Positions 1 through 64,000 of a stretch of DNA of 64,000 nucleotides are shown piece after piece. The notes under the pieces are model-generated. The model was not told where the DNA came from and did no database searches. It worked only from the letters and a program-made list of their open reading frames with translations. Each line of letters starts with the position of its first letter. Within the stretch, counting starts at the first letter, position 1. A program made the translations under genes and the position numbers. The stretch comes from an uncultured virus (IMG/VR IMGVR_UViG_3300046468_002484) (taxonomy: Duplodnaviria; Heunggongvirae; Uroviricota; Caudoviricetes): the IMG/VR virus record IMGVR_UViG_3300046468_002484, one strand, 5' to 3'.

Positions 1-1513
1 TTTCTTCAGCAGTTAGTGTACCAAGCAATTTTATATTATCACTTTTAATATCAAGATTTATCATCGTATCATCTCCGTACAAATAAATATTCTTGGACGG
101 ATGTTTTTTTGCAATCTCTTTTGTTAGTTTTAATACAAGTTTGGGTAATCTATGAGGTTTGTTTGGATCATACAATAAACACACTCCATTTTTAATTACA
201 TTTGATTTAGTATACAAGTCTAAATTTACATTAAAACCAATCGAGTATAGTTTTCTGCTATCTGTAAATTTGCTTTTCAAGAACTTACTCATGGTAAAAG
301 TGGGTATTTTTGTTGCATAAAACTCCTCGCAATTTTTGATTCTCGTTTCACACAATTGAACTGCATTAAACTTCCACTCAAGGTCTTGACAAAAGAAACC
401 AATCAGTCTGTTTTTTGATTTATAGAAATTTACTTTTTTGTGAGTTTGCCATCCTGTTGCTATATAAACATTTGAGACTGACAGATTTTCTTCAAAATAC
501 AATTGAATTTTTTCTATTTGTGAAATTTCATTGTACCTATTAATTCTGCTTTTTTGTTCTTTTTTCGTAGTTTTATAATCACCACATATTTCAATATTTA
601 CAAGATATTTTTTTTTCTGCATATAATTCACCATTCTGAATATTGTTCTGAACCCCCCACATCTGGCATCATCTTCTACCAACGGTGGAATTAAAAATGT
701 TATAGATTTTTTAGAAGCAGTTAAAAGTAAATTACTTTCACCAATTACTTTTTTTTGCTTTTGAATTTCAGAGAAAATAGACTTGTATCTTTTTTTGTTT
801 TTATCTACACACCAAAGTTTACAACCATTGTAATACTCTCGTTCTTTGTGTTGTTCCTGAACATGGTATTCTATTGGTAGCAAATTAAACGACAAATGTT
901 TTTTATTTTTATTGAAAAAGCAATTTAAGTGGCTTTCATCATGCCAAAGTGCTACTATTTTTTTTATATAATCAGTTGCTATATTGATTGCCAAATTACG
1001 TGCCATTTGAACAAAATTTTTAGATTTTGCTCCAAAAAATCTACCTCCTATATAATCAGAATTTATAGAATTATCTATAAACGCAGTTGAGTTTGGATTT
1101 GTTTCAAATGGTTTATCTTTAAAATCATCAAATAAATGACAATCATGCAAAACAAAGGTAAAATCTTTATTTAAATTTATATCGTGTTGTGTTATTTCAG
1201 TACCACATCGTGTATTTATGTTCATGAAAAAAATGTAATCATATTCAGTAATGTGATTTGCAATATGTTCATTAAAAAAACCAAATCTGTTTAATGTAAT
1301 ACCAGGAAAAGGCAAATCTTTTACACGAAAAAAAGAAACACGATCTTTAACGCAATGTGGAAGTTTATATTCTACATCAGAACAAATAAAAAAATGCTTT
1401 TCACAATCAATCAAAAAATTAGATTGAATATCCACAAAAAAATTTTTAACAAACACAGAAAAGTTTCCTGTGCTTATTGAGTATATTGCTACTTTCTTTT
1501 TTTGCGTGACCAC
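1..1513 (-). CDS. GT6 (ABO-type) glycosyltransferase fused to a GT-B/WsaF-like domain; 3' end runs off the window
   Basis: Manual translation from GTG at 1513: VVTQKKKVAIYSISTGNF..YDYIFFMNINTR..IVALWHDESHLN (GT6 hallmarks, NXN motif), continuing in frame into FLIPPLVEDDARCGGFRTIF..VYIATGWQT. Absent from the ORF track because it has no stop in the window. Confidence 0.8.
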   Translation of the reverse strand, partial: MVTQKKKVAIYSISTGNFSVFVKNFFVDIQSNFLIDCEKHFFICSDVEYKLPHCVKDRVSFFRVKDLPFPGITLNRFGFFNEHIANHITEYDYIFFMNINTRCGTEITQHDINLNKDFTFVLHDCHLFDDFKDKPFETNPNSTAFIDNSINSDYIGGRFFGAKSKNFVQMARNLAINIATDYIKKIVALWHDESHLNCFFNKNKKHLSFNLLPIEYHVQEQHKEREYYNGCKLWCVDKNKKRYKSIFSEIQKQKKVIGESNLLLTASKKSITFLIPPLVEDDARCGGFRTIFRMVNYMQKKKYLVNIEICGDYKTTKKEQKSRINRYNEISQIEKIQLYFEENLSVSNVYIATGWQTHKKVNFYKSKNRLIGFFCQDLEWKFNAVQLCETRIKNCEEFYATKIPTFTMSKFLKSKFTDSRKLYSIGFNVNLDLYTKSNVIKNGVCLLYDPNKPHRLPKLVLKLTKEIAKKHPSKNIYLYGDDTMINLDIKSDNIKLLGTLTAEE

Positions 1514-1553
1514 ATATATAAATATAAATTTTACTTACTTATTATAATTTTAT

Positions 1554-2183
1554 TTAATTAAATGAATAATTAAAATTTTCTATATCTTGTTTATATATTT
1601 CTTTAACGATTTTTGCAGTAGTCTTAGAATAATAATCTCTATAATGAGTACGATTACTTTGATACGACAATTTGACATATCGTGGGATCATATTTCTGCT
1701 TACCATAATTTTGTTAACATCTGCTTGTAAATTTTCATATTTACCAACGAAATTAAACACACTATTGTTTTTGTTATCAAATACCCACGCAGATTGTGGT
1801 TTCATGTGAATTTGATCATAAAAAGAATCATCCCAATTTTTAACCATATCTTCAAAACTATTAAATTTTGAAAAGTAGCATTCAAAGTCACTCATATCAA
1901 GTTCAGAATTTCCTCCTGATTTTAAATAGTGATAACTCGAAACGAGACGATCCCACGGATTTCTCACAAAACAACACGAATATAAATCATGAAACCAAGT
2001 AATATCCTTGGGAAATTTATACTTTTCATCTCTAAGATCGTGACCTATACATAAAAATTTACGACTAGACAATAATGCCGCCACAGAATTTCCTGCGGTT
2101 TTTGGTATATGAACAAAAATGCTTTTTCTTGAGCTGTGAAATAAATAATTTGCTATATGAAACAGAATTCGTGATTTTATCAT
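1554..2183 (-). CDS. Sulfotransferase family 2 protein
   Basis: HIPKTAGNS (5'-PSB) and FVRNPWDRLVS (3'-PB) motifs. Confidence 0.85.
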   Translation of the reverse strand: MIKSRILFHIANYLFHSSRKSIFVHIPKTAGNSVAALLSSRKFLCIGHDLRDEKYKFPKDITWFHDLYSCCFVRNPWDRLVSSYHYLKSGGNSELDMSDFECYFSKFNSFEDMVKNWDDSFYDQIHMKPQSAWVFDNKNNSVFNFVGKYENLQADVNKIMVSRNMIPRYVKLSYQSNRTHYRDYYSKTTAKIVKEIYKQDIENFNYSFN

Positions 2184-2189
2184 TACGAT

Positions 2190-2218
2190 ATAATACTACG
2201 TCTGATTAATATTTGCAA
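2190..2218 (-). promoter_or_regulatory. sigma70-like promoter, near-leaderless
   Basis: TTGCAA-17nt-TATTAT ending 6 nt before the ATG at 2183. Confidence 0.5.
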
Positions 2219-2226
2219 TTATTTTA

Positions 2227-3234
2227 TTATAGTTTTAATTCCCAGTTCCACGCAGAAGCAACCATTTCTTTTAATCCAAGTTCTGCTTTCCACTTTAATA
2301 ATTCAAATGCAAGAGAAGCATCTGCATAAGCACTTGTAATATCACCTTCTCTGCGTTCACCATACACTATATTCAATTTTATGTCGTTTTCTTTTTGAAA
2401 CGTATCAAGAACTTCTTTTACTGAGTATCCATTTCCTGTTCCCAAATTTATTGGAATGGCATTAAATTTTTTATCGTTGCAAACCACAATTGCTTTTACG
2501 TGTGCCTTTGCCAAATCTACTACGTGTATATAATCACGAATACAAGTTCCATCTGGTGTATCATAATCTGTTCCAAATACTGTTAATTCTTTACGTTTAC
2601 CACTTGCAGTTTGCGTAACATACGGAATTAAATTATCAGGTGTTCCATTTGGAAGTTCTCCGATTAAAGCAGTTTCGTGTGATCCAATTGGATTAAAATA
2701 ACGAAGCAAAATTGAATTAAAATCGTGTTCAGTGTGAAAATCAGTTATCATTTGTTCGTTGATTTGTTTGGTACGACCATAAACACTTTCCGCAGGTTTT
2801 TGCGGAGTTTTTTCTGTGATTGGAAGTTCATCTGATTGACCATAAACCGTGCAACTGCTACTGAATATAAGATTTTTGACATCAAAATGCTTCATCACCA
2901 TAAGCAAATTGTTTGTACCCGCAACATTGTTGTCATAGTATTTGCTTGGATGCTTCATACTTTCTCCGACACTTTTACAAGCAGCGAAATGAACTACTGC
3001 TTTTATGTCTTGTTGATAATAACCAAATGCTTTTTCTAATTCGTCATAATCACGAATATCTACATTCAAAAAATGAAAACTTTTTTTCGTTATTGCACGA
3101 ATACCATCAATTACATCTTCTGAAGAATTTGACAAATTGTCAATTACAACAACTTCGTATCCTTTTTGTAAAAGTTCAACAACGGTATGACTACCGATGT
3201 AACCAAGACCACCAGTTACAATTATAGTTTTCAT
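2227..3234 (-). CDS. galE: UDP-glucose 4-epimerase
   Basis: TGGLGYIGSHT, HFAACKSVGES, SSSCTVYG, YGRTK, LRYFNPIG, DGTCIRDYIHVVDLA. Confidence 0.95.
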   Translation of the reverse strand: MKTIIVTGGLGYIGSHTVVELLQKGYEVVVIDNLSNSSEDVIDGIRAITKKSFHFLNVDIRDYDELEKAFGYYQQDIKAVVHFAACKSVGESMKHPSKYYDNNVAGTNNLLMVMKHFDVKNLIFSSSCTVYGQSDELPITEKTPQKPAESVYGRTKQINEQMITDFHTEHDFNSILLRYFNPIGSHETALIGELPNGTPDNLIPYVTQTASGKRKELTVFGTDYDTPDGTCIRDYIHVVDLAKAHVKAIVVCNDKKFNAIPINLGTGNGYSVKEVLDTFQKENDIKLNIVYGERREGDITSAYADASLAFELLKWKAELGLKEMVASAWNWELKL

Positions 3235-4197
3235 TTACATATTTTGCAGAAACCAAGAATATGTTTTTTTCAATCCTTCGTCTAAAGATACTTTTGTTTT
3301 TAATCCCAGTGAATTTGCAAAACTTACATTCATAAGTTTTTTCATTGTTCCGTCTGGTTTACTTGTATCGTGTACAATTTTACCAGTATATCCTACTACA
3401 TCTTTTATTTTCAAAGCAAGTTCTTTAATCTCAATATCTTCACCACTTCCGAAGTTAAGACAACTTTTATCATCAATATACACTTGATCTGCATTTATAT
3501 TTTTAATACAATGTTCTATTGTATCAGCGAGATCATCCACATACATAAACTCTCGTCTTGGTTTTCCAGTTCCCCACATTATCACTTCGGTATCATTGTT
3601 GAGTTTTGCTTCGTGAAACTTACGTATTAGTGCAGGTAAAACATGACTTGATTTTAAGTCAAAGTTATCATTGTATCCATATAAATTGCAAGGCATAATA
3701 GAATAAAAGTTACTTTTATATTGCTTGTAAAAACTTTCGCACATTTTTAATCCTGCTATTTTAGCAATAGCATAAGGTTCATTTGTATATTCAAGTTCTG
3801 AAGTTAATAAATACTCTTCTTTAATTGGTTGGGGTGCTTGCTTTGGATATATACAAGATGAACCAAGAAAAATTAGTTTTTTGACATTGTGGACTTTAGC
3901 ACTGTGAATTAAGTTGGTTTGAATTTGAAGATTGTCATAAATGAAGTCACCTCGGAAATCATTGTTTGCCAATATCCCACCAACTTTTGCGGCTGCTATT
4001 ACAACCACATCGAATTTATGTTTTGCAAAAAAAGCATTTACATCTGCTTGATTTCTGCAATCTAAATTCTTGCTTCGTGAGGTTACTATATTATTATAGT
4101 TTTCTGCTTGCAATTTTCTTACAACCGCAGACCCAACCATACCTGATGATCCTGCGACGTATATTTTAGACTTTGAATCTATCTTTAAGTTGCTCAT
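3235..4197 (-). CDS. fcl: GDP-L-fucose synthase
   Basis: AGSSGMVGSA, AAAKVGGILAN, LGSSCIYPK, YAIAKIAG, SHVLPAL, WGTGKPRREF. Start set at MSNLK. Confidence 0.95.
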   Translation of the reverse strand: MSNLKIDSKSKIYVAGSSGMVGSAVVRKLQAENYNNIVTSRSKNLDCRNQADVNAFFAKHKFDVVVIAAAKVGGILANNDFRGDFIYDNLQIQTNLIHSAKVHNVKKLIFLGSSCIYPKQAPQPIKEEYLLTSELEYTNEPYAIAKIAGLKMCESFYKQYKSNFYSIMPCNLYGYNDNFDLKSSHVLPALIRKFHEAKLNNDTEVIMWGTGKPRREFMYVDDLADTIEHCIKNINADQVYIDDKSCLNFGSGEDIEIKELALKIKDVVGYTGKIVHDTSKPDGTMKKLMNVSFANSLGLKTKVSLDEGLKKTYSWFLQNM

Positions 4198-5278
4198 AAT
4201 CACTTTCATACATTCTTTTTACAAGTTTCTTAAAATCATATAAACGAGTCCAACCGAGTTCTTTTTCGGCAAGAGAACAATCTCCTCTCAATTTATGAAC
4301 TTCAGCAGGACGATAAAATTCAGGATCAACTTCCATAATAAGTTTACCTTCATCTGTTATTACTTTTTCGTATTCACCGTCACCTACAATTTTATATTTA
4401 ATTTTTGCACATTTAAGTGTTTCTTCTAAAAATTCACGAACTGAGTTCATTTTGCCACTCGCAAGAACATAATTTTTAGGAGTATCTTGATTCATCATCA
4501 ACCACACTCCTGACATAAAATCCTCTGCATCTGTCCAATCTCGTTGAGCATCTAAATTTCCCAATTTTAATACATCATATTCTTTATTGTTTTCAAGGGA
4601 GTGTTTTATTTTTGCTATTGTATGTGTTATTTTTCTTGTTACAAATTCTTTACCTCTGCGAGTTCCTTCGTGATTAAACAACCAACCTTGAACTGCATAT
4701 AAATCATACGACTCACGATAAACTCTTACGAGTTGCCTTGCAGCTGCTTTAGCTGCTCCGTAAGGACTTTGTGGACGAAGTGGATGTTCTTCACTCTGTG
4801 GATCTGTGATAACATCACCAAATTCTTCACTTGATCCGGCATTGTAAAATCTACATTCAGGTGCAAACTTACGAATACTTTCAAGCATATGCAAAACAGC
4901 AGTTGAATCTGTATCCCAGGTTTGAATTGGATAATCCCAAGAACCATCAACAAAGCTTTGAGCTGCGAAGTTCAGAAAATAATGAGGTTTAATTTCTACA
5001 ACTGCATCTCGGATGCTATAATCATCTGTTAAATCTAAATTTATTAACTTAAACCGAGGTTCTCTTTTTAGATGGTGAATATTTGTGTAATTTTTTACAC
5101 TCAATCTGCGAACTGCTCCGTATATCATACAATCTGTGTTTTTCAGCAAATAATCTGCCATAAAACTTCCGTCTTGACCGGTTACTCCAGTTACAATTAC
5201 TCTTTTAATTGAAGACTTGTGAATCTTACCAGTGTCTCTTACTTCACTTTTTGAGTTTTTGTCATTATTTTTTTTCAT
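4166..5278 (-). CDS. gmd: GDP-mannose 4,6-dehydratase
   Basis: TGVTGQDGS, AAQSFV, SPYGAAK, LFNHE, FVTRKI, LGNLDAQRDW, YRPAEV. Confidence 0.95.
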   Translation of the reverse strand: MKKNNDKNSKSEVRDTGKIHKSSIKRVIVTGVTGQDGSFMADYLLKNTDCMIYGAVRRLSVKNYTNIHHLKREPRFKLINLDLTDDYSIRDAVVEIKPHYFLNFAAQSFVDGSWDYPIQTWDTDSTAVLHMLESIRKFAPECRFYNAGSSEEFGDVITDPQSEEHPLRPQSPYGAAKAAARQLVRVYRESYDLYAVQGWLFNHEGTRRGKEFVTRKITHTIAKIKHSLENNKEYDVLKLGNLDAQRDWTDAEDFMSGVWLMMNQDTPKNYVLASGKMNSVREFLEETLKCAKIKYKIVGDGEYEKVITDEGKLIMEVDPEFYRPAEVHKLRGDCSLAEKELGWTRLYDFKKLVKRMYESDYEQLKDRFKV

Positions 5279-6606
5279 TTTATCATTCCCGCTGCAACTG
5301 TTTCGTTTGTTTGTGTATCAATTAAAATGAAACTTCCGTTGGCACGATTGCTTTCAAACGGATCAAAATTTAATGGCTTGCTTGTTTTGATGCTGATTCT
5401 TGCGATATCATTTAAACCAATTTGTAATGTTTGATCTTCTGCTTTACTGAAAGTATTTACATCTAAAGTGTATACTTTTTTTGTTACCATCGCAGTTACT
5501 TCATTGCTTCCGTGTTTTAATAAATACTTTTTTCTAGGAAGCATAACATCTTCCGACATCCAACATACCATTGCATCAAATTGCTGAGATACTTTTGGTA
5601 AATTGTCAACACGGGCAATCATATCACCACGACCTGCATCTATATCATCTTCAAGTTGCATTACGATGCTTGCAGGTGTACACGCCTCGGTAAGTTCATC
5701 TTTGTATAAACGCATATCTTTGATGCGTGTTTCAAATCCACTTGGAAGCACTTGAACTTTGTGACCTTTTTCAAAACGACCACTTACGATTTTACCTGCA
5801 TATCCACGAAAGTCATGCCATTTATCACTATGAGGACGAATAACAGTTTGAATATCAAATCGTGCGTCCACCAAATTATTGTCCGAGAAGATTTCAATGT
5901 TTTCAAGCATACCAAGTAAATGACCACCTTTGTACCATTTGGTTTTTTGAGACTTGGTTGTAACATTATCTCCTTTTAATGCTGAAATGGGAATAAAACG
6001 AATATCATTACAACGAAGCTTCGCACTGAATTGTTTAAGTTGATTACGAATTTTATTGAACTTTTGCTCATCATAATCTATCAAGTCCATTTTGTTTACC
6101 GCATAAATAACATGAGGTATCTTCAATAAACTTGCAATAAACGAATGCCTTCTTGTTTGTTCGGAAATTCCTTTTCGTGCATCCACCAAAATAATTGCGA
6201 CATTACTTTTACTTGCACCTGTAATCATATTACGAGTATATTGCACGTGTCCCGGTGTATCTGAAATAATAAACTTACGATTTGCAGTATTAAAATAACG
6301 ATACGCAACATCAATTGTAATTCCTTGTTCACGTTCACTTTTAAGTCCGTCTGTCAAATAAGCAAGATTCACGTCTTCTTCACCTTTCTTTTTACTCGTT
6401 GCACGAACTGCTTCGTATTGATCTTTCATCACACTTTTGGTGTCATACAACATACGACCAATCAAAGTGCTTTTACCATCATCTACACTACCCGCAGTTG
6501 AAAGACGAAGAAGTTCGTTGTTTTGCAACTTATCGACATTCTTCGTTGGTTCTTCTTTTTGATTTTCCACAGGTTTCTTGTCTGAATTATTCTTGTCATC
6601 TGCCAT
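5275..6606 (-). CDS. cysN: Sulfate adenylyltransferase subunit 1 (GTPase)
   Basis: TAGSVDDGKSTLIGR, EREQGITIDVAYRYF, DTPGHVQYTRNM, NKMD, GSFILID. Start moved to ATG 6606, immediately after the cysD stop. Confidence 0.95.
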   Translation of the reverse strand: MADDKNNSDKKPVENQKEEPTKNVDKLQNNELLRLSTAGSVDDGKSTLIGRMLYDTKSVMKDQYEAVRATSKKKGEEDVNLAYLTDGLKSEREQGITIDVAYRYFNTANRKFIISDTPGHVQYTRNMITGASKSNVAIILVDARKGISEQTRRHSFIASLLKIPHVIYAVNKMDLIDYDEQKFNKIRNQLKQFSAKLRCNDIRFIPISALKGDNVTTKSQKTKWYKGGHLLGMLENIEIFSDNNLVDARFDIQTVIRPHSDKWHDFRGYAGKIVSGRFEKGHKVQVLPSGFETRIKDMRLYKDELTEACTPASIVMQLEDDIDAGRGDMIARVDNLPKVSQQFDAMVCWMSEDVMLPRKKYLLKHGSNEVTAMVTKKVYTLDVNTFSKAEDQTLQIGLNDIARISIKTSKPLNFDPFESNRANGSFILIDTQTNETVAAGMIK

Positions 6607-6607
6607 C

Positions 6608-7513
6608 TTAGAAATATCCTTGTTGTTTACGATCTTCCATACTTGTATCGGATTTTTTATCGTCTCCACGTGTTCCACGTTCAGTTGTGGTTGCACTTGC
6701 TACTTCTGCAATAATATCATCAAGATTATTTGCAGTACTTAAACAAGCACCAGTTGTTGTTACGTCACCAATTGAACGAAAACGAACTACTTTTTCTTCT
6801 AGTTTTTCATCTTTTTTAAGTTGAACATAATCAGCATGGCCATACCAAACTCCGTCTCGTTCATAGCATTTTCTTTTGTGTGAAAAATATAATGATGGCA
6901 GCGGAATGTTTTCTTGTTTCAAATATGTCCATACGTCAAGTTCTGTCCAATTACTAATCGGAAATACACGAAAGTGTTCACCTTGATTTTTCTTTCCGTT
7001 GAACGCATCCCAAATTTCTGGTCGTTGATTCTTTGGGTCCCATTGACCGAAATCATCACGATGTGAAAAGAAACGTTCTTTTGCTCTTGCTTTTTCTTCG
7101 TCTCGTCTTGCTCCACCTAAACAAGCATCAAACTTGTGATGCTCAATTGCATCAAGAAGCACAGGTATTTGAAGTTCGTTTCGTGTTGCTCCGATACCAG
7201 TTTCATCTTTAATAAGACCTTCTGCAATCGCATCTTCAACTTTACGTTCACGCAACTTCATTTTATATTGCTTTAAAACTTCGTCACGGAACTTCATAAC
7301 TTCTGGAAAGTTGTGGCCTGTGTCAACATGAAGTGCGACAAAAGGTGCATTAGCAGGATAAAATGCTTTTGCAATAAGATGCAGACATACCAAACTATCT
7401 TTACCTCCACTGAAAAGCAATGTTGAACTTCCGAATTGGGCAGCGGTTTCACGTAATACGTGAATGCTTTCCGCTTCAAGTTCTTCTAAGTGTGTTAAGT
7501 TACATTTTTTCAT
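6608..7513 (-). CDS. cysD: Sulfate adenylyltransferase subunit 2
   Basis: LEAESIHVLRE, FSGGKDS, HVDTGHNF, GGARRDEEKARAKER, WDPKNQRPE, MEDRKQQGYF. Confidence 0.97.
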   Translation of the reverse strand: MKKCNLTHLEELEAESIHVLRETAAQFGSSTLLFSGGKDSLVCLHLIAKAFYPANAPFVALHVDTGHNFPEVMKFRDEVLKQYKMKLRERKVEDAIAEGLIKDETGIGATRNELQIPVLLDAIEHHKFDACLGGARRDEEKARAKERFFSHRDDFGQWDPKNQRPEIWDAFNGKKNQGEHFRVFPISNWTELDVWTYLKQENIPLPSLYFSHKRKCYERDGVWYGHADYVQLKKDEKLEEKVVRFRSIGDVTTTGACLSTANNLDDIIAEVASATTTERGTRGDDKKSDTSMEDRKQQGYF

Positions 7514-7529
7514 CTCTTTTAATAAATAT

Positions 7530-8117
7530 TTAGGTTGGTTGATTTAATATAAAATTAAATAAAATATTTGCGGAATAATCTATTGTTTTTTCGGTGGTAT
7601 CTATAATCAAATCAGGATCATTAGGTTTTTCAAACATATTCAATGATTTGTTCATGTTGTCCGCATTATCTTTATACAATCCTTTAACGTCTCGTTTTTT
7701 AACTTCATCATGTGATGCTTTTATATAAATCAAACGAAAACGTTCTCCGATAATTTTTCTTGCTTGATTACGACTTTCTTCAAACGGAGAAATAAAACAA
7801 TTGATTGTAGTTGTTCCATTTTGTAAAAACATTTTTGAAATTTCTGCACTTCTTCTGATGTTTTCTTGTCGGGAATTTGCCGATAAATCGAGATCTGAGT
7901 TGATGGTATCTCGCATATTGTCTCCGTCTAAACACTTTACCCAATACTCATGTTCCATAAGCATTTTTTCCACGGTTTTTGTTAAAGTGCTTTTGCCACT
8001 TCCACTGTTACCCACCAACCAAAATGCGTATGCTTTACGACCTCCAACTTTTTCAAAGTAATCAGCCGACAAATATTCAGTCGGAAAAAATTCACCACTA
8101 GTACTTCCCATGTTCAT
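7530..8117 (-). CDS. cysC: Adenylyl-sulfate (APS) kinase
   Basis: GNSGSGKST P-loop, LDGDNMR, RQENIRR, FISP, RDVKGLY. Confidence 0.92.
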   Translation of the reverse strand: MNMGSTSGEFFPTEYLSADYFEKVGGRKAYAFWLVGNSGSGKSTLTKTVEKMLMEHEYWVKCLDGDNMRDTINSDLDLSANSRQENIRRSAEISKMFLQNGTTTINCFISPFEESRNQARKIIGERFRLIYIKASHDEVKKRDVKGLYKDNADNMNKSLNMFEKPNDPDLIIDTTEKTIDYSANILFNFILNQPT

Positions 8118-8132
8118 AAATATAAAAACTCA

Positions 8133-8225
8133 CTACTTTTTACGAACAAAAAAGTTCTTAATTTTTTTCCAATACGCAACTATAAATACAACAACTGCAC
8201 CAGTTGAGAATGCAAAAGGGCACAT
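8133..8225 (-). CDS. 30-aa putative membrane peptide
   Basis: MCPFAFSTGAVVVFIVAYWKKIKNFFVRKK; TAATG stop/start overlap with the protease gene. Confidence 0.45.
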   Translation of the reverse strand: MCPFAFSTGAVVVFIVAYWKKIKNFFVRKK

Positions 8226-9538
8226 TATCGGTTTCCTTTGTCAAACTTAAACTTTTCGTCCCAGTTTACTTCACCGTTTTCGTCAAAATAAGGTGGTGTT
8301 GGAATATCAACTTTATTGTTCATTACCAACGCAATTCCGATGATAGTAGCAACAACCACAACTCCAAGAACAATAAACAAAGTATTTTTCTTTTTCTTTG
8401 GAGTTTCCGCAGGTTCTTCTTCAACGGGGTCTTCTATTGGTTCTTCTTCAATTGGTTCTTCTTCAATTGGTTCTTCAACCGGTGGTGGAGAGGGAGGAGT
8501 TGGCAAAGGTGGTTCTTCGTCTTTAGGTTCTTCTTTAACAGGTTCTTCTTTAACGGGTTCTTCGTCTTTAGGTTCTTCTTTAACGGGGTCTTCGTCTTTG
8601 GGTTCTTCTTTTATTGGTTCTTCTGTATCACCACCTTTGATAAGTTTTTCTACATCGATAACTCCATAACCCCACGAATTGTCACGACCAACTTCACCTT
8701 TGTCTTTGGTGTATTTAAGTAAATGCTCACGAATTTGTTCAACTGTTTTACAATCATTCATACCAGTTGCTTCTTCTTGCTTACGATGCTTTGCAAGCAT
8801 CAAACAAATAACACCTGTAATAAAAGGACAAGCCATTGAAGTTCCACTCAAACTAGCATATCCGTTGTTAAGAAAGGTACTATAAATGTTTACACCAGGA
8901 GCAGCCCATTCCACTTTTTCTCCCTTTGAAGAAAAGTTTGCTACGTTTCCGTATTTGTCGTAAGCCGCAACTGCAATAGTTTCATCGTAAGCTGCTGGCC
9001 AGTTCACTCCTCCTGATCCTGTATTTCCGGCTGCACATACAACAGGAATATTTAATTCATATAATGTTTTAATTCGGTCTTCAAGAATTGCTGATGGAGC
9101 AGAACCTCCTAAACTCATACTTACAACATCGGGTTTCATCTCAATTGCATAATCAAGTGCTTCTGCTAATCCAAAGTAACTTCCACTTCCGTTTTTTGCT
9201 AATGCTTTTACTGAAATGCTTTTTGCTTCAGGAGCAACTCCTACCATTCCAGTTTCGTTATCTTTTGCACAAATGATACCAGTACAATGTGTATGATGTC
9301 CATTTTCATCTTCAAGTGGTTCACCAGAAATGCAGTTTTTTCCTTCAATAGCATTATCACCAATATCTGGATGCACAGGATGACCTGTATCAATTACCAT
9401 TGCGGTTATTCCTTCTCCTTTTGTAATTGACCAAGTTGCAGGTACATTAAGTTGTCGCAATCCCCAATCAATTCTTTGACTCAAAGAACCAAGTTCTTCG
9501 TTTTTTTCATAATGTGGTAATTTTGTTTCGTGTTCCAT
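8225..9538 (-). CDS. S8 subtilisin-like serine protease with Pro/Glu-rich stalk and C-terminal TM anchor
   Basis: IDTG, NGHHTHCTG, AAGN, GTSMACP triad motifs; EEP repeats; KKKKN followed by a hydrophobic helix. Start chosen from GGAG spacing. Confidence 0.9.
   Translation of the reverse strand: MEHETKLPHYEKNEELGSLSQRIDWGLRQLNVPATWSITKGEGITAMVIDTGHPVHPDIGDNAIEGKNCISGEPLEDENGHHTHCTGIICAKDNETGMVGVAPEAKSISVKALAKNGSGSYFGLAEALDYAIEMKPDVVSMSLGGSAPSAILEDRIKTLYELNIPVVCAAGNTGSGGVNWPAAYDETIAVAAYDKYGNVANFSSKGEKVEWAAPGVNIYSTFLNNGYASLSGTSMACPFITGVICLMLAKHRKQEEATGMNDCKTVEQIREHLLKYTKDKGEVGRDNSWGYGVIDVEKLIKGGDTEEPIKEEPKDEDPVKEEPKDEEPVKEEPVKEEPKDEEPPLPTPPSPPPVEEPIEEEPIEEEPIEDPVEEEPAETPKKKKNTLFIVLGVVVVATIIGIALVMNNKVDIPTPPYFDENGEVNWDEKFKFDKGNR
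8410..8625 (-). repeat. Coding tandem repeats (EEP[VI]K / EEPIE / KDEEP)
   Basis: Repeated ggttcttct units with ~15-bp periodicity. Confidence 0.85.
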
Positions 9539-9554
9539 CGTCATCTCCGTATAC

Positions 9555-9587
9555 AATAAAACGGCAATTAGATATCACCGTTTTATT
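9555..9587 (-). terminator. Intrinsic terminator-like hairpin
   Basis: AATAAAACGG..CCGTTTTATT inverted repeat with T-rich tail, 16 nt after the stop at 9604. Confidence 0.6.
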
Positions 9588-9603
9588 TGATCAATTATTA
9601 AAT

Positions 9604-10083
9604 TTATTTTTTAGTTACTTGTTCGTAAAGTTCTTTTACTTTATTTCTTATTTTTGTTGCGACTTTCTTTTTAACCTTATCGTCACCTGTTACTTTCTTG
9701 ATGTCCCAAAACTGCATTTTATCTGCATATTGTTTGTAATGATTCATCATATAATCTTTTTGTTCTTTTTCACTTACCACAACGATTATGTCACAATGTG
9801 AAAAATCTTCGTCTGTTATGTTGGTATGTTCTTTTGAATAACAATCATTTCCAAACATCAAGTAACTATCACACACTTGTTTTGAAAACTCATTTAACTC
9901 AACAGGATCAGTCAACTCAATGTTGGTGCTATATGCCGCCGGATACCTTGAACTGGGATAACGTCCCAACCCGTGAGTGTTCAGCATAAACAAACACTCT
10001 AACTTTCCCAAATTATTAAAATATGCTTCCGCAAATTTACTGCGGTACATATCCCCATTTCCAATAAATATTACTTTCTTCAT
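9604..10083 (-). CDS. LMW protein-tyrosine phosphatase/ArsC-fold protein lacking the catalytic Cys
   Basis: KKVIFIGNGDMYRSKFAEAYFN versus family V/LFxCxGNxxRSxxAE; DIIVV..; WDI. Confidence 0.65.
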   Translation of the reverse strand: MKKVIFIGNGDMYRSKFAEAYFNNLGKLECLFMLNTHGLGRYPSSRYPAAYSTNIELTDPVELNEFSKQVCDSYLMFGNDCYSKEHTNITDEDFSHCDIIVVVSEKEQKDYMMNHYKQYADKMQFWDIKKVTGDDKVKKKVATKIRNKVKELYEQVTKK

Positions 10084-10089
10084 ATTATA

Positions 10090-10118
10090 ATAACTATTAT
10101 ATATACGAGTTTTTATAA
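10090..10118 (-). promoter_or_regulatory. Bipartite phage promoter-like motif (variant)
   Basis: TTATAAAAACTC-N10-TAGTTAT, 6 nt before the ATG. Confidence 0.55.
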
Positions 10119-11759
10119 TTATAAAAAGTCTCCTTTTCGTAAGTAGGGATGAAGGGTATTTTCTATATCTCTGATGTGTTTTAGATCTTTGTGTCCAGTT
10201 ATTTTTCGTGTTTCAGTTGAACTTCGTCTAAAGTTAATTGACCATGTATTTTCTTTCTCAGTTATTGTTAAATGTGCCCACTTACCAGGAAAGTATATGA
10301 GTTCACCTTCGTCCATTTCACCCCACCATATTTGTTTTTTATTGATATCGTATTTAAAAGTATCAAGGTACATTAAGTTTGGAATCAGTCTACGATTAAG
10401 TGGATGATTTCCGGCATAAGTGCCGAGGTGGTTACTGACATCAGGTTCAAGAAGATGCATTTTCTTCTTGCCACCACCAACATACAAAATAGTATCCCCA
10501 CTATCATAATGTTCACAAGTGACAGCACCGTTATGCGAAATTCTCAAATGGCCGTTTTTTTCGTTTTCTTTCTTGAGAAAGTGATCAAACAATTGATGCT
10601 CGGTGGATGAAATATCCGAACCCACTACTAGATACATATCTTTAGTATGTACCCACTCGTCAAAAGTTTTTTTACCCCATCGTGAAAACAACTCATAACC
10701 ATCAATTTTTTTATTTCTTTTTTTGTGCCAAATAAAATAATTTTCTCTCGTTGCTCTGAGTCCTGATAGTTTCTTGTTCCAAATTTTCCTAGTTTGTATT
10801 AGGTCAGAGTTCAGACTAATATTTGAAATTACCACAGGTGTTGTACCCATGTCTATTAACTTCAACACCTTTTTTTTATCTTTTAGCCAATCCAACTTTT
10901 CTATTTTGTTACTGCCCTCTTCCAAGAATTTGTATGGAGGATTTGAAATAAAGAAATTAGTAAAAGTTTCATCATAAAAATATTCTTTGTATTTTGAATC
11001 AACATTTTTTTGAGTTGTTTCTGGTTTGTCTGTGTAGTTTGTTTGTGTGTCTTTAGAATAAAAATTAAGTGTAGACTTCATAGAATTATAAAGTTCTGAT
11101 GTGAGTTTTTTATCATTTTCTTTATATAACCAATCAACCACTTGCATTGATAATATGTTACGATAGTAATGCACTCTCATATTCATATCACAACTGCAAA
11201 CTTTTTTTAAATATTCTTTTGTGTTTTTATAGTTTTTTAACCATCCAGGAGATTTTGCATCCAATGATTGTGCAACTTCAACGGGTCTCCTATACAAATA
11301 AAATTTAGGAATATGGGGAAATACATTAGATAAAGCACGTTCACTGAAGAACATCTGAGAGTTAAAATCAATATAACAATGTGTTTGATATGTTGACTCT
11401 TTTATTGAATAAATCTCCAACAACTTACGAAGATAAATTTCTTTGTTAATACCTTCAGTTTTCGCAATTTTTCCAAAGATACCAGGTTCTGATATTATTT
11501 TCCATGTTTTATCGTTTTCAAGCATATTTGATAACAATGTAGACCCACATCTTGCTACTTTATACTGAAACACTACTTTTTCAATTTTATCGCACACAAT
11601 TGATTCTGTTGTTCCAATTAATATTTTTTTACTACTTTTTTCTTTTTTATTATGTTTCTTAATATTATCTGTTTTTGAAATCAACTTACAGACAATACTA
11701 GACATTTCTAAATTAATACCGGCCGGCACTAATGTATATTTTTTACTATCATATTTCAT
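10119..11759 (-). CDS. Sulfotransferase-like domain fused to JmjC/cupin 2OG-Fe(II) oxygenase domain
   Basis: N-half ARCGSTLLSNML..SEP..LYRRPVEVAQS; C-half HYD..GKKKMHL..EGELIYFPGKWAH. Confidence 0.7.
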   Translation of the reverse strand: MKYDSKKYTLVPAGINLEMSSIVCKLISKTDNIKKHNKKEKSSKKILIGTTESIVCDKIEKVVFQYKVARCGSTLLSNMLENDKTWKIISEPGIFGKIAKTEGINKEIYLRKLLEIYSIKESTYQTHCYIDFNSQMFFSERALSNVFPHIPKFYLYRRPVEVAQSLDAKSPGWLKNYKNTKEYLKKVCSCDMNMRVHYYRNILSMQVVDWLYKENDKKLTSELYNSMKSTLNFYSKDTQTNYTDKPETTQKNVDSKYKEYFYDETFTNFFISNPPYKFLEEGSNKIEKLDWLKDKKKVLKLIDMGTTPVVISNISLNSDLIQTRKIWNKKLSGLRATRENYFIWHKKRNKKIDGYELFSRWGKKTFDEWVHTKDMYLVVGSDISSTEHQLFDHFLKKENEKNGHLRISHNGAVTCEHYDSGDTILYVGGGKKKMHLLEPDVSNHLGTYAGNHPLNRRLIPNLMYLDTFKYDINKKQIWWGEMDEGELIYFPGKWAHLTITEKENTWSINFRRSSTETRKITGHKDLKHIRDIENTLHPYLRKGDFL

Positions 11760-11774
11760 ATCACTCTCCTTATT

Positions 11775-11921
11775 TTAAATCTGGACCAAAAATAACTTTA
11801 CAAATTCAATGGTGTTTGTTATTACAAATACGTGTGCAATTATATACCAAAGTAAAAATCCAAGCAATGTTACTAAAACTGGATATACTAAATATTTAAG
11901 AAATGTTTTTAGTTTATCCAT
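11775..11921 (-). CDS. 48-aa membrane protein
   Basis: MDKLKTFLKYLVYPVLVTLLGFLLWYIIAHVFV..; fills the gap, same strand. Confidence 0.5.
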   Translation of the reverse strand: MDKLKTFLKYLVYPVLVTLLGFLLWYIIAHVFVITNTIEFVKLFLVQI

Positions 11922-12034
11922 TCCAATAATTTTGTACAACAAACATAAATAAAATTGCCAACGAACCCAAGCATTATTAAACCCCCAAGCAACATATAAA
12001 AATAAAAAAGAAGCATAAATAGTTTTTCTTTCAC
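11909..12034 (-). CDS. 41-aa membrane protein
   Basis: GTG start abutting the upstream stop; MKEKLFMLLFYFYMLLGGLIMLGFVGNFIYV.. Confidence 0.45.
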   Translation of the reverse strand: MKEKLFMLLFYFYMLLGGLIMLGFVGNFIYVCCTKLLEWIN

Positions 12035-12571
12035 TTACGAATTCCTTAGTTTTAATCTTGCCATATCAACGATGATATTTTTAACGTTTACAAACTCATC
12101 AAATGAAATCATCATCCATTTGCGTTTGTATATCAAGTGATTTTCAAAATAAGTGCTTGGACAAATTCCATCATCTGCTTTGACTATTCTATAATCAAAC
12201 ACCACATAACTTCCGATGTAACTGAATTTGCACATTATCATAGGAAGTCGTTTTGCAAGTTCTGCATCTTTTTGAACATCAATCAACCATCCATCGAGCA
12301 ACTTGTTTTCACCTTGAAGTAAATGTGAAAACTTAAAATCATCATAATGCTTTGCTTCAATGGTAAACGGAAAGTCTTTTGGTGTAATAATATCTCCTGA
12401 TAATATTTCAACTACATCTGGTCGTTCACCCTCTGCGTTTTCCGCATTGTCTCCACCGAACATTGCTCCTGATCGTGGTACACGACTAAATTTGCCTTCA
12501 AAGTTTTCTTCTAAAAACTTTGCTACTTCAAGTTCCCATGCGTTTCCTTTATCTTTCGATGATGCTCCCAT
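12035..12571 (-). CDS. Phage-type Holliday junction resolvase (PD-(D/E)xK)
   Basis: SKDKGNAWELEVAKFL, RVPRSGA, SGDII, FPFTIEAKHY. Confidence 0.8.
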   Translation of the reverse strand: MGASSKDKGNAWELEVAKFLEENFEGKFSRVPRSGAMFGGDNAENAEGERPDVVEILSGDIITPKDFPFTIEAKHYDDFKFSHLLQGENKLLDGWLIDVQKDAELAKRLPMIMCKFSYIGSYVVFDYRIVKADDGICPSTYFENHLIYKRKWMMISFDEFVNVKNIIVDMARLKLRNS

Positions 12572-12578
12572 TATTATA

Positions 12579-12607
12579 ATAAATATTATAGGTGAGAGTT
12601 TTTATAA
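12579..12607 (-). promoter_or_regulatory. Bipartite phage promoter-like motif
   Basis: TTATAAAAACTC-N10-TATTTAT, 7 nt before the ATG. Confidence 0.6.
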
Positions 12608-12626
12608 AAATTGTTTTTAATCAGCT

Positions 12627-13292
12627 TTAATTTGTAAAATTTTCATCAAAGAGTTTTATTTTATCAAACGAAAACACATTTTTCTTTAAAAATTGTTTAT
12701 ATTTGCGTCGAATAATGTTCAGTGTTTCATTTTCGGCAGAGTGAGATGTATTGTATCTGTACCAATGGTATACGTAGACTCCGTCCATAATCGCAAATGG
12801 TATATTTTCTTTGTATACACGAAATCTCAAATCATCATCAATTCCCAAGAAGCCCGTTGCCTCAAATCCACCAATTCGTTTCCAAATTTTTTTTTGGATC
12901 AAGATAACTACTCCACTGAACCTACTGGCCTCGTATTGTCCTGTGTGATTTTTAGTTGATCCACGAGAAATCCTCAAAAAATATTTTTTTTGTAAATACT
13001 CTCCAATATTTCTGTGATATCTGATATCCATGTTATCTACATCAATGTTTCCCACGAGTTGCCACGGATATGCAACTCTGTTTGTACGCACACCAAATGC
13101 ACCTACGTTCGGATGAGCTGAAATTATTCTATTTAACTGAGTATACCAATCTGTTGTCGTGAACATAGCATCATGATCAAGAAAGCACGCCCAATCATCG
13201 TCATTGGGAAGAATGTCCATAAATTTATTATAGGCACATCCTATATTTTTGTCACACTCAGTTGGTGCATATGCAATGTGTGTGTAAATCAT
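12627..13292 (-). CDS. GT-A (GT2-like) glycosyltransferase; paralog of 54232..54870
   Basis: NIGCAYN, WACFLDHDAMF, WKRIGGF, GIDDD, GVYVYHWYR. Start inferred from the paralog. Confidence 0.75.
   Translation of the reverse strand: MIYTHIAYAPTECDKNIGCAYNKFMDILPNDDDWACFLDHDAMFTTTDWYTQLNRIISAHPNVGAFGVRTNRVAYPWQLVGNIDVDNMDIRYHRNIGEYLQKKYFLRISRGSTKNHTGQYEASRFSGVVILIQKKIWKRIGGFEATGFLGIDDDLRFRVYKENIPFAIMDGVYVYHWYRYNTSHSAENETLNIIRRKYKQFLKKNVFSFDKIKLFDENFTN
13143..13291. repeat. 149-bp direct repeat, copy 1 (copy 2 at 54721-54869)
   Basis: Three synonymous mismatches by manual alignment. Confidence 0.9.
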
Positions 13293-13326
13293 ATATCTAA
13301 TATATATGGTTAGATACAACCAATAA

Positions 13327-14910
13327 CTAAATCACACCCCAGTGACTACGGGAATTCGCACGAAACTCATTATTCAAAAGTTTGCTTTGACTTTTTACAA
13401 AATTTTGTAAATTACTAGAGTATCTAAATCCGGCAAAGGAAGATTTTTCTGATATTTTTTCCGGAGTCGCGTTTTTGTAGTTTTCAAACTTATTAATATT
13501 GGAGTTGTCAATTTTTTCAATCGACTCACTTTTTATATTTACTTTTTTACAGGAAATCATCTGCAATCTTTTTGTAAAATCAATATCTTCGTATCCCCAA
13601 CCCTCAAACGATTCGTCATAACCGCCCACTTCGAGATAATCCTCACGGAAACACGCAATTCTTCCACACGTTCCTGGATTACTCTTGTTATATTCCACAG
13701 ACAAAAATTGTCCTGACGATTTACCCTCAAACACGGAGTTCATTTTATCAACATAATCTGATGTAAGCTTACTGTCAGAGTCTAGCCAGCATAATACACT
13801 ACCCACCGCATTATTTCCTACAATATTTTTTGCAACCGACATATTAAAATGTTGATATTTAGTTGTTTTTAAATATTTGAAGTTACAATACTTGCCAAAA
13901 TTTGAATGTGCAACCCATTCATCCATTTCATCATTTGAATTATAGTTTAATAAAATAAACTCACACTGCTTTCCAAAAAAAGATGTTCCTAGTTTTATAT
14001 TATCTAAGTACGTTTTTTTAAGGTCTGCACACCGATTCATAGAAGTAGTCAAAAATGAAAATTTTATTCGTGCCGTTGGAATATGTTTTGGTGATAAAAA
14101 TAAATTATATTTCCAATATTCAAAATATGAAGATTTTAAAAAGTTTTTAAGTTCATATTCATGACAATCATGCCAAGGTTTTATTGATTCAATTGCTATA
14201 TCGGACTTGGTATTTTGTTCAAATGTATGTATCTTCGGTATAAACTTAACACGAAGTCTTTTACTTGGGTGTATAAACGGATTTGCACAAAACCCAACAA
14301 ATTTATCAACTGCACAGGAAATTATATTTTTTTCAGACCAATCTTGTGCTTCGGTTTTATTAAATAAACCACAATCTTCAAGTGCAGATTTTTTATATTT
14401 TCCGAAAGGACCTGATATTACCTTCCCGTTGAAGTGGTCGCGATTGTGTGTTGAATCGACTAAAATTCTTGCTCCACGGTTTGTTAATAAATAACTTTCA
14501 AGTCCATCAAAGTTCATATGCCAATATTCATCGTGATGCCATCGTGTATTTAGTTGATGTAAATCATAAGTTTCATCATACTCAATATTTTCGTTTATTA
14601 GTTTTTCTACATCATCAGTATAAGCATCATCTTCTAAGATCAACACTCCATTTAAATTATTTTTTATAATTTGCTTCCAAATTAAATAGTGACTGCAATA
14701 CGCACCGACTGATCCGGATGTTTGTGAAAAGTATAATTTATCTGCCATAGCAACAGGACTCAATTTTAATCCGTATTCTTCACATACACGATAATCTTCA
14801 CGTGAATCAACTGCAACAAATCTATCAATAGTAGGATGTAGTTGAGAAAACTTTTCCCATCTATGTGATTTATCTTTTAAGTTTATTACAAATATGTTCT
14901 CAATTTTCAT
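13327..14910 (-). CDS. GT25-like plus GT2/GT7C-like glycosyltransferase fusion
   Basis: FVINL..RW, GAYCSHYLIW, LILEDD; then AKNI..LDSD, GGYDESFEGWGYEDIDF. Confidence 0.8.
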   Translation of the reverse strand: MKIENIFVINLKDKSHRWEKFSQLHPTIDRFVAVDSREDYRVCEEYGLKLSPVAMADKLYFSQTSGSVGAYCSHYLIWKQIIKNNLNGVLILEDDAYTDDVEKLINENIEYDETYDLHQLNTRWHHDEYWHMNFDGLESYLLTNRGARILVDSTHNRDHFNGKVISGPFGKYKKSALEDCGLFNKTEAQDWSEKNIISCAVDKFVGFCANPFIHPSKRLRVKFIPKIHTFEQNTKSDIAIESIKPWHDCHEYELKNFLKSSYFEYWKYNLFLSPKHIPTARIKFSFLTTSMNRCADLKKTYLDNIKLGTSFFGKQCEFILLNYNSNDEMDEWVAHSNFGKYCNFKYLKTTKYQHFNMSVAKNIVGNNAVGSVLCWLDSDSKLTSDYVDKMNSVFEGKSSGQFLSVEYNKSNPGTCGRIACFREDYLEVGGYDESFEGWGYEDIDFTKRLQMISCKKVNIKSESIEKIDNSNINKFENYKNATPEKISEKSSFAGFRYSSNLQNFVKSQSKLLNNEFRANSRSHWGVI

Positions 14911-15550
14911 TAAACTCGTATCCAAATAAATTAATATCCTCTGCATAAATATTTCTTATTATGTCGGCCGATTCATCGGTATAATAATCTGAATAGTGAG
15001 AGTGATGGGATTCATTTTTGAGTAACAATTCATCGCACTTATATCCAAGTTTACTTCGGATAAATTCAAAGTCACTTTGTAGATTTTCATATCTACCTAC
15101 AAAATCAACTATACAATTTTCACTTTCATCAACCAGCATATCATTTTGTATTGACACCTTATCATTTATGTATGTTAGTTTTCCTTCTATTTTTTTTATC
15201 CACTCATTGAATCCGATAGATTTATATGATTCTTCAAAAAATTTAATAACCCACTCATCGCAACCAGTATCAAGACACTTCTTTAATACTTTGTTTCTGT
15301 AAAAATAATGTGAAACTGCCAAATCCCACGGATTTCGCACGAATGTAAACTTGAAATATTCGTCCCAGTTCCAACCCTTACTTTTGAAATGATTTTTCAA
15401 AGACCGTGCAGATGTGTGGTAGTAATAACAAGATTTTACATCAGAAACTCCAGATATATCAGAATAGTTATCCAGTGCCAACCTCACCGCAGAACTTGCA
15501 GTTTTTTGATTTGCAATAAATATGAATTTATGTTTATGTGATATTCTCAT
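14900..15550 (-). CDS. Sulfotransferase family 2 protein
   Basis: ISHKHKFIFIANQKTASSA, FVRNPWD, DFVGRYENL. Confidence 0.85.
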   Translation of the reverse strand: MRISHKHKFIFIANQKTASSAVRLALDNYSDISGVSDVKSCYYYHTSARSLKNHFKSKGWNWDEYFKFTFVRNPWDLAVSHYFYRNKVLKKCLDTGCDEWVIKFFEESYKSIGFNEWIKKIEGKLTYINDKVSIQNDMLVDESENCIVDFVGRYENLQSDFEFIRSKLGYKCDELLLKNESHHSHYSDYYTDESADIIRNIYAEDINLFGYEFNEN

Positions 15551-16491
15551 TCGTTTTCTGTTTTGAAATCATTTAACATCCAAAAAGATAGCATTTTTGC
15601 AACTTTTAACTTTTGACAAAAAATATCGGGATCGTCGGTTTCGTCAAATAAAGTGTTCGCATTTTCTTTCAAAAAGTCATACCCAAATTTATCATCAGAC
15701 CACCCACCCGGATTTTCCATATAAAAAGTATCCGTCATTACATCTGATACTGCCTGCCAAGCAACACGTTTAATAAACCAGGATTGGTTCATTCTATCAA
15801 CCGGAACTACATGGTCAACCACCGATGTTGGATTATATAAAATTTTTTCTGAATTCTGCATTTTGTATATAAGTTGCATTTCTTCTGCACCGAGTAAACT
15901 TTTACTCCACCCCTTTCTGCCAAGCTTATTTGAGAATTTTCCATATTTTATTAAACATGATCTACGAAAACAAATATTTGCTCCAACTAACCACATACCT
16001 GGATTTTCAGAGTACCACATCTCCGACTCACCAAAATCTAACATTGATAAATAACTAAGGGCATCATTGCACAACCACTCAGGTCGTTCTACTAAACTCC
16101 AATTTGGATGTACTTTACCTCCCATTACCATCAAGTCAGAATGTCTATAAAAGCATTCAAGTGTATTTTTGACAAAGTTAAAATCTACCAACGCATCATC
16201 GTCAATAAAGTGTATCAACTCGGTTGAAGTTAAATCAATGCACTCGTTTCTTGCACCAGACAAACCATCTGTTGGTTTATTGACATATGTGAAATTTTCC
16301 AACCTATCAGAAAATTGTTTGCATCCTATAGATTTTTCTAAAAACTTCTGAGGACTGTTATCCAGAATTAATACATCATACTTGTCCATGTATAACGACT
16401 GAGTAGCAAGTCTCTGCATACAACTAAACAATAACGGATAGTTATTGTACGTACACACGCATATAGTTATTTTTTTTATATCATCTCCCAC
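15547..16491 (-). CDS. GT2 glycosyltransferase
   Basis: ICVCTYN, GLSGARN, FIDDDA, LVGAN, LGRKG..EE. Confidence 0.9.
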   Translation of the reverse strand: MGDDIKKITICVCTYNNYPLLFSCMQRLATQSLYMDKYDVLILDNSPQKFLEKSIGCKQFSDRLENFTYVNKPTDGLSGARNECIDLTSTELIHFIDDDALVDFNFVKNTLECFYRHSDLMVMGGKVHPNWSLVERPEWLCNDALSYLSMLDFGESEMWYSENPGMWLVGANICFRRSCLIKYGKFSNKLGRKGWSKSLLGAEEMQLIYKMQNSEKILYNPTSVVDHVVPVDRMNQSWFIKRVAWQAVSDVMTDTFYMENPGGWSDDKFGYDFLKENANTLFDETDDPDIFCQKLKVAKMLSFWMLNDFKTENE

Positions 16492-16530
16492 TTATTATAA
16501 GTATTTTGGAGATGAATATTTATTATAAAA

Positions 16531-16977
16531 TTACATCGTAACTTCCCAGGAATCGTCAGTTGATCCCCAGTCACGATATTTTTCTTCGCCACCTCTTGCT
16601 GACCAATCACTATCAATAACCAAACGACTACTGATACCACCTCTTGGATTGCTTTTTAAAACCAAACGCAAACGATCCGGACCATACACTTCCATTAAAT
16701 GATCATATACAACATTAATAAGTCGTTCATACGATACAACGATGTTACGCAACTGATAAGTGTATTGCTTTAAACTTTTAAGTTCGATGATTTTCTTGGT
16801 TGGATAAATTGTGATGTAAAGCACACCAAAATCTGGTTGTTCGTTCACTCCAAGAAATGTAAACTCAGGAACTTTTACTTTGATTTCGTAAGGTTCTTTG
16901 CTTGGATTTGGAATGCTTTTCAAGATGCTTGAATCAATCGCATCGTACAATAATACTTTTTCTTTTTTGTTTTCCAT
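16531..16977 (-). CDS. QueF-like T-fold protein lacking the catalytic Cys
   Basis: PNP..PEFTFLGVNEQPDF..ELKSLKQY..RN..YE..PRGGI. Start set at ATG 16977 after the metK stop. Confidence 0.8.
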   Translation of the reverse strand: MENKKEKVLLYDAIDSSILKSIPNPSKEPYEIKVKVPEFTFLGVNEQPDFGVLYITIYPTKKIIELKSLKQYTYQLRNIVVSYERLINVVYDHLMEVYGPDRLRLVLKSNPRGGISSRLVIDSDWSARGGEEKYRDWGSTDDSWEVTM

Positions 16978-16978
16978 T

Positions 16979-18133
16979 TTATTTAAGCTCCACAAAAATT
17001 TGTTTCTTTGTTTCATCAACCATTTCCCACGAAACATCGTTTCTTCCAAAGTGTCCGTGATAAGAAGTTTTGCGATAAATAGGTTTTCTCAATCCAAGAA
17101 ACTCAATGATTCCATTTGGAGTTAAATCAAAATTCTGAGTTACTGCATTTTCAATGTTGGTCTCGGCGATATTGCTTGTTCCGAATGTATCAACACGAAC
17201 ACTTACAGGTTTCGCAACTCCAATCGCATACGCAAGTTGAACTTCGCATTTATCTGCTATACCACTTGCTACAATTGTTTTAGCAACGTGTCGTGCCATG
17301 TAAGTTGCACTTCTATCTACTTTTGTTGGGTCTTTCCCACTAAATGCTCCTCCTCCGTGTCGTGCCATTCCTCCGTAAGTATCAACGATGATTTTACGAC
17401 CCGTAAGACCTGTGTCTCCTTGAGGACCGCCGGTTATAAATTGTCCTGTTGGATTGATATGAAACTTCGTGTTCATCAAATACTTTTCGTCTACAACTTC
17501 ACGAATGAGCTGTTCGATGTCGTTTTTTATAGTGGTCTGTGTTACTACTTCATCGTGTTGAGTCGATAACACAATTGTATCTACACGAATTGGGTTATCG
17601 TTTTCATCGTATTCCACAGTAACTTGTGATTTTGCATCAGGACGAAGATACGGAATACTTTTTGAATGTCGTGCTTCTTCTACTTTTTTAATAATTTGAT
17701 GCGACAACATAATAGGCAATGGCATAAGTTCAGGTGTTTCGTTGCAAGCATATCCAAACATAAGTCCTTGGTCACCTGCTCCTGCTTCTTTATGTTCTCC
17801 TTCTCCTTCGTTTACACCGAGAGCAATGTCAGATGATTGCCTATCCAACGTAAACAACACAGAACATCCGTTTGCACTTATTCCGAATTTTTCATCGGTG
17901 TATCCTATATCACGCAAAACTTCGCGTGCTATATCTTGAAAGTTAACCCACGCATCTGCGGTGATTTCACCACCAATTACAACTAATCCCGTTGTCGCAA
18001 ATGTTTCGCAAGCAACTCTTGCGTTGGGGTCTTGTGTCAAAAATGCATCAAGAACTGCATCTGAAATTTGATCACATACTTTGTCAGGATGTCCACTTGA
18101 CACACTTTCTGATGTAAATAGTTTTTTGTTCAT
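16979..18133 (-). CDS. metK: S-adenosylmethionine synthetase
   Basis: [56 protein letters not shown]. Confidence 0.98.
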
Positions 18134-18141
18134 TGTGTACC

Positions 18142-18170
18142 ATAGTACTACAACTCAAACAAAAAGTCAA
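18142..18170 (-). promoter_or_regulatory. sigma70-like promoter of metK, near-leaderless
   Basis: TTGACT-17nt-TACTAT, 8 nt before the ATG. Confidence 0.6.
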
Positions 18171-18174
18171 GATT

Positions 18175-18939
18175 CTAAAAATGCAATTTATAGTGTTTTG
18201 TTAATTGTTCAATCAGAAAGTCTTTTGCAGTTTCTACATCATCTACAATTTTAAACAAATTCAAGTCTTTTTTGCTGATTGTACCTGCTTCAATAAATTT
18301 GTCCCAACCAACAACATTTTCCCAAAAGTCTTTTCCGTATAAAATTGTCGGAACAGGTTTCTCAATCTTTTGACATTGAATTAAAGTCAATGCTTCAAAC
18401 AATTCGTCCATTGTACCGAACCCACCTGGAAACACAACCAATGCTTTTGCTTGATAAAGAAACCAATATTTGCGTGTAAAGAAATAGTGATAAACGAAAT
18501 CCATCTCAGGTGTTACATACTCATTGTTGGTTTGTTCAAATGGTAACTTGATACCAAGACCCACTGATTTTCCTCCGGCATCGTGTGCGCCTTTGTTGGC
18601 TGCTTCCATGATTCCTGGTCCAGCACCACTGCTGATATAAAACTTGTTTTTGCGTTCTGTAAAGTTTTTCTCCGACCACTCGGTTAATTGCTTGCTGAGT
18701 TGATATGCTTCGGTATAATATCGGTCATATCCGTTTTTCTTAAATTGCTCGGATTCTTCATTGATTCTTGCACTTCCTTGAAAAACAATTGTGTGTCTAA
18801 TGCCAGTTTTTTTCATTCTAGCCTCTGTTTCCATCAATTCCGCAAGAACTCTCAACCATCGTGCTTCACGACTATTCATGAACGTCATGTTTTCGTGTGC
18901 TTCTTTGGTGCTTTTTCGTTTCTTTGGATCGTACTTCAT
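18175..18939 (-). CDS. LOG-family nucleotide phosphoribohydrolase (TIGR00730-like)
   Basis: GSAR, GAGPGIMEAANKGA, LPFEQ, YFFTRK, PGGFGTMDE. Confidence 0.92.
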   Translation of the reverse strand: MKYDPKKRKSTKEAHENMTFMNSREARWLRVLAELMETEARMKKTGIRHTIVFQGSARINEESEQFKKNGYDRYYTEAYQLSKQLTEWSEKNFTERKNKFYISSGAGPGIMEAANKGAHDAGGKSVGLGIKLPFEQTNNEYVTPEMDFVYHYFFTRKYWFLYQAKALVVFPGGFGTMDELFEALTLIQCQKIEKPVPTILYGKDFWENVVGWDKFIEAGTISKKDLNLFKIVDDVETAKDFLIEQLTKHYKLHF

Positions 18940-18944
18940 ATTAT

Positions 18945-18973
18945 ATAAATAGAAGTTTTTCAAAGAATTATAA
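18945..18973 (-). promoter_or_regulatory. Bipartite phage promoter-like motif
   Basis: TTATAA-N16-TATTTAT, 5 nt before ATG 18939. Confidence 0.55.
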
Positions 18974-18977
18974 AAAG

Positions 18978-20222
18978 TTATTTACACATCTCACACATTG
19001 ATTGTGTGCGTCTAAACATAGGGTCACTTGCAAGTGAATACGGAGCAAAATATCTAGATTTCCTTCCCTTCGAATCAATAAACTCAGAAGTTGAATTTTT
19101 GTCTATGCTTGCATTGATTTTTTCTTGATATTCGAGACACATAAAAGATGATCCATCACGACTCACGGGTGTAATATCCAGAAATCGTGCAGGAGCACTC
19201 GGAATTCCCATTTTATTGTTTATTACATACATCAGGTTTGCAACAGAACCAGGAGTATCCCATCGATTTTCAAGACCTCCTGGATTATTATGGACGGGCA
19301 TAGGTGGTTTTGTAAATAATGTTGCAAGCACGTGGGGCATTTCAGATATGTCAAATCCGGCATCAGCTGATTTTTTCCCACCTTTTAATGTACTATTTGA
19401 CCCGTCAGTTCCCAATGACCAACGATCAATCACTCTTTGCATAAATCCTGCAATAATTCTCGGATTGTTTTCATCACTCATAATTTCCAAATACAAGGCT
19501 CGTTTGCTGATAAAGCCATCTGCATCACCATCGTATCCAGTAACAGGTGGGTAATATCCTTTGTTGATCAAATCCGCAAGTGTTTGTGGTTTTATTTGAC
19601 CGATTCCATACGACCACGATTTTACCACTATAAGTGGAATATTTGCTTGTTCTTGGAGTGTATCTTCTAATGTTCTTCTATTGAGTTCGTCAAGCAATAT
19701 CATTGCAATGGTAGCAGGACTTATCAACGGAACTGTGTCATTTGGTTTGTATCCCGCTTCCATAATTTCGCTTTTAAGTCCATATACAATTTGCTCTTCG
19801 TCGGTGAGACCAGACGAACTTGGATTGTAGTCAAAATCATCATTTACATAAAAATGCAAATCGTCTTTACAAGATTTATACACAAAATATGAATCACTTG
19901 GATAATTGGTTTCTTCACAAGTACATTCCACTTTTTTTATTCTACATTTATAGGTACCCGAGTTGCGAATGTCATCCACCAGTGTTTGTTGTATTTCATA
20001 AATTTTAAAAAAATCGTCTTCGACAATTTTTCCATTAAATATTATCAACCCCGTGTCTACATCAGTTTCTGAGCATTTACCAAGAACAGAAAACTTCAGT
20101 TCACTTGCCATACAACTTTCACACGCATCTGAGTTGTGTTTAAAATTTTCAACCGATGACCAAATAACTAAACTGGTGCTTGGATCAAACACTTCAATTT
20201 TAAACTTCGCACCACAACTCAT
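18978..20222 (-). CDS. Hypothetical protein with possible lysozyme-like domain
   Basis: 414-aa ORF; IAMILLDE..SYGIGQIKP resembles a lysozyme-superfamily motif; Cys-rich N-terminus. Confidence 0.45.
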   Translation of the reverse strand: MSCGAKFKIEVFDPSTSLVIWSSVENFKHNSDACESCMASELKFSVLGKCSETDVDTGLIIFNGKIVEDDFFKIYEIQQTLVDDIRNSGTYKCRIKKVECTCEETNYPSDSYFVYKSCKDDLHFYVNDDFDYNPSSSGLTDEEQIVYGLKSEIMEAGYKPNDTVPLISPATIAMILLDELNRRTLEDTLQEQANIPLIVVKSWSYGIGQIKPQTLADLINKGYYPPVTGYDGDADGFISKRALYLEIMSDENNPRIIAGFMQRVIDRWSLGTDGSNSTLKGGKKSADAGFDISEMPHVLATLFTKPPMPVHNNPGGLENRWDTPGSVANLMYVINNKMGIPSAPARFLDITPVSRDGSSFMCLEYQEKINASIDKNSTSEFIDSKGRKSRYFAPYSLASDPMFRRTQSMCEMCK

Positions 20223-20224
20223 GT

Positions 20225-20788
20225 TTATTCAGTCTCCAATTCCACAAAAGCGTCTTTCACATGAGCAACGCATTTTTCAAGTGCATTATCTCCATACCAA
20301 TCCCACTCAACCAAGCAATCTGCATTCTTTCTCAGTTGTGGGTCGTTCTTTCGTTCATAGTCGTTGGCAGGTTCGTTGCCGGTCATAGTCAAATGAATTA
20401 CTTTTCCACCGATTTTGTGAATATAATCAATTTCATTTGGAAATCGAATATCAGTAACAATGCTTACGATGTTATTCTTTTTATTATCGTTAATAATTTT
20501 TTCAACTTTTTTGACCCAATGTAAATCATCTTTTTTACGGATAATTTCAGTTCCCCAGCAGGTTAACATAGGACGAATGACTTCTTTTTCTGATGTTACT
20601 TCTGTGAATGCCGATATACCCAGTTTCTCCATCAAAAATGCGTCTAAATCTTTTTTAAGTTCGTCTGCGAACGCAAGTCTTTGTGATTCGTAGTTTAATG
20701 ATTTCAAATATTCACGTGCGTAATTACAAAAAGTATCTTTGCCACACCGAGCCAATCCCGTTAGACCTATTATCATTGGAACATCCAT
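20225..20788 (-). CDS. Deoxynucleoside monophosphate kinase (T4 gp1-like)
   Basis: IIGLTGLARCGKDT, AFADELK, WGTE..R, VTDIRFPNE. Confidence 0.88.
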   Translation of the reverse strand: MDVPMIIGLTGLARCGKDTFCNYAREYLKSLNYESQRLAFADELKKDLDAFLMEKLGISAFTEVTSEKEVIRPMLTCWGTEIIRKKDDLHWVKKVEKIINDNKKNNIVSIVTDIRFPNEIDYIHKIGGKVIHLTMTGNEPANDYERKNDPQLRKNADCLVEWDWYGDNALEKCVAHVKDAFVELETE

Positions 20789-20823
20789 TACAAAATATAA
20801 GTATTATAATAACTCAATAATAC

Positions 20824-21243
20824 TCAAAAGAAATCGCGATATTTTGGAACATCCACATCAGTATCATCAAATGTTTCATCTGTATCGTCAGCACCATCAA
20901 TAGCAACCGAGTTGGGTTTTGGAAGTGGGTCTGCGTCTTGTACACCCACTTGTCGTTTCCATTCGGGTGGAACTTTTAGTTTTTCTTGGGCAGACACACG
21001 ATAAATGCCAGGATCAAGATTAAACGCAGTTAATTCATCAAATTTACCTCCCCAGATATCATCTGCCTGTGGAAACTGCGTTTGTGAATAACCTCCGTTT
21101 GTAAACCACGCATCAGACCTACCTTTTAGTTCAGAGCCAAGTTTTCTTATTTTTCCTCCTGCCAGAAAATTGCCGAAGTCAGGTTCACTGTCAGTTGCAG
21201 TTGAAATTCCAGCGGACGTTACTTCGTGTATAAATTTGCTCAC
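20824..21243 (-). CDS. Hypothetical protein
   Basis: 139-aa ORF with GTG start directly after TATTTAT. Confidence 0.6.
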   Translation of the reverse strand: MSKFIHEVTSAGISTATDSEPDFGNFLAGGKIRKLGSELKGRSDAWFTNGGYSQTQFPQADDIWGGKFDELTAFNLDPGIYRVSAQEKLKVPPEWKRQVGVQDADPLPKPNSVAIDGADDTDETFDDTDVDVPKYRDFF

Positions 21244-21262
21244 ATAAATATATATTCACTTG

Positions 21263-22918
21263 CTAGAAAATACGACGCACATCTGCCCGTAACCCGTAAT
21301 AACCTTTGTTTGCGATAAACTGCTCACGATAAATATTATGCTGACTTTTAAGTTTGTTTATGCGATTCATTTCTGTCCAACCCAATGCTTTGTGTTGTGT
21401 TTGTGTATTTGCAATACTGAGTTTTTTGCCACCCGAATTTAAAATTGCTTTGTTGTATTTATCATCCATCATATTTATATACTTTGATCCCGTTGATTCT
21501 GCTCTTTTAAGCAAATCCCAATCTTGATACCCCATTGGTAGAAGTGATTGATCGTATCCACCGAGTTGATTGAATTTGTTTTTTGTTAATCCGATACGAC
21601 CAAAATTTCCATTTTGAGCAGTTTGATCAAATTGATGTAATACGCAATTATAGTTATGCTTTTCAAATTGATTTATTACAAAATCACCACCACGAATTCC
21701 TGTGAAGTTATCACAATCCAATGTTACTACAATTTTACCAGTTGAATAATGTATTGCGGTGTTTTTTGCAACCGAGGCGTGCCATGAATTCAATCTATCG
21801 GTTTCATAATACTTGAAGTATCCATGTTCATTATATTTTTTAAAGTTCTGAAATCTTATCCAATCACGAAATCCGTCTGTGCTTCCGAAGTCTACCAATA
21901 CAAATTCTATATGCGTATTATCTACAAAGTTGTCTTCAAGGTTTTGCATCAGTGTTTGTTCAATTTGATGGGTTCTGTTTAAAACTCCAATAGCAAATGT
22001 CAATTTTTTGGAAGATTCTGGTGTATTTGGGATATTAGGAGTTGCTTCAATAAAATGGTCAGTGCTACCAATCGGATCATAAACACTCTCAGACGAAGAG
22101 GTTAAACTTTGCATAAAATCAGGAAGATTCTTACGAACCCGTTTATATAATTTAAGTGAAACATCAGGATCGTTTTTTTTCTCAGAGTGCAAATGAGTAT
22201 AAACTACATCTGAATTCCGGACACAATGTGGTGATTCGTTATTTAATTTTATTTTTGCACCCAAATACCAAGAGTCACAAACCCGATGGATATTACCGTA
22301 AAACTTACGAGAAGATTCTTTTTTAAAAACTTTTAAATTTTCAGCTGAACCTATCATTCTTAATACCTCAAGGGCATGATCATTTATGAAACCGAAATCT
22401 GTACCGCCATATATTCCTTTTGATGGAATATCGAAATTTGGTTTTTTTGCAAATAATTTCCAGTGGGGTCGCACCACTAAATCATTGGCAAGAACTCGTT
22501 CAACTTCTTCTACGTATTCTGCGGGAGTTTTATGCATATCTTCTACTACTAATGAAGCATTCATCATTTTTGAATTATGTGGAATATCCCATAAATAAAA
22601 ATCGTTTTCTATATGCACGAACGGCACTTTGGTTTTTTGACAAGCTATAACTTTTGATAAAGTATAAAAGTACGATGGAAACTGTTTTTCATTTAATTCT
22701 TCTACATCATCATACACTTCATCAAATCGTATAATATTACACACTTGAGAAATTGCTTCGTGATCTCCGTAAAATATAACTTTGTCAAAAAACTTCCGTG
22801 ATTGATCTACACTTAACTTTAAAGATACAAGCAAATCGTTTTTTCTATGAAAATTACTATAACAGTTTTTTGTTACGAATGGTTTTGCCCAATATGAGTA
22901 TACTGCGGTTTTTATCAT
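21263..22918 (-). CDS. Two-domain glycosyltransferase (unknown GT-A-like N-domain plus GT2/GT7C-like C-domain)
   Basis: VYSYWAKP..PFVHIEND; VDFGSTD, AKN..LDCD, GGYDQ..GYQDWDL. Confidence 0.7.
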   Translation of the reverse strand: MIKTAVYSYWAKPFVTKNCYSNFHRKNDLLVSLKLSVDQSRKFFDKVIFYGDHEAISQVCNIIRFDEVYDDVEELNEKQFPSYFYTLSKVIACQKTKVPFVHIENDFYLWDIPHNSKMMNASLVVEDMHKTPAEYVEEVERVLANDLVVRPHWKLFAKKPNFDIPSKGIYGGTDFGFINDHALEVLRMIGSAENLKVFKKESSRKFYGNIHRVCDSWYLGAKIKLNNESPHCVRNSDVVYTHLHSEKKNDPDVSLKLYKRVRKNLPDFMQSLTSSSESVYDPIGSTDHFIEATPNIPNTPESSKKLTFAIGVLNRTHQIEQTLMQNLEDNFVDNTHIEFVLVDFGSTDGFRDWIRFQNFKKYNEHGYFKYYETDRLNSWHASVAKNTAIHYSTGKIVVTLDCDNFTGIRGGDFVINQFEKHNYNCVLHQFDQTAQNGNFGRIGLTKNKFNQLGGYDQSLLPMGYQDWDLLKRAESTGSKYINMMDDKYNKAILNSGGKKLSIANTQTQHKALGWTEMNRINKLKSQHNIYREQFIANKGYYGLRADVRRIF

Positions 22919-22989
22919 CTCACATATAAATATTAAATTATGCTATTTTATATATGAGTGTATTTAAGATATAATGTATTATTGCGAAC

Positions 22990-23769
22990 TTATTCGGTTT
23001 TGCTACAAGTACTATTAAAATCTACTTTACGCAACTCTTCGGCGGAACAAAGTTTGAGTTTTTTTAATTTTGCAATACAATAATCCGAGGTGTTTATGTC
23101 ACCTGGAATACACTCGGTGTGAACATAGTCAGAGGACATTAATTGTCTATTGTATTTAATGTTATTGCAATATAAATATAACAATCCAATTTCAGTTTGA
23201 GGAAATGCTGTTTGCATTTTAAGAATAAATTTTTCAATGTGCTCATTTTGGTTTGCGGAATGCACTCTACTGAGTTGTCGTGGTTCATCCGCACGAAAAA
23301 ATAATATTTTATTTTTACTTTCAAGTTGGGCAACAAGTCGATTCTGACGATTTCCAAACACACGTTTCATATCCGACCAAACGGGACTTATATCGAGTTC
23401 ATCCGATGTTTTCCATCGGTGCAGTTCATCTTTACTTAAAGATTTCTCAAACCACGAATCTGCAAAATGTGGATAATAAACACTGGATGTATTTTTGTGC
23501 CAAATAATTTTATTACGAATTTTAATGCTTCGGGGTGCAATTTCGTTTTTAATGTTCCACATTTTAATGTCATCAAAATAGTTTGCAAACCGAGTGGACA
23601 TTAAGTCTGCGGTTTCTGTAAGTCCTTCAACCGTATCCATGTTGTCAAATGGACTTGAAAAGTAACGAACACCTGCTTCACGTGAAATGCTCAACGTGTT
23701 GCACTTGATTCCCAAATTTACAACAATATTCCAGTTTGTATCAAAAATTTTAGAATATGTTTGTCTCAT
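22990..23769 (-). CDS. DUF1796-like (putative papain-fold) protein
   Basis: VVNLGIKC, SSPFDNM, YPHF, R..RL..ILFFR. Confidence 0.55.
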   Translation of the reverse strand: MRQTYSKIFDTNWNIVVNLGIKCNTLSISREAGVRYFSSPFDNMDTVEGLTETADLMSTRFANYFDDIKMWNIKNEIAPRSIKIRNKIIWHKNTSSVYYPHFADSWFEKSLSKDELHRWKTSDELDISPVWSDMKRVFGNRQNRLVAQLESKNKILFFRADEPRQLSRVHSANQNEHIEKFILKMQTAFPQTEIGLLYLYCNNIKYNRQLMSSDYVHTECIPGDINTSDYCIAKLKKLKLCSAEELRKVDFNSTCSKTE

Positions 23770-24605
23770 CTCTGTATATTTCCTTGTTCGTTTACAATCT
23801 TAGATTTTTGATCGGTGAATTCAAGATTCTTTGAATATTTTAAAACAAGAACTTCGTGTATTCTATTGCCACGAAACTTATTCTCAATTTTTAATAAGTT
23901 ATATTGAAATTCCGATACAAGTTTATGCATTTTATACAACTCACCCACATATAAATTATCAATACCAATCTGACCATCATTTACAGAAAATAAATGTTTT
24001 TTAGTTGGATCACTTCTCCATGAATTCGCTTGTCTAACAAATCCAGGAAATACAATTGAATTGATCTTGTTTTTTAAAAAAAATTCAATTCCACATTTTG
24101 TTTTTTTCAAAGTCTTCTCAGGTGATGCATAATAATGCTCCCAAGTTGGAAGTTCATTTATATCAAATCTTGTATTTACAATTGCATCGTAGTTTATTTG
24201 TGTCTCCACAATTGATTTAATTCCCTGAAAAATTCCAAACCACATTTTCTTCCACCCAAGTCGTGGACAGTTTCCACCCGAAACATTACCAGATAACTCT
24301 CCGTATAGTTTTATTTTCAAGTCATCAAAAATTGAAATTTTTTTAAGAGTAATGTTACAATTTGAAAAATACTTCCTAATTTTGCTTTCAGTTACCGTAT
24401 AGTCATCATTTGAAATTAATGTATTTTTGTGAGGTCTCCAGGTATCGTTTGACCTCACCTCACGAACATTCCATGTGCTAATGTACAAGTCAATATTGTA
24501 TAAATTTGCGAGACCATTTATATAATTCACAAGTTTGTCGTTGTCTAAACTTTTTTTTACATGACCACGTAACAAAATCGCAATATTTTGCTTATCATTC
24601 ATCAA
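23766..24605 (-). CDS. Putative glycan-modifying protein
   Basis: IAILLRGH, LYISTW, KMWFGI, YDAIVNTRFD, IDN..G, HE pattern typical of polysaccharide-locus GT-like proteins. Confidence 0.5.
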   Translation of the reverse strand: MMNDKQNIAILLRGHVKKSLDNDKLVNYINGLANLYNIDLYISTWNVREVRSNDTWRPHKNTLISNDDYTVTESKIRKYFSNCNITLKKISIFDDLKIKLYGELSGNVSGGNCPRLGWKKMWFGIFQGIKSIVETQINYDAIVNTRFDINELPTWEHYYASPEKTLKKTKCGIEFFLKNKINSIVFPGFVRQANSWRSDPTKKHLFSVNDGQIGIDNLYVGELYKMHKLVSEFQYNLLKIENKFRGNRIHEVLVLKYSKNLEFTDQKSKIVNEQGNIQR

Positions 24606-25207
24606 CTTTCTCCAAATTCATACCCAAAATACTCAATGTCTTTTGCGTATTTTTCCGCAACGATTTGTTTTGTTTCGTCATCGTAGTATTCGGTATAGTG
24701 CTTGTGTTTGCTTTTGTTTTTGTGTGGAAGTTGTTGTTGAGGAATTCCAATTTTGTCGCAGATAATATCAAAGTCTTCTTGGAGATTTTCAAATCTTCCG
24801 ATGAAGTCTGGAATCAATTCCCCGTTGTCATCACAAACCCATTTATATTGCTCCTTGAAATGAATTTGATTGAAAAGAATATCATCCCAATTCAACACCA
24901 TGTCTTCAAAACTAGAATATTGAGCTAAATATCTATTACAATCTTTCTTATCTCCCGAGGTTGTGTTACCGTTTTTTAAATAAAAATATACAGAAACCAA
25001 TCTATCCCAAGGATTTCTTGTAAAGGTAAAAATATATCCTGTAAAATCTTGATCAACTCTGTCTTTTAAATATTTAAAACTCTTTTTACGAGTATCATGT
25101 CCGTAGATAACACAGAATTTTTTACTATTACGGAATTTTCTTTTGACGGAGATACCACCACATTTTGGCATATGTACGAAGATATATTTATGTTTATAGT
25201 TAATCAT
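24602..25207 (-). CDS. Sulfotransferase family 2 protein carrying the conserved tail repeat
   Basis: HMPKCGG, TRNPWDRLVS, DFIGRFENLQEDF..YAKDIEYFGYEFGE. Confidence 0.88.
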   Translation of the reverse strand: MINYKHKYIFVHMPKCGGISVKRKFRNSKKFCVIYGHDTRKKSFKYLKDRVDQDFTGYIFTFTRNPWDRLVSVYFYLKNGNTTSGDKKDCNRYLAQYSSFEDMVLNWDDILFNQIHFKEQYKWVCDDNGELIPDFIGRFENLQEDFDIICDKIGIPQQQLPHKNKSKHKHYTEYYDDETKQIVAEKYAKDIEYFGYEFGES

Positions 25208-25251
25208 TATTATTTAATTTTTTGCTTTACTAATTTTTCTGATGTATGATT

Positions 25252-26130
25252 CTAATTGACAATATAAGTTTTTTTTGTTGTAGCAAATACAGCATTCATT
25301 TGTAATCCTGCATCTGTTCGTCTGAGGATATCATTATTTAGATTGTATATATATGAATCTCCGTTTCCGTCAATAAATCTCTTTAATGCTATCAAACCAG
25401 AAAATGTACTTCTTGACAAACCTATAAACTGCTTTGCTTGACAACATACCTCAAAATTTATCGCAGCGTTAACTTCATATTCTAACTTTGGATCAAAAAA
25501 GAAATTCGCCGAAATTCTGTTTGATATAAATTTTTCTTTAATATTGATGTGATTTTCTCCGGTAGTAAAAAATACACCCTCGTTGGTAAATTTTTTGTAC
25601 ATTTCAATTAAATCATCAAGTTTAATAAGCAGTGTTTCACCTATAGGTACATTCTTCCAATTATTGTATTCTTGCCAGTCTGATTCAATTCTAATCTGCA
25701 TCGCATTCAGTTCTTCATTAACATTTTGCTTAGAAATTAATTTGTTTTTTTTGTTTAATTCTAATGATCTTAAAACTGTTAGTTGCATACACGATTTTGG
25801 TATCATACAATCCCCACGCATTGATTTTCGACGTTTTTCGGAATAATTCCACAAATTAATATTATTTTGTTTAATTGTGTATTTAGATGCATCGTTATGT
25901 GGAATTATTAAGTTATGACCATTGTTATGTGGTTTCATGTTTTGATTAAATTTATCTAAATCGTATATATCCGAAAACAAAATGCTTCTCAATGGCCAAC
26001 CAAACTTTGGTTCTAGTATTTTTATATTATTTTTAATTGCAATATCACACGCACTAAAAAAACAATATAATTTATTACACAACCCACCCTTTAAGTTTAT
26101 TTTAATTATATTTTCAACCATCACAAACAT
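25252..26130 (-). CDS. O-fucosyltransferase-family (GT-B) protein
   Basis: LKGGLCNKL, MQIRIESDW, AAINFEVC..FIGLSRSTFS. Confidence 0.75.
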   Translation of the reverse strand: MFVMVENIIKINLKGGLCNKLYCFFSACDIAIKNNIKILEPKFGWPLRSILFSDIYDLDKFNQNMKPHNNGHNLIIPHNDASKYTIKQNNINLWNYSEKRRKSMRGDCMIPKSCMQLTVLRSLELNKKNKLISKQNVNEELNAMQIRIESDWQEYNNWKNVPIGETLLIKLDDLIEMYKKFTNEGVFFTTGENHINIKEKFISNRISANFFFDPKLEYEVNAAINFEVCCQAKQFIGLSRSTFSGLIALKRFIDGNGDSYIYNLNNDILRRTDAGLQMNAVFATTKKTYIVN

Positions 26131-26806
26131 TCTTTAAAAATTTATTGACACGGGTTCTGTGATGTAAAATTATAGTATTATCGTCAACATCTTTAAATCT
26201 CCAATTAAAAATTCTTTTTATTTTTTTGAATTTGATATTCATTGTATATAATGAATATCTAAATGCTCCTTGATCGCGATGATTTTTGTAATTTTTAACA
26301 AAAAAGTTTAACCAACTTTTCATTAACCGAACTATAATTTCATTGTTGTTAAAATATAATACTCCCGTGTTCATTTCCGTAAAATTTCTTGGTATTTCAA
26401 TAAATTTACCAACTGAATCTATCTCACGGGAACTCGGACCATATGGCACTGGTGCTTGAACTCCTACTATATCAAATTTAGTGAGCATATCAAATGGAAT
26501 CATAAAATCGTTTTTTAATATCATTGCGTCACTATCAATAAACAAAATCTTTTCATAATTTTTGTTTTTTAACAAAGTAATGATCCCCTGTATTTTATAG
26601 GCATGACCCTTTCCCTTTGGATAATTATTTGCCTCAACAACGACATCGTCAAATACTTTTTCTTTATTTTTATACTCTGCATCTGTATGCAATATCAAAT
26701 CGCATTGTTTAGGAATAAATTGCTTTGAGTATTTGGCTGCTCGTTTGGCTTCACTTATACACCTACTTCCAAATGCTGAATATAATATACAAATTTCTTT
26801 TTGCAT
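26114..26806 (-). CDS. GT-A nucleotide-diphospho-sugar transferase (GT8/77-like)
   Basis: LFIDSDA, EMNTGVL, RDQGAFR, ILHH. Confidence 0.7.
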   Translation of the reverse strand: MQKEICILYSAFGSRCISEAKRAAKYSKQFIPKQCDLILHTDAEYKNKEKVFDDVVVEANNYPKGKGHAYKIQGIITLLKNKNYEKILFIDSDAMILKNDFMIPFDMLTKFDIVGVQAPVPYGPSSREIDSVGKFIEIPRNFTEMNTGVLYFNNNEIIVRLMKSWLNFFVKNYKNHRDQGAFRYSLYTMNIKFKKIKRIFNWRFKDVDDNTIILHHRTRVNKFLKNVCDG

Positions 26807-26809
26807 AAT

Positions 26810-27067
26810 TTATTTTTCCTTGATCAAAAATTTCGGTTTATTCGGAAAATAACCTATTGGATTTTCATAAATTACATGATCACCATTATCTATTAATGTC
26901 ACAAAATCCTGATCAAATAAACTTACCTTATCCATCATCCTAGAAACACAATATAACCTTATTTCATATAATGCTTCATCTCGTGTACCATGAACACCAA
27001 TTATCTGATTACCAAATGTATCAATTACTTCATATTCCACCATCAACTCTCCTTTACAATAAATCAC
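26810..27067 (-). CDS. Hypothetical protein
   Basis: Short ORF tiled between neighbours; start may be the internal MVEYEV. Confidence 0.5.
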   Translation of the reverse strand: MIYCKGELMVEYEVIDTFGNQIIGVHGTRDEALYEIRLYCVSRMMDKVSLFDQDFVTLIDNGDHVIYENPIGYFPNKPKFLIKEK

Positions 27068-27659
27068 TATCTATTACCACCTTTAAATTTTTCGCATAAT
27101 ACAATCCCACAGGACTGATATAGTCACGTCCCAAACCCACAAAGTCTTCTAAATTTGCTTCTATCAAATTGTTTTCATACGATACATAAATCAACTCACT
27201 ACAATATAATTCTTTTATTCCCAATGAAAATTCGGCATCGTAAGTTGCATTCTGTAATGACTTGCACTTTGCAATTGCGTTTGAAAGTTGTTCGTCTGTT
27301 ATTTTCTTGCAACGCATTATCACAACACGGTCCGATTCTTTGCATATATCAAAAAAGCAACTCTTGGTATAATCCGAATGAGTCATTTCACTTACTTCCC
27401 AGTCTGCATCTAAACTAACGCACATCGCTGCATGAGAAAATTCTCCAGGAATCAATAGTGTCGTAAGTTTCTTTTTGTCAATTGTAAGAATAACATCCCC
27501 CGGAAGCAACTGCTGATATAAAGCATGATATTTTTTTCCACGAAGATTCGTATAATAAGTTGTAAAACGAATATACGGAATTACGTGTTTCAGCAAATAC
27601 CGATACATCTGTGTCTGCATAATATAGCCGACAATTCGTCTATAAAGTTTATTCACCAT
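27054..27659 (-). CDS. Permuted papain-like NlpC/P60 (YiiX/YebB-like) amidase/acyltransferase
   Basis: LLPGDVIL, FSHAAM, YD..F, LYCSELI. Confidence 0.8.
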   Translation of the reverse strand: MVNKLYRRIVGYIMQTQMYRYLLKHVIPYIRFTTYYTNLRGKKYHALYQQLLPGDVILTIDKKKLTTLLIPGEFSHAAMCVSLDADWEVSEMTHSDYTKSCFFDICKESDRVVIMRCKKITDEQLSNAIAKCKSLQNATYDAEFSLGIKELYCSELIYVSYENNLIEANLEDFVGLGRDYISPVGLYYAKNLKVVIDSDLL

Positions 27660-27674
27660 CTCCTTATATAAATA
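27610..27674. repeat. Direct repeat of promoter core plus gene 5' end, copy 1 (copy 2 at 29119-29183)
   Basis: 46 bp identical (27610-27655 = 29119-29164) extending to ~65 bp with 3 mismatches. Confidence 0.9.
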
Positions 27675-27696
27675 GAGAAAATCTTAGTTTTTATAA
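27668..27696 (-). promoter_or_regulatory. Bipartite phage promoter-like motif
   Basis: TTATAAAAACTA-N10-TATTTAT followed by AAGGAG ATG. Confidence 0.6.
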
Positions 27697-27749
27697 TAAA
27701 TTTAGTTTGATGTATTAGTTTATTATGTATACACTATTAACAAATTACA

Positions 27750-28055
27750 TCATTGACCAGCACCACGTTTACGATGAACCCAGAGAACACGAGAATATAA
27801 CCAATTTTTAATATTACGGTCGTTTAATATAAATTTTGAATCAGGAAATAATTTGTCTAATCTTTTGAAATCGCACATTTCTCCATCTGAATAACAAGTG
27901 TTATTTTTAAAAGCATTAAGTAGTTTTGCATCGGATAATGTTCTGCTCTTACCTGTCCATCTGGTATTATGCGTAGATTTAAATTGTTGACCGACAATTT
28001 TAGCATATGTTGTTGTACCAGTTTTGTTAAATCCTATAAAAAATATTTTATTCAT
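27750..28055 (-). pseudogene. 3'-truncated sulfotransferase (Sulfotransfer_4-like), paralog of 46941..47564
   Basis: KIFFIGFNKTGTTTY..CYSDGEMCDFKRLDKLFPDSKFILN; 101 aa versus 207 aa in the paralog. Confidence 0.7.
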
Positions 28056-28057
28056 TT

Positions 28058-28138
28058 TTATTCACCAAATTTGTATCCGAAATACTCAATGTCTTTTGCG
28101 TAAAGTTCCGCAATGATTTGTAAGGAATATTTAATCAT
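28058..28138 (-). pseudogene. Orphan sulfotransferase tail (mini-ORF MIKYSL-QIIAELYAKDIEYFGYKFGE)
   Basis: Matches the tail repeat from 28120 down to stop 28058. Confidence 0.85.
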
Positions 28139-28146
28139 ATTTTGTT

Positions 28147-29055
28147 CTATGTACTGCTTTCGTTTAAAAATTCATCTATAAAATTATCTACATGAAATCT
28201 TTTTTTCAAAGAATACCAATCGTAATTTTTATATTTATTTTCGTATGTTTCAATTAAATGATTTTCATTTAGATTTTTCCATTCGTCAATTATGTAAATT
28301 GGTAAATTATATAAATCTCGTAGTTGTCTTGCATACGGAGCATCCGTTAGAACTGGAATTGTTTCACACATCATAGATTCATATATTTTAGGTGATTGGA
28401 TTCCAAGTCCTTGTGGACTTGCGAAATACAGATATTTACTTTTTTTGATATGATATTCTGAGACATCACAATGAAAGTTTTCTATTAGTTTATTACAAGT
28501 AATTGCCTCTAATATATTAATGCGGTCACGAAGACGATTTGTTGAGTTCGCTTGGAGTTTACCGAACGCAGTTCCTATTAGTTTTTCTTTTTGTATATTA
28601 TACGAACAATTTATTAGTTTTTTAAATGCATTTTTATTAAATTTTTTAATATACGAAAAAGTAAATCCCATTGGAAATGTTTTTATATTTGGATGTTCTT
28701 TTCTCAATGCTTCCAAAAAAATGTTATCAAAATGTTTTTTTAGTTCATAACTTAAATCATATAAATTTTTGTTAACCAGGTCCATTGCTCCATAAATTAT
28801 GTTTTTGTTCTTTCCACATACTTTATTTATATAATCTATATTATCTAAAATGATCTGCGGATTTGTTTTGGCACAAAAAATATGTGGATATTTGGAATTC
28901 TCGTTGTATATAGGAGTTGTACTGTTTTCTGCATATACAATCCTAAATTTTCGGTAAAAATCAGAGGATTTAAAGTAATCCCCTTTATTTGTATGACACC
29001 CTGGTCTGGCCATTGCCAAATCAAAAACTGAATTAAATGCTTGTTCTACATCCAT
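28147..29055 (-). CDS. Exostosin (GT47)-like glycosyltransferase
   Basis: C-terminal SKYLYFASPQGLGIQSPKIYESMMCETIPV..LPIYIIDEW. Confidence 0.65.
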   Translation of the reverse strand: MDVEQAFNSVFDLAMARPGCHTNKGDYFKSSDFYRKFRIVYAENSTTPIYNENSKYPHIFCAKTNPQIILDNIDYINKVCGKNKNIIYGAMDLVNKNLYDLSYELKKHFDNIFLEALRKEHPNIKTFPMGFTFSYIKKFNKNAFKKLINCSYNIQKEKLIGTAFGKLQANSTNRLRDRINILEAITCNKLIENFHCDVSEYHIKKSKYLYFASPQGLGIQSPKIYESMMCETIPVLTDAPYARQLRDLYNLPIYIIDEWKNLNENHLIETYENKYKNYDWYSLKKRFHVDNFIDEFLNESST

Positions 29056-29057
29056 CT

Positions 29058-29174
29058 TTAAATCTCTTTTATATTATATCCAACCGACTCAATATATTTG
29101 CTATCGTTTGTAACAATTTGTGTCTGCATAATATAGCCGACAATTCGTCTATAAAGTTTATTCATCATCTCCAT
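29058..29174 (-). pseudogene. Scar: duplicated 5' stub of gene 27054..27659 fused to a degenerate sulfotransferase-like tail
   Basis: MEMMNKLYRRIVGYIMQTQ|IVTNDSKYIESVGYNIKEI. Confidence 0.75.
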
Positions 29175-29176
29175 AG

Positions 29177-29205
29177 ATAAATATGAAGGAACGGAGTTTT
29201 TATAA
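29177..29205 (-). promoter_or_regulatory. Bipartite phage promoter-like motif
   Basis: TTATAAAAACTC-N10-TATTTAT. Confidence 0.6.
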
Positions 29206-29223
29206 AAAGTTCAGCGGGATATA

Positions 29224-29982
29224 TTACAAAGTAATATTTATCTTTTTAGGCAAATACCCATCATTCCATATTTTAAAATATTCTTTACAAAATCTTGACA
29301 TTTTGGTTCTAAATCCCATATGACCTCCCCACGAACCAACACCTCTAACTCTTTTGTGATTTTTTTTAGATTTTACATTATTATGCATATATTGTAAAAT
29401 ATTAGGAACGGTATAATTTGGGTTTCCATAATAGTTTGTTGCCACTGCTGACATAAAAATATCCTCCCCGTTCCAAAATGGTTTTCCTTCTTTTATTATT
29501 TCTGACGCAAGTGGTGCATACTTGAAAAATTCATATCCTAACTCTTTCTTAAATAACATACACTTGGTTAATACAATCATTACATCTCCAAAACTATTCA
29601 CATAATTGTATTTACATCCTTCTCTTAATATTCTTCCCCAAGAACCGACTATTCTATTTGGATTTTCAGTATACACATCGTATAAAGTTTTGAGTGCAAA
29701 TTCATTCGGATAACAATCATCATCTATCATTAAAATTATATCGTTTTTTGCATCTAATGCAGCTAAAAATCTACGACTAAGACCATAATATTCATTGACG
29801 TTTCCCCAATCTTTGCGATTCACAATTTTAGGATTATCAAATTCAAAATACGTATCTTCACGACCATGTGAAATAATAATTTCATCAATTAATTCATATT
29901 TTGTCATTATTGGCAAAATTACATCGTTAAGAACATGAGGTCTCAACCAGTTCATAACCACCATTGATATTTTTTTTTTCAT
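29224..29982 (-). CDS. GT64 (EXTL2-like) glycosyltransferase
   Basis: NWLRP, LSRRF, ILMIDDD, IVGSWGR, MIVLTK, NGEDIFMS, H..FR. Confidence 0.75.
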   Translation of the reverse strand: MKKKISMVVMNWLRPHVLNDVILPIMTKYELIDEIIISHGREDTYFEFDNPKIVNRKDWGNVNEYYGLSRRFLAALDAKNDIILMIDDDCYPNEFALKTLYDVYTENPNRIVGSWGRILREGCKYNYVNSFGDVMIVLTKCMLFKKELGYEFFKYAPLASEIIKEGKPFWNGEDIFMSAVATNYYGNPNYTVPNILQYMHNNVKSKKNHKRVRGVGSWGGHMGFRTKMSRFCKEYFKIWNDGYLPKKINITL

Positions 29983-30098
29983 TTTTTATTCTCCAAATTC
30001 ATAATTAAAATACTCAATGTCTTTTGCGTATTTTTCCGCAATGATTTGTGTCCGCCATGTAACACATAAAATGTGCCATATGTAATTACCCCTTTCAT
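29979..30098 (-). pseudogene. Scar: TagD-like cytidylyltransferase 5' stub fused out of frame to a sulfotransferase tail
   Basis: MKGVITYGTFYVLHGGH (cf. TagD MKKVITYGTFDLLHWGH) joined at 30048 to DNA encoding QIIAEKYAKDIEYFNYEFGE*. Confidence 0.85.
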
Positions 30099-30106
30099 CT
30101 CCATCT

Positions 30107-30135
30107 ATAAATAGAAAGAAGATGAGTTTTTATAA
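30107..30135 (-). promoter_or_regulatory. Bipartite phage promoter-like motif
   Basis: TTATAAAAACTC-N10-TATTTAT followed by GGAG ATG. Confidence 0.6.
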
Positions 30136-30139
30136 TAAC

Positions 30140-31231
30140 TCAAAGTGCCGAATATGGCAGATTATGCGTATTCGCAACTGCTTCGCAAATCAATTTACCA
30201 TGATGTGTACTAACACCCAATTTCAAAGCATCGTTGTATTTGTTTGGAGAAATCCCACTTGCAATTTCAAGACCATAATGAAGTGTTTGATTGTTTAAAG
30301 CAACGGTACTTGTTTGTGGAACTACACCGGGCATATTTGCTACGCAGTAATGAACAATTCCATCAACATCATAAATGGGTTTATCGTGTGTTGTTGCTTT
30401 GCTTGTTTCAAAGCATCCACCTTGATCAATTGCTACGTCAACCAACACCGCACCTTTCTTCATGCTTTTTAAATGATTTCTGCGAATTAGTTTTGGTGCA
30501 GATGCTCCGTGAACATAAACACTTCCGATTACAACATCTGCATCTGCTATTTCCGATTCAATGTTTGCGTCATTGCTGAACAAGGTTTGGACGGATGAAC
30601 CAAATACATCATCGAGATATGCAAGTCGTTCTTGTGATATATCAAGTATACTTGTGTATGCTCCGATTCCTTGTGCAATTTTAGCTGCATTGAATCCAAC
30701 TACACCACCTCCTAAAATGACCACTTTGCCTCGTTTAACACCCGGTATTCCACCAAGAAGGATACCTGCTCCCCCAAAGGGTGTCTCTAAGTATTTAGCA
30801 CCTTCTTGAACACTTAAACGACCGGCAATCTCACTCATTGGAGTAAGACAAGGATGACTACGATTCGGCAACTGAATTGTTTCGTATGCAATTGAAGTTA
30901 ATCCAATGCTCATAAGTTCTTGTGTAAGTTTTTTGTCAGCAGCCAGATGCAGATAAGTGAAAAGAATTTGATCTCTACGAAAATACGACAACTCTGAAGT
31001 TTGTGGTTCTTTTACTTTGATAATCATTTCTGCTTTATCAAACGTGTCTTTAACATCACAAATAATTGCTCCTGCTTTAACATAATCGTTGTCCGTGAAA
31101 CCTGTTCCGATTCCTGCGTTTGTTTCCACAAAAAGTTCATGTCCCTCCGCAACATACTTGTTAACTGCACCAGGTGTTAATCCCACACGATATTCGTGTT
31201 TTTTGATTTCTTTTGGTACACCGATTTTCAT
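30140..31231 (-). CDS. ald: Alanine dehydrogenase
   Basis: MKIGVPKEIK..EYRVGLTP, KVKEP, FTYLHLA, PMSEIAGR, DVAIDQGGCFETS, HYCVANMPG. Confidence 0.97.
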   Translation of the reverse strand: MKIGVPKEIKKHEYRVGLTPGAVNKYVAEGHELFVETNAGIGTGFTDNDYVKAGAIICDVKDTFDKAEMIIKVKEPQTSELSYFRRDQILFTYLHLAADKKLTQELMSIGLTSIAYETIQLPNRSHPCLTPMSEIAGRLSVQEGAKYLETPFGGAGILLGGIPGVKRGKVVILGGGVVGFNAAKIAQGIGAYTSILDISQERLAYLDDVFGSSVQTLFSNDANIESEIADADVVIGSVYVHGASAPKLIRRNHLKSMKKGAVLVDVAIDQGGCFETSKATTHDKPIYDVDGIVHYCVANMPGVVPQTSTVALNNQTLHYGLEIASGISPNKYNDALKLGVSTHHGKLICEAVANTHNLPYSAL

Positions 31232-32112
31232 ACAGTATAAATATCTTTATTATGACAAATTAAATAACCAATATATCTTTCAATTGCGTGTTCAATTTGT
31301 AAATCAGGAATTCCTCGGTATCCATGTTTTAATAGTTCAAAGTAATTTCTTGCATTGTATTTTTTTCGCATTTCATGTGCAAGTGGTGTCATCGGCAAAT
31401 TCCAAGGACAATTCTCCAATCTACTGAATTCCGAATCATAATACTTTTTATCGTCCATGTGTTCACACCAAAATTTGTCATTCTTGTTTTCATCAGTCAA
31501 TAATTCGTAAATTTCATTAAAGTTACTTAAAAGTATATCAAAAAATTCGCATTTTGAAACAAAAATCTTTCCTGAATTGTATTTCCATGTTTTAAGATTT
31601 TTGTGTGGGAACAATCTTTCGTTGTCTTTTAATATCTTTAAATTTCTGTCATTGTTGTCTATATCAATGTATTTAGATTTCGTGATGAGTGTGTCGCAGT
31701 TTTTTTCCAATACATTGATGTGTTTTATGTTAAGTAAATTGTCTCTCCATGTTTCGTTGCTCTTGGAATGTACACAAAATACGTAATCGTATTGATTTTT
31801 AACAAAATTTAATCCGATTAAAAACGGACCAATGTCCCATCCTTTGTTTGGAACAATTATTGTTTTGTCACGATAAATACTTTTGTATTTTTCAATTAAA
31901 TCATTTGAACAAGTGCAACCAAATTCATAAATTTCATTTTCGTATTTTTTGTATGAAAAATTTCCGTTGAAAATTTGCATTGAATTTAATGTCAACAATA
32001 CATCAACTTTGTTCGCATAAGTTTGCTTTATTTCATTTACCAATTTTTCATAATATGAAACTTGCTCTTTATCTAAATTTGATAACGAAAGAATTAGAAT
32101 TATTTTGTCCAC
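31228..32112 (-). CDS. RgpF-like rhamnan synthesis protein
   Basis: VPNKGWDIGPFL, YDYVFCVHSKS..WR, EHAIER. Confidence 0.7.
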   Translation of the reverse strand: MDKIILILSLSNLDKEQVSYYEKLVNEIKQTYANKVDVLLTLNSMQIFNGNFSYKKYENEIYEFGCTCSNDLIEKYKSIYRDKTIIVPNKGWDIGPFLIGLNFVKNQYDYVFCVHSKSNETWRDNLLNIKHINVLEKNCDTLITKSKYIDIDNNDRNLKILKDNERLFPHKNLKTWKYNSGKIFVSKCEFFDILLSNFNEIYELLTDENKNDKFWCEHMDDKKYYDSEFSRLENCPWNLPMTPLAHEMRKKYNARNYFELLKHGYRGIPDLQIEHAIERYIGYLICHNKDIYTV

Positions 32113-32118
32113 CTCCCC

Positions 32119-32910
32119 TCAATCTGAATATTTTTCAAGTTCAATTTGCTTTAGTTTTGAAATCATAGTTTCTGTATAGAAAAAAGAAAGCACTTCGTGT
32201 GAATCTTTGTATATTTTTTCAATTTGCTTAGTTAAAAGTTTATTATCACGCACAAACTCTTCATATCCACGATCATCTGTTTTATTATCATAATCCAATT
32301 TCAAATTATGATATTTTTCAAGACTTTTGTGTGATTTAACATTCTTTTCAAAATTTTTCAAACCCTCAAGTGGACAATATAGAATATCATAGTTTTCACC
32401 CGAACCAAAACCAAACATTTCATTTTTGTCATATTCGTGCGTATAAATTGATTTTATACTATTTTTTAAATACTCATGATAATTAACAGTCATATGATAT
32501 ATAAAATCATCTGCAATTTCAGTATGTCTGTTATGAAATGCGTGGGAAAGTATTCTTGATACAGGTGCCCGATATGTTTGATACACCAAAGGTTTTATTT
32601 TTTTTGAATTAAGATAATCCACAAAAATATTAAACGAAAAATCAATATCTTTTAATTCAGGCATTCTTTCGTACCAACAATTTTCGGTATGACAATGAAC
32701 TACATTTTGAAATCTCGCAGACGTAGTGTATATTTTTTGAAACGCATTGCCAATAGTTGTTGTTCCACATTTTGGATATGTCCAAATAATAATTTCAATT
32801 TTTTCAGCATTATCATCAAAATGGCACAGACCGGCCGTGGATTCTATGTTCTTGTATTTTTGTAAAATACTTTCAAATTTATTCAAATTTTCTTGAGAGT
32901 CGTAATTCAT
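32119..32910 (-). CDS. Putative sulfotransferase-fold protein
   Basis: TYPKCGTTT and YRAPVSRILS resemble PAPS-binding motifs. Confidence 0.55.
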   Translation of the reverse strand: MNYDSQENLNKFESILQKYKNIESTAGLCHFDDNAEKIEIIIWTYPKCGTTTIGNAFQKIYTTSARFQNVVHCHTENCWYERMPELKDIDFSFNIFVDYLNSKKIKPLVYQTYRAPVSRILSHAFHNRHTEIADDFIYHMTVNYHEYLKNSIKSIYTHEYDKNEMFGFGSGENYDILYCPLEGLKNFEKNVKSHKSLEKYHNLKLDYDNKTDDRGYEEFVRDNKLLTKQIEKIYKDSHEVLSFFYTETMISKLKQIELEKYSD

Positions 32911-33584
32911 AAAAAGTCCTTAAATAATTTTTTTTCATAATAATCAATGTAATTTTTATTGTTAAAAATTTCTTCTTTTGAAAACTCAGAATATTCGTTT
33001 TTAGTAAATTTAATTTTAGTCTTCTTATATGTCAGAACATTGGTTGGAAAGGAATTTTTACATTTTATTTCAAGTCCTACCCCATTGATTTTATTCATGG
33101 TATTTTCAAAGTCATCGAGAACATCTTCGTATCTCAATAGTATATGATTTTTAACTTTATTTGGTAAATCATCAATCAAAAATTTATTTTTCGTATATCT
33201 CAGTTCAAATATATTTTTATATCTTTCTCCTGTATATATGTTTCGATCATTCATAATTTCGTGAGATGTATCTCAGTTACCATCTGCATCACTAAAACTA
33301 AAAAACTCTTCATTTAAAAATTTATATCGTTTGAGATCACTTGATATTTTTTTATATTTTAGAGGTAACTGATGCATTTTTATATAAAAAGAATTTATCC
33401 AATCAAATAAATTCCTAATAACAGAAATAAATAAAACATCGTCCGAATTATTAAATGAAGTGAATCCAAAAAAATGCTTATGACCAAAATTTTTGACATG
33501 TTCTGCATTAAAATTTTCTCGTATTAAATTCTGAATATAATTCGTACCCGAACACCTTTCCCCATATAAGCAATATTTTTTCAT
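32907..33584 (-). pseudogene. Sulfotransferase-like gene split by one in-frame TGA (33273-33275)
   Basis: YGERCSGTNY..FGHKHFF..IRNLFDWINS..DGN*DTSHEIMNDRNIY..LLRYED all in one frame. Confidence 0.7.
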
Positions 33585-36145
33585 TTATTTTTAGATTTCC
33601 AGTCATCAAATTTATCTTTATCAATGCAATGATTTACTACATCAGGTCGTCCTTTGAGCAACATAAAGTCATCAAATGACCAGCCTTGAATTTTTAAATT
33701 TTTAAAGTAATTCTTGAATGATATACTAAATGGATTATTAAAATCCATACAAATCTTACTAAATTCTTCATCCGTCATTTGTATTATCCAGTCACGATGA
33801 TTTTTGGGTATTTCAGTGTTGTCTGAATAACAATCAAATTTATTTTTAATATTTAACACATCAGTATATTTTTCAATTTCTTTGTTTATTAAATTTATGT
33901 AATTTTTTTGTAAAGGCTCAAAATTCATATCATTTAAATTTAGCACATTTTGATGTTTTGATAATTGTGTGTCATCTTTAATATCAATTCCGGAATAATG
34001 TATAAAAACAACCGGGTCACTGCTTGTATAAGGTTTTCCGTTTTTTATCAAAATAGTTTTATCTCGGTGTGATAAGTTCCAGTATGCAATATTATATGCA
34101 AAAGACCTCTCAATAAAGCAATCATCATAAAAAGACGGAAGTAAATTACACCAGACTTGATCCGTGAAAATACCATTTTCTAAATCTACATTAAACTTAT
34201 TTTTTGTCTTACTGCACCAATAATTTACAAAGTGTATTCCGTTTTTTTTGTTTGAAATGCCAATAAATCCCAAATTGAACTGACCACACCGATTTACTAT
34301 GTTATCCACTGGATTTGCACCATCGTAATCTGGTAAAGGACGAGTAAAGTGTGGTGTAACTACAAATGAGTTTTTGTCCAACTTACTAAATAGGTTATCC
34401 AAAGAATGAAAAACCTCTATATCACAGTCAAAATATAATACTTGTTGATAACCTTTATCAAATAAATATTTAAATCCAAAAGGTTTAGCCGCCGTATTTA
34501 AATCCTGTGTATCATATTGGAAACTCATCCATTTTAAGTCTCTGACACTGTTTATATCAAGTTCATCTAAAAAAATAGGAATGAATGGAAACTTTTGATT
34601 TTTAATTAATTTTTTTGTATCCTCGGAATAGTCATCAACTATTATATTATATACATCTATTGGTCCATGTTGTTTAAAAATTGATTTTGCCAAGACGTTT
34701 ACACGAGATATATAGTTTATATTAGAAGTTGTTAAAATGCATTTTTTCTGAGTGTATATGGTAAAATCAATTTCTTCTTCCTGATCAACACTAAAATATT
34801 CTTTATTCTTGTTTTTGAAATCTATACAATACTGATTCATTAGATCGACCACATCTTCATTTTTATATGAATATTTGCTTAAAGAACCTGGATTGTAAAA
34901 TCTGTCTTTCACAGCAACGAAATCATCATCAGGAATATCTGTGTAAATTATATTTGATTTTTTGTAGTCGGGAATAAGTTTTAATTTATTTACTAAAAGT
35001 TTCTCAATATACTTTTTTTTTAAACTATGCAACCGTTCACCCACAATTTTTGCACTTTTTTTGATGGAATAATTATCTTCTATTTCTGAAATTAAATTTT
35101 TATTTTTTGGAATCTTTTGATTTATATGCATTATATGATTTAAAAGACTATCTTTATCCATACTTGCCCACTTGGCCGATGTATTGTTTAGAAATTTATT
35201 GTACACTTCACAATTTACAAATTCAAGATTATGCTTAATAAAAGTAATATTTTTATTCAAATAAAACTCACGTATTGCAGAATAATTGACTGCAAAAACT
35301 TTAGTTCCACATTGTAAAGATTCCATAATGGATCTACCCTGTCCCTCGGACTTGGCAGTTGAAACATACACATCAGAAATTTTGTAAATATCAACTAAAT
35401 CATTATATTTTAGTATATCAGAAATAAAAATTATATTATCTGCTTTTTTATATTTTTCTATCCTATCTGCCTTTAAATTACCGGAAACTTTTACGATTAG
35501 TATTTTATATGTAAATTTTTTTTCAAGAAATATATCGAGTAAAACAAATGGATTTTTTCTTCCCAAACCACTGTTTTCGTCATAAAAAGTCGAGAATACA
35601 ATTTTATCATTTAATTTAAATTTATCTATAAGAGCCTTTCCATACCAACCAATATTTTTTGATATAGGTAGACACGGAGGTTGTATATTAACAACTTTAT
35701 TTGAAGATACACGATTTATGCTCGATGCTGAAAAGTCTGAAATTGACCAAATTTCATCAAGATTGCTATCTAAGTAAGTATATGGAAATTTGCTAAGTTC
35801 CCATGCCCAGTGCCCTATTTTGATATATTTATCTGATAATTTTAAATTATCAATGTACATAGAGTTATCAGCATTGATTGTTGTTAATACAAACAAGAAC
35901 TTATAATTAAATTGATTTACAATTTTTTTCATGTTTGCTTCGTACCCATCGTTTCTTCCCACTTTTATTAAATTAAATGGGATTCTAAGTTTTTGCAATA
36001 TTTTTTCAAAATAATATCCGTGCTGACCTACTCCAAACGAGTCATAGTGCGTTATTACATTTATACCACACTTAATTAATATTTCGTTTTTATGATAACG
36101 AAGAAAGTTTGAAGAAAGTTTTTCAATCTTATTTACATCCATCAA
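33581..36145 (-). CDS. GT4-like plus GT8-like glycosyltransferase fusion
   Basis: HWAWEL, RKNP, DVYVSTAKSEGQG; LNTAAKP, YFDCDI, QFNLGF, FTDQVW, YNIAYWNL. Confidence 0.8.
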   Translation of the reverse strand: MMDVNKIEKLSSNFLRYHKNEILIKCGINVITHYDSFGVGQHGYYFEKILQKLRIPFNLIKVGRNDGYEANMKKIVNQFNYKFLFVLTTINADNSMYIDNLKLSDKYIKIGHWAWELSKFPYTYLDSNLDEIWSISDFSASSINRVSSNKVVNIQPPCLPISKNIGWYGKALIDKFKLNDKIVFSTFYDENSGLGRKNPFVLLDIFLEKKFTYKILIVKVSGNLKADRIEKYKKADNIIFISDILKYNDLVDIYKISDVYVSTAKSEGQGRSIMESLQCGTKVFAVNYSAIREFYLNKNITFIKHNLEFVNCEVYNKFLNNTSAKWASMDKDSLLNHIMHINQKIPKNKNLISEIEDNYSIKKSAKIVGERLHSLKKKYIEKLLVNKLKLIPDYKKSNIIYTDIPDDDFVAVKDRFYNPGSLSKYSYKNEDVVDLMNQYCIDFKNKNKEYFSVDQEEEIDFTIYTQKKCILTTSNINYISRVNVLAKSIFKQHGPIDVYNIIVDDYSEDTKKLIKNQKFPFIPIFLDELDINSVRDLKWMSFQYDTQDLNTAAKPFGFKYLFDKGYQQVLYFDCDIEVFHSLDNLFSKLDKNSFVVTPHFTRPLPDYDGANPVDNIVNRCGQFNLGFIGISNKKNGIHFVNYWCSKTKNKFNVDLENGIFTDQVWCNLLPSFYDDCFIERSFAYNIAYWNLSHRDKTILIKNGKPYTSSDPVVFIHYSGIDIKDDTQLSKHQNVLNLNDMNFEPLQKNYINLINKEIEKYTDVLNIKNKFDCYSDNTEIPKNHRDWIIQMTDEEFSKICMDFNNPFSISFKNYFKNLKIQGWSFDDFMLLKGRPDVVNHCIDKDKFDDWKSKNK

Positions 36146-36147
36146 TT

Positions 36148-36176
36148 ATAAATATTAAAATTAATAAGATTTATAA
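36148..36176 (-). promoter_or_regulatory. Bipartite phage promoter-like motif
   Basis: TTATAA-N16-TATTTAT. Confidence 0.55.
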
Positions 36177-36179
36177 AAA

Positions 36180-37976
36180 CTAATATAACTTTCTTATTTG
36201 TTTCATAATTTCGTTTGGAAGATTTATATCCTGAATTATTTTATTATCTTTTAAAAATTCTTTATTAGAATTTTCAATAAATGCGTCATAATTAAAATTT
36301 ATCCAAGAGTTAATGTGAAATACACAATTATTTTTACAAAAATCATTTGTACCGAGCATCCATAACCAATTATCTAAATTATTCCATTTAGATAAACTCG
36401 ACAAATAGTTTTTGTAGTTTTTTAACCAATTTATTGTACAATTCGTACAATCACAGAAACAGACAACATTTATTAGTTTTCGTTCACAATAGTTTTTAAT
36501 GTAATTATTGTTTTTAATTATCATCAAACCTTCAATTGATGTTTTTACCTTGACGAAGGTTGAATATTTGCCAGAAATTCTTTTAAATTTGTATATTAAT
36601 TTGTTTTTAGAAATTTTTATATACTTTTTTTGAAATTCAACAAGATCATTGTTATTTGCATATCTGACAATAAAAAGGCACTCATTGCATTCGTTGTATG
36701 CTTCCGACTTCATTATTGTATCAATTACATTTAAGTCCGATTTATTTAAATCACAATATAAAATTATTGCGTCTAACTTTTCACGATACAAATATGGTGA
36801 TTCACTTAAATTTTTACTTATTTCACAAATATATTTTCGTTTTTCTTTATTATGTTGCTTACTTTGATTTTTCAAAATATCATTGTATTTTTCAATTCCA
36901 AGTTTTGGATCTAAAAATTGATTTTTGATTTTTGAACAATTAAGTTGTAGTAAGTTTAATTTTTTATCATTTTTAAAAATATTCAATACACCATTTGCAA
37001 GTTCATTTATATTTTCATATATTAGTCCCGTTTGATTGTGTATAATTGTTTCATTTACACCAATACAATTAGAAAGACAAAGTACCGGCAATTCATGTGA
37101 AATTGCTTCAATAACTGCATTACTTGTGCCTTCATACTCAGACAAATTAATCACAAAATCACACGAACTATAATAATCGTGAATATTATCAACATAATTT
37201 TGTAAATTTATGTAAGATTCAATATTTGGATTTTTTTCAACTTCTTGATTAAATTCAACATTCAACACCGAGTCAATAGGACCCACCAAATGAACTTCAA
37301 AGTCATTATATTGAGTTGAAATAAAATTCAATTTAGAAATAAATGGAATTATACTTTTTCTTGATTCACGCAGTCCATTTACCACCAAAATGTTATATTT
37401 TTTTTTGAAATTAATTTTTTCATATTTTGGTATTTTTACTGTATTGTAAAAACTGACTATTTTATTTTGAAGATGTCCGGGAATGTACTTACTAAAATTA
37501 TGATTTTCAAGACGAATTACATCGACCGATTCACATAAATCTGAATATGAAATACCCGTTGCTTTGTTTTTTGAATTGAACCATTTTTTAATAATCGAAG
37601 GATGATTTGTATCAAAATTAATCCAAAAAATATCATTGCGTAAAATATAATGTGATATAGAAATAAATTCATTAGAATCATAATCTAAAAGAGTTATTAA
37701 AATTGGATTAATCTGAGCATCTATATGTTTTGCTATATTTTCACAAATAAAGAATTTCCAATAGTCATCGTTACTTGGTATGTATATGTTCTTGATTGGA
37801 AGAATATTTCCGCATTCATCTTCGTCAATATCTAAATCTACACGAACATGACTCAACAACACTAAATTGTATTTATTCTGATTGTTTAATAATAAAATAA
37901 GGTCTTTTAGAACCTTACTTGACCCACCACCATTTATTTTACCACGATAGATGTAAATTGTTTGTTTAATGTCCAT
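36180..37976 (-). CDS. GT4 glycosyltransferase with C-terminal extension
   Basis: GGGSSKV, DFVINLSEYEGTSNAVIEAISHELPV, ETIIHNQTG. Confidence 0.8.
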   Translation of the reverse strand: MDIKQTIYIYRGKINGGGSSKVLKDLILLLNNQNKYNLVLLSHVRVDLDIDEDECGNILPIKNIYIPSNDDYWKFFICENIAKHIDAQINPILITLLDYDSNEFISISHYILRNDIFWINFDTNHPSIIKKWFNSKNKATGISYSDLCESVDVIRLENHNFSKYIPGHLQNKIVSFYNTVKIPKYEKINFKKKYNILVVNGLRESRKSIIPFISKLNFISTQYNDFEVHLVGPIDSVLNVEFNQEVEKNPNIESYINLQNYVDNIHDYYSSCDFVINLSEYEGTSNAVIEAISHELPVLCLSNCIGVNETIIHNQTGLIYENINELANGVLNIFKNDKKLNLLQLNCSKIKNQFLDPKLGIEKYNDILKNQSKQHNKEKRKYICEISKNLSESPYLYREKLDAIILYCDLNKSDLNVIDTIMKSEAYNECNECLFIVRYANNNDLVEFQKKYIKISKNKLIYKFKRISGKYSTFVKVKTSIEGLMIIKNNNYIKNYCERKLINVVCFCDCTNCTINWLKNYKNYLSSLSKWNNLDNWLWMLGTNDFCKNNCVFHINSWINFNYDAFIENSNKEFLKDNKIIQDINLPNEIMKQIRKLY

Positions 37977-38104
37977 GTAGTAAATTTATATGAGTTTTTC
38001 ACACAATATAAATATTACTTTTTATAATAATTTAATCAAATCTCTGGTGGAAGTAGTTTTTCAACTACCTTCAGTAACCTTCCAATCTATTATTAAAAGG
38101 CTTC

Positions 38105-38513
38105 TGGAGGTAGCGGGATTTGAACCCGCGTCTTTATATCCTTCTTTCCAAACGTCTACACGTTTATTTTGTCGTAAATTTCAAAAAGTTACCCAACAAA
38201 CAAGTCTACCTTTTCTATTCGTTTTATTGTTATACAGAGTTTCCAACGAAAAAACAATCTCTGGTTCCACGATTGTTGACGCCAACACCAAACTAGTCGT
38301 GTGATCATTTGGGTGACGGGGTGGGCTTATTTATGCCACCAACACAGCTTCCGCTTCTTCTAAAGCAGAGAATTCTGCTTCTGCGTCTGCGAGAAGGTCT
38401 GCAACGAATGTATCTTCGCCATTTAAACAATTTAATACATTTTGAGAAGGCCGTGTATTATCCTTCACGTGCAGTTTGGATATCTAAATACAAATCGAAT
38501 CCAGAATACCCCC
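38105..38513 (-). ncRNA. ssrA: tmRNA (one-piece, 3' CCA not encoded)
   Basis: 5' GGGGGTATTCTGGATTCGA; 3' GACGCGGGTTCAAATCCCGCTACCTCCA; acceptor stem with G3-U wobble; pseudoknot 1 (GAAGG/CCTTC plus TAATACA/TGTATTA); TAAAT then tag ORF 38420-38331. Confidence 0.95.
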
Positions 38514-38551
38514 AACAGAAATTTGACTATCAATGAACAAGTAAGAATATA

Positions 38552-38580
38552 AATATAGTATATTGTTCTGAAAATGTCAA
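38552..38580 (-). promoter_or_regulatory. sigma70-like promoter of tmRNA overlapped by a TATTTAT core
   Basis: TTGACA-17nt-TATATT. Confidence 0.7.
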
Positions 38581-38587
38581 GTGGTTT

Positions 38588-38698
38588 TTATAATTTTCTT
38601 TTGATGTAGTTGTAAGTTATTTCTGTAATTTTACCTGCTATACCAAGAAAATGCTCCACGAACATACCAATCACCACAAACGGTAGTATCTCTATCAT
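38588..38698 (-). CDS. 36-aa membrane peptide
   Basis: MIEILPFVVIGMFVEHFLGIAGKITEITYNYIKRKL; AGGA upstream. Confidence 0.45.
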   Translation of the reverse strand: MIEILPFVVIGMFVEHFLGIAGKITEITYNYIKRKL

Positions 38699-38733
38699 AA
38701 TATATTTCCTAAAATGTAATAAACGAAAAATTA

Positions 38734-38859
38734 TTACTTTTGCTTTGTTAAATTTCTAAGCAAAGTCAGAACTTTGTCCTGAATAAACTTTGCGTATGTT
38801 GGTTGTGGGAGATTCCATCCAATAAACATCCCTATGATTATGTATAATATAATTTCCAT
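38734..38859 (-). CDS. 41-aa membrane peptide
   Basis: MEIILYIIIGMFIGWNLPQPTYAKFIQDKV..; TACTTAT motif 7 nt upstream. Confidence 0.6.
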   Translation of the reverse strand: MEIILYIIIGMFIGWNLPQPTYAKFIQDKVLTLLRNLTKQK

Positions 38860-38895
38860 GATTATAATAAGTATGATTTATATTTGGTTTAAAAC

Positions 38896-38943
38896 TTACT
38901 CTCCAAATTTATACCCGAAATACTCAATGTCTTTTGCACATTG
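38896..38943 (-). repeat. Orphan sulfotransferase tail
   Basis: QCAKDIEYFGYKFGE* in frame after the TAA of 38944..39618. Confidence 0.85.
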
Positions 38944-39618
38944 TTACAACACCTCTCTGTCTGCGATCCTTGGCCTCTTGTACACATAGGATGGTTGTTT
39001 GTTATCCCACCCAAGCTTTAGTGCAGAGTGCGGTATTTTTTCATCTATTTGAACCATGTTATCCACGATATGTTTAACTTGTTCGTCTTCGTCATATAAA
39101 TCTGTTAATGTTTGATGAAAAGTAAAATATTTCCAGTGTTCACTGTTTTTGAATACTGTAACAAACTTAGTTTTCCATTTTTCTATAATATAATGATTAG
39201 GTTTGTTCACGCACATAAACCAACTCACAACTTCGCACAATCCGGCTTTTCGATTATACGAACCACGTGGTATATACCGATATGAAAAAAAACCTGTATT
39301 ATTCACTATTTTTTCATAAAAGTCAGAAAGTGGTAGCATGGGATATACACTGGCATCCGCCCACACCCCCCCAAACTTTGATAGCAACAATACTCTTAAC
39401 AAGTCAGACTTTGCCGCCTTTCTTCGGAATGGAGAATTTTTAATTATATCAAAATATTCAGGAACATAATCAGAAATTGTTTCATTTGACAAAACATTCA
39501 CTATCCAGTCGGGATTTAATTCTTTCCAACGACTAATACACTTTCTGGCCATGGGACCACATGAATCATCATCCTCTCCTTGAAACCAGCACATCCACAT
39601 TGTTTTATTTTTATTCAT
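38944..39618 (-). CDS. Capsular polysaccharide synthesis protein (GT32-like)
   Basis: WMCWFQG, KSDLLRVLLLSKFGGVWADAS, SWFM, YFTFH. Confidence 0.85.
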   Translation of the reverse strand: MNKNKTMWMCWFQGEDDDSCGPMARKCISRWKELNPDWIVNVLSNETISDYVPEYFDIIKNSPFRRKAAKSDLLRVLLLSKFGGVWADASVYPMLPLSDFYEKIVNNTGFFSYRYIPRGSYNRKAGLCEVVSWFMCVNKPNHYIIEKWKTKFVTVFKNSEHWKYFTFHQTLTDLYDEDEQVKHIVDNMVQIDEKIPHSALKLGWDNKQPSYVYKRPRIADREVL

Positions 39619-39806
39619 TTTGATAAAATTTTATATTGATTTTCAGACAATAAATTTAAATCATTTAAATTTTCTATAACATCATAGTTTTTATGTAAAT
39701 ATTTTTTTAAAATGATTTTAGATTGTTTGCTCACGGATTGTTTATATTTCTTGTTATTCTTTTTGGGAATATGAACAAATATAAATTTATGTTTATGACT
39801 TATCAT
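39615..39806 (-). pseudogene. Internally deleted gene: sulfotransferase head fused to an unrelated C-terminus
   Basis: MISHKHKFIFVHIPK|KNNKKYKQSVSKQSKIILKKYLHKNY..; 63 aa. Confidence 0.7.
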
Positions 39807-39807
39807 T

Positions 39808-40419
39808 TTATTTTCCAAATTTGTAACCGAAATACTCAATGTCCTTTGCGTATTTTTCCGCAACAATTTGCTTTGTTTCATCATCGTAGTATTCGGTGTA
39901 GTGTTTGTGTTTCGATTTATTCTTATGTGGAAGTTTTTTTCGTTCAATTCCTATTTTGTCGCAGACAACGTTAAAGTCTTCTTGGAGGTTTTCAAGTCTC
40001 ATTATATAGTCAACCATAATGTTTTCATTTTCGTCTGTTATCCAATCTAGTTGATTGCTTGTAATCCTTTTATGATATGTACATGGAGAAGGACCTCGGA
40101 ATATTGACTCTTGTTTTTGTTTTGTATAAGACGAAGTGATCCTTACAAACTCTGTGAATGCAGGTGCATTAGTCGCATCCCAATCCCACTTTAAGTCCCA
40201 TTTTCTTCTAACATGATAATGATAAAACGAAACTACTTTATCCCACGGGTTTCTTACAGAAGTAAATTTAAAGTATAAATTAAACTCATTTGGATAATTT
40301 AACATATAGGCAGGTGCGTCATCGTGGTCACAAAATCTTCCTGATAAGAGTTTATCTATCGTAGTTCCACCACATTTGTTAATATGAATAAAAATAAATT
40401 TATGTTTATGACTTATCAT
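39808..40419 (-). CDS. Sulfotransferase family 2 protein
   Basis: HINKCGGTT, VRNPWDKVVS, conserved tail. Confidence 0.88.
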   Translation of the reverse strand: MISHKHKFIFIHINKCGGTTIDKLLSGRFCDHDDAPAYMLNYPNEFNLYFKFTSVRNPWDKVVSFYHYHVRRKWDLKWDWDATNAPAFTEFVRITSSYTKQKQESIFRGPSPCTYHKRITSNQLDWITDENENIMVDYIMRLENLQEDFNVVCDKIGIERKKLPHKNKSKHKHYTEYYDDETKQIVAEKYAKDIEYFGYKFGK

Positions 40420-40422
40420 TTC

Positions 40423-40974
40423 TTACTCTCCAAATTTGTACCCGAAATATTCAATGTCTTTTGCGTAAAGTTCCGCAACGATTTGCTTTGTTTCTTCATC
40501 ATAGTATTCAGTATAGTGTTTGTGTTTTGTAGCATTTTTGTGTGGAAGTTCTTTTCTTGGAATTCCAATTTTGTCGCAGACGATACCGAAGTCTTCTTGA
40601 AGGTTTTCAAATCTTCCGATGAAATCTATATTGGGCGGAAATTGTGTTTTTTGAACGCAGGTATGACTGTTTTTTATTCCTTCTTTGTTAATAATAAAAT
40701 CAGAGAAAGTTAAGTTTTTAAAATTCCTCCAAGGCCCGTAACCTTTAGAAGCTTTATTCTTGTATGTAGAAACCAACCTATCCCACGGGTTCCTCACTAG
40801 TGTCCAAGTAAAATAATCTTTATACATATTAGGATCATAAATCTTAAAATGCTCTTTTTGAAATTTAAACAAATCAAAAATAGAACGAGTTCCCGTTTTA
40901 TAAATTACAAAGTATACAAACTTGTAGGAATGACCATATTCCGTAGAAACTCTATACTGTGTACGAATTTTCAT
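40423..40974 (-). CDS. Sulfotransferase family 2 protein
   Basis: IYKTGTRS, VRNPWDRLVS, conserved tail. Confidence 0.85.
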   Translation of the reverse strand: MKIRTQYRVSTEYGHSYKFVYFVIYKTGTRSIFDLFKFQKEHFKIYDPNMYKDYFTWTLVRNPWDRLVSTYKNKASKGYGPWRNFKNLTFSDFIINKEGIKNSHTCVQKTQFPPNIDFIGRFENLQEDFGIVCDKIGIPRKELPHKNATKHKHYTEYYDEETKQIVAELYAKDIEYFGYKFGE

Positions 40975-40977
40975 ATC

Positions 40978-41610
40978 TTACTCTCCAAATTTATACCCGA
41001 AATACTCAATGTCCTTCTTGTACTTCTCCGCAACAAGCTCCCTCGTTTCGTCATCGTAGTATTCACTGTAGTGTTTGTGTTTGTTTTTGTTTTTATGTGG
41101 AAGTTGTTGTTGAATTCCAATTTTGTTACAGATTATGTTAAAGTCTTCTTGGAGATTTTCAAATCTTCCGATGAAATCTGCTTTTAAATTTTTATTTTCA
41201 CATATCAAAAAAGGATGTTGTTCACAAATGTGGAATAATAAAGCATTTTTTGCTTTTCCATTTTTTGGATTTATTTTTAAATTTTTAAGATTTCTGCAAA
41301 AATCTACAAAGTTCAAGTTCCAGTCCTTACCGTGAGAACCAAATTTCCAACTTGAAACTGCACGATCCCACGGATTCCTTACAAAACCAAAAGTAAAAAT
41401 ATTATTTTGTTTTAGATCAAACCATTTTTGACTTCTTTTCATAACATTTAGGTAGTATCTTGTATCAAAATACAATATCGCATTCTGTCTTGATTTGAAA
41501 AAGTTTTGTGCTTCGTAAAGCTTTCTTGTCTTTTTAAATAAAGATATAACTGAAGTGGATGCTGTTTTTGGAATCCGTAAGAAGAGTGCTTTTTTGTAAT
41601 TTTTTTTCAT
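40978..41610 (-). CDS. Sulfotransferase family 2 protein
   Basis: RIPKTASTS, VRNPWDRAVS, conserved tail. Confidence 0.88.
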   Translation of the reverse strand: MKKNYKKALFLRIPKTASTSVISLFKKTRKLYEAQNFFKSRQNAILYFDTRYYLNVMKRSQKWFDLKQNNIFTFGFVRNPWDRAVSSWKFGSHGKDWNLNFVDFCRNLKNLKINPKNGKAKNALLFHICEQHPFLICENKNLKADFIGRFENLQEDFNIICNKIGIQQQLPHKNKNKHKHYSEYYDDETRELVAEKYKKDIEYFGYKFGE

Positions 41611-41613
41611 CTC

Positions 41614-41739
41614 TTACTCTTCAAATTTGTATTCGTAATACTCAGTATCTTTTGCACACTGTTCCTCAACGATTGAACGAGTTTCATCATCGTAGTATTT
41701 TGTATAGTGTTTATGCTCTGTTTTGTTTATTTTTGACAT
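41614..41739 (-). pseudogene. Degenerate orphan sulfotransferase tail
   Basis: [41 protein letters not shown]. Confidence 0.85.
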
Positions 41740-41747
41740 ATTGTAAT

Positions 41748-42563
41748 TTATTTAAGGGTTTTTATACTAAAATCTTTTATCATTTCATCTGTACATATTT
41801 TTTGATTGCGGAACGTCTTATTGTTTCTGCCAGAGTGTTGTTCATCGTGTGTACAATTATATATTGCACTGAAAAATGGTACTAATCCTCCATTGAAACC
41901 TTTTTTTGTGAAAAAATCAAATGAAAATGGATGAGCACCAATTATCATTTTCAAGTAATAATTGTTTGTTGTTTGCAAGACACGATCTTGTGGTGATAAT
42001 ATGTTTATTCCGTAAAAATCTATTTCTTTTTTAATTAATTCAACTTTTGTTATATTACAAGTTCCACACACTATATTAAATCTACGCAAAAAATTAAATT
42101 TATTCCTTTTACCAAGTTTATATCCTTTAACGATTTTTAAAAAATCTTTATCAGAATTATTTACATACTCTGCCAATTTTTTATGAATAAAATCGTCTGC
42201 ATCAACAAACATAACATAATGATTTTCATTATTTACCTTTTGAACCTGACTCACTGCAAGTATATACTTAGACCCCTTATCGATTCTAGCTTGATTTACT
42301 CCGTCCTCCTTAGATATTTGAGTTTTTATCTGCCATGCATCAGAAGATGCAGGTGGTTCCCAGTCAACTTCAATAAATTTAACATTTTTAATTTTTGGAT
42401 TATTCGAAAAATCATGTAATGTCTTGTTAGACACAACAATGACATCAAAATTTTTATCTGTTTGGTTACAAACAGAAACAAGCGTATTTTCCAAAAGTTT
42501 CCATGTTGATTCATACGAATGGCAATTTTCGTAATGTTTAACACATATAATAAAAGTTATCAT
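41748..42563 (-). CDS. GT-A (GT2-like) glycosyltransferase
   Basis: [27 protein letters not shown]. Confidence 0.75.
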
Positions 42564-42569
42564 AATAAT

Positions 42570-43154
42570 TTATTCTCCAAACTCATAATTAAAATACTCA
42601 ATATCTTTTGCGTATTTTTCCGCAACGATTTGACGAGTTTCATCATCGTAGTATTCTGTATAATGTTTGTGTTTTGTGTTGTTGTGGTGTGGAAGTTCTT
42701 GGTGGGGAATTTTAATTTTGTCGCAGACGATTTTAAAGTCTTCCTGAAGGTTTTCAAATCTACCGATGAAATCCATGTTCACACTACCTTTTGCATCTGT
42801 GATCCAGTCAAGTTGATCTGATAACATAAGAAGTTTAAATTTGCTAGGAGTATTGAAATATTTCGGGTTCTTATCATAGATATGTTTTGCCCATTCTTTA
42901 AAGGGTATGGGATTACTACCAAGCTTTGTTTGATTTGTTTTTATTCGGTACTTGTACAAGGATAAGAATCTGTCCCAACTGTTTCTTACGAAAGTGAATT
43001 TAAAATAATCGTTAGAAGATGCTTCTTTATTTAAGTCAATAATTGATTGATGTTTTTTAAATTTGTTTGAATACTTCTTTAATAGCACTTCAATACTCGT
43101 ACCTCCATTTTTATTGATATGAACAAAAATAAATTTATGTTTATGACTTATCAT
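42570..43154 (-). CDS. Sulfotransferase family 2 protein
   Basis: HINKNGGTS, VRNSWDRFLS, conserved tail. Confidence 0.88.
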   Translation of the reverse strand: MISHKHKFIFVHINKNGGTSIEVLLKKYSNKFKKHQSIIDLNKEASSNDYFKFTFVRNSWDRFLSLYKYRIKTNQTKLGSNPIPFKEWAKHIYDKNPKYFNTPSKFKLLMLSDQLDWITDAKGSVNMDFIGRFENLQEDFKIVCDKIKIPHQELPHHNNTKHKHYTEYYDDETRQIVAEKYAKDIEYFNYEFGE

Positions 43155-43157
43155 TTC

Positions 43158-43739
43158 TCATTCTCCAAATTCATAATTAAAATACTCAATGTCTTTTGCA
43201 TATTTTTTGGCAACTAATCCTCTTGTTTCGTCATCGTAGTATTCGGTATAGTGTTTGTGTTTGCTTTTGTTTTTGTGTGGAAGTTCTTGTCGTTCAATTC
43301 CAATTTTATCGCAGATGGTGTCGAAGTCTTGCTGAAAGTTTTCAAATCTTCCGATGAAATCTACTGAAATTTCATTAGATTCACTTACTAAGAACTCGTG
43401 TTGATTTTTGATCGCAAGATTGAAATGATAAAGCTTGATTTTCTGAGCATCTTCACAGCATAAAAACCTGATCCACTCCTGAAAAGACCCTCCATGATTA
43501 AACATACTAAGTGATCGTTTAATCCGAAACTTATAGTATGATACCATCCGATCCCACGGATTTCTGACAAATGTAAATGTAAAATATTTTTTTAAAAACT
43601 CACTGCCTATATCGCTAACCATATTGTGTTTTCCAGTTACATCTTTTATATGTGCATTTCTTATAAATAAAGATTCTATTGACGTTCCACCCGTTTTAGG
43701 TATGTGAACAAAAATAAATTTATGTTTATGATCTATCAC
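43158..43739 (-). CDS. Sulfotransferase family 2 protein
   Basis: HIPKTGGTS, VRNPWDRMVS, conserved tail. Confidence 0.9.
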   Translation of the reverse strand: MIDHKHKFIFVHIPKTGGTSIESLFIRNAHIKDVTGKHNMVSDIGSEFLKKYFTFTFVRNPWDRMVSYYKFRIKRSLSMFNHGGSFQEWIRFLCCEDAQKIKLYHFNLAIKNQHEFLVSESNEISVDFIGRFENFQQDFDTICDKIGIERQELPHKNKSKHKHYTEYYDDETRGLVAKKYAKDIEYFNYEFGE

Positions 43740-43742
43740 ATC

Positions 43743-44357
43743 TCACTCTCCAAATTTATACCCGAAATACTCAATATCTTTTGCGTATTTTTTCGCAACA
43801 ATCTCACGAGTTTCATCATCGTAGTATTCAGTGTAGTGTTTGTGTTTTGTTGAATTTCTATGAGGAAGTTGTTGCAGAGGAATGCCAATCTTGTCGCAGA
43901 TTATATTAAAGTCTTCTTGCAGGTTTTCATATCTACCGATGAAATCTACGTCTTCACTTAGATACTGTAATTGTGACCAATCTTCATCTCTTTGGCCTGA
44001 TTTTATTTTTGAATTGTATCGATGAGCAGAAAATGGTAAGTTGCAGGCAACTATTTGTTTAACATAATTTTCAAAACATAACGAGGATTCTGAAAGTCCT
44101 GCTTTCTTCCACCATTTCTTTCCCGTAAATTTAAATTGTGACACAAGTCTATCAAATGGATTTCTCACAAATGCAAAGAAAAAATAATCTTTATTAACTG
44201 TTTCACGAACCCGTTTGTTATTCAAATACTCAGAATAGGTAAAATGCTTTTTACGATACGAAAAATGAATACAGTATTTATGTAATACCCTTTCTACTGA
44301 AGTGGTTCCCGTTTTAGGGACGGCTATAAATACGAATTTATGTTTATGATCTATCAC
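43743..44357 (-). CDS. Sulfotransferase family 2 protein
   Basis: AVPKTGTTS, VRNPFDRLVS, conserved tail. Confidence 0.9.
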   Translation of the reverse strand: MIDHKHKFVFIAVPKTGTTSVERVLHKYCIHFSYRKKHFTYSEYLNNKRVRETVNKDYFFFAFVRNPFDRLVSQFKFTGKKWWKKAGLSESSLCFENYVKQIVACNLPFSAHRYNSKIKSGQRDEDWSQLQYLSEDVDFIGRYENLQEDFNIICDKIGIPLQQLPHRNSTKHKHYTEYYDDETREIVAKKYAKDIEYFGYKFGE

Positions 44358-44360
44358 ATC

Positions 44361-44960
44361 TCACTCTCCAAATTTATACCCGAAATACTCAATATCTTTT
44401 GCGTATTTTTTCGCAACAATTTTACGAGTTTCATCATCGTAGTATTCGGTGTAATTATTTCTATTGTAATTCTTTAAACCTCTTCCCGCATGTTCTACCT
44501 CATAAACTTCTTGATATTTCAACCCATAATCTTTACATATATTATAGTGTGCATTATATTCTTGTTTGTACCATTTTACTTTTATGTTGAATTTATTCTC
44601 TATAATTGTATGTTGATGCAATGTCTCACTGAAAAGTAGTCGTGGTCTATCGCACACTAAAAAATCTTTAAAGCTTGGAAATTTACCTTTATTAAAATTA
44701 TTATAGAAAGAAAGCAATCTACAATATGGATTTCTGACGATTGTGACTACATCGAGTCCATTTATTTTGCTCACATTATGTTTATTTATACCCGAGTGTT
44801 GTCTGTCTATATGCCAAGTTTTCTGCCACCCCAACCCATTAAGTCGTGGAAAGGAGTTGCGATGATCCTTTGCTATGTAGGAAGATAATATTTTGGTCAG
44901 ACTTGATCCAGATGTTTTAGGTATATGAATGAAGCAAAATTTGTCTTTAACTACAATCAT
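44361..44960 (-). CDS. Divergent sulfotransferase family 2 protein with grafted conserved tail
   Basis: HIPKTSGSS, VRNPYCRLLS; lacks DFIGRFENL yet ends YTEYYDDETRKIVAKKYAKDIEYFGYKFGE. Confidence 0.85.
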   Translation of the reverse strand: MIVVKDKFCFIHIPKTSGSSLTKILSSYIAKDHRNSFPRLNGLGWQKTWHIDRQHSGINKHNVSKINGLDVVTIVRNPYCRLLSFYNNFNKGKFPSFKDFLVCDRPRLLFSETLHQHTIIENKFNIKVKWYKQEYNAHYNICKDYGLKYQEVYEVEHAGRGLKNYNRNNYTEYYDDETRKIVAKKYAKDIEYFGYKFGE

Positions 44961-44963
44961 CTC

Positions 44964-45071
44964 TCAGTCTCCAAAATTATAACCGAAATACTCAGTGTCC
45001 TTTGCAAATTTTTCCGTAACGATTTGTTTTGTTTCGTCAACATAGTAATCTGTGTAATATTTGTGATTTGT
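44964..45071 (-). pseudogene. Degenerate orphan sulfotransferase tail
   Basis: [35 protein letters not shown] in frame after the TGA of the GT32 gene. Confidence 0.85.
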
Positions 45072-45728
45072 TCAAGATTCATCATTCTGCCAACTAGAAT
45101 TCCACCAGTGAGCAGCGAATGCGTCTGGATATTTTTTTTTCAATTCTGTGTGTGTTAGTTTTTTATTTATTCTTTTATCTTTCCACAAAAAGGGGTACAC
45201 ATATGTTGGATCAAACTTTGCAGATTTCTTATACGAGCTTCCATAAGTATCATCTACCATATTAGTCACATATGCTGGACCATATTTTTGTACGCAATGT
45301 TCTTTTTGATGAGTTTTTGTTCTTTGATCAATGCCATCCACTAACTTTTTAACAAAAGTGTTGTGTTTTGTAGATGCTAAAAATGCACCACATATATATG
45401 GACCCGAATGTCGTTGTCGATAAAATATAAAGTCGTCATCACCGAATAGAGGATCAATTGGTTTTAAACATTCAAAATCCGTGTCAATATATAGTCCACC
45501 AAACTGAAACAATATATCAAATCTTAATATATCAGACTTCATTGAATAATTATCACAATCATTTAAATATTGCTCATTGATTATGTTTAAAGTTTTAAGT
45601 TTTTCATCATCCCATAAAATAAATTCCCATTCTGGATTATATTCTTTCCAAGTATTTTGCCATTTAAGTTCCTGTTCAGACAATGGTCTCTTACCCATGT
45701 GTATTTGATGTATAATTTTTGGTATCAT
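45072..45728 (-). CDS. GT32 (DXD sugar-binding) glycosyltransferase
   Basis: MIPKIIHQI, KSDILRFDILFQFGGLYIDTDFECLKP, HWWNSSW. The ORF-track N-extension is an alternative frame of the repeat. Confidence 0.9.
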   Translation of the reverse strand: MIPKIIHQIHMGKRPLSEQELKWQNTWKEYNPEWEFILWDDEKLKTLNIINEQYLNDCDNYSMKSDILRFDILFQFGGLYIDTDFECLKPIDPLFGDDDFIFYRQRHSGPYICGAFLASTKHNTFVKKLVDGIDQRTKTHQKEHCVQKYGPAYVTNMVDDTYGSSYKKSAKFDPTYVYPFLWKDKRINKKLTHTELKKKYPDAFAAHWWNSSWQNDES

Positions 45729-45732
45729 TTTC

Positions 45733-46341
45733 TCATTCTCCAAATTCATATCCGAAATATTCAATGTCTTTTGCGTATTTTTCCGCAACAATTTGCCTTG
45801 TTTCGTCATCGTAGTATTCGGTGTAATGTTTGTGTTTTGTTTTGTTTTTGTGTGGAAGTTCTTGTTGAGGGATTCCAATTTTGTCGCAGATTATATTAAA
45901 GTCTTCTTGGAGATTTTCTATTTTGCCAATAAAATCAGTTACAATGTTTCCTCTCAGATCACACAACCAATTATATTGCAAAGCACCAGTGTTGTCATTA
46001 GAAATATAATCACATTCCCATTTTCTTATCCGTCTAATAAATTGTTTAATATCAAGTGACTTGCACCCGCTGCGCCTCTGTCTATAAAAATAACGCGAAA
46101 CAAGTCTATCCCAAGGATTTCTCACAAATGAAAACTTAAAGTAATTTTTGGTTTGATCGTTTATCATCTGCCTCATATTTTGATGCTTTCTCTGATTTAA
46201 GTGTCCGTATAATTTATTGATTGGAATGTCAATGTGTTCCTTCTTAAATTTATCACAATATTTCGCAAGAACCGTGTCAATAGAAGTTCCTCCGCACTTA
46301 TTAATGTGACAAAACAAGAATTTATGTTTATGACTTATCAT
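45733..46341 (-). CDS. Sulfotransferase family 2 protein
   Basis: HINKCGGTS, VRNPWDRLVS, conserved tail. Confidence 0.9.
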   Translation of the reverse strand: MISHKHKFLFCHINKCGGTSIDTVLAKYCDKFKKEHIDIPINKLYGHLNQRKHQNMRQMINDQTKNYFKFSFVRNPWDRLVSRYFYRQRRSGCKSLDIKQFIRRIRKWECDYISNDNTGALQYNWLCDLRGNIVTDFIGKIENLQEDFNIICDKIGIPQQELPHKNKTKHKHYTEYYDDETRQIVAEKYAKDIEYFGYEFGE

Positions 46342-46344
46342 TTC

Positions 46345-46944
46345 TTACTCTCCAAATTCATAATTAAAATACTCAATGTCTTTTGCGTATTTTTTTGCAA
46401 CAATTTCTCTCGTTTCATCATCGTAGTATTCGGTATAGTGTTTGTGTTTGCTTTTGTTTTTGTGTGGAAGTTCTTGTCGTTCAATTCCAATTTTGTCGCA
46501 GATTGTATCAAAGTCTACTTGGAGGTTTTCAAATCTTCCGATAAAGTCTACATTTTTAACCATCCGTGTGTGTGTCCAGTGGCATTGTGGTCTGACGTGT
46601 GAGTTGTTTTTAGATTTTTTGACAAATTTTTTAAATGACGTATCTTCACTCACTTTGCTCCACTTTTGCACCTTCAAATACTTCCACGCAGATACAATCC
46701 TTGAATACGGATTTCTTACGAAACAAAATTTAAAATAAGTTGAATTCTCAGTTGGTGATATAAAATTAAATCTTTCCAATTGTGCCAAGTTGTAATGTTG
46801 GATTGGTCTACGTTTTATCGAATCCATGCCGATCCCATAGTTTATTTTATCTTTCCCAGTCCAGGCTCCAAATGCTCTCTCAATACTATGACCCGCCGTT
46901 TTTGGAATATGAATAAAAATAAATTTATGTTTATGATTTATCAT
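46345..46944 (-). CDS. Sulfotransferase family 2 protein
   Basis: HIPKTAGHS, VRNPYSRIVS, conserved tail. Confidence 0.9.
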   Translation of the reverse strand: MINHKHKFIFIHIPKTAGHSIERAFGAWTGKDKINYGIGMDSIKRRPIQHYNLAQLERFNFISPTENSTYFKFCFVRNPYSRIVSAWKYLKVQKWSKVSEDTSFKKFVKKSKNNSHVRPQCHWTHTRMVKNVDFIGRFENLQVDFDTICDKIGIERQELPHKNKSKHKHYTEYYDDETREIVAKKYAKDIEYFNYEFGE

Positions 46945-47564
46945 TCTTTAATATAATCTCCATATTCACTTAATACTTCATCTGCATACTGTATATGAGT
47001 TTTTACTCTGCTATCACCACCATTTCTTTTTGGATTATGTCTTTTGCCTGTGTAATTTAATGTCACATTTAAAAATTTCGATAGTTTATCTACAATATTA
47101 TCATTCTCGATATCAATTACCATAAACTTTTCTGAATTATTCGTACCAAAATATTCGTGGACATTACGATGGTAAGACTTTCTTCTTTCGATCCAGTGTC
47201 TTATAATTTGATGCTTACTAGGACTTGTACGATACTCTAAATCAAATTTTCCTGTGTACTGGTCTGAATCTCTGTTTACCCAATGAATCCGACTATAAAC
47301 CCAATTTCTCAAATTTCGGGTATTCAAGATAAATTTTGAATTGGGAAATATTTTATCAAGTTTTTTAAAATCACAAAGCTCACCGTCACTATAACAATCC
47401 CACCTTGAAAAATATTCTGCAATACGGCCGTTCCACTTTCTTCTGGTCAACTCTGTCCAATATGGATTACTTATTGACCTAAATTTATCACTCAATAGAT
47501 TGTGATACGTTGTTGTACCTGTCTTATTGAATCCTATAAAAAATATTTTATTTATATTATTCAT
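46941..47564 (-). CDS. Sulfotransferase (Sulfotransfer_4-like)
   Basis: IFFIGFNKTGTTT, FPNSKFILNTR..WVYS. Confidence 0.8.
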   Translation of the reverse strand: MNNINKIFFIGFNKTGTTTYHNLLSDKFRSISNPYWTELTRRKWNGRIAEYFSRWDCYSDGELCDFKKLDKIFPNSKFILNTRNLRNWVYSRIHWVNRDSDQYTGKFDLEYRTSPSKHQIIRHWIERRKSYHRNVHEYFGTNNSEKFMVIDIENDNIVDKLSKFLNVTLNYTGKRHNPKRNGGDSRVKTHIQYADEVLSEYGDYIKE

Positions 47565-48327
47565 TACACTTTTTATTTTTGATTTTATGACTAAATGCTT
47601 TCATTTTTGTATTTACATTATAGTTCGATTGACTACAATCTTCCGAAACATTCATTTTATAGTGAAAATAACACAACTCATTTTTATCTAATACAAAATC
47701 ATTAGATATATCTGAAATTGGTCTATGATTATGAAATTCTTTTATTGAATGAGACTGAATGAGTGTTTTTGTCAGACCTTGTTTTGGGACGTTGGTCAGC
47801 ACATTTAATTCACCTCCACTTATCACATGATCAACCACTCGTTTGTTTGGTTTTCTATACTCGAACAATACTTGACTTATTCCAATCGCACCTTTCTTTT
47901 GTCTTAAAAAATCCTTAATATCTGCATATTTATCCGAGTAAAAGTATTCATCTGGATCAATACAAGTCCACCAATCTGATTTATTATTTTTTACACAATT
48001 TATATATCCACGATGTTGACATTGCCAAGTTCTCTTACGATCACACCCACCCATTGGAGTCCAGTCGGCTTGAGTTACTTCAGAATACCTCGATACAAGT
48101 TCGTTTAGCATTTCTGTAATCTCGTTGTCTGAAAGATGCTCTGCATAATCAATGTGTGGTTTTTTCTGCCATATCTTCTGACCACTACCAAGACCATCAT
48201 TACATATAAATCCGTGATTATATAAAAATATGTTATCAAATCCAAAATTTAGATTATGCAATATCCACTCCTCAAGATGTAGAATTTCCATTCGTGGGTT
48301 TATCATTGAATAAATTGAAGCTTTCAT
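47557..48327 (-). CDS. GT92/GT2_4-like glycosyltransferase
   Basis: LEEWILHN..GFDNIFLYN, WWTCIDPDEY, KTLI, FHY. Confidence 0.75.
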   Translation of the reverse strand: MKASIYSMINPRMEILHLEEWILHNLNFGFDNIFLYNHGFICNDGLGSGQKIWQKKPHIDYAEHLSDNEITEMLNELVSRYSEVTQADWTPMGGCDRKRTWQCQHRGYINCVKNNKSDWWTCIDPDEYFYSDKYADIKDFLRQKKGAIGISQVLFEYRKPNKRVVDHVISGGELNVLTNVPKQGLTKTLIQSHSIKEFHNHRPISDISNDFVLDKNELCYFHYKMNVSEDCSQSNYNVNTKMKAFSHKIKNKKCNE

Positions 48328-48354
48328 TGCATAGTTATTTTTTGTTTTTCACGA

Positions 48355-49134
48355 TTATAAATTCACTCCATGCTTATTTAGAAACTTAATCATTGCATCA
48401 TCTTTACTTGATGCCAGTTCTATTTTTTGAAGTTCTTTGCTTGTAACTTTTCCTTTATTATGCCCACGATAGTGATTAAACATTAAATCATCATAATCAA
48501 CTACTTTAACATCTCCAATCTGTGGAGTAGGTTGGTGTACTTTGTACGTTTCAATTGGATATGAAATAAGTGTTTTTGTGAATCCGTGATTTTCTCGTTT
48601 CATATATGTTCTGTCACACTCTAATAGTTTTCTAATACACCCACCCGTGCGTTGCTGATACAATTTTTGACCAAGTGTAAAAGCACCATATTTATTTGTA
48701 TCTTGATTCAGCAAAAACTCATTTATATTTTCATAGTTTTTTGATAAAATAAATTCATCAATATCTATAAACAACCACCAATCCGACTTGTTGTTCTCCA
48801 CGCAATGTCTATATCCATTAATTTGACTTCCTGGATATGCACCTGTTTCAATACCATACCTCCAATTCTTCAACTTAACGTTTTTTTTATACTTTTTACA
48901 AATATTTTCTATCATTGAATCTATTTCTTGGTCTGAGTATTGTCCCATATGTTCTGCATAATTTTTTTTCTGCCAAGTTTTACCGTCACCGGGATACATA
49001 GTATCTACTATCTCAAATCCATTATTGTATAGATATATAGTGTCCACACCGACCATTAGATGATGAGAAATCCACTCATCTAAATACATGACCTCAAGTC
49101 GTGGACTAAATAAAGTAAAAATTGAAATATTCAT
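48355..49134 (-). CDS. GT92/GT2_4-like glycosyltransferase
   Basis: LDEWISHH..GVDTIYLYNN, WWLFIDIDEF, NHYR. Confidence 0.78.
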   Translation of the reverse strand: MNISIFTLFSPRLEVMYLDEWISHHLMVGVDTIYLYNNGFEIVDTMYPGDGKTWQKKNYAEHMGQYSDQEIDSMIENICKKYKKNVKLKNWRYGIETGAYPGSQINGYRHCVENNKSDWWLFIDIDEFILSKNYENINEFLLNQDTNKYGAFTLGQKLYQQRTGGCIRKLLECDRTYMKRENHGFTKTLISYPIETYKVHQPTPQIGDVKVVDYDDLMFNHYRGHNKGKVTSKELQKIELASSKDDAMIKFLNKHGVNL

Positions 49135-49152
49135 CTCGATACACCATTTAAT

Positions 49153-49181
49153 ATAAATATAACAAAGATGATTTGTTATAA
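49153..49181 (-). promoter_or_regulatory. Bipartite phage promoter-like motif
   Basis: TTATAA-N16-TATTTAT. Confidence 0.5.
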
Positions 49182-49219
49182 TATCTGTCTAGTTTCTGTT
49201 CTATTTTTTTCATAATTTA

Positions 49220-49966
49220 TTATCTTGCTGACTCAATTTCATCAGTGATTTGCAAATGAGTCTGAATATTTTTTATGGGTGGTAGTTTTTTTTTATTTCT
49301 TTTAATGTTTCGTATTCCTACATAGTGCTTTTTATAATGACCCTGAAACCCACTTACATCCTTGCAATGCATCGGTAGTGTAGTCCAGTTTTCTTTAAAA
49401 TTAGTTTTGGGGTGTTGAGGTTTAAATGACAACATAAATTGGATGTCATCTATGTCACCGGTATTTGATATTTCCGAATAGAACTTGGTTTTGGACGAAT
49501 GCCACATTTGAAAATATCCGATTGCCCCCAAGTCACCAACGATAATCTCACGAATGGATTTAGTTTTTTTATTTACTATTTTATTCCGAAAAACCGGAGT
49601 CTTTAATAACTTATCACCGTAATATCGTGGCATTCCGTATAAAGCAGATTTATTATTGCAACTTTTTTGTATTATCTTTCTAAAATCGTGTGATAATTTT
49701 ACATCAGCATCGAGATGTACCAACCAAGCATCTTTGTCGCAAATATTTAATCCCTCATTAATTGCTCTGCCCTTGGCAAATTCTGCATTATCAAATACTC
49801 GTTTACTGCACACGAATTCAATTTTATTTTTTTTACACAAATTAATTGTATCTTGATCGGATTCGTGTGTAACAATAATCCAACGATCAAATAAATGTTT
49901 ATTTGAAATACACTTCTCAAGTTTTTTTGAAAAATCAATGCACACAGATATTGCTTCTACTTTCAT
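49220..49966 (-). CDS. GT-A glycosyltransferase-like protein
   Basis: FAKGRAINEGL, WLVHLDAD, IGYFQMW. Confidence 0.7.
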   Translation of the reverse strand: MKVEAISVCIDFSKKLEKCISNKHLFDRWIIVTHESDQDTINLCKKNKIEFVCSKRVFDNAEFAKGRAINEGLNICDKDAWLVHLDADVKLSHDFRKIIQKSCNNKSALYGMPRYYGDKLLKTPVFRNKIVNKKTKSIREIIVGDLGAIGYFQMWHSSKTKFYSEISNTGDIDDIQFMLSFKPQHPKTNFKENWTTLPMHCKDVSGFQGHYKKHYVGIRNIKRNKKKLPPIKNIQTHLQITDEIESAR

Positions 49967-51527
49967 AAAAATTTTTTATTTCTTCTAAATAAGGAACTTC
50001 TAATTTATTATAATAATTTAACATAATTGAAATTTGAGTGTCATCCATTACGTCTGTAATATTATTCCGGTGTGTAGCCACTAATTTAAAGTGATTATTT
50101 TTTACCAAAAACTGCTTTGACTCAGGCTTATTCCATTTATCCACAGATCCACCACCCATCAAATAACCACACGGCACATTATCAATCATCGTTGGTGATA
50201 CATATTTTCTAAAATATAGGTAAGCAGTATATATGTAAAATTCAGTTTCTGATGTGCTAAAAATAAAGTAATCTGCGAACTGCTTATTTGTAATTAATTC
50301 TACCGCCATCATCATTTCCCTAACCCACACAGTATTCATTACAAATGGAGTTGTTGTTATATGCTTATCACCATATCCATGTCCAGATTTACTTAAATTT
50401 TTATTATCGGACTCAATTTTGTCTTTTTCATTATAGATGTCGAAGAGTTTTAATGATTTATCAAAGCAATCTACCATGCCACCCGGCATTCCAAGAAAAA
50501 GTTTTGGATTTCCATATTCATCAAAAAAAGTATCAGATTGGGTTTTTCGTATAAAATGATTCTTGGCATCTAATACAACATAATTTTTGGAAGTAATGTA
50601 TTTTGCAATGTACAATTTTAATAATTGTTGCATGTGCCAAGGTTTGCATTTTACACCATCTAATTCTTTGATATCGGATAGTGAGTAAAACTTAACTTTT
50701 TTTTGTAAATTAGGTGGATACCAGTTGAGTATTTCTTTTTTATTAAAAATTGAATTTTTTTCGTTAAATAATACATTTATTTTACCTATGATTGTAGCAT
50801 CAACAAATTCAAACGATTTTGCTTGAATTAAGAGTAAATTTTTCTCACGATCATCATCAAAAAAAATCGTAAAAAAATCTAATTTGTCTTTAGCAAGATT
50901 GTTTACAATATTATTTGATTTCTCACTGATCTTTTTTAAAACTGAATGATGTTTATTTGCACGACTAAATTTAAAAACACCAAAGTCTATATTGTGGTGG
51001 TTTTCGCATTTTTCAATCAAGTTTGTCGTATATTTATCTAAATAATTTGAATTAAAATATCCTTCAGGAAAATTAAGTTTTGTTTTAATAAGTTTTAATT
51101 TGTTACACAAAAAGTTAAAATCGGTTTGTATTTTTTCGTATCTTACCACATAGTCCACGAGTAATTTATTTGCAGGATCATGTGTCCATTGATGTTGATG
51201 ATTTACCCAATCAAGTTGATATTGAATTTTTTCATCAAACGGTTTTTGTTCAGATTTAGGTTTATTTTTTTGCAATTCAAAATGACGATTTACAATTCTA
51301 TCCAATGGATTTCGAACTACTGCTATTTTAAGATAATCATTCCAGTTCCAACCTTTTTTGTAAAATAATCGTTTAATATCAATTGCCTTTAAATGGCAAT
51401 AATATTCTGATTGCATACTTTCTTCTCCAAAAATTTGGGAATACTTATCAAACTCATGTACGAAAAAATCTGCTCCATTGAAAGGAACATTTATTATTAC
51501 AAATTTATGTGTATGTGATATTCTCAT
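49935..51527 (-). CDS. Degenerate sulfotransferase-2 domain fused to a GT-A-like (DUF6492-like) domain
   Basis: ISHTHKFVIINVPFNG, VRNPLDRIV; WHMQQLLKL, VLDAKNHF, TTTPF, TEFYIY. Confidence 0.65.
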   Translation of the reverse strand: MRISHTHKFVIINVPFNGADFFVHEFDKYSQIFGEESMQSEYYCHLKAIDIKRLFYKKGWNWNDYLKIAVVRNPLDRIVNRHFELQKNKPKSEQKPFDEKIQYQLDWVNHQHQWTHDPANKLLVDYVVRYEKIQTDFNFLCNKLKLIKTKLNFPEGYFNSNYLDKYTTNLIEKCENHHNIDFGVFKFSRANKHHSVLKKISEKSNNIVNNLAKDKLDFFTIFFDDDREKNLLLIQAKSFEFVDATIIGKINVLFNEKNSIFNKKEILNWYPPNLQKKVKFYSLSDIKELDGVKCKPWHMQQLLKLYIAKYITSKNYVVLDAKNHFIRKTQSDTFFDEYGNPKLFLGMPGGMVDCFDKSLKLFDIYNEKDKIESDNKNLSKSGHGYGDKHITTTPFVMNTVWVREMMMAVELITNKQFADYFIFSTSETEFYIYTAYLYFRKYVSPTMIDNVPCGYLMGGGSVDKWNKPESKQFLVKNNHFKLVATHRNNITDVMDDTQISIMLNYYNKLEVPYLEEIKNFYESRSNICVH

Positions 51528-52150
51528 TTTCCAAATTCGTAATTAAAGTGTTTGATGTCATTTGCATATTTTTCCGCAACTATTTCTTTCATTTCATCAT
51601 CGTAATATTCACTGTAGTGTTTATGTTTAGTTTTATTAAGATGCGGAAGATTTATACCCTTTGGTAAATTTAGTTGCTCACACATTTGGGTAAAGTCACT
51701 TGCAAGATTTTCAAATCTTAAAATATTATCAACTTTCAATTCTCCATTCAAAGTCAACCAATCATAACAAGGTTGCTTCCATCTTTCTTTGTTATCTTTA
51801 TTATATACAACTTCGTCACGAAATGATGAATCTTGTGGAATATATCCTTCCTTTATACAATAAAAAAAATCAGAAACTATTCTGTCCCACGGATTTCTAA
51901 CGACAGTAAAAGTTTGATAATCATTCCAAAAGTTTTTTATATTTTCTAATGATTCCCAATTATATGTAGTTCTTCGTTTTCCATGTTCCCACCCTTTCCA
52001 AATTTCATATTGATCATCTTTATTTATATGCTTTGAAAAAATTAATTCAACAGATAAATGCACTTGTAGCATATTGAGTGCTCTTACAATGCTACTTCCT
52101 CCTGTTTTGTTGATATGCACAAACATTATTTTTAAATCATGTCTTATCAT
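51524..52150 (-). CDS. Sulfotransferase family 2 protein
   Basis: HINKTGGSS, VRNPWDRIVS, diverged tail. Start set at MIRHDLK. Confidence 0.88.
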   Translation of the reverse strand: MIRHDLKIMFVHINKTGGSSIVRALNMLQVHLSVELIFSKHINKDDQYEIWKGWEHGKRRTTYNWESLENIKNFWNDYQTFTVVRNPWDRIVSDFFYCIKEGYIPQDSSFRDEVVYNKDNKERWKQPCYDWLTLNGELKVDNILRFENLASDFTQMCEQLNLPKGINLPHLNKTKHKHYSEYYDDEMKEIVAEKYANDIKHFNYEFGK

Positions 52151-53363
52151 ATTTAAACACCTCCGGTTCATTTAATAATTCAGAAAGATATAGATGATTA
52201 TCAACATTTTCAGTTGTTTGTAATAAATTAAAAACTCTTCTATATTTTCCAGAGTTCAATAAATTATAATAAATCTCATCTAAAACTTTTTTTTGTTTTC
52301 TTCGGTAACCATCAACTTTCTCATACTTTCCGACCTCTTCACCTTCATTTATATAAATTATTTCTTTTATACAACTATCTGTATTCCACGGTGGTATCCA
52401 TTTCCATCCTGTTTTTTCGTTGCGTGGCCACACTAATACAACTTTTATATTTATTTTTTCAGCAAAGTCTCTTGCGTTAGAGAATAAAATTGATCGTTCG
52501 TGTAAATCTCCAAAGTCACCAACAACCACAACATCTTCAAATGCGAATTGGGATTTTAAAAAATTAGCACATCCCATTCCAGCTTCTTTATTTTCTTCTT
52601 CCCAATGTTGACATAAAATACTTGAATCTACATATATTTTCTTGTTTCTACGCAGTCGTAGACTTTCACAAATTTCTCCATCAGGACCCAATATCAGTCC
52701 GTTATCACGTGGAATTGTTCGCATCGGTAAACACGCAATTACTTCTTCACGATCATACATAGTACATCCCGTGCCGAGAAATCCTGATTCTACCAACCCA
52801 CGATTCCAATAATCGTCAATCATTGCAGGAAACCAATGCGATTGCTTTATACTCGCAACAACAGTTCTTTGTAACTGAGATGGAGTTCTCCACGGGTTTC
52901 CAGTTTCCCATCCTTCGTGTGTAAAATACAAACCAGCAATTGCACCGATTTCTTTTTTATTTTTAATCGTTTGATATAATTTACTAAATCCCATGTCAGG
53001 TGGAACTATATCATCATCTATTGTATAAACATACTTAGAAGTACACACTTTAAATCCCATAGTGAATGATGCACCCGTACTTCTATGCTTTCCTATGCAA
53101 ACTTGTTCATCTCGCCAGTCCATACCCTCGGGTGGAACAAATTTACCAGGACCAGTTACAATTATATATTCAAAATCTTTTTGAAATGATCTTTTTTTAA
53201 TTTCTCGTTTCAGCAAATTTGCAAATTTTTTACCAGCATTATTAACAATAACCCACTTTTTAAGTGCAGGTTTATGTGATAGTTTTGCTATGTAATTTAT
53301 CCATTTATCCAAGCAGTATTCCTTGCCACACACTACAGTAAGTAAATCAACACCATCATCCAT
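52137..53363 (-). CDS. GT2-like glycosyltransferase
   Basis: YVYTIDDDIVPP, AGLY, GFLGTGC, GPD, CQH. Confidence 0.7.
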   Translation of the reverse strand: MDDGVDLLTVVCGKEYCLDKWINYIAKLSHKPALKKWVIVNNAGKKFANLLKREIKKRSFQKDFEYIIVTGPGKFVPPEGMDWRDEQVCIGKHRSTGASFTMGFKVCTSKYVYTIDDDIVPPDMGFSKLYQTIKNKKEIGAIAGLYFTHEGWETGNPWRTPSQLQRTVVASIKQSHWFPAMIDDYWNRGLVESGFLGTGCTMYDREEVIACLPMRTIPRDNGLILGPDGEICESLRLRRNKKIYVDSSILCQHWEEENKEAGMGCANFLKSQFAFEDVVVVGDFGDLHERSILFSNARDFAEKINIKVVLVWPRNEKTGWKWIPPWNTDSCIKEIIYINEGEEVGKYEKVDGYRRKQKKVLDEIYYNLLNSGKYRRVFNLLQTTENVDNHLYLSELLNEPEVFKYDKT

Positions 53364-53379
53364 GTAAATAAATATAATA

Positions 53380-53420
53380 TTATATTATAATTTTTGTTAT
53401 ATTATAATTTTTGTTATATT
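53380..53420. repeat. 17-bp tandem duplication in intergenic/promoter region
   Basis: TTATATTATAATTTTTG x2 plus a partial third copy. Confidence 0.7.
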
Positions 53421-54235
53421 ATATTTTTTTGATTAAATGATTTATCAATTTTATTAAATTTAATATTGTTATCAGATACAAACTTAATATGCATATTTCC
53501 TGATGTCGGTTCACCACGATAGTGATTAATTCTGAATTCATTAAACGGTATATCAATACTTTTACCAGAAGTAGATTCGACATCATGAATAAATGAATTT
53601 CGTACGGCAAGTTCCATTAAATCCATTTGACTATTTAAATTTGGTAATTTTACTATGCACTTGAAAATATCAATATCATATCCATATGTACATAAACTTT
53701 TTACTGATATATTTCTTTTTCTTGATTCAAATACTCTTTGTCTTAATTTAAGTGAAAAATATTTTTTTGTTTCATAAAACGAAATGAACTTTTTAAGATC
53801 ATGCTTTTCTGAAAATAAATACTCATCTGGATCTATGTGAATCCACCAAGTGTTTCTATCATGATTATTAATACAATTTAGATAACCATGACACTGACAG
53901 TATATTCTTTCATAATGTGGACATTCTTTATTTGGTCTCCAAGTTTTTAATGTAACTTGTTTTTTATATTTTTTGATAATTTCGTATAAATGATCATAAA
54001 TTTCATCGTCAGAATAGTCCAAAAAATAATCCGCATTTGGTTTTTTTGCCCACTTTGTTCCTTTAAATTCATTTTCTATTTTGCAATTAATATCCGTTGG
54101 TGACTCGGTTGATTTTAATCCATTGTCATAAATGTAAATGTGATCAACACCCAATTTCAAATGATACTTGATCCATTCGTCAACAAAGAATGTTTCAAGA
54201 CGTGGAAATATTTGTGTATAAATTGATAGTTTCAC
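53414..54235 (-). CDS. GT92/GT2_4-like glycosyltransferase
   Basis: VDEWIKYH..GVDHIYIYDNG, WWIHIDPDEY, INHYR. Confidence 0.78.
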   Translation of the reverse strand: MKLSIYTQIFPRLETFFVDEWIKYHLKLGVDHIYIYDNGLKSTESPTDINCKIENEFKGTKWAKKPNADYFLDYSDDEIYDHLYEIIKKYKKQVTLKTWRPNKECPHYERIYCQCHGYLNCINNHDRNTWWIHIDPDEYLFSEKHDLKKFISFYETKKYFSLKLRQRVFESRKRNISVKSLCTYGYDIDIFKCIVKLPNLNSQMDLMELAVRNSFIHDVESTSGKSIDIPFNEFRINHYRGEPTSGNMHIKFVSDNNIKFNKIDKSFNQKNII

Positions 54236-54870
54236 TTTTCAATTAAAAATATTTTTGTTAAATCAAAATTATTATTCACAGTTTCTTTATTAATTTTAGC
54301 AAGACGATCAAACCAAATTTTTGCGTGTTGATAAGGATCATCTTGACGATACCAATGATATACGTAAATTCCATTCATAATTGCAATTTTTATGTTATTA
54401 TCATTTGCAGAAAATCTAACATTTTGATCAACTGATAAAAATCCATCTGCTAAAAATCCACCGATTGCTTTCCATGCTATTTTTTTTATTAAAATGCAAA
54501 CACCACTGAATCCCGGTTGATCTGTTTTGTCTTTTTTCAATAGAAAAATTTCTTTGCGATGTTTTTTTTGCAATATACTTCCAATTGTTCTGTGGTATTC
54601 CATATCGTGGTTATACACATCTATACCTCCAACCAAATGATGCATATTTGCAACTCGGTTGGTTCTGACACCAAAAATGCCCACCGTGGGATTTATATCT
54701 ATAATTTCATGTAATTGGTGATACCAATCTGTTGTCGTGAACATAGCATCATGATCAAGAAAGCACGCCCAATCGTCATCGTTGGGAAGAATGTCCATAA
54801 ATTTATTATAGGCACATCCTATATTTTTGTCACACTCAGTTGGTGCATATGCAATGTGTGTGTAAATCAA
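54232..54870 (-). CDS. GT-A (GT2-like) glycosyltransferase; paralog of 12627..13292
   Basis: First 50 aa identical to the paralog; DHD motif. Confidence 0.75.
   Translation of the reverse strand: MIYTHIAYAPTECDKNIGCAYNKFMDILPNDDDWACFLDHDAMFTTTDWYHQLHEIIDINPTVGIFGVRTNRVANMHHLVGGIDVYNHDMEYHRTIGSILQKKHRKEIFLLKKDKTDQPGFSGVCILIKKIAWKAIGGFLADGFLSVDQNVRFSANDNNIKIAIMNGIYVYHWYRQDDPYQHAKIWFDRLAKINKETVNNNFDLTKIFLIEK
54721..54869. repeat. 149-bp direct repeat, copy 2
   Basis: See 13143-13291. Confidence 0.9.
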
Positions 54871-54872
54871 TT

Positions 54873-55520
54873 TTATTCTCCGTATTTGTATTGAAATGTG
54901 TCTATATCAATTTTATATTTTTCATCAATCATTGCTTTTGTTTTATCATCATAGTATCTTGTATAATGTCTTCGGCTGGATTTTTTTTCACACGGAATTG
55001 ATACGTCACCAAATCCAAGTTTAGTTAAAATAAGTTTCAAATCTTTTTCAAAATTTTCTGTGCGACCTATAAAATCAACAAGTTTATTTCCTACTTTATC
55101 GTATAAAAAATCGTATTGCGTTTTGATATGCTCACCTCTGTAACTTTTATGACCTTTGTTTTTAAAGATGTATTTAAAACCACCAGTTTCTGTTAAATAA
55201 TGATAAAAAGACGATTCTGATTTAATTAATGAAGGTGTATCTCTTAAAAGCCAAAGATAATCAGATACTGCACGTTCCCAGGGGTTTCTTACAAATCCAA
55301 ATTTAAAATATGTTGATATATTTTTTTTATATAAAATATTCATTTCATGCATAGTTGCGTGTTGCATCCATACTCTATTTTTCGGACACCAACCAACAAA
55401 TAAATTTTCATCGGAAACTACCGATACAAAAGGAGTTTTTGGATTTAAGATTTTAGTTACACTCGAACCTCCCGTTTTAGGAATATGAACAAATACGCAC
55501 TTTAATCTTTCAATTATCAC
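54873..55520 (-). CDS. Sulfotransferase family 2 protein
   Basis: HIPKTGGSS, VRNPWERAVS, DFIGRTENF. Confidence 0.88.
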   Translation of the reverse strand: MIIERLKCVFVHIPKTGGSSVTKILNPKTPFVSVVSDENLFVGWCPKNRVWMQHATMHEMNILYKKNISTYFKFGFVRNPWERAVSDYLWLLRDTPSLIKSESSFYHYLTETGGFKYIFKNKGHKSYRGEHIKTQYDFLYDKVGNKLVDFIGRTENFEKDLKLILTKLGFGDVSIPCEKKSSRRHYTRYYDDKTKAMIDEKYKIDIDTFQYKYGE

Positions 55521-55544
55521 ATAAGATAAATATGAATCAATTTA

Positions 55545-56519
55545 TTATTCATTGTCTATACACCACTTTAAAGTTTCACGAAGTTTTCCTTCAAAGTTCT
55601 TCGTAGGATTCCAATTTAGTTCATTGTGAATTTTACTGAAATCAACTGCATAACGAAAATCGTGTCCTTTACGGTCTTCAACAAAAGTAAGTTGTTCTGA
55701 ATATTTTGTTTTCTTGGGTTTTAATTGATCAAGAATATCACAGATTTTATTTGCAAGTTCGAGATTGTTAAGTTCTTTGTCTCCACCCACATTATAAATT
55801 TCACCGATTTTTCCGTTGTGAAATACTTCATCAATTGCAACACAATGATCCTCTACAAACAACCAATCACGAACATTATCTCCTTTTCCGTAAATAGGAA
55901 TATCTTTACCAGCAATTGCAGTACGAACAATCGTTGGAATTAATTTCTCACGATGCTGATGAGGACCATAATTGTTTGAACAACTCGTTGTAATAACATT
56001 AAGTTTGTATGTTTCAGAATAAGCATTTACAAAAAAGTTACCACTTGCTTTACTTGCACTATAAGGACTATTAGGATCAAACGGAGTTGTTTCCGAAAAT
56101 TTTCCAGTTGCTCCGAGTGTTCCGTAAATTTCGTCTGTGGACACATAATGAAATCTTCCGTTGCCTTTGTTACGAAATGCTTCAAGAAGCACACAAGTGC
56201 CTACTACATTCGTTGTAACGAAGTCTAATGGTCTTTCGATACTATTGTCTACGTGTGATTCGGCTGCAAGATGAATAACCGAATCAATCTTGTGTTCGTC
56301 AAAAAGTTTGTTCACCAACTTCTCGTCACGGATGTCTCCTTTCACGAATACGTAATTCGGATTGCCTTCCAACGTTTTTAAGTAACTTGCATCAGAAGCA
56401 TAAGTCATCAAGTCCAAGTTGACGAGTTTGTAGTTCGGATACTTCTTCGCAAGATGCAGAACAAGGTTTGAACCTATGAATCCGCAGCCTCCTGTTATTA
56501 ATATTACTCTTTCACCCAT
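55545..56519 (-). CDS. rmlB: dTDP-glucose 4,6-dehydratase
   Basis: TGGCGFIGSN, HLAAESHVDNSI, VSTDEIYG, SPYSASKA, CSNNYGP, DRKGHDFRYA. Confidence 0.96.
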   Translation of the reverse strand: MGERVILITGGCGFIGSNLVLHLAKKYPNYKLVNLDLMTYASDASYLKTLEGNPNYVFVKGDIRDEKLVNKLFDEHKIDSVIHLAAESHVDNSIERPLDFVTTNVVGTCVLLEAFRNKGNGRFHYVSTDEIYGTLGATGKFSETTPFDPNSPYSASKASGNFFVNAYSETYKLNVITTSCSNNYGPHQHREKLIPTIVRTAIAGKDIPIYGKGDNVRDWLFVEDHCVAIDEVFHNGKIGEIYNVGGDKELNNLELANKICDILDQLKPKKTKYSEQLTFVEDRKGHDFRYAVDFSKIHNELNWNPTKNFEGKLRETLKWCIDNE

Positions 56520-57388
56520 TTGTTAAAAGAATCTTCAATTGCATCCATGCAATAACGCATTTTGATTCCTGTGTTTAATAATTTGGTATTGTCCATTACG
56601 CAATTTGATCTTGGTGCAGTTGCACCTTTGCTATAAAACTCCGAATCATCTTCCCAATATTCAAATTCTTTTTCCAACTTAAATTTCTTTTTCATACACT
56701 CAACGACTTGTTTTGTTGTGACATATCCACCGTTGGTAACATTATAGATTCCATAGTCGCATTTGTTCAAAGGTAAATCAAGACAAGCATTAACAAATTC
56801 TTCACGATGTGAAATTGAATTAACTGCGTTATAAACTTTGTCGTATCTTTGAATCTTGGATAAGTAATTACGATTTGAATCAAATTCGTCAAATGGAATT
56901 CTAAGTCTGCAAGTATATACTTTTTCAAACTTGCTTAAAATTTCTTCACCAAGTGCTTTACTTCCACTGTAAAAACTACAAGGAGGTTGATCGTATGAAA
57001 AGTTAGGAACATCTTCTTCTGTGAATCCGATTTTGTTTCCGTTGGCATCTTCTCCTTTGTCACCTGCATAAATGCAACCACTGCTTACATGAACCAAAGG
57101 AACATCATTAAGTTCGCATACTTGACCTAGAATTTGAGGAAGAAGCACGTTTCCGATGATTGTTCCACTTTTATTGATCTCACATTGATCGACATTTGGT
57201 TTTCCTGTGAAACCTCCTGCGTTTAATACAAACTCAGGTTTTGCATTAGCAATTTCATCATTCAATGTTTTAAAGTCATAGTAATTTACTTCACTTCTTG
57301 AAAGATTCTTAAACTCTATATTTCTTTGAGATAGAATCTCTTGAAATTTAAGTCCGACATATCCTGTACCACCAATTAATAATATCAT
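56504..57388 (-). CDS. RmlD-family reductase, NRS/ER (epimerase-reductase)-like
   Basis: GGTGYVG, GFTGKPNVDQCE, SSGCIY, SFYSGSK, RLRIP. Confidence 0.8.
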   Translation of the reverse strand: MILLIGGTGYVGLKFQEILSQRNIEFKNLSRSEVNYYDFKTLNDEIANAKPEFVLNAGGFTGKPNVDQCEINKSGTIIGNVLLPQILGQVCELNDVPLVHVSSGCIYAGDKGEDANGNKIGFTEEDVPNFSYDQPPCSFYSGSKALGEEILSKFEKVYTCRLRIPFDEFDSNRNYLSKIQRYDKVYNAVNSISHREEFVNACLDLPLNKCDYGIYNVTNGGYVTTKQVVECMKKKFKLEKEFEYWEDDSEFYSKGATAPRSNCVMDNTKLLNTGIKMRYCMDAIEDSFNKWVKE

Positions 57389-57406
57389 AGTAATAAATAT
57401 TAGTTA

Positions 57407-58261
57407 TTATAAAAACTTTCCACGCAAAGCATCTTTATATGAAGATTTCGGTATTTTTCTCAACAGACGATCATATTGCTGAACATCAATAAACTTTTGT
57501 TGCAATGCGGTTTTTTCTAAACATCCCATGCATACACCCTGTCTTCTTTGTATTGTACGAATATAAGATGATGTATCGTAAAAACTTTCTGCGGTTCCTG
57601 CGTCTAACCAAGCACTTGATCTCGGTAAAATCTCAACTTTGAGTTTGTTTCTTTCCAAATATACTTTGTTTACATCTGTAATTTCCAGTTCACCACGATT
57701 TGATGGTTTTAAGTTCTTGGAAATATCAACTACATCATTATCATAAAAGTATAAACCAGTTACTGCATAATTACTTTTTGGTTTTTTGGGTTTTTCTTCA
57801 ATGCTTAATGCATTATTATTTGAATCAAAATCTACAACTCCATATCTCTCAGGATCATCAACATGATACGCAAATACAACACCTCCGTCTACTTGCTTGT
57901 CGATTTGGTAAAACCTCGAACTTGTGTGGAAAAAATTATCCCCAAGAATCAAACAAACAGGATCGTTTTTGATAAAATTATCTGCTAAAATAAATGCCTC
58001 GGCAATTCCGTTGCTTTTTTCTTGTTTTATATATTCAAAAGAACATCCGAACTTTTTTCCGTTTCCAAATAACTTACGAAAAAAACTTAATCCAATTTCG
58101 TTTGAGATTATACAAATTTCTTTAATTCCAAATTTAAGCAAAGTCTCTAATGAATAATATATCATAGGTTTATCATACAACATTAACAATTGCTTGCTTG
58201 CAACTTGCGTTATTGGATATAATCTTGTACCAGATCCTCCTGCTAATATGATTCCTTTCAT
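57407..58261 (-). CDS. rmlA: Glucose-1-phosphate thymidylyltransferase
   Basis: GIILAGGSGTRLYPIT, LILGDN, PERYGV, EEKP, RGELEITD, WLDAGT. Confidence 0.96.
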   Translation of the reverse strand: MKGIILAGGSGTRLYPITQVASKQLLMLYDKPMIYYSLETLLKFGIKEICIISNEIGLSFFRKLFGNGKKFGCSFEYIKQEKSNGIAEAFILADNFIKNDPVCLILGDNFFHTSSRFYQIDKQVDGGVVFAYHVDDPERYGVVDFDSNNNALSIEEKPKKPKSNYAVTGLYFYDNDVVDISKNLKPSNRGELEITDVNKVYLERNKLKVEILPRSSAWLDAGTAESFYDTSSYIRTIQRRQGVCMGCLEKTALQQKFIDVQQYDRLLRKIPKSSYKDALRGKFL

Positions 58262-58292
58262 TTTTTTATTTCCTGTTTTACTTTAATTTGTA

Positions 58293-59012
58293 TTATATTA
58301 TTTTTTTAAAATGTTTAAACATTCTTCCTACCATGACATCTTCCAACGAAAATGGGAAAATGTTTTGATTATTTTTTATATTATGTGAATTTAAAATCCA
58401 TTCAGCATTCTTACTGCAAATATATTTTGCAAACCTATAACTTACTGAGTATGCCTTTCCGCAATAATAAAACAATTCGTTAGCAATCCACGGTGGAGTA
58501 TCAAGTAAAATTGGAATTCTATGAGTAACTGCCCATTGCTTGTAATCATCTTCATTTAAATGTTTTCCAAAAGTTCCATCATAATCTTTATTTTTTTTAG
58601 AATAAATAAGTTTTTCAACTTTATCAAGTCCACATATTTTTTTTCGTGTACGTTCACCTACACGATTGTATGTCAAAAAATTACTATCAAGTTTAATCAG
58701 TTTATTAAACATAATATTTTCAATACACCAGTTTATCATGTCATATGTTTTTTTGTGAAGTTTATCATAACGTTCTTCACCCATGAGATGTAGTTTATTA
58801 TTTTCATACATTACATATTCACCACCACGAAAATATTCTATTATCATTAAATTTTCATCTTTCAGCAAGTTTTCATAAAAAACAGAGTTTTTTAAAATAC
58901 AAGTTTGTGAAATATCTTTTTCACATGAGTTTATCATAATCAATGTATCAATTGAAAGTTTTTTATGATTTGCATATCCGTAACTATTATTATCCATATT
59001 TACAGTATCCAC
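58293..59012 (-). CDS. GT31-like glycosyltransferase
   Basis: ERYDKLHKKT, LIKLDS, YYCGKAYSVS, LEDVMVG. Confidence 0.55.
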   Translation of the reverse strand: MDTVNMDNNSYGYANHKKLSIDTLIMINSCEKDISQTCILKNSVFYENLLKDENLMIIEYFRGGEYVMYENNKLHLMGEERYDKLHKKTYDMINWCIENIMFNKLIKLDSNFLTYNRVGERTRKKICGLDKVEKLIYSKKNKDYDGTFGKHLNEDDYKQWAVTHRIPILLDTPPWIANELFYYCGKAYSVSYRFAKYICSKNAEWILNSHNIKNNQNIFPFSLEDVMVGRMFKHFKKII

Positions 59013-59710
59013 AATTTTCTTTTTTTAAGTTGTAATTCACAATCTGCTTGTTTTTTCATCAAAGGATGGCAAACATAAGCAGTATTTATATAATCACCAC
59101 GATATATTGTTTTTTGTTCAAGTACACACACATTTGTGTTATCACAACTAAATTCTGTATCACCTTCCATCGTTGTATAAATATTAACCAAATCAATCTT
59201 TTTTGAAAAGTATAAATTAAATTCTTCTTGGTCATCAAAATTTTTTTTTGATTTTAAAATTTCATCAAAAACACTTCTTACACAAAAATTATTTTTTAAA
59301 TAAACCCAACCCATGCACATTGTAAAATTCCATTTGTTAAAAGTTTCAATAGGAAATCCACCTGTGTCACGTGATGCAATTATATCATACTTTGAATTTA
59401 ATTTGGATATTGGATTTTTAATCCAAACCGCATCAAGATCTGAGTGAATGATTGCGGGTTCACTTCTCAAAATCTCGTATATTTTCTCAAATCTCCAACG
59501 CCAACCCTTACCAGATCGTCTTGGAATATTACCACCCTCAATTAGTTTTGTTTTAATATTATTTTTTTTCAAAAAACTCTCTGCGTCATTATCAAGTGTA
59601 ATTATCAAATAATTGTCAATTTTTATTTTTTTCAAACAACAAACCCAATTAAGTGCTACATTTTTATATCGTGTATCGCAAAATGAAATTATGAGTGGTA
59701 GTTGTATCAT
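59000..59710 (-). CDS. Nucleotide-diphospho-sugar transferase (GT77-like)
   Basis: ALNW, HSDLDAVWIKNP, CMGW, DDQEEFN. Start set at MIQLP. Confidence 0.75.
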   Translation of the reverse strand: MIQLPLIISFCDTRYKNVALNWVCCLKKIKIDNYLIITLDNDAESFLKKNNIKTKLIEGGNIPRRSGKGWRWRFEKIYEILRSEPAIIHSDLDAVWIKNPISKLNSKYDIIASRDTGGFPIETFNKWNFTMCMGWVYLKNNFCVRSVFDEILKSKKNFDDQEEFNLYFSKKIDLVNIYTTMEGDTEFSCDNTNVCVLEQKTIYRGDYINTAYVCHPLMKKQADCELQLKKRKLWIL

Positions 59711-61026
59711 GATTCTAAAACCCAATGTTTGTTTTGCTTCATATTTTGTATTTTTTCTTGTGATGTGTTGTTTTTAAACATTGATTCGTCATAGTTTACA
59801 ATATAAGGATTTAACCTTTTACCAAAGCATCCTTTGTTATTCATACTATTAGCAAAATCAGATTCACTCAAAACTTTTACACGAAGATCACTATATTCTT
59901 TCATATTTAATTTACTATTAAAATAAACTTCTTCTACACACCTTCCTTTGTACAAAGGATCAACTGCGTGGGTTGTGTCAAATAATTTTTTTGTAAGATT
60001 ACCCGATTTTACAACGCAAAAATTAATGCTTAATATTTTTTTAAATCTTGTTAAATTTGTATTAAATATTGTAGAAGAAAGAATTATTAAATCGTAGTGT
60101 TTTATAAGATTTTTGATATAATTTCTAAAATCCTTTATTACTACTGAATTATTATTTATATACCAACAATCAAAATTAGTTGATATCACTTTATGTATTT
60201 CATTTAATATTGAATATTTTTTTTCACAATTTATTAAAACATTTTTAATGTGACCGTGTGATGCAAGTATACCAACTTCGTCACATGATTTTTTAAAATT
60301 ATTTAATATTTTTCTGTCAGGAACACTTGCGTGGTTGCATGAAGTTGTTATGATTTTATATTTTTCGTTATACATCGCGATCATCGGATCAACTATTTTT
60401 TTCCACATTATGTTAGAATAATTTTTACGAGTTTTTTTATTCATATCATTTTGTATAGCAAATCTTGGTATTGTTGCAAAAGAATACTCTGCGATATTAT
60501 ATTTCTTATCACGTCTATAAACTTGATCTATTGGTAAATCAGAAGTTTGTATTTTTTCTATAATTTCATCAAAATAATTTCCATTTACTGCATAAGCGTG
60601 TGCCTGGCACAATGAACCACTGAACACACTTTTTGTGTGGATTTCAAATATATTATGTGGCACTCCCCCCAAGTAGAAAAGTTTCCATTTTTTTGATTTA
60701 ATATAATCGATTGATTTAGTTAAACTTTTGAAATCAGTTTCAATAAATTTTACATCACTTTCAAATATTAAAACATTTTTTCGTTTCTCGTGTCTTGCTT
60801 CATTTAAAACACTCCAATGACAAAAGCTTTTTTTGCAAATTTTGCTATTTTTACCCAAATCTTTCTCTATCATTTTAAAAGTTATTGTTGCACCAAATCG
60901 TGCCACACGATTATCAATTCCAAACTTTTTAAATTCCACACCAGCACTTTGCCAACGATGTGTCTCGGAACTTTCGCATATACACACAATTTTATCAAAG
61001 TAATCAAACGGATTGTTCATAATCAA
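59707..61026 (-). CDS. GT25-like glycosyltransferase with a second degenerate domain
   Basis: FDKIVCI..RW, CHW, VLIFESD, WKLFYLGG, AHAYAVN, PIDQ. Confidence 0.7.
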   Translation of the reverse strand: MIMNNPFDYFDKIVCICESSETHRWQSAGVEFKKFGIDNRVARFGATITFKMIEKDLGKNSKICKKSFCHWSVLNEARHEKRKNVLIFESDVKFIETDFKSLTKSIDYIKSKKWKLFYLGGVPHNIFEIHTKSVFSGSLCQAHAYAVNGNYFDEIIEKIQTSDLPIDQVYRRDKKYNIAEYSFATIPRFAIQNDMNKKTRKNYSNIMWKKIVDPMIAMYNEKYKIITTSCNHASVPDRKILNNFKKSCDEVGILASHGHIKNVLINCEKKYSILNEIHKVISTNFDCWYINNNSVVIKDFRNYIKNLIKHYDLIILSSTIFNTNLTRFKKILSINFCVVKSGNLTKKLFDTTHAVDPLYKGRCVEEVYFNSKLNMKEYSDLRVKVLSESDFANSMNNKGCFGKRLNPYIVNYDESMFKNNTSQEKIQNMKQNKHWVLES

Positions 61027-61640
61027 GTATTATTTTTAATAAACTCAGCAATTTTTTCGCCAAGTAATTTTCGTCCATCTGAAGTAAAATGGCAATTATT
61101 TTGAAGTTCTGTGTTTTTATATAACTTATACGAGTCGTGTTGATTTAATACAAATGAATATAAATCGTTATATGGAACTTTCATTTCTTTCATAACGTGC
61201 TTTGCAATTTTATTTAATATTATTACATCCTCATTATTTCTCACCGAATGATTTCGTGGACTCGGAGTAGTATTTGAAAACAAAGGCAACACTTTAAGTT
61301 TTTTTAAAATTAGTATCTGCTCAAATAGTTCAATTTCATACTTTTTAAAATCTGAATCAGTTGTTCGTCTATGAAGTATGTCTTTTCCTTTATTTGGTAA
61401 TTTTATACTATGTAAACCAAAATTAAAATGAACAAAATCTGCATCAAACCGTTTACCATTGTATTTTCTTTTTGGTGATAATGTTCTATTCAAAAATCTC
61501 AATTGCTTCCATTGGCATGATGTTTTGCGAACAGGTTCAAACGACTCAATTCCATACATTAATAATCTTGTTTGTGCATACGGATAATAATGCCTCGTTA
61601 TAGAATCACCTAATATAATAACTTTTTTATTTATATTCAT
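61023..61640 (-). CDS. SGNH/GDSL hydrolase
   Basis: ILGDSIT, HFNFGLH, NTTP, NDLY, NCHFT..G. Confidence 0.8.
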   Translation of the reverse strand: MNINKKVIILGDSITRHYYPYAQTRLLMYGIESFEPVRKTSCQWKQLRFLNRTLSPKRKYNGKRFDADFVHFNFGLHSIKLPNKGKDILHRRTTDSDFKKYEIELFEQILILKKLKVLPLFSNTTPSPRNHSVRNNEDVIILNKIAKHVMKEMKVPYNDLYSFVLNQHDSYKLYKNTELQNNCHFTSDGRKLLGEKIAEFIKNNT

Positions 61641-61691
61641 ATAAATTGTATTCGTGAAAATATAAATATAAAAATGCTGAAATTATAAAAA

Positions 61692-62222
61692 CTAATTGCT
61701 TAACTCGGATTTCCAAAAATTATAACATTTAGTATGCTCATTTCCAGCATATCTGTGTTTTAAATGAAATCTACACGCAGGATATACCCACTTTAGTGTA
61801 TTACTCAACTCAAGTGTATCATTTTCATTATCATCGTACATTTGTCTAATGAATACCACACTCGTTGAGCTTTGTATTGTATGGTTAAATGAGGATATAA
61901 GTTTTTCATAACGATTTCTTGCCACACCAAAAAGTTTATTTATTTTTTTCCCAAGTGGCAATACATCATAAAAAATCGTTCCGTTACGTTTATCTTCAAT
62001 CAATGAATATGCAATTCCGTTTTTTATATTTACACTACCCGTAATAACTTTAATTTCATCAAGTTTAGGAAAGAAATTATTAAACTGATTATTTAAATTA
62101 TTTAGCAACATTTCATATGAAACATTGCCTAAATTATCAAACAGTGTCTCACTTTTATTTAATTTAAGTGAATTCAATGCGTTTGCAACCGATGGCTGTG
62201 ATCCAAGTGATATATACAACAT
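61692..62222 (-). CDS. DUF1796-like protein (degenerate)
   Basis: YISLGSQPSVA, LFDNL, VVFIR; no Cys at the SLGxxC position. Confidence 0.45.
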   Translation of the reverse strand: MLYISLGSQPSVANALNSLKLNKSETLFDNLGNVSYEMLLNNLNNQFNNFFPKLDEIKVITGSVNIKNGIAYSLIEDKRNGTIFYDVLPLGKKINKLFGVARNRYEKLISSFNHTIQSSTSVVFIRQMYDDNENDTLELSNTLKWVYPACRFHLKHRYAGNEHTKCYNFWKSELSN

Positions 62223-62899
62223 TAGTTTTCTCCAAATTTATATCCAAGTATTTTTACATCATTCCTATAAAACTTTTCAACTATTTCTTTTGTTTCGTTA
62301 TCGTAAAACTCCGTATAATGGCCATTAACATTTGAAGTTTTGTGCTTATGGGGCATCATGATTTTTTTATTAACTTTTAATTTTTCACATATAACATCAA
62401 AATCTGCACGTAGATTTTCAAATCTACCAACAAAATCAACCAGTATTGTATTGTGTTCTTCGTCATATATTTCATCAAACGCACGAGATAAAACAACTGC
62501 TTTATCACGATGACCCAACACAGGATTTCCACGAATCACCTTTCTCGGTTTTTCCAACCAACTTAACCAGTTGTTCCATCTCCAAACTACCCATTCTTTG
62601 AAACACCGATTTCTAACATCAATTTCGTTTTTACACCGCCTCCACATATATTGAGATACAAGTCTATCCCACGGATTTCTAACAAATGCAAATTTAAAAT
62701 AATCACCCCAGGTAGATTCACCAAGTATTTTCTGTGATTGTGCTACACTAATGTGAATTTTTTTAGATTCAGTTTCACTTCTACTTGCATACTTAAATCT
62801 CTGACCAGGAAGGAGTCGTTGTGAAATCGCAGTTGATATACTGCTTCCCGCTGTTCGTGGGATGTGAATAAAAACACATTTCAACTCATGATTAATCAT
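62222..62899 (-). CDS. Sulfotransferase family 2 protein
   Basis: HIPRTAGSS, VRNPWDRLVS, DFVGRFENL, GYKFGE. Confidence 0.88.
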   Translation of the reverse strand: MINHELKCVFIHIPRTAGSSISTAISQRLLPGQRFKYASRSETESKKIHISVAQSQKILGESTWGDYFKFAFVRNPWDRLVSQYMWRRCKNEIDVRNRCFKEWVVWRWNNWLSWLEKPRKVIRGNPVLGHRDKAVVLSRAFDEIYDEEHNTILVDFVGRFENLRADFDVICEKLKVNKKIMMPHKHKTSNVNGHYTEFYDNETKEIVEKFYRNDVKILGYKFGEN

Positions 62900-62908
62900 A
62901 GAAGTTTC

Positions 62909-64000
62909 TTAACGAAACAGAGCAGTTTGTTTTAGTTTTTTGTAGCTTTTCTTATAGAAATCTGACAAAATTTCATCAATTTCACTTTGTGATGTAGATG
63001 GATTTTTGTGTCTTGTAACTTCTCTCATCACACACTCAGCAATGTGCAACGCAAGTCCGAATACATCCTCAGAATTATGAAACGCATCAAATTTATAGTT
63101 TTCAGAATTTATGTATACGCAGAAATCACCATCTGTTTGTATTTGGGACATCATTCTTTCTCGGTTTTCTCCAAATGGTTTGATTTCGTAACGAATACTT
63201 TTTGTTTCGGAAATTTTTGTTTCCTCTCCAAGTTCGTCTTCAATAAAATCTCCTGTCTCCGCCGGTGCAGTATCTTCAGGTACTTTTGGTTCTTTTGGTT
63301 CTTTTGGTTCTTTTTTCGTTAATGTTTGTTTAAGTAATTCTGTTACCGTTTTTCTTTCTTTATTGTTCTTAATATCAGCAGTCTGACTTCTAAGTTCAGA
63401 TTTTATTAAATTACCAACAATTTCTTTTGCAACTGATGCTTTGGACATTCTTTCTTCAGCAGACTCTATATTCGTTTCTATAAAATCAACAAGTAAATCT
63501 GTATCGATATTCATTTCATCCAAAATTACTTTAACCACATTGTGAGCAAGAGTTCCAAACTTTTCAGTTTGCTGATCTATATCAAGCATAAGATAACCAC
63601 GAAGTAAATCAACAATAACTCGGTATGCAGTTTCATAAAATGGAAGTGTCACCGGGTGATCATCACGTAAAAAATGATGTGATAAATCTTTAGCAGGCAT
63701 TCCTGTATGATCCATTACACTAGAAAGTTCATTACAAACCACAAATCCACGCAATCTGTTAAATAGACTCAACACTGAATCTGATAATGTGATGTGTTGG
63801 CCTGCCTCGGTTGAAATATCTTCAAAAACTTTTGCTAATATATCTTTTTTATCTAAAGAAAAATCACAAATTTTTACATCAGATACTACAATAGTAGAAT
63901 CTAAACTACAATTTTGAGAATCTAATTCACTTTGCATTAAACTTAAATTAAAATATACTTTTCCTTTTTTTCGTTCTCCGTTCATTTCGTATGTAAACTC
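62909..64000 (-). CDS. Large hypothetical protein, 5' end beyond the window (possibly C-terminal part of a GHKL-type ATPase)
   Basis: Frame stays open to 64000 (EFTYEMNG..); RLRGFV motif; KEP repeats. Family guess is weak. Confidence 0.5.
   Translation of the reverse strand, partial: EFTYEMNGERKKGKVYFNLSLMQSELDSQNCSLDSTIVVSDVKICDFSLDKKDILAKVFEDISTEAGQHITLSDSVLSLFNRLRGFVVCNELSSVMDHTGMPAKDLSHHFLRDDHPVTLPFYETAYRVIVDLLRGYLMLDIDQQTEKFGTLAHNVVKVILDEMNIDTDLLVDFIETNIESAEERMSKASVAKEIVGNLIKSELRSQTADIKNNKERKTVTELLKQTLTKKEPKEPKEPKVPEDTAPAETGDFIEDELGEETKISETKSIRYEIKPFGENRERMMSQIQTDGDFCVYINSENYKFDAFHNSEDVFGLALHIAECVMREVTRHKNPSTSQSEIDEILSDFYKKSYKKLKQTALFR

Follow-up and report, generated by a model that had tools for sequence, protein, structure and literature searches.

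Conserved coding junctions as probable sites of homologous recombination in a tandem sulfotransferase array of an uncultured marine phage

The window analyzed here, a 64,000-nt stretch of DNA, has all of its large ORFs on the minus strand. The DNA comes from an uncultured marine phage, and within its very large glycan-synthesis island lies a tandem family of genes for PAPS-type carbohydrate sulfotransferases (Table 1). All ten intact genes listed in a preliminary description of the sequence as sharing a common tail, within positions 24602 to 46944, matched Sulfotransfer_2 (PF03567) when 31 proteins were scanned against Pfam, with scores of 32 to 99.5 bits (cut-off, 22 bits). One of them, ST24602, sits 15 kb from the main array, and its tail copy belongs to repeat families D2 and D4. 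Scanning another 40 proteins identified five more paralogs beyond this interval (at 1554, 14900, 51524, 54873, and 62222), PF03567 being matched by 15/15 paralogs of the window.

TABLE 1 Features of the array (ST genes and their low coordinates; o1 to o5, orphan tails)
Feature	Coordinates	Strand	Evidence and remarks
ST24602, intact sulfotransferase with conserved tail	24602..25207	minus	PF03567, E 5.2e-20
o1, last 21 codons plus stop	28058..28120	minus	translation; profile E 2.7e-13 (28059-28126)
o2	29986..30048	minus	translation; profile E 1e-12 (29987-30049)
o3, 14 codons	38896..38943	minus	translation; tail profile (38897-38945)
Capsule-synthesis-type glycosyltransferase	38944..39618	minus	PF05704, E 7.6e-32
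Chimeric remnant ORF	39615..39806	minus	translation; head copy in repeat family D8
ST39808	39808..40419	minus	PF03567
ST40423	40423..40974	minus	PF03567
ST40978	40978..41610	minus	PF03567, E 8.1e-17
o4, ~40 codons	41614..41739	minus	translation; tail profile (41615-41716)
GT2-like glycosyltransferase	41748..42563	minus	PF00535, E 2.5e-5; directly after ST42570 tail
ST42570	42570..43154	minus	PF03567
ST43158	43158..43739	minus	PF03567; tail carries one 77-nt exact repeat copy
ST43743	43743..44357	minus	PF03567; 86-nt exact repeat at both junctions
ST44361	44361..44960	minus	PF03567
o5, ~36 codons	44964..45071	minus	translation; tail profile (44965-45067)
GT32-type glycosyltransferase	45072..45728	minus	PF04488, E 4e-14
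ST45733, paralog chosen for fold model	45733..46341	minus	PF03567, E 4.5e-28
ST46345	46345..46944	minus	PF03567; tail carries second 77-nt exact repeat copy

The products share PF03567 and the sulfotransferase fold with known Sulfotransfer_2 carbohydrate sulfotransferases but differ from them in being very short (183 to 225 aa), phage-borne, and arrayed. No NCBIfam model was found, and no paralog matched a solved structure by sequence at E below 0.1. The top fold matches of an AlphaFold model of ST45733 (pLDDT 85.8) were PAPS sulfotransferases, the nearest solved fold being heparan sulfate 6-O-sulfotransferase (5t03; TM 0.58-0.60), with an E value of 2.6e-3 that falls above the 1e-3 line of the fold-search tool.

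Each sulfotransferase gene comprises three conserved blocks, i.e., a head, a central block, and a tail of ~200 nt at the 3' coding end (the last ~65 codons), separated by two variable stretches. The latter correspond to the low-confidence parts of the ST45733 model and, we infer, probably set acceptor specificity. The tail is modeled with a strand at residues 137-140 and helices at 141-155 and 173-196 (pLDDT 86-98), and is predicted to encode three helices in addition to a core strand. Together with the stop codon, a spacer of 3 to 8 nt, and the first codons of the next gene, the tail forms a conserved junction. In an alignment of the window tails, 9 of 11 had GGAG within their last codons, some 8 nt ahead of the following ATG. 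Because the junction thus carries a stop codon, a ribosome-binding site, and the next start, an exchange inside it leaves both neighbors intact and translatable.

Exact repeats in the window reach 86 to 88 nt. The two reported in the preliminary description, of 86 nt (43717-43802 = 44335-44420) and 77 nt (43231-43307 = 46418-46494), are both real and maximal, and a repeat search recovered a 77-nt tail unit in 17 copies and a 128-nt unit in 14. The two longest identical runs in the junction alignment (70 and 57 columns after gapping) were matched by none of 1,000 column shuffles (null maximum, 41), a test that overstates significance because it ignores the clustering of conserved columns.

The five orphan tails noted previously were also confirmed, each translating to tail peptide that ends at a stop, and all were re-detected with a nucleotide tail profile (Table 1). 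Their lengths are 48, 63, 63, 108, and 126 nt. These sequences, which are not translated as sulfotransferase, match intact tails 8 to 17 kb away exactly over 28 to 46 nt: o1 matches the ST40423 tail over 28 nt, o2 those of ST46345 and ST43158 over 46 and 40 nt, and o3 the end of the ST40978 tail over 37 nt. The final codons of o1 provide GGAG just before the ATG of a truncated Sulfotransfer_4 gene (27750-28055), and o2 stands directly before a GT64 gene (29224-29982); o3 and o5 lie in frame after the stops of the capsule-type glycosyltransferase and GT32, respectively, and o4 is degenerate at several residues conserved in other tails. L054 carries o5 as well. Six other IMG/VR contigs have tail stubs or minigenes made of a head and a tail (L008, L010, L012, L022, L026, and L034). 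An orphan sulfotransferase head, missing from the earlier list, was found at 39742-39806, where its ~15 first codons are joined to ~45 C-terminal codons from a different gene family, which resemble ORF ends in L026 and L006.

As previously described, GT2, GT32, and the capsule-type glycosyltransferase are each bracketed by tails; the upstream one is intact and the downstream one an orphan. GT32 stands where a sulfotransferase head and body would be, with its true start at 45728, four bases past the upstream stop; a longer ORF extending to 45878 was rejected as a gene by frame check, being an out-of-frame run through the upstream tail. The capsule-type gene sits between the orphan head and o3. 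The further suggestion that these genes are cassettes mobile between tails was not sustained. GT2 homologs (52 to 59% identity) directly follow a sulfotransferase in 11/11 related IMG/VR loci, with a tail after GT2 in 0/11, and the GT32 homologs in L055 and L056 (63 to 65%) have no flanking tails. A capsule-type homolog in L030 (63%) directly follows a sulfotransferase tail without an o3-like tail. A better reading of the orphan tails is that they remain from sulfotransferase genes in which glycosyltransferase genes replaced the 5' parts.

The tails might be alike simply because this is an ordinary tandem gene family in which the C-terminal strand and helices are essential, the orphans being random pseudogene debris and the tails having no particular part in recombination. 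This explanation fits the confident modeling of the tail in the fold core and also its synonymous divergence. The near-zero dS predicted for tails did not materialize: median pS was 0.55 to 0.59, below the 0.69 to 0.73 seen for head and central block yet well above zero, so most of the likeness between tails reflects protein constraint. Moreover, the nearest tail lay in the same genome for only 6/84 genes, the same count as given by bodies, and tails show no general homogenization within genomes. Against a purely protein-level cause, among same-residue codon pairs the fraction of identical codons was 0.725 and 0.689 in the two tail halves (expected, 0.575 and 0.546) versus 0.575 in the head (expected, 0.511) and 0.525 in the middle (expected, 0.507), with rare GC-ending codons in tails retained across paralogs. 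Nor does an ordinary gene family account for the exact matches of 37 to 46 nt between untranslated orphans and intact tails.

Comparison with related contigs revealed mosaic patterns of identity. In the only four window genes for which close body counterparts exist elsewhere, nucleotide identity was in every case lower in the tail than in the body: 0.816 versus 0.974 for ST42570 against L006 (flanks unrelated), 0.871 versus 0.972 for ST44361 against L054, 0.856 versus 0.908 for ST43743 against L034, and 0.831 versus 0.857 for ST39808 against L041. This is the opposite of what purifying selection would give. Similarly, the window and L054 show 60 mismatches, of which tails, with 200 nt, account for 35 and the other ~1,230 nt for 25. 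The two L054 tails agree with each other at 58/60 terminal bases, compared with 53/60 and 54/60 for agreement with their positional orthologs, and have four derived bases in common, although L054 is a single 1.7-kb metagenome contig that could be chimeric at a repeat. In the phage lineage with two sulfotransferases (STa and STb) and then GT2, most close pairs show tail identity at least equal to body identity, a pattern of plain vertical descent. Overall, 97%-identical orthologous bodies with 82 to 87%-identical tails, together with the codon excess, make a mere gene family a rather unlikely explanation.

The tail DNA pattern was found in 42 stretches on 35 IMG/VR contigs and in only 2 stretches among 185,579 species genomes. 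In higher-GC phages the sulfotransferase genes fall below their locus in GC; e.g., the ST42570 body has a GC content of 0.29 in both the window and L006, against 0.41 for the L006 locus. We read these data as indicating a shared pool of sulfotransferase genes among phages.

Gene content also differs among relatives at the tails, as had been anticipated. Between the syntenic loci L053 and L045 the difference is exactly one sulfotransferase gene, with tail stop codons as its boundaries, and the one- and two-gene forms are each seen in several contigs. In related phages, the tail of STb (the second sulfotransferase) is followed by GT2, by a GT25-like gene, or by an empty slot. The homology of L054 to the window (96% identity) ends exactly at the ST44361 stop codon. 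L030 lacks ST39808, the head stub, and o3, its counterpart of ST40423 (73% aa identity) being directly followed by the capsule-type glycosyltransferase.

Tail DNA could instead be kept mainly for expression, as ribosome-binding site, translational coupling, promoter, or RNA structure, which would explain the persistence of stubs. The regularly placed GGAG and the position of o1 and o2 directly before the start codons of non-sulfotransferase genes are in keeping with such a role. It would, however, cover only the last ~15 nt and not 100 to 200 nt, and would leave unexplained why orthologous tails are more diverged than bodies. Promoter-like sites were not enriched (50 found versus 51.1 +/- 6.7 expected) and the consensus fold was weak (-6.3 kcal/mol, covariation term 0.03, compensatory change in 1/16 pairs). 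We therefore regard expression as an improbable main cause.

Metagenome assembly produced the window, L054, and the IMG/VR loci alike, and repeated tails might have given chimeric joins, hence the mosaics and reshuffled orders. Exact repeats reaching 86 to 88 nt are in keeping with such errors, and many short-sided joints of Logan contigs map to tails and heads. Logan k=31 contigs break inside intact tails, so that body order across intact tails rests on the window assembly. Yet o3, o4, and o5 with their flanking genes are bridged by exact Logan contigs (0 differences) in three or four runs that belong to different studies (o4 in X2, 41146-42612, and X4, 41146-42202; o5 in X2, X3, and X5). In addition, L006 and L021, which come from two assemblies, are identical over 4 kb, the ST42570 body being 97.4% identical to L021 too. 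The recurrence of the one- versus two-gene difference in several contigs per side, and a divergence spread over 200 nt of tail in 97%-identical genes, are also unlike chimeric joins, making an assembly artifact very improbable.

A true site-specific cassette system, in which an unseen recombinase encoded elsewhere in the genome treats the junction as att and moves circular cassettes, would accommodate the gene-exact indel between L053 and L045 and the conservation of the junction across many phages. However, the Pfam scans found no integrase, recombinase, or transposase families among the 71 proteins of the 64 kb, in agreement with the preliminary description; the junction has no conserved hairpin; and no circle junction was interpretable in the Logan contigs of the runs examined. 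Breakpoints are scattered, with stubs of 48 to 126 nt and identity transitions at different places. A site-specific system is accordingly highly unlikely, and the proposed integron-like array with a coding att is not supported.

Ordinary homologous recombination at the conserved coding junction, without a site-specific recombinase, is the probable explanation for the array. The earlier idea of the junction as a homologous-recombination anchor is thus upheld as regards exchange and gene gain, loss, and replacement at tails, but not its integron/att mechanism or near-zero dS. General recombination between junctions, within one genome and between co-infecting phages, would swap gene bodies, add or delete whole genes, and patch tails by gene conversion; occasional illegitimate joins would bring other glycan genes into the array, leaving sulfotransferase tail and head stubs. 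From sequence comparison we infer both the pathway, probably of the relaxed kind permitted by phage recombinases, and co-infection as its setting. Phages could in this way swap, gain, and lose variable sulfotransferase bodies without a dedicated integrase.

Integrons gain and lose cassettes through the IntI tyrosine recombinase, attI, and folded attC sites. The array resembles them as a one-directional series of single-gene units, each with a similar end sequence, that are gained and lost. It differs in that no tyrosine recombinase, folded attC-like site, fixed crossover point, or circles were found in it, and in that its repeat forms part of the gene product. In CDI/Rhs orphan toxin-immunity modules, pilE/pilS, and trypanosome VSG, variable parts are swapped by way of homology in a conserved coding segment, stubs that retain some of the conserved sequence build up beside expressed genes, and one expressed gene draws on silent copies. 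The phage array shares the use of coding homology and the partial stubs, but its full units are all intact and apparently expressed genes, and exchange also appears to occur between different phage genomes.

Work on defective prophages and temperate coliphages has proposed that relaxed homologous recombination by phage Rad52-like recombinases, acting on homologies that are short and diverged, gives rise to phage mosaics (De Paepe et al. 2014, PMC3945230). Tails that are 80 to 95% identical with exact runs of 20 to 90 nt would suit the process as described there, a link that is indirect since no recombinase was identified in the window. The closest known system is PeSL-mediated modular shuffling in T4-type phages. 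PeSLs are described as short conserved repeats flanking nonessential genes in the hyperplastic region, homologous recombination between which yields insertions, deletions, and replacements among close relatives without an integrase, with mini-circles shown physically (2010, PMC2839356; Comeau et al. 2014, PMC4122927). An intergenic promoter-like motif elsewhere in the window, separate from the tails, may behave like a PeSL. Conserved repeats, homologous exchange between close relatives, and independence from an integrase are common to PeSLs, as so described, and, on the reading favored here, the sulfotransferase array. According to the same accounts, however, the PeSL is an intergenic promoter-terminator unit, whereas the repeat in this phage is coding sequence plus stop, ribosome-binding site, and next start, so that exchange also rebuilds an enzyme.

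The ten sulfotransferase genes of the array (183-210 codons each) are all intact, as the preliminary description had it, and match Sulfotransfer_2; its two exact repeats (86 and 77 bp) are both true and maximal, the five orphan tails, i.e., copies of the conserved 3' coding end that it listed without a gene body (o1 to o5), are all real by translation and tail profile, and each of three glycosyltransferase genes (GT2, GT32, and a capsule-type GT) is flanked by an intact tail on one side and an orphan tail on the other. Five more paralogs are found elsewhere in the window, and 15 of 15 match the Sulfotransfer_2 profile (PF03567) with 32 to 99.5 bits (cut-off 22). Their alignment has three common blocks, a head of ~20 codons, a central Arg-Asn-Pro-Trp-Asp block, and a tail of ~65 codons, and the two stretches between these blocks align poorly among paralogs. 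Neighbouring genes meet in a junction of tail, stop codon, spacer, and first codons of the next gene. In 9 of 11 aligned tails, the final codons contain GGAG ~8 nt ahead of the following ATG, so that the junction couples neighbouring genes translationally.

Features of the sulfotransferase array and its surroundings (window coordinates)
Feature	Position	Strand	Basis or remark
Array of ten intact sulfotransferase genes	24602-46944	-	Sulfotransfer_2 matches
Orphan tail o1	28058-28120	-	translation, tail profile
Orphan tail o2	29986-30048	-	translation, tail profile
Orphan tail o3	38896-38943	-	translation, tail profile
Orphan tail o4	41614-41739	-	translation, tail profile
Orphan tail o5	44964-45071	-	translation, tail profile
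Orphan head fused to tail end of another gene family	39615-39806	-	translation
Capsule-type GT	38944-39618	-	
GT2	41748-42563	-	
GT32	45072-45728	-	true start 45728, four bases after upstream stop; longer ORF to 45878 is an out-of-frame run through upstream tail
GT1 gene	36180-37976	-	
Sulfotransfer_4 gene, half-length (101 aa)	27750-28055	-	
Sulfotransfer_4 gene, full-length paralog (207 aa)	46941-47564	-	
Gene debris near o1/o2	27607-27717, 29116-29226		83% identical pair
ORF with DUF6492 domain (530 codons)	49935-51527	-	
Sulfate-activation and sugar-donor genes	2227-8117, 55545-58261	-	PAPS synthesis at 5275-8117
Subtilase-like gene	8225-9556	-	15-nt period at 8424-8645
Paralogs without Pfam family	12627-13319, 54232-54870	-	
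Longest exact direct repeat (88 nt, +54 nt more)	13204-13291, 54782-54869		5' ends of these two paralogs
tmRNA	38102-38513	-	RF00023, 128 bits
Strong promoter-like site	38580-38552		just upstream of tmRNA
Intergenic 14-mer motif	10108, 12597, 27686, 29195, 30125, 38017, 57402		<=1 mismatch; + strand coordinates

Across 86 aligned sequences, K15 in the N-terminal phosphate loop is nearly invariant and R74, N75, and S82 in the central Arg/Ser block are invariant; we take the phosphate-loop lysine and this central block to be the PAPS-binding residues. In an AlphaFold model of one paralog, ST45733 (86 sequences, pLDDT 85.8), the tail is placed with high confidence and consists of a core strand with three helices, the variable stretches being the low-confidence parts. 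The top PDB fold matches among those listed for this model are PAPS sulfotransferases, the best being 5t03, a heparan sulfate 6-O-sulfotransferase (TM 0.58-0.60; E 2.6e-3, weaker than the 1e-3 line). Searched by sequence, the PDB gave no match below E 0.1, and no NCBIfam model was matched by the 7 proteins tested. For transfer of sulfate from PAPS to a glycan acceptor, the PAPS-synthesis genes of the window are circumstantial evidence. The 530-codon ORF opens with a head and body of sulfotransferase type (27% identity to ST45733 across ~160 residues), to which the DUF6492 domain is fused, and looks like a fusion product of the sulfotransferase family.

Likeness of the tails is in part due to protein need. 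The near-zero dS predicted for them by the preliminary description did not materialize, median pS being 0.55 in one half of the tail and 0.59 in the other; the remaining conserved blocks of these genes lie above the tails, at 0.69 and 0.73. Identical codons make up a fraction of 0.725 in tails against an expected 0.575, and of 0.525 against 0.507 in the middle of the genes. Rare GC-ending codons are retained across paralogs in tails, and the two longest identical runs were reached in 0 of 1000 column shuffles, a generous control. Exact runs of 28-46 nt are shared by the untranslated orphan tails with intact tails many kilobases distant and likewise point to exchange with other copies.

The decisive evidence on this question is supplied by comparisons with relatives. 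Four window genes have a close counterpart, each on a different contig and with different neighbours, and in all four the identity of the tail is below that of the body: ST42570 against locus L006, 0.974 in the body and 0.816 in the tail; ST44361 against L054, 0.972 and 0.871; ST43743 against L034, 0.908 and 0.856; and ST39808 against L041, 0.857 and 0.831. The ST42570-L006 pair is 93-100% identical between the start codon and the point where the tail begins, with 70-90% identity in its own tail and 66-80% in that of the upstream gene. A second assembly, L021, reproduces L006 exactly, and the body common to both genes has 29% GC within a locus of 41% GC. Between the window and L054, 35 of 60 mismatches fall within 200 nt of tails; the two L054 tails agree mutually at 58 of 60 bases, but at only 53 and 54 of 60 with the orthologs at their positions. 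The tail is thus most conserved among paralogs and least conserved between recent orthologs, which argues for exchange with other copies, not selection.

This exchange seems to run across genomes. Within-genome concerted evolution as a general rule was rejected, since only 6 of 84 genes have their nearest tail within their own genome. Most close gene pairs in the STa-STb-GT2 lineage (named for its first and second sulfotransferases, which GT2 follows) have tails as similar as their bodies, a pattern of plain descent. The tail DNA pattern has 42 matching stretches, spread over 35 IMG/VR contigs (locus GC 0.31-0.45), many of which hold arrays; among 185,579 species genomes it has only two.

The comparison of relatives for cassette presence, proposed beforehand, was borne out by two syntenic loci, L053 and L045, which are 78-90% identical over 19 kb and differ by exactly one sulfotransferase gene, the indel being bounded at the stop codons of two tails. 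The slot that directly follows the STb tail holds, within this lineage, GT2, a GT25-like gene, or nothing. L054 tracks the window through GT32, o5, and ST44361, where an unrelated gene begins exactly at the tail stop. In L030, the capsule-type GT comes immediately after a counterpart of ST40423; ST39808, a head stub, and tail stub o3 are extra in the window. Six other contigs between them hold stubs of tails, a stub joined in frame to a further ORF, and two minigenes of head and tail that lack a body. The minigenes (L012 9005-9040 and L034 11265-11342, locus coordinates), with a phosphate-loop head joined directly to a tail and ~35-50 codons in all, look like emptied cassettes. The notion that glycosyltransferase cassettes move between tails was not supported: GT2 directly follows a sulfotransferase in 11 of 11 related loci, with no tail after it, and GT32 has homologs without flanking tails in L055 and L056.

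No integrase or recombinase family was detected among the 71 proteins of the 64-kb window, in agreement with the preliminary description, and its integron-like att site found no counterpart either, with no IntI-type recombinase among these proteins and no attC-like hairpin fold in 16 tails. Stub lengths range from 48 to 126 nt and there is therefore no fixed crossover point. A conserved RNA structure in the tail was rejected (covariation term 0.03), the consensus fold of the 16 tails (-6.3 kcal/mol) having no conserved hairpin and compensatory change in 1 of 16 pairs. A promoter in the tail was likewise rejected, with 50 promoter-like sites against 51.1 +/- 6.7 expected; terminator-like sites numbered 7 against 4.0 +/- 2.0 expected.

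At the read level, the unique parts of the window are matched exactly by k=31 contigs from four seawater runs. These contigs bridge o3, o4, and o5 and the genes on either side, which speaks against assembly errors at these junctions; a part without a bridging contig counts neither way. Within intact tails the contigs break, and the order of bodies across intact tails thus follows the window assembly alone. They contained no interpretable circle junction; joints that go back have short sides (38-49 nt) and lie within repeats. Most joints at tails and heads have sides of 21-52 nt, with the sequence in between not given, and were not counted as variants.

The intergenic 14-mer has 14 copies against 0.97 expected, most of them 25-40 nt upstream of minus-strand gene starts, and probably serves the phage as a promoter of its own. 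In other seawater runs there are contigs that connect 31244 with 38034 (side 70 nt, the motif lying at the joint) and 29172 with 30106, which suggests strain variants without the 6.8 kb and 0.9 kb between 14-mer copies; such variants would be PeSL-like. The debris near o1 and o2 is a copied 5' end, with upstream region, of a peptidase C92-like gene, and the half-length Sulfotransfer_4 gene belongs to this debris as well. The paralogs sharing the longest direct repeat are 41.6 kb apart and form another gene family in which one end has been exchanged recently. The subtilase-like gene has nine overlapping copies of its 15-nt period, forming a short repetitive linker of acidic/proline type.

The window has ~31% GC, all sizeable ORFs are on the minus strand, and its DNA is present in seawater metagenomes of many studies. 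This presence in seawater, a phage-type PD-(D/E)XK nuclease and a dNMP kinase, a one-piece tmRNA, and the lack of a match among deposited phages point to a large uncultured phage as the source. Glycan-building enzymes account for most of the coding content of the 64 kb, with genes for PAPS, GDP-fucose, and dTDP-rhamnose synthesis. CysN-like, CysD-like, APS kinase, GDP-mannose dehydratase, epimerase, and RmlA-, RmlB-, and RmlD-like genes accompany ~15 sulfotransferases and many glycosyltransferases; together they seem to equip the phage to build a sulfated glycan with donors that it supplies itself. A complete one-piece tmRNA lies mid glycan island, with an unusual tag (ARAGORN) ending in LVA instead of the usual LAA; SAR11 would presumably carry a two-piece tmRNA. 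The possibility that the DNA comes from a SAR11 hypervariable region (10.64898/2026.04.03.716430) was set aside because of the one-piece tmRNA, the phage-type genes, and the near absence of the tail pattern from species genomes. Megablast with window 8000-24000, L006, and L053 found no close relative among deposited phages, and tblastn with ST45733 returned only 3 records, all <30% identical. IMG/VR yielded no relatives of GT32, the full-length Sulfotransfer_4 gene, or the GT1 gene, and the ST45733 body had no ortholog >50% identical among 79 loci.

Conjointly, the observations show how the junctions are built, that tails are mosaic, that genes are gained, lost, or replaced at tails with gene-exact boundaries, and that several phages carry stubs. 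They are best explained by general, probably relaxed, homologous recombination between junctions, both within arrays and between co-infecting phages, with occasional illegitimate joins that import other glycan genes and leave stubs. If the variable stretches set acceptor specificity, recombination would re-pattern sulfation; the prediction is that variable bodies determine the acceptor and that tails are interchangeable. Bodies 97% identical across genomes of 31% and 41% GC point to sulfotransferase modules that circulate among marine phage lineages as a common pool, which bears on the speed of change in phage-made sulfated glycans. The array provides a concrete sequence-level case of integrase-free enzyme-gene reshuffling in phages, with a crossover zone inside coding sequence built so that every recombinant remains in frame and translationally coupled.

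A further, rather doubtful reading is that the junction is a selected "plug-and-play" connector and not a by-product. Its DNA would at once encode the helices that close the enzyme, the stop, and both the ribosome-binding site and the first codons of the next gene, and marine phages that differ in lineage and base composition would keep it in order to draw sulfotransferase specificity modules from one shared pool. Such a connector would allow quick re-patterning of a sulfated glycan coat and be a viral counterpart of cassette-based surface variation without a dedicated recombinase.

Our literature search found no paper on phage sulfotransferase arrays. Integrons, CDI and Rhs orphan modules, and pilS or VSG conversion provide analogies to the array. 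PMC12619734 does not mention sulfotransferases. The closest known system is the PeSL-mediated modular shuffling of T4-type phages (PMC2839356, PMC4122927), and relaxed recombination by phage recombinases (PMC3945230) is the likely machinery. The principle is the same in that here, too, indels and replacements between close relatives end in a repeated short unit, as seen for L053 and L045, the slot variants after the STb tail, and L054 and the window. The PeSL repeat, however, is an intergenic promoter plus terminator stem-loop, whereas the unit described here is coding sequence that doubles as an expression joint. The array would thus work like a PeSL system while not being a member of it.
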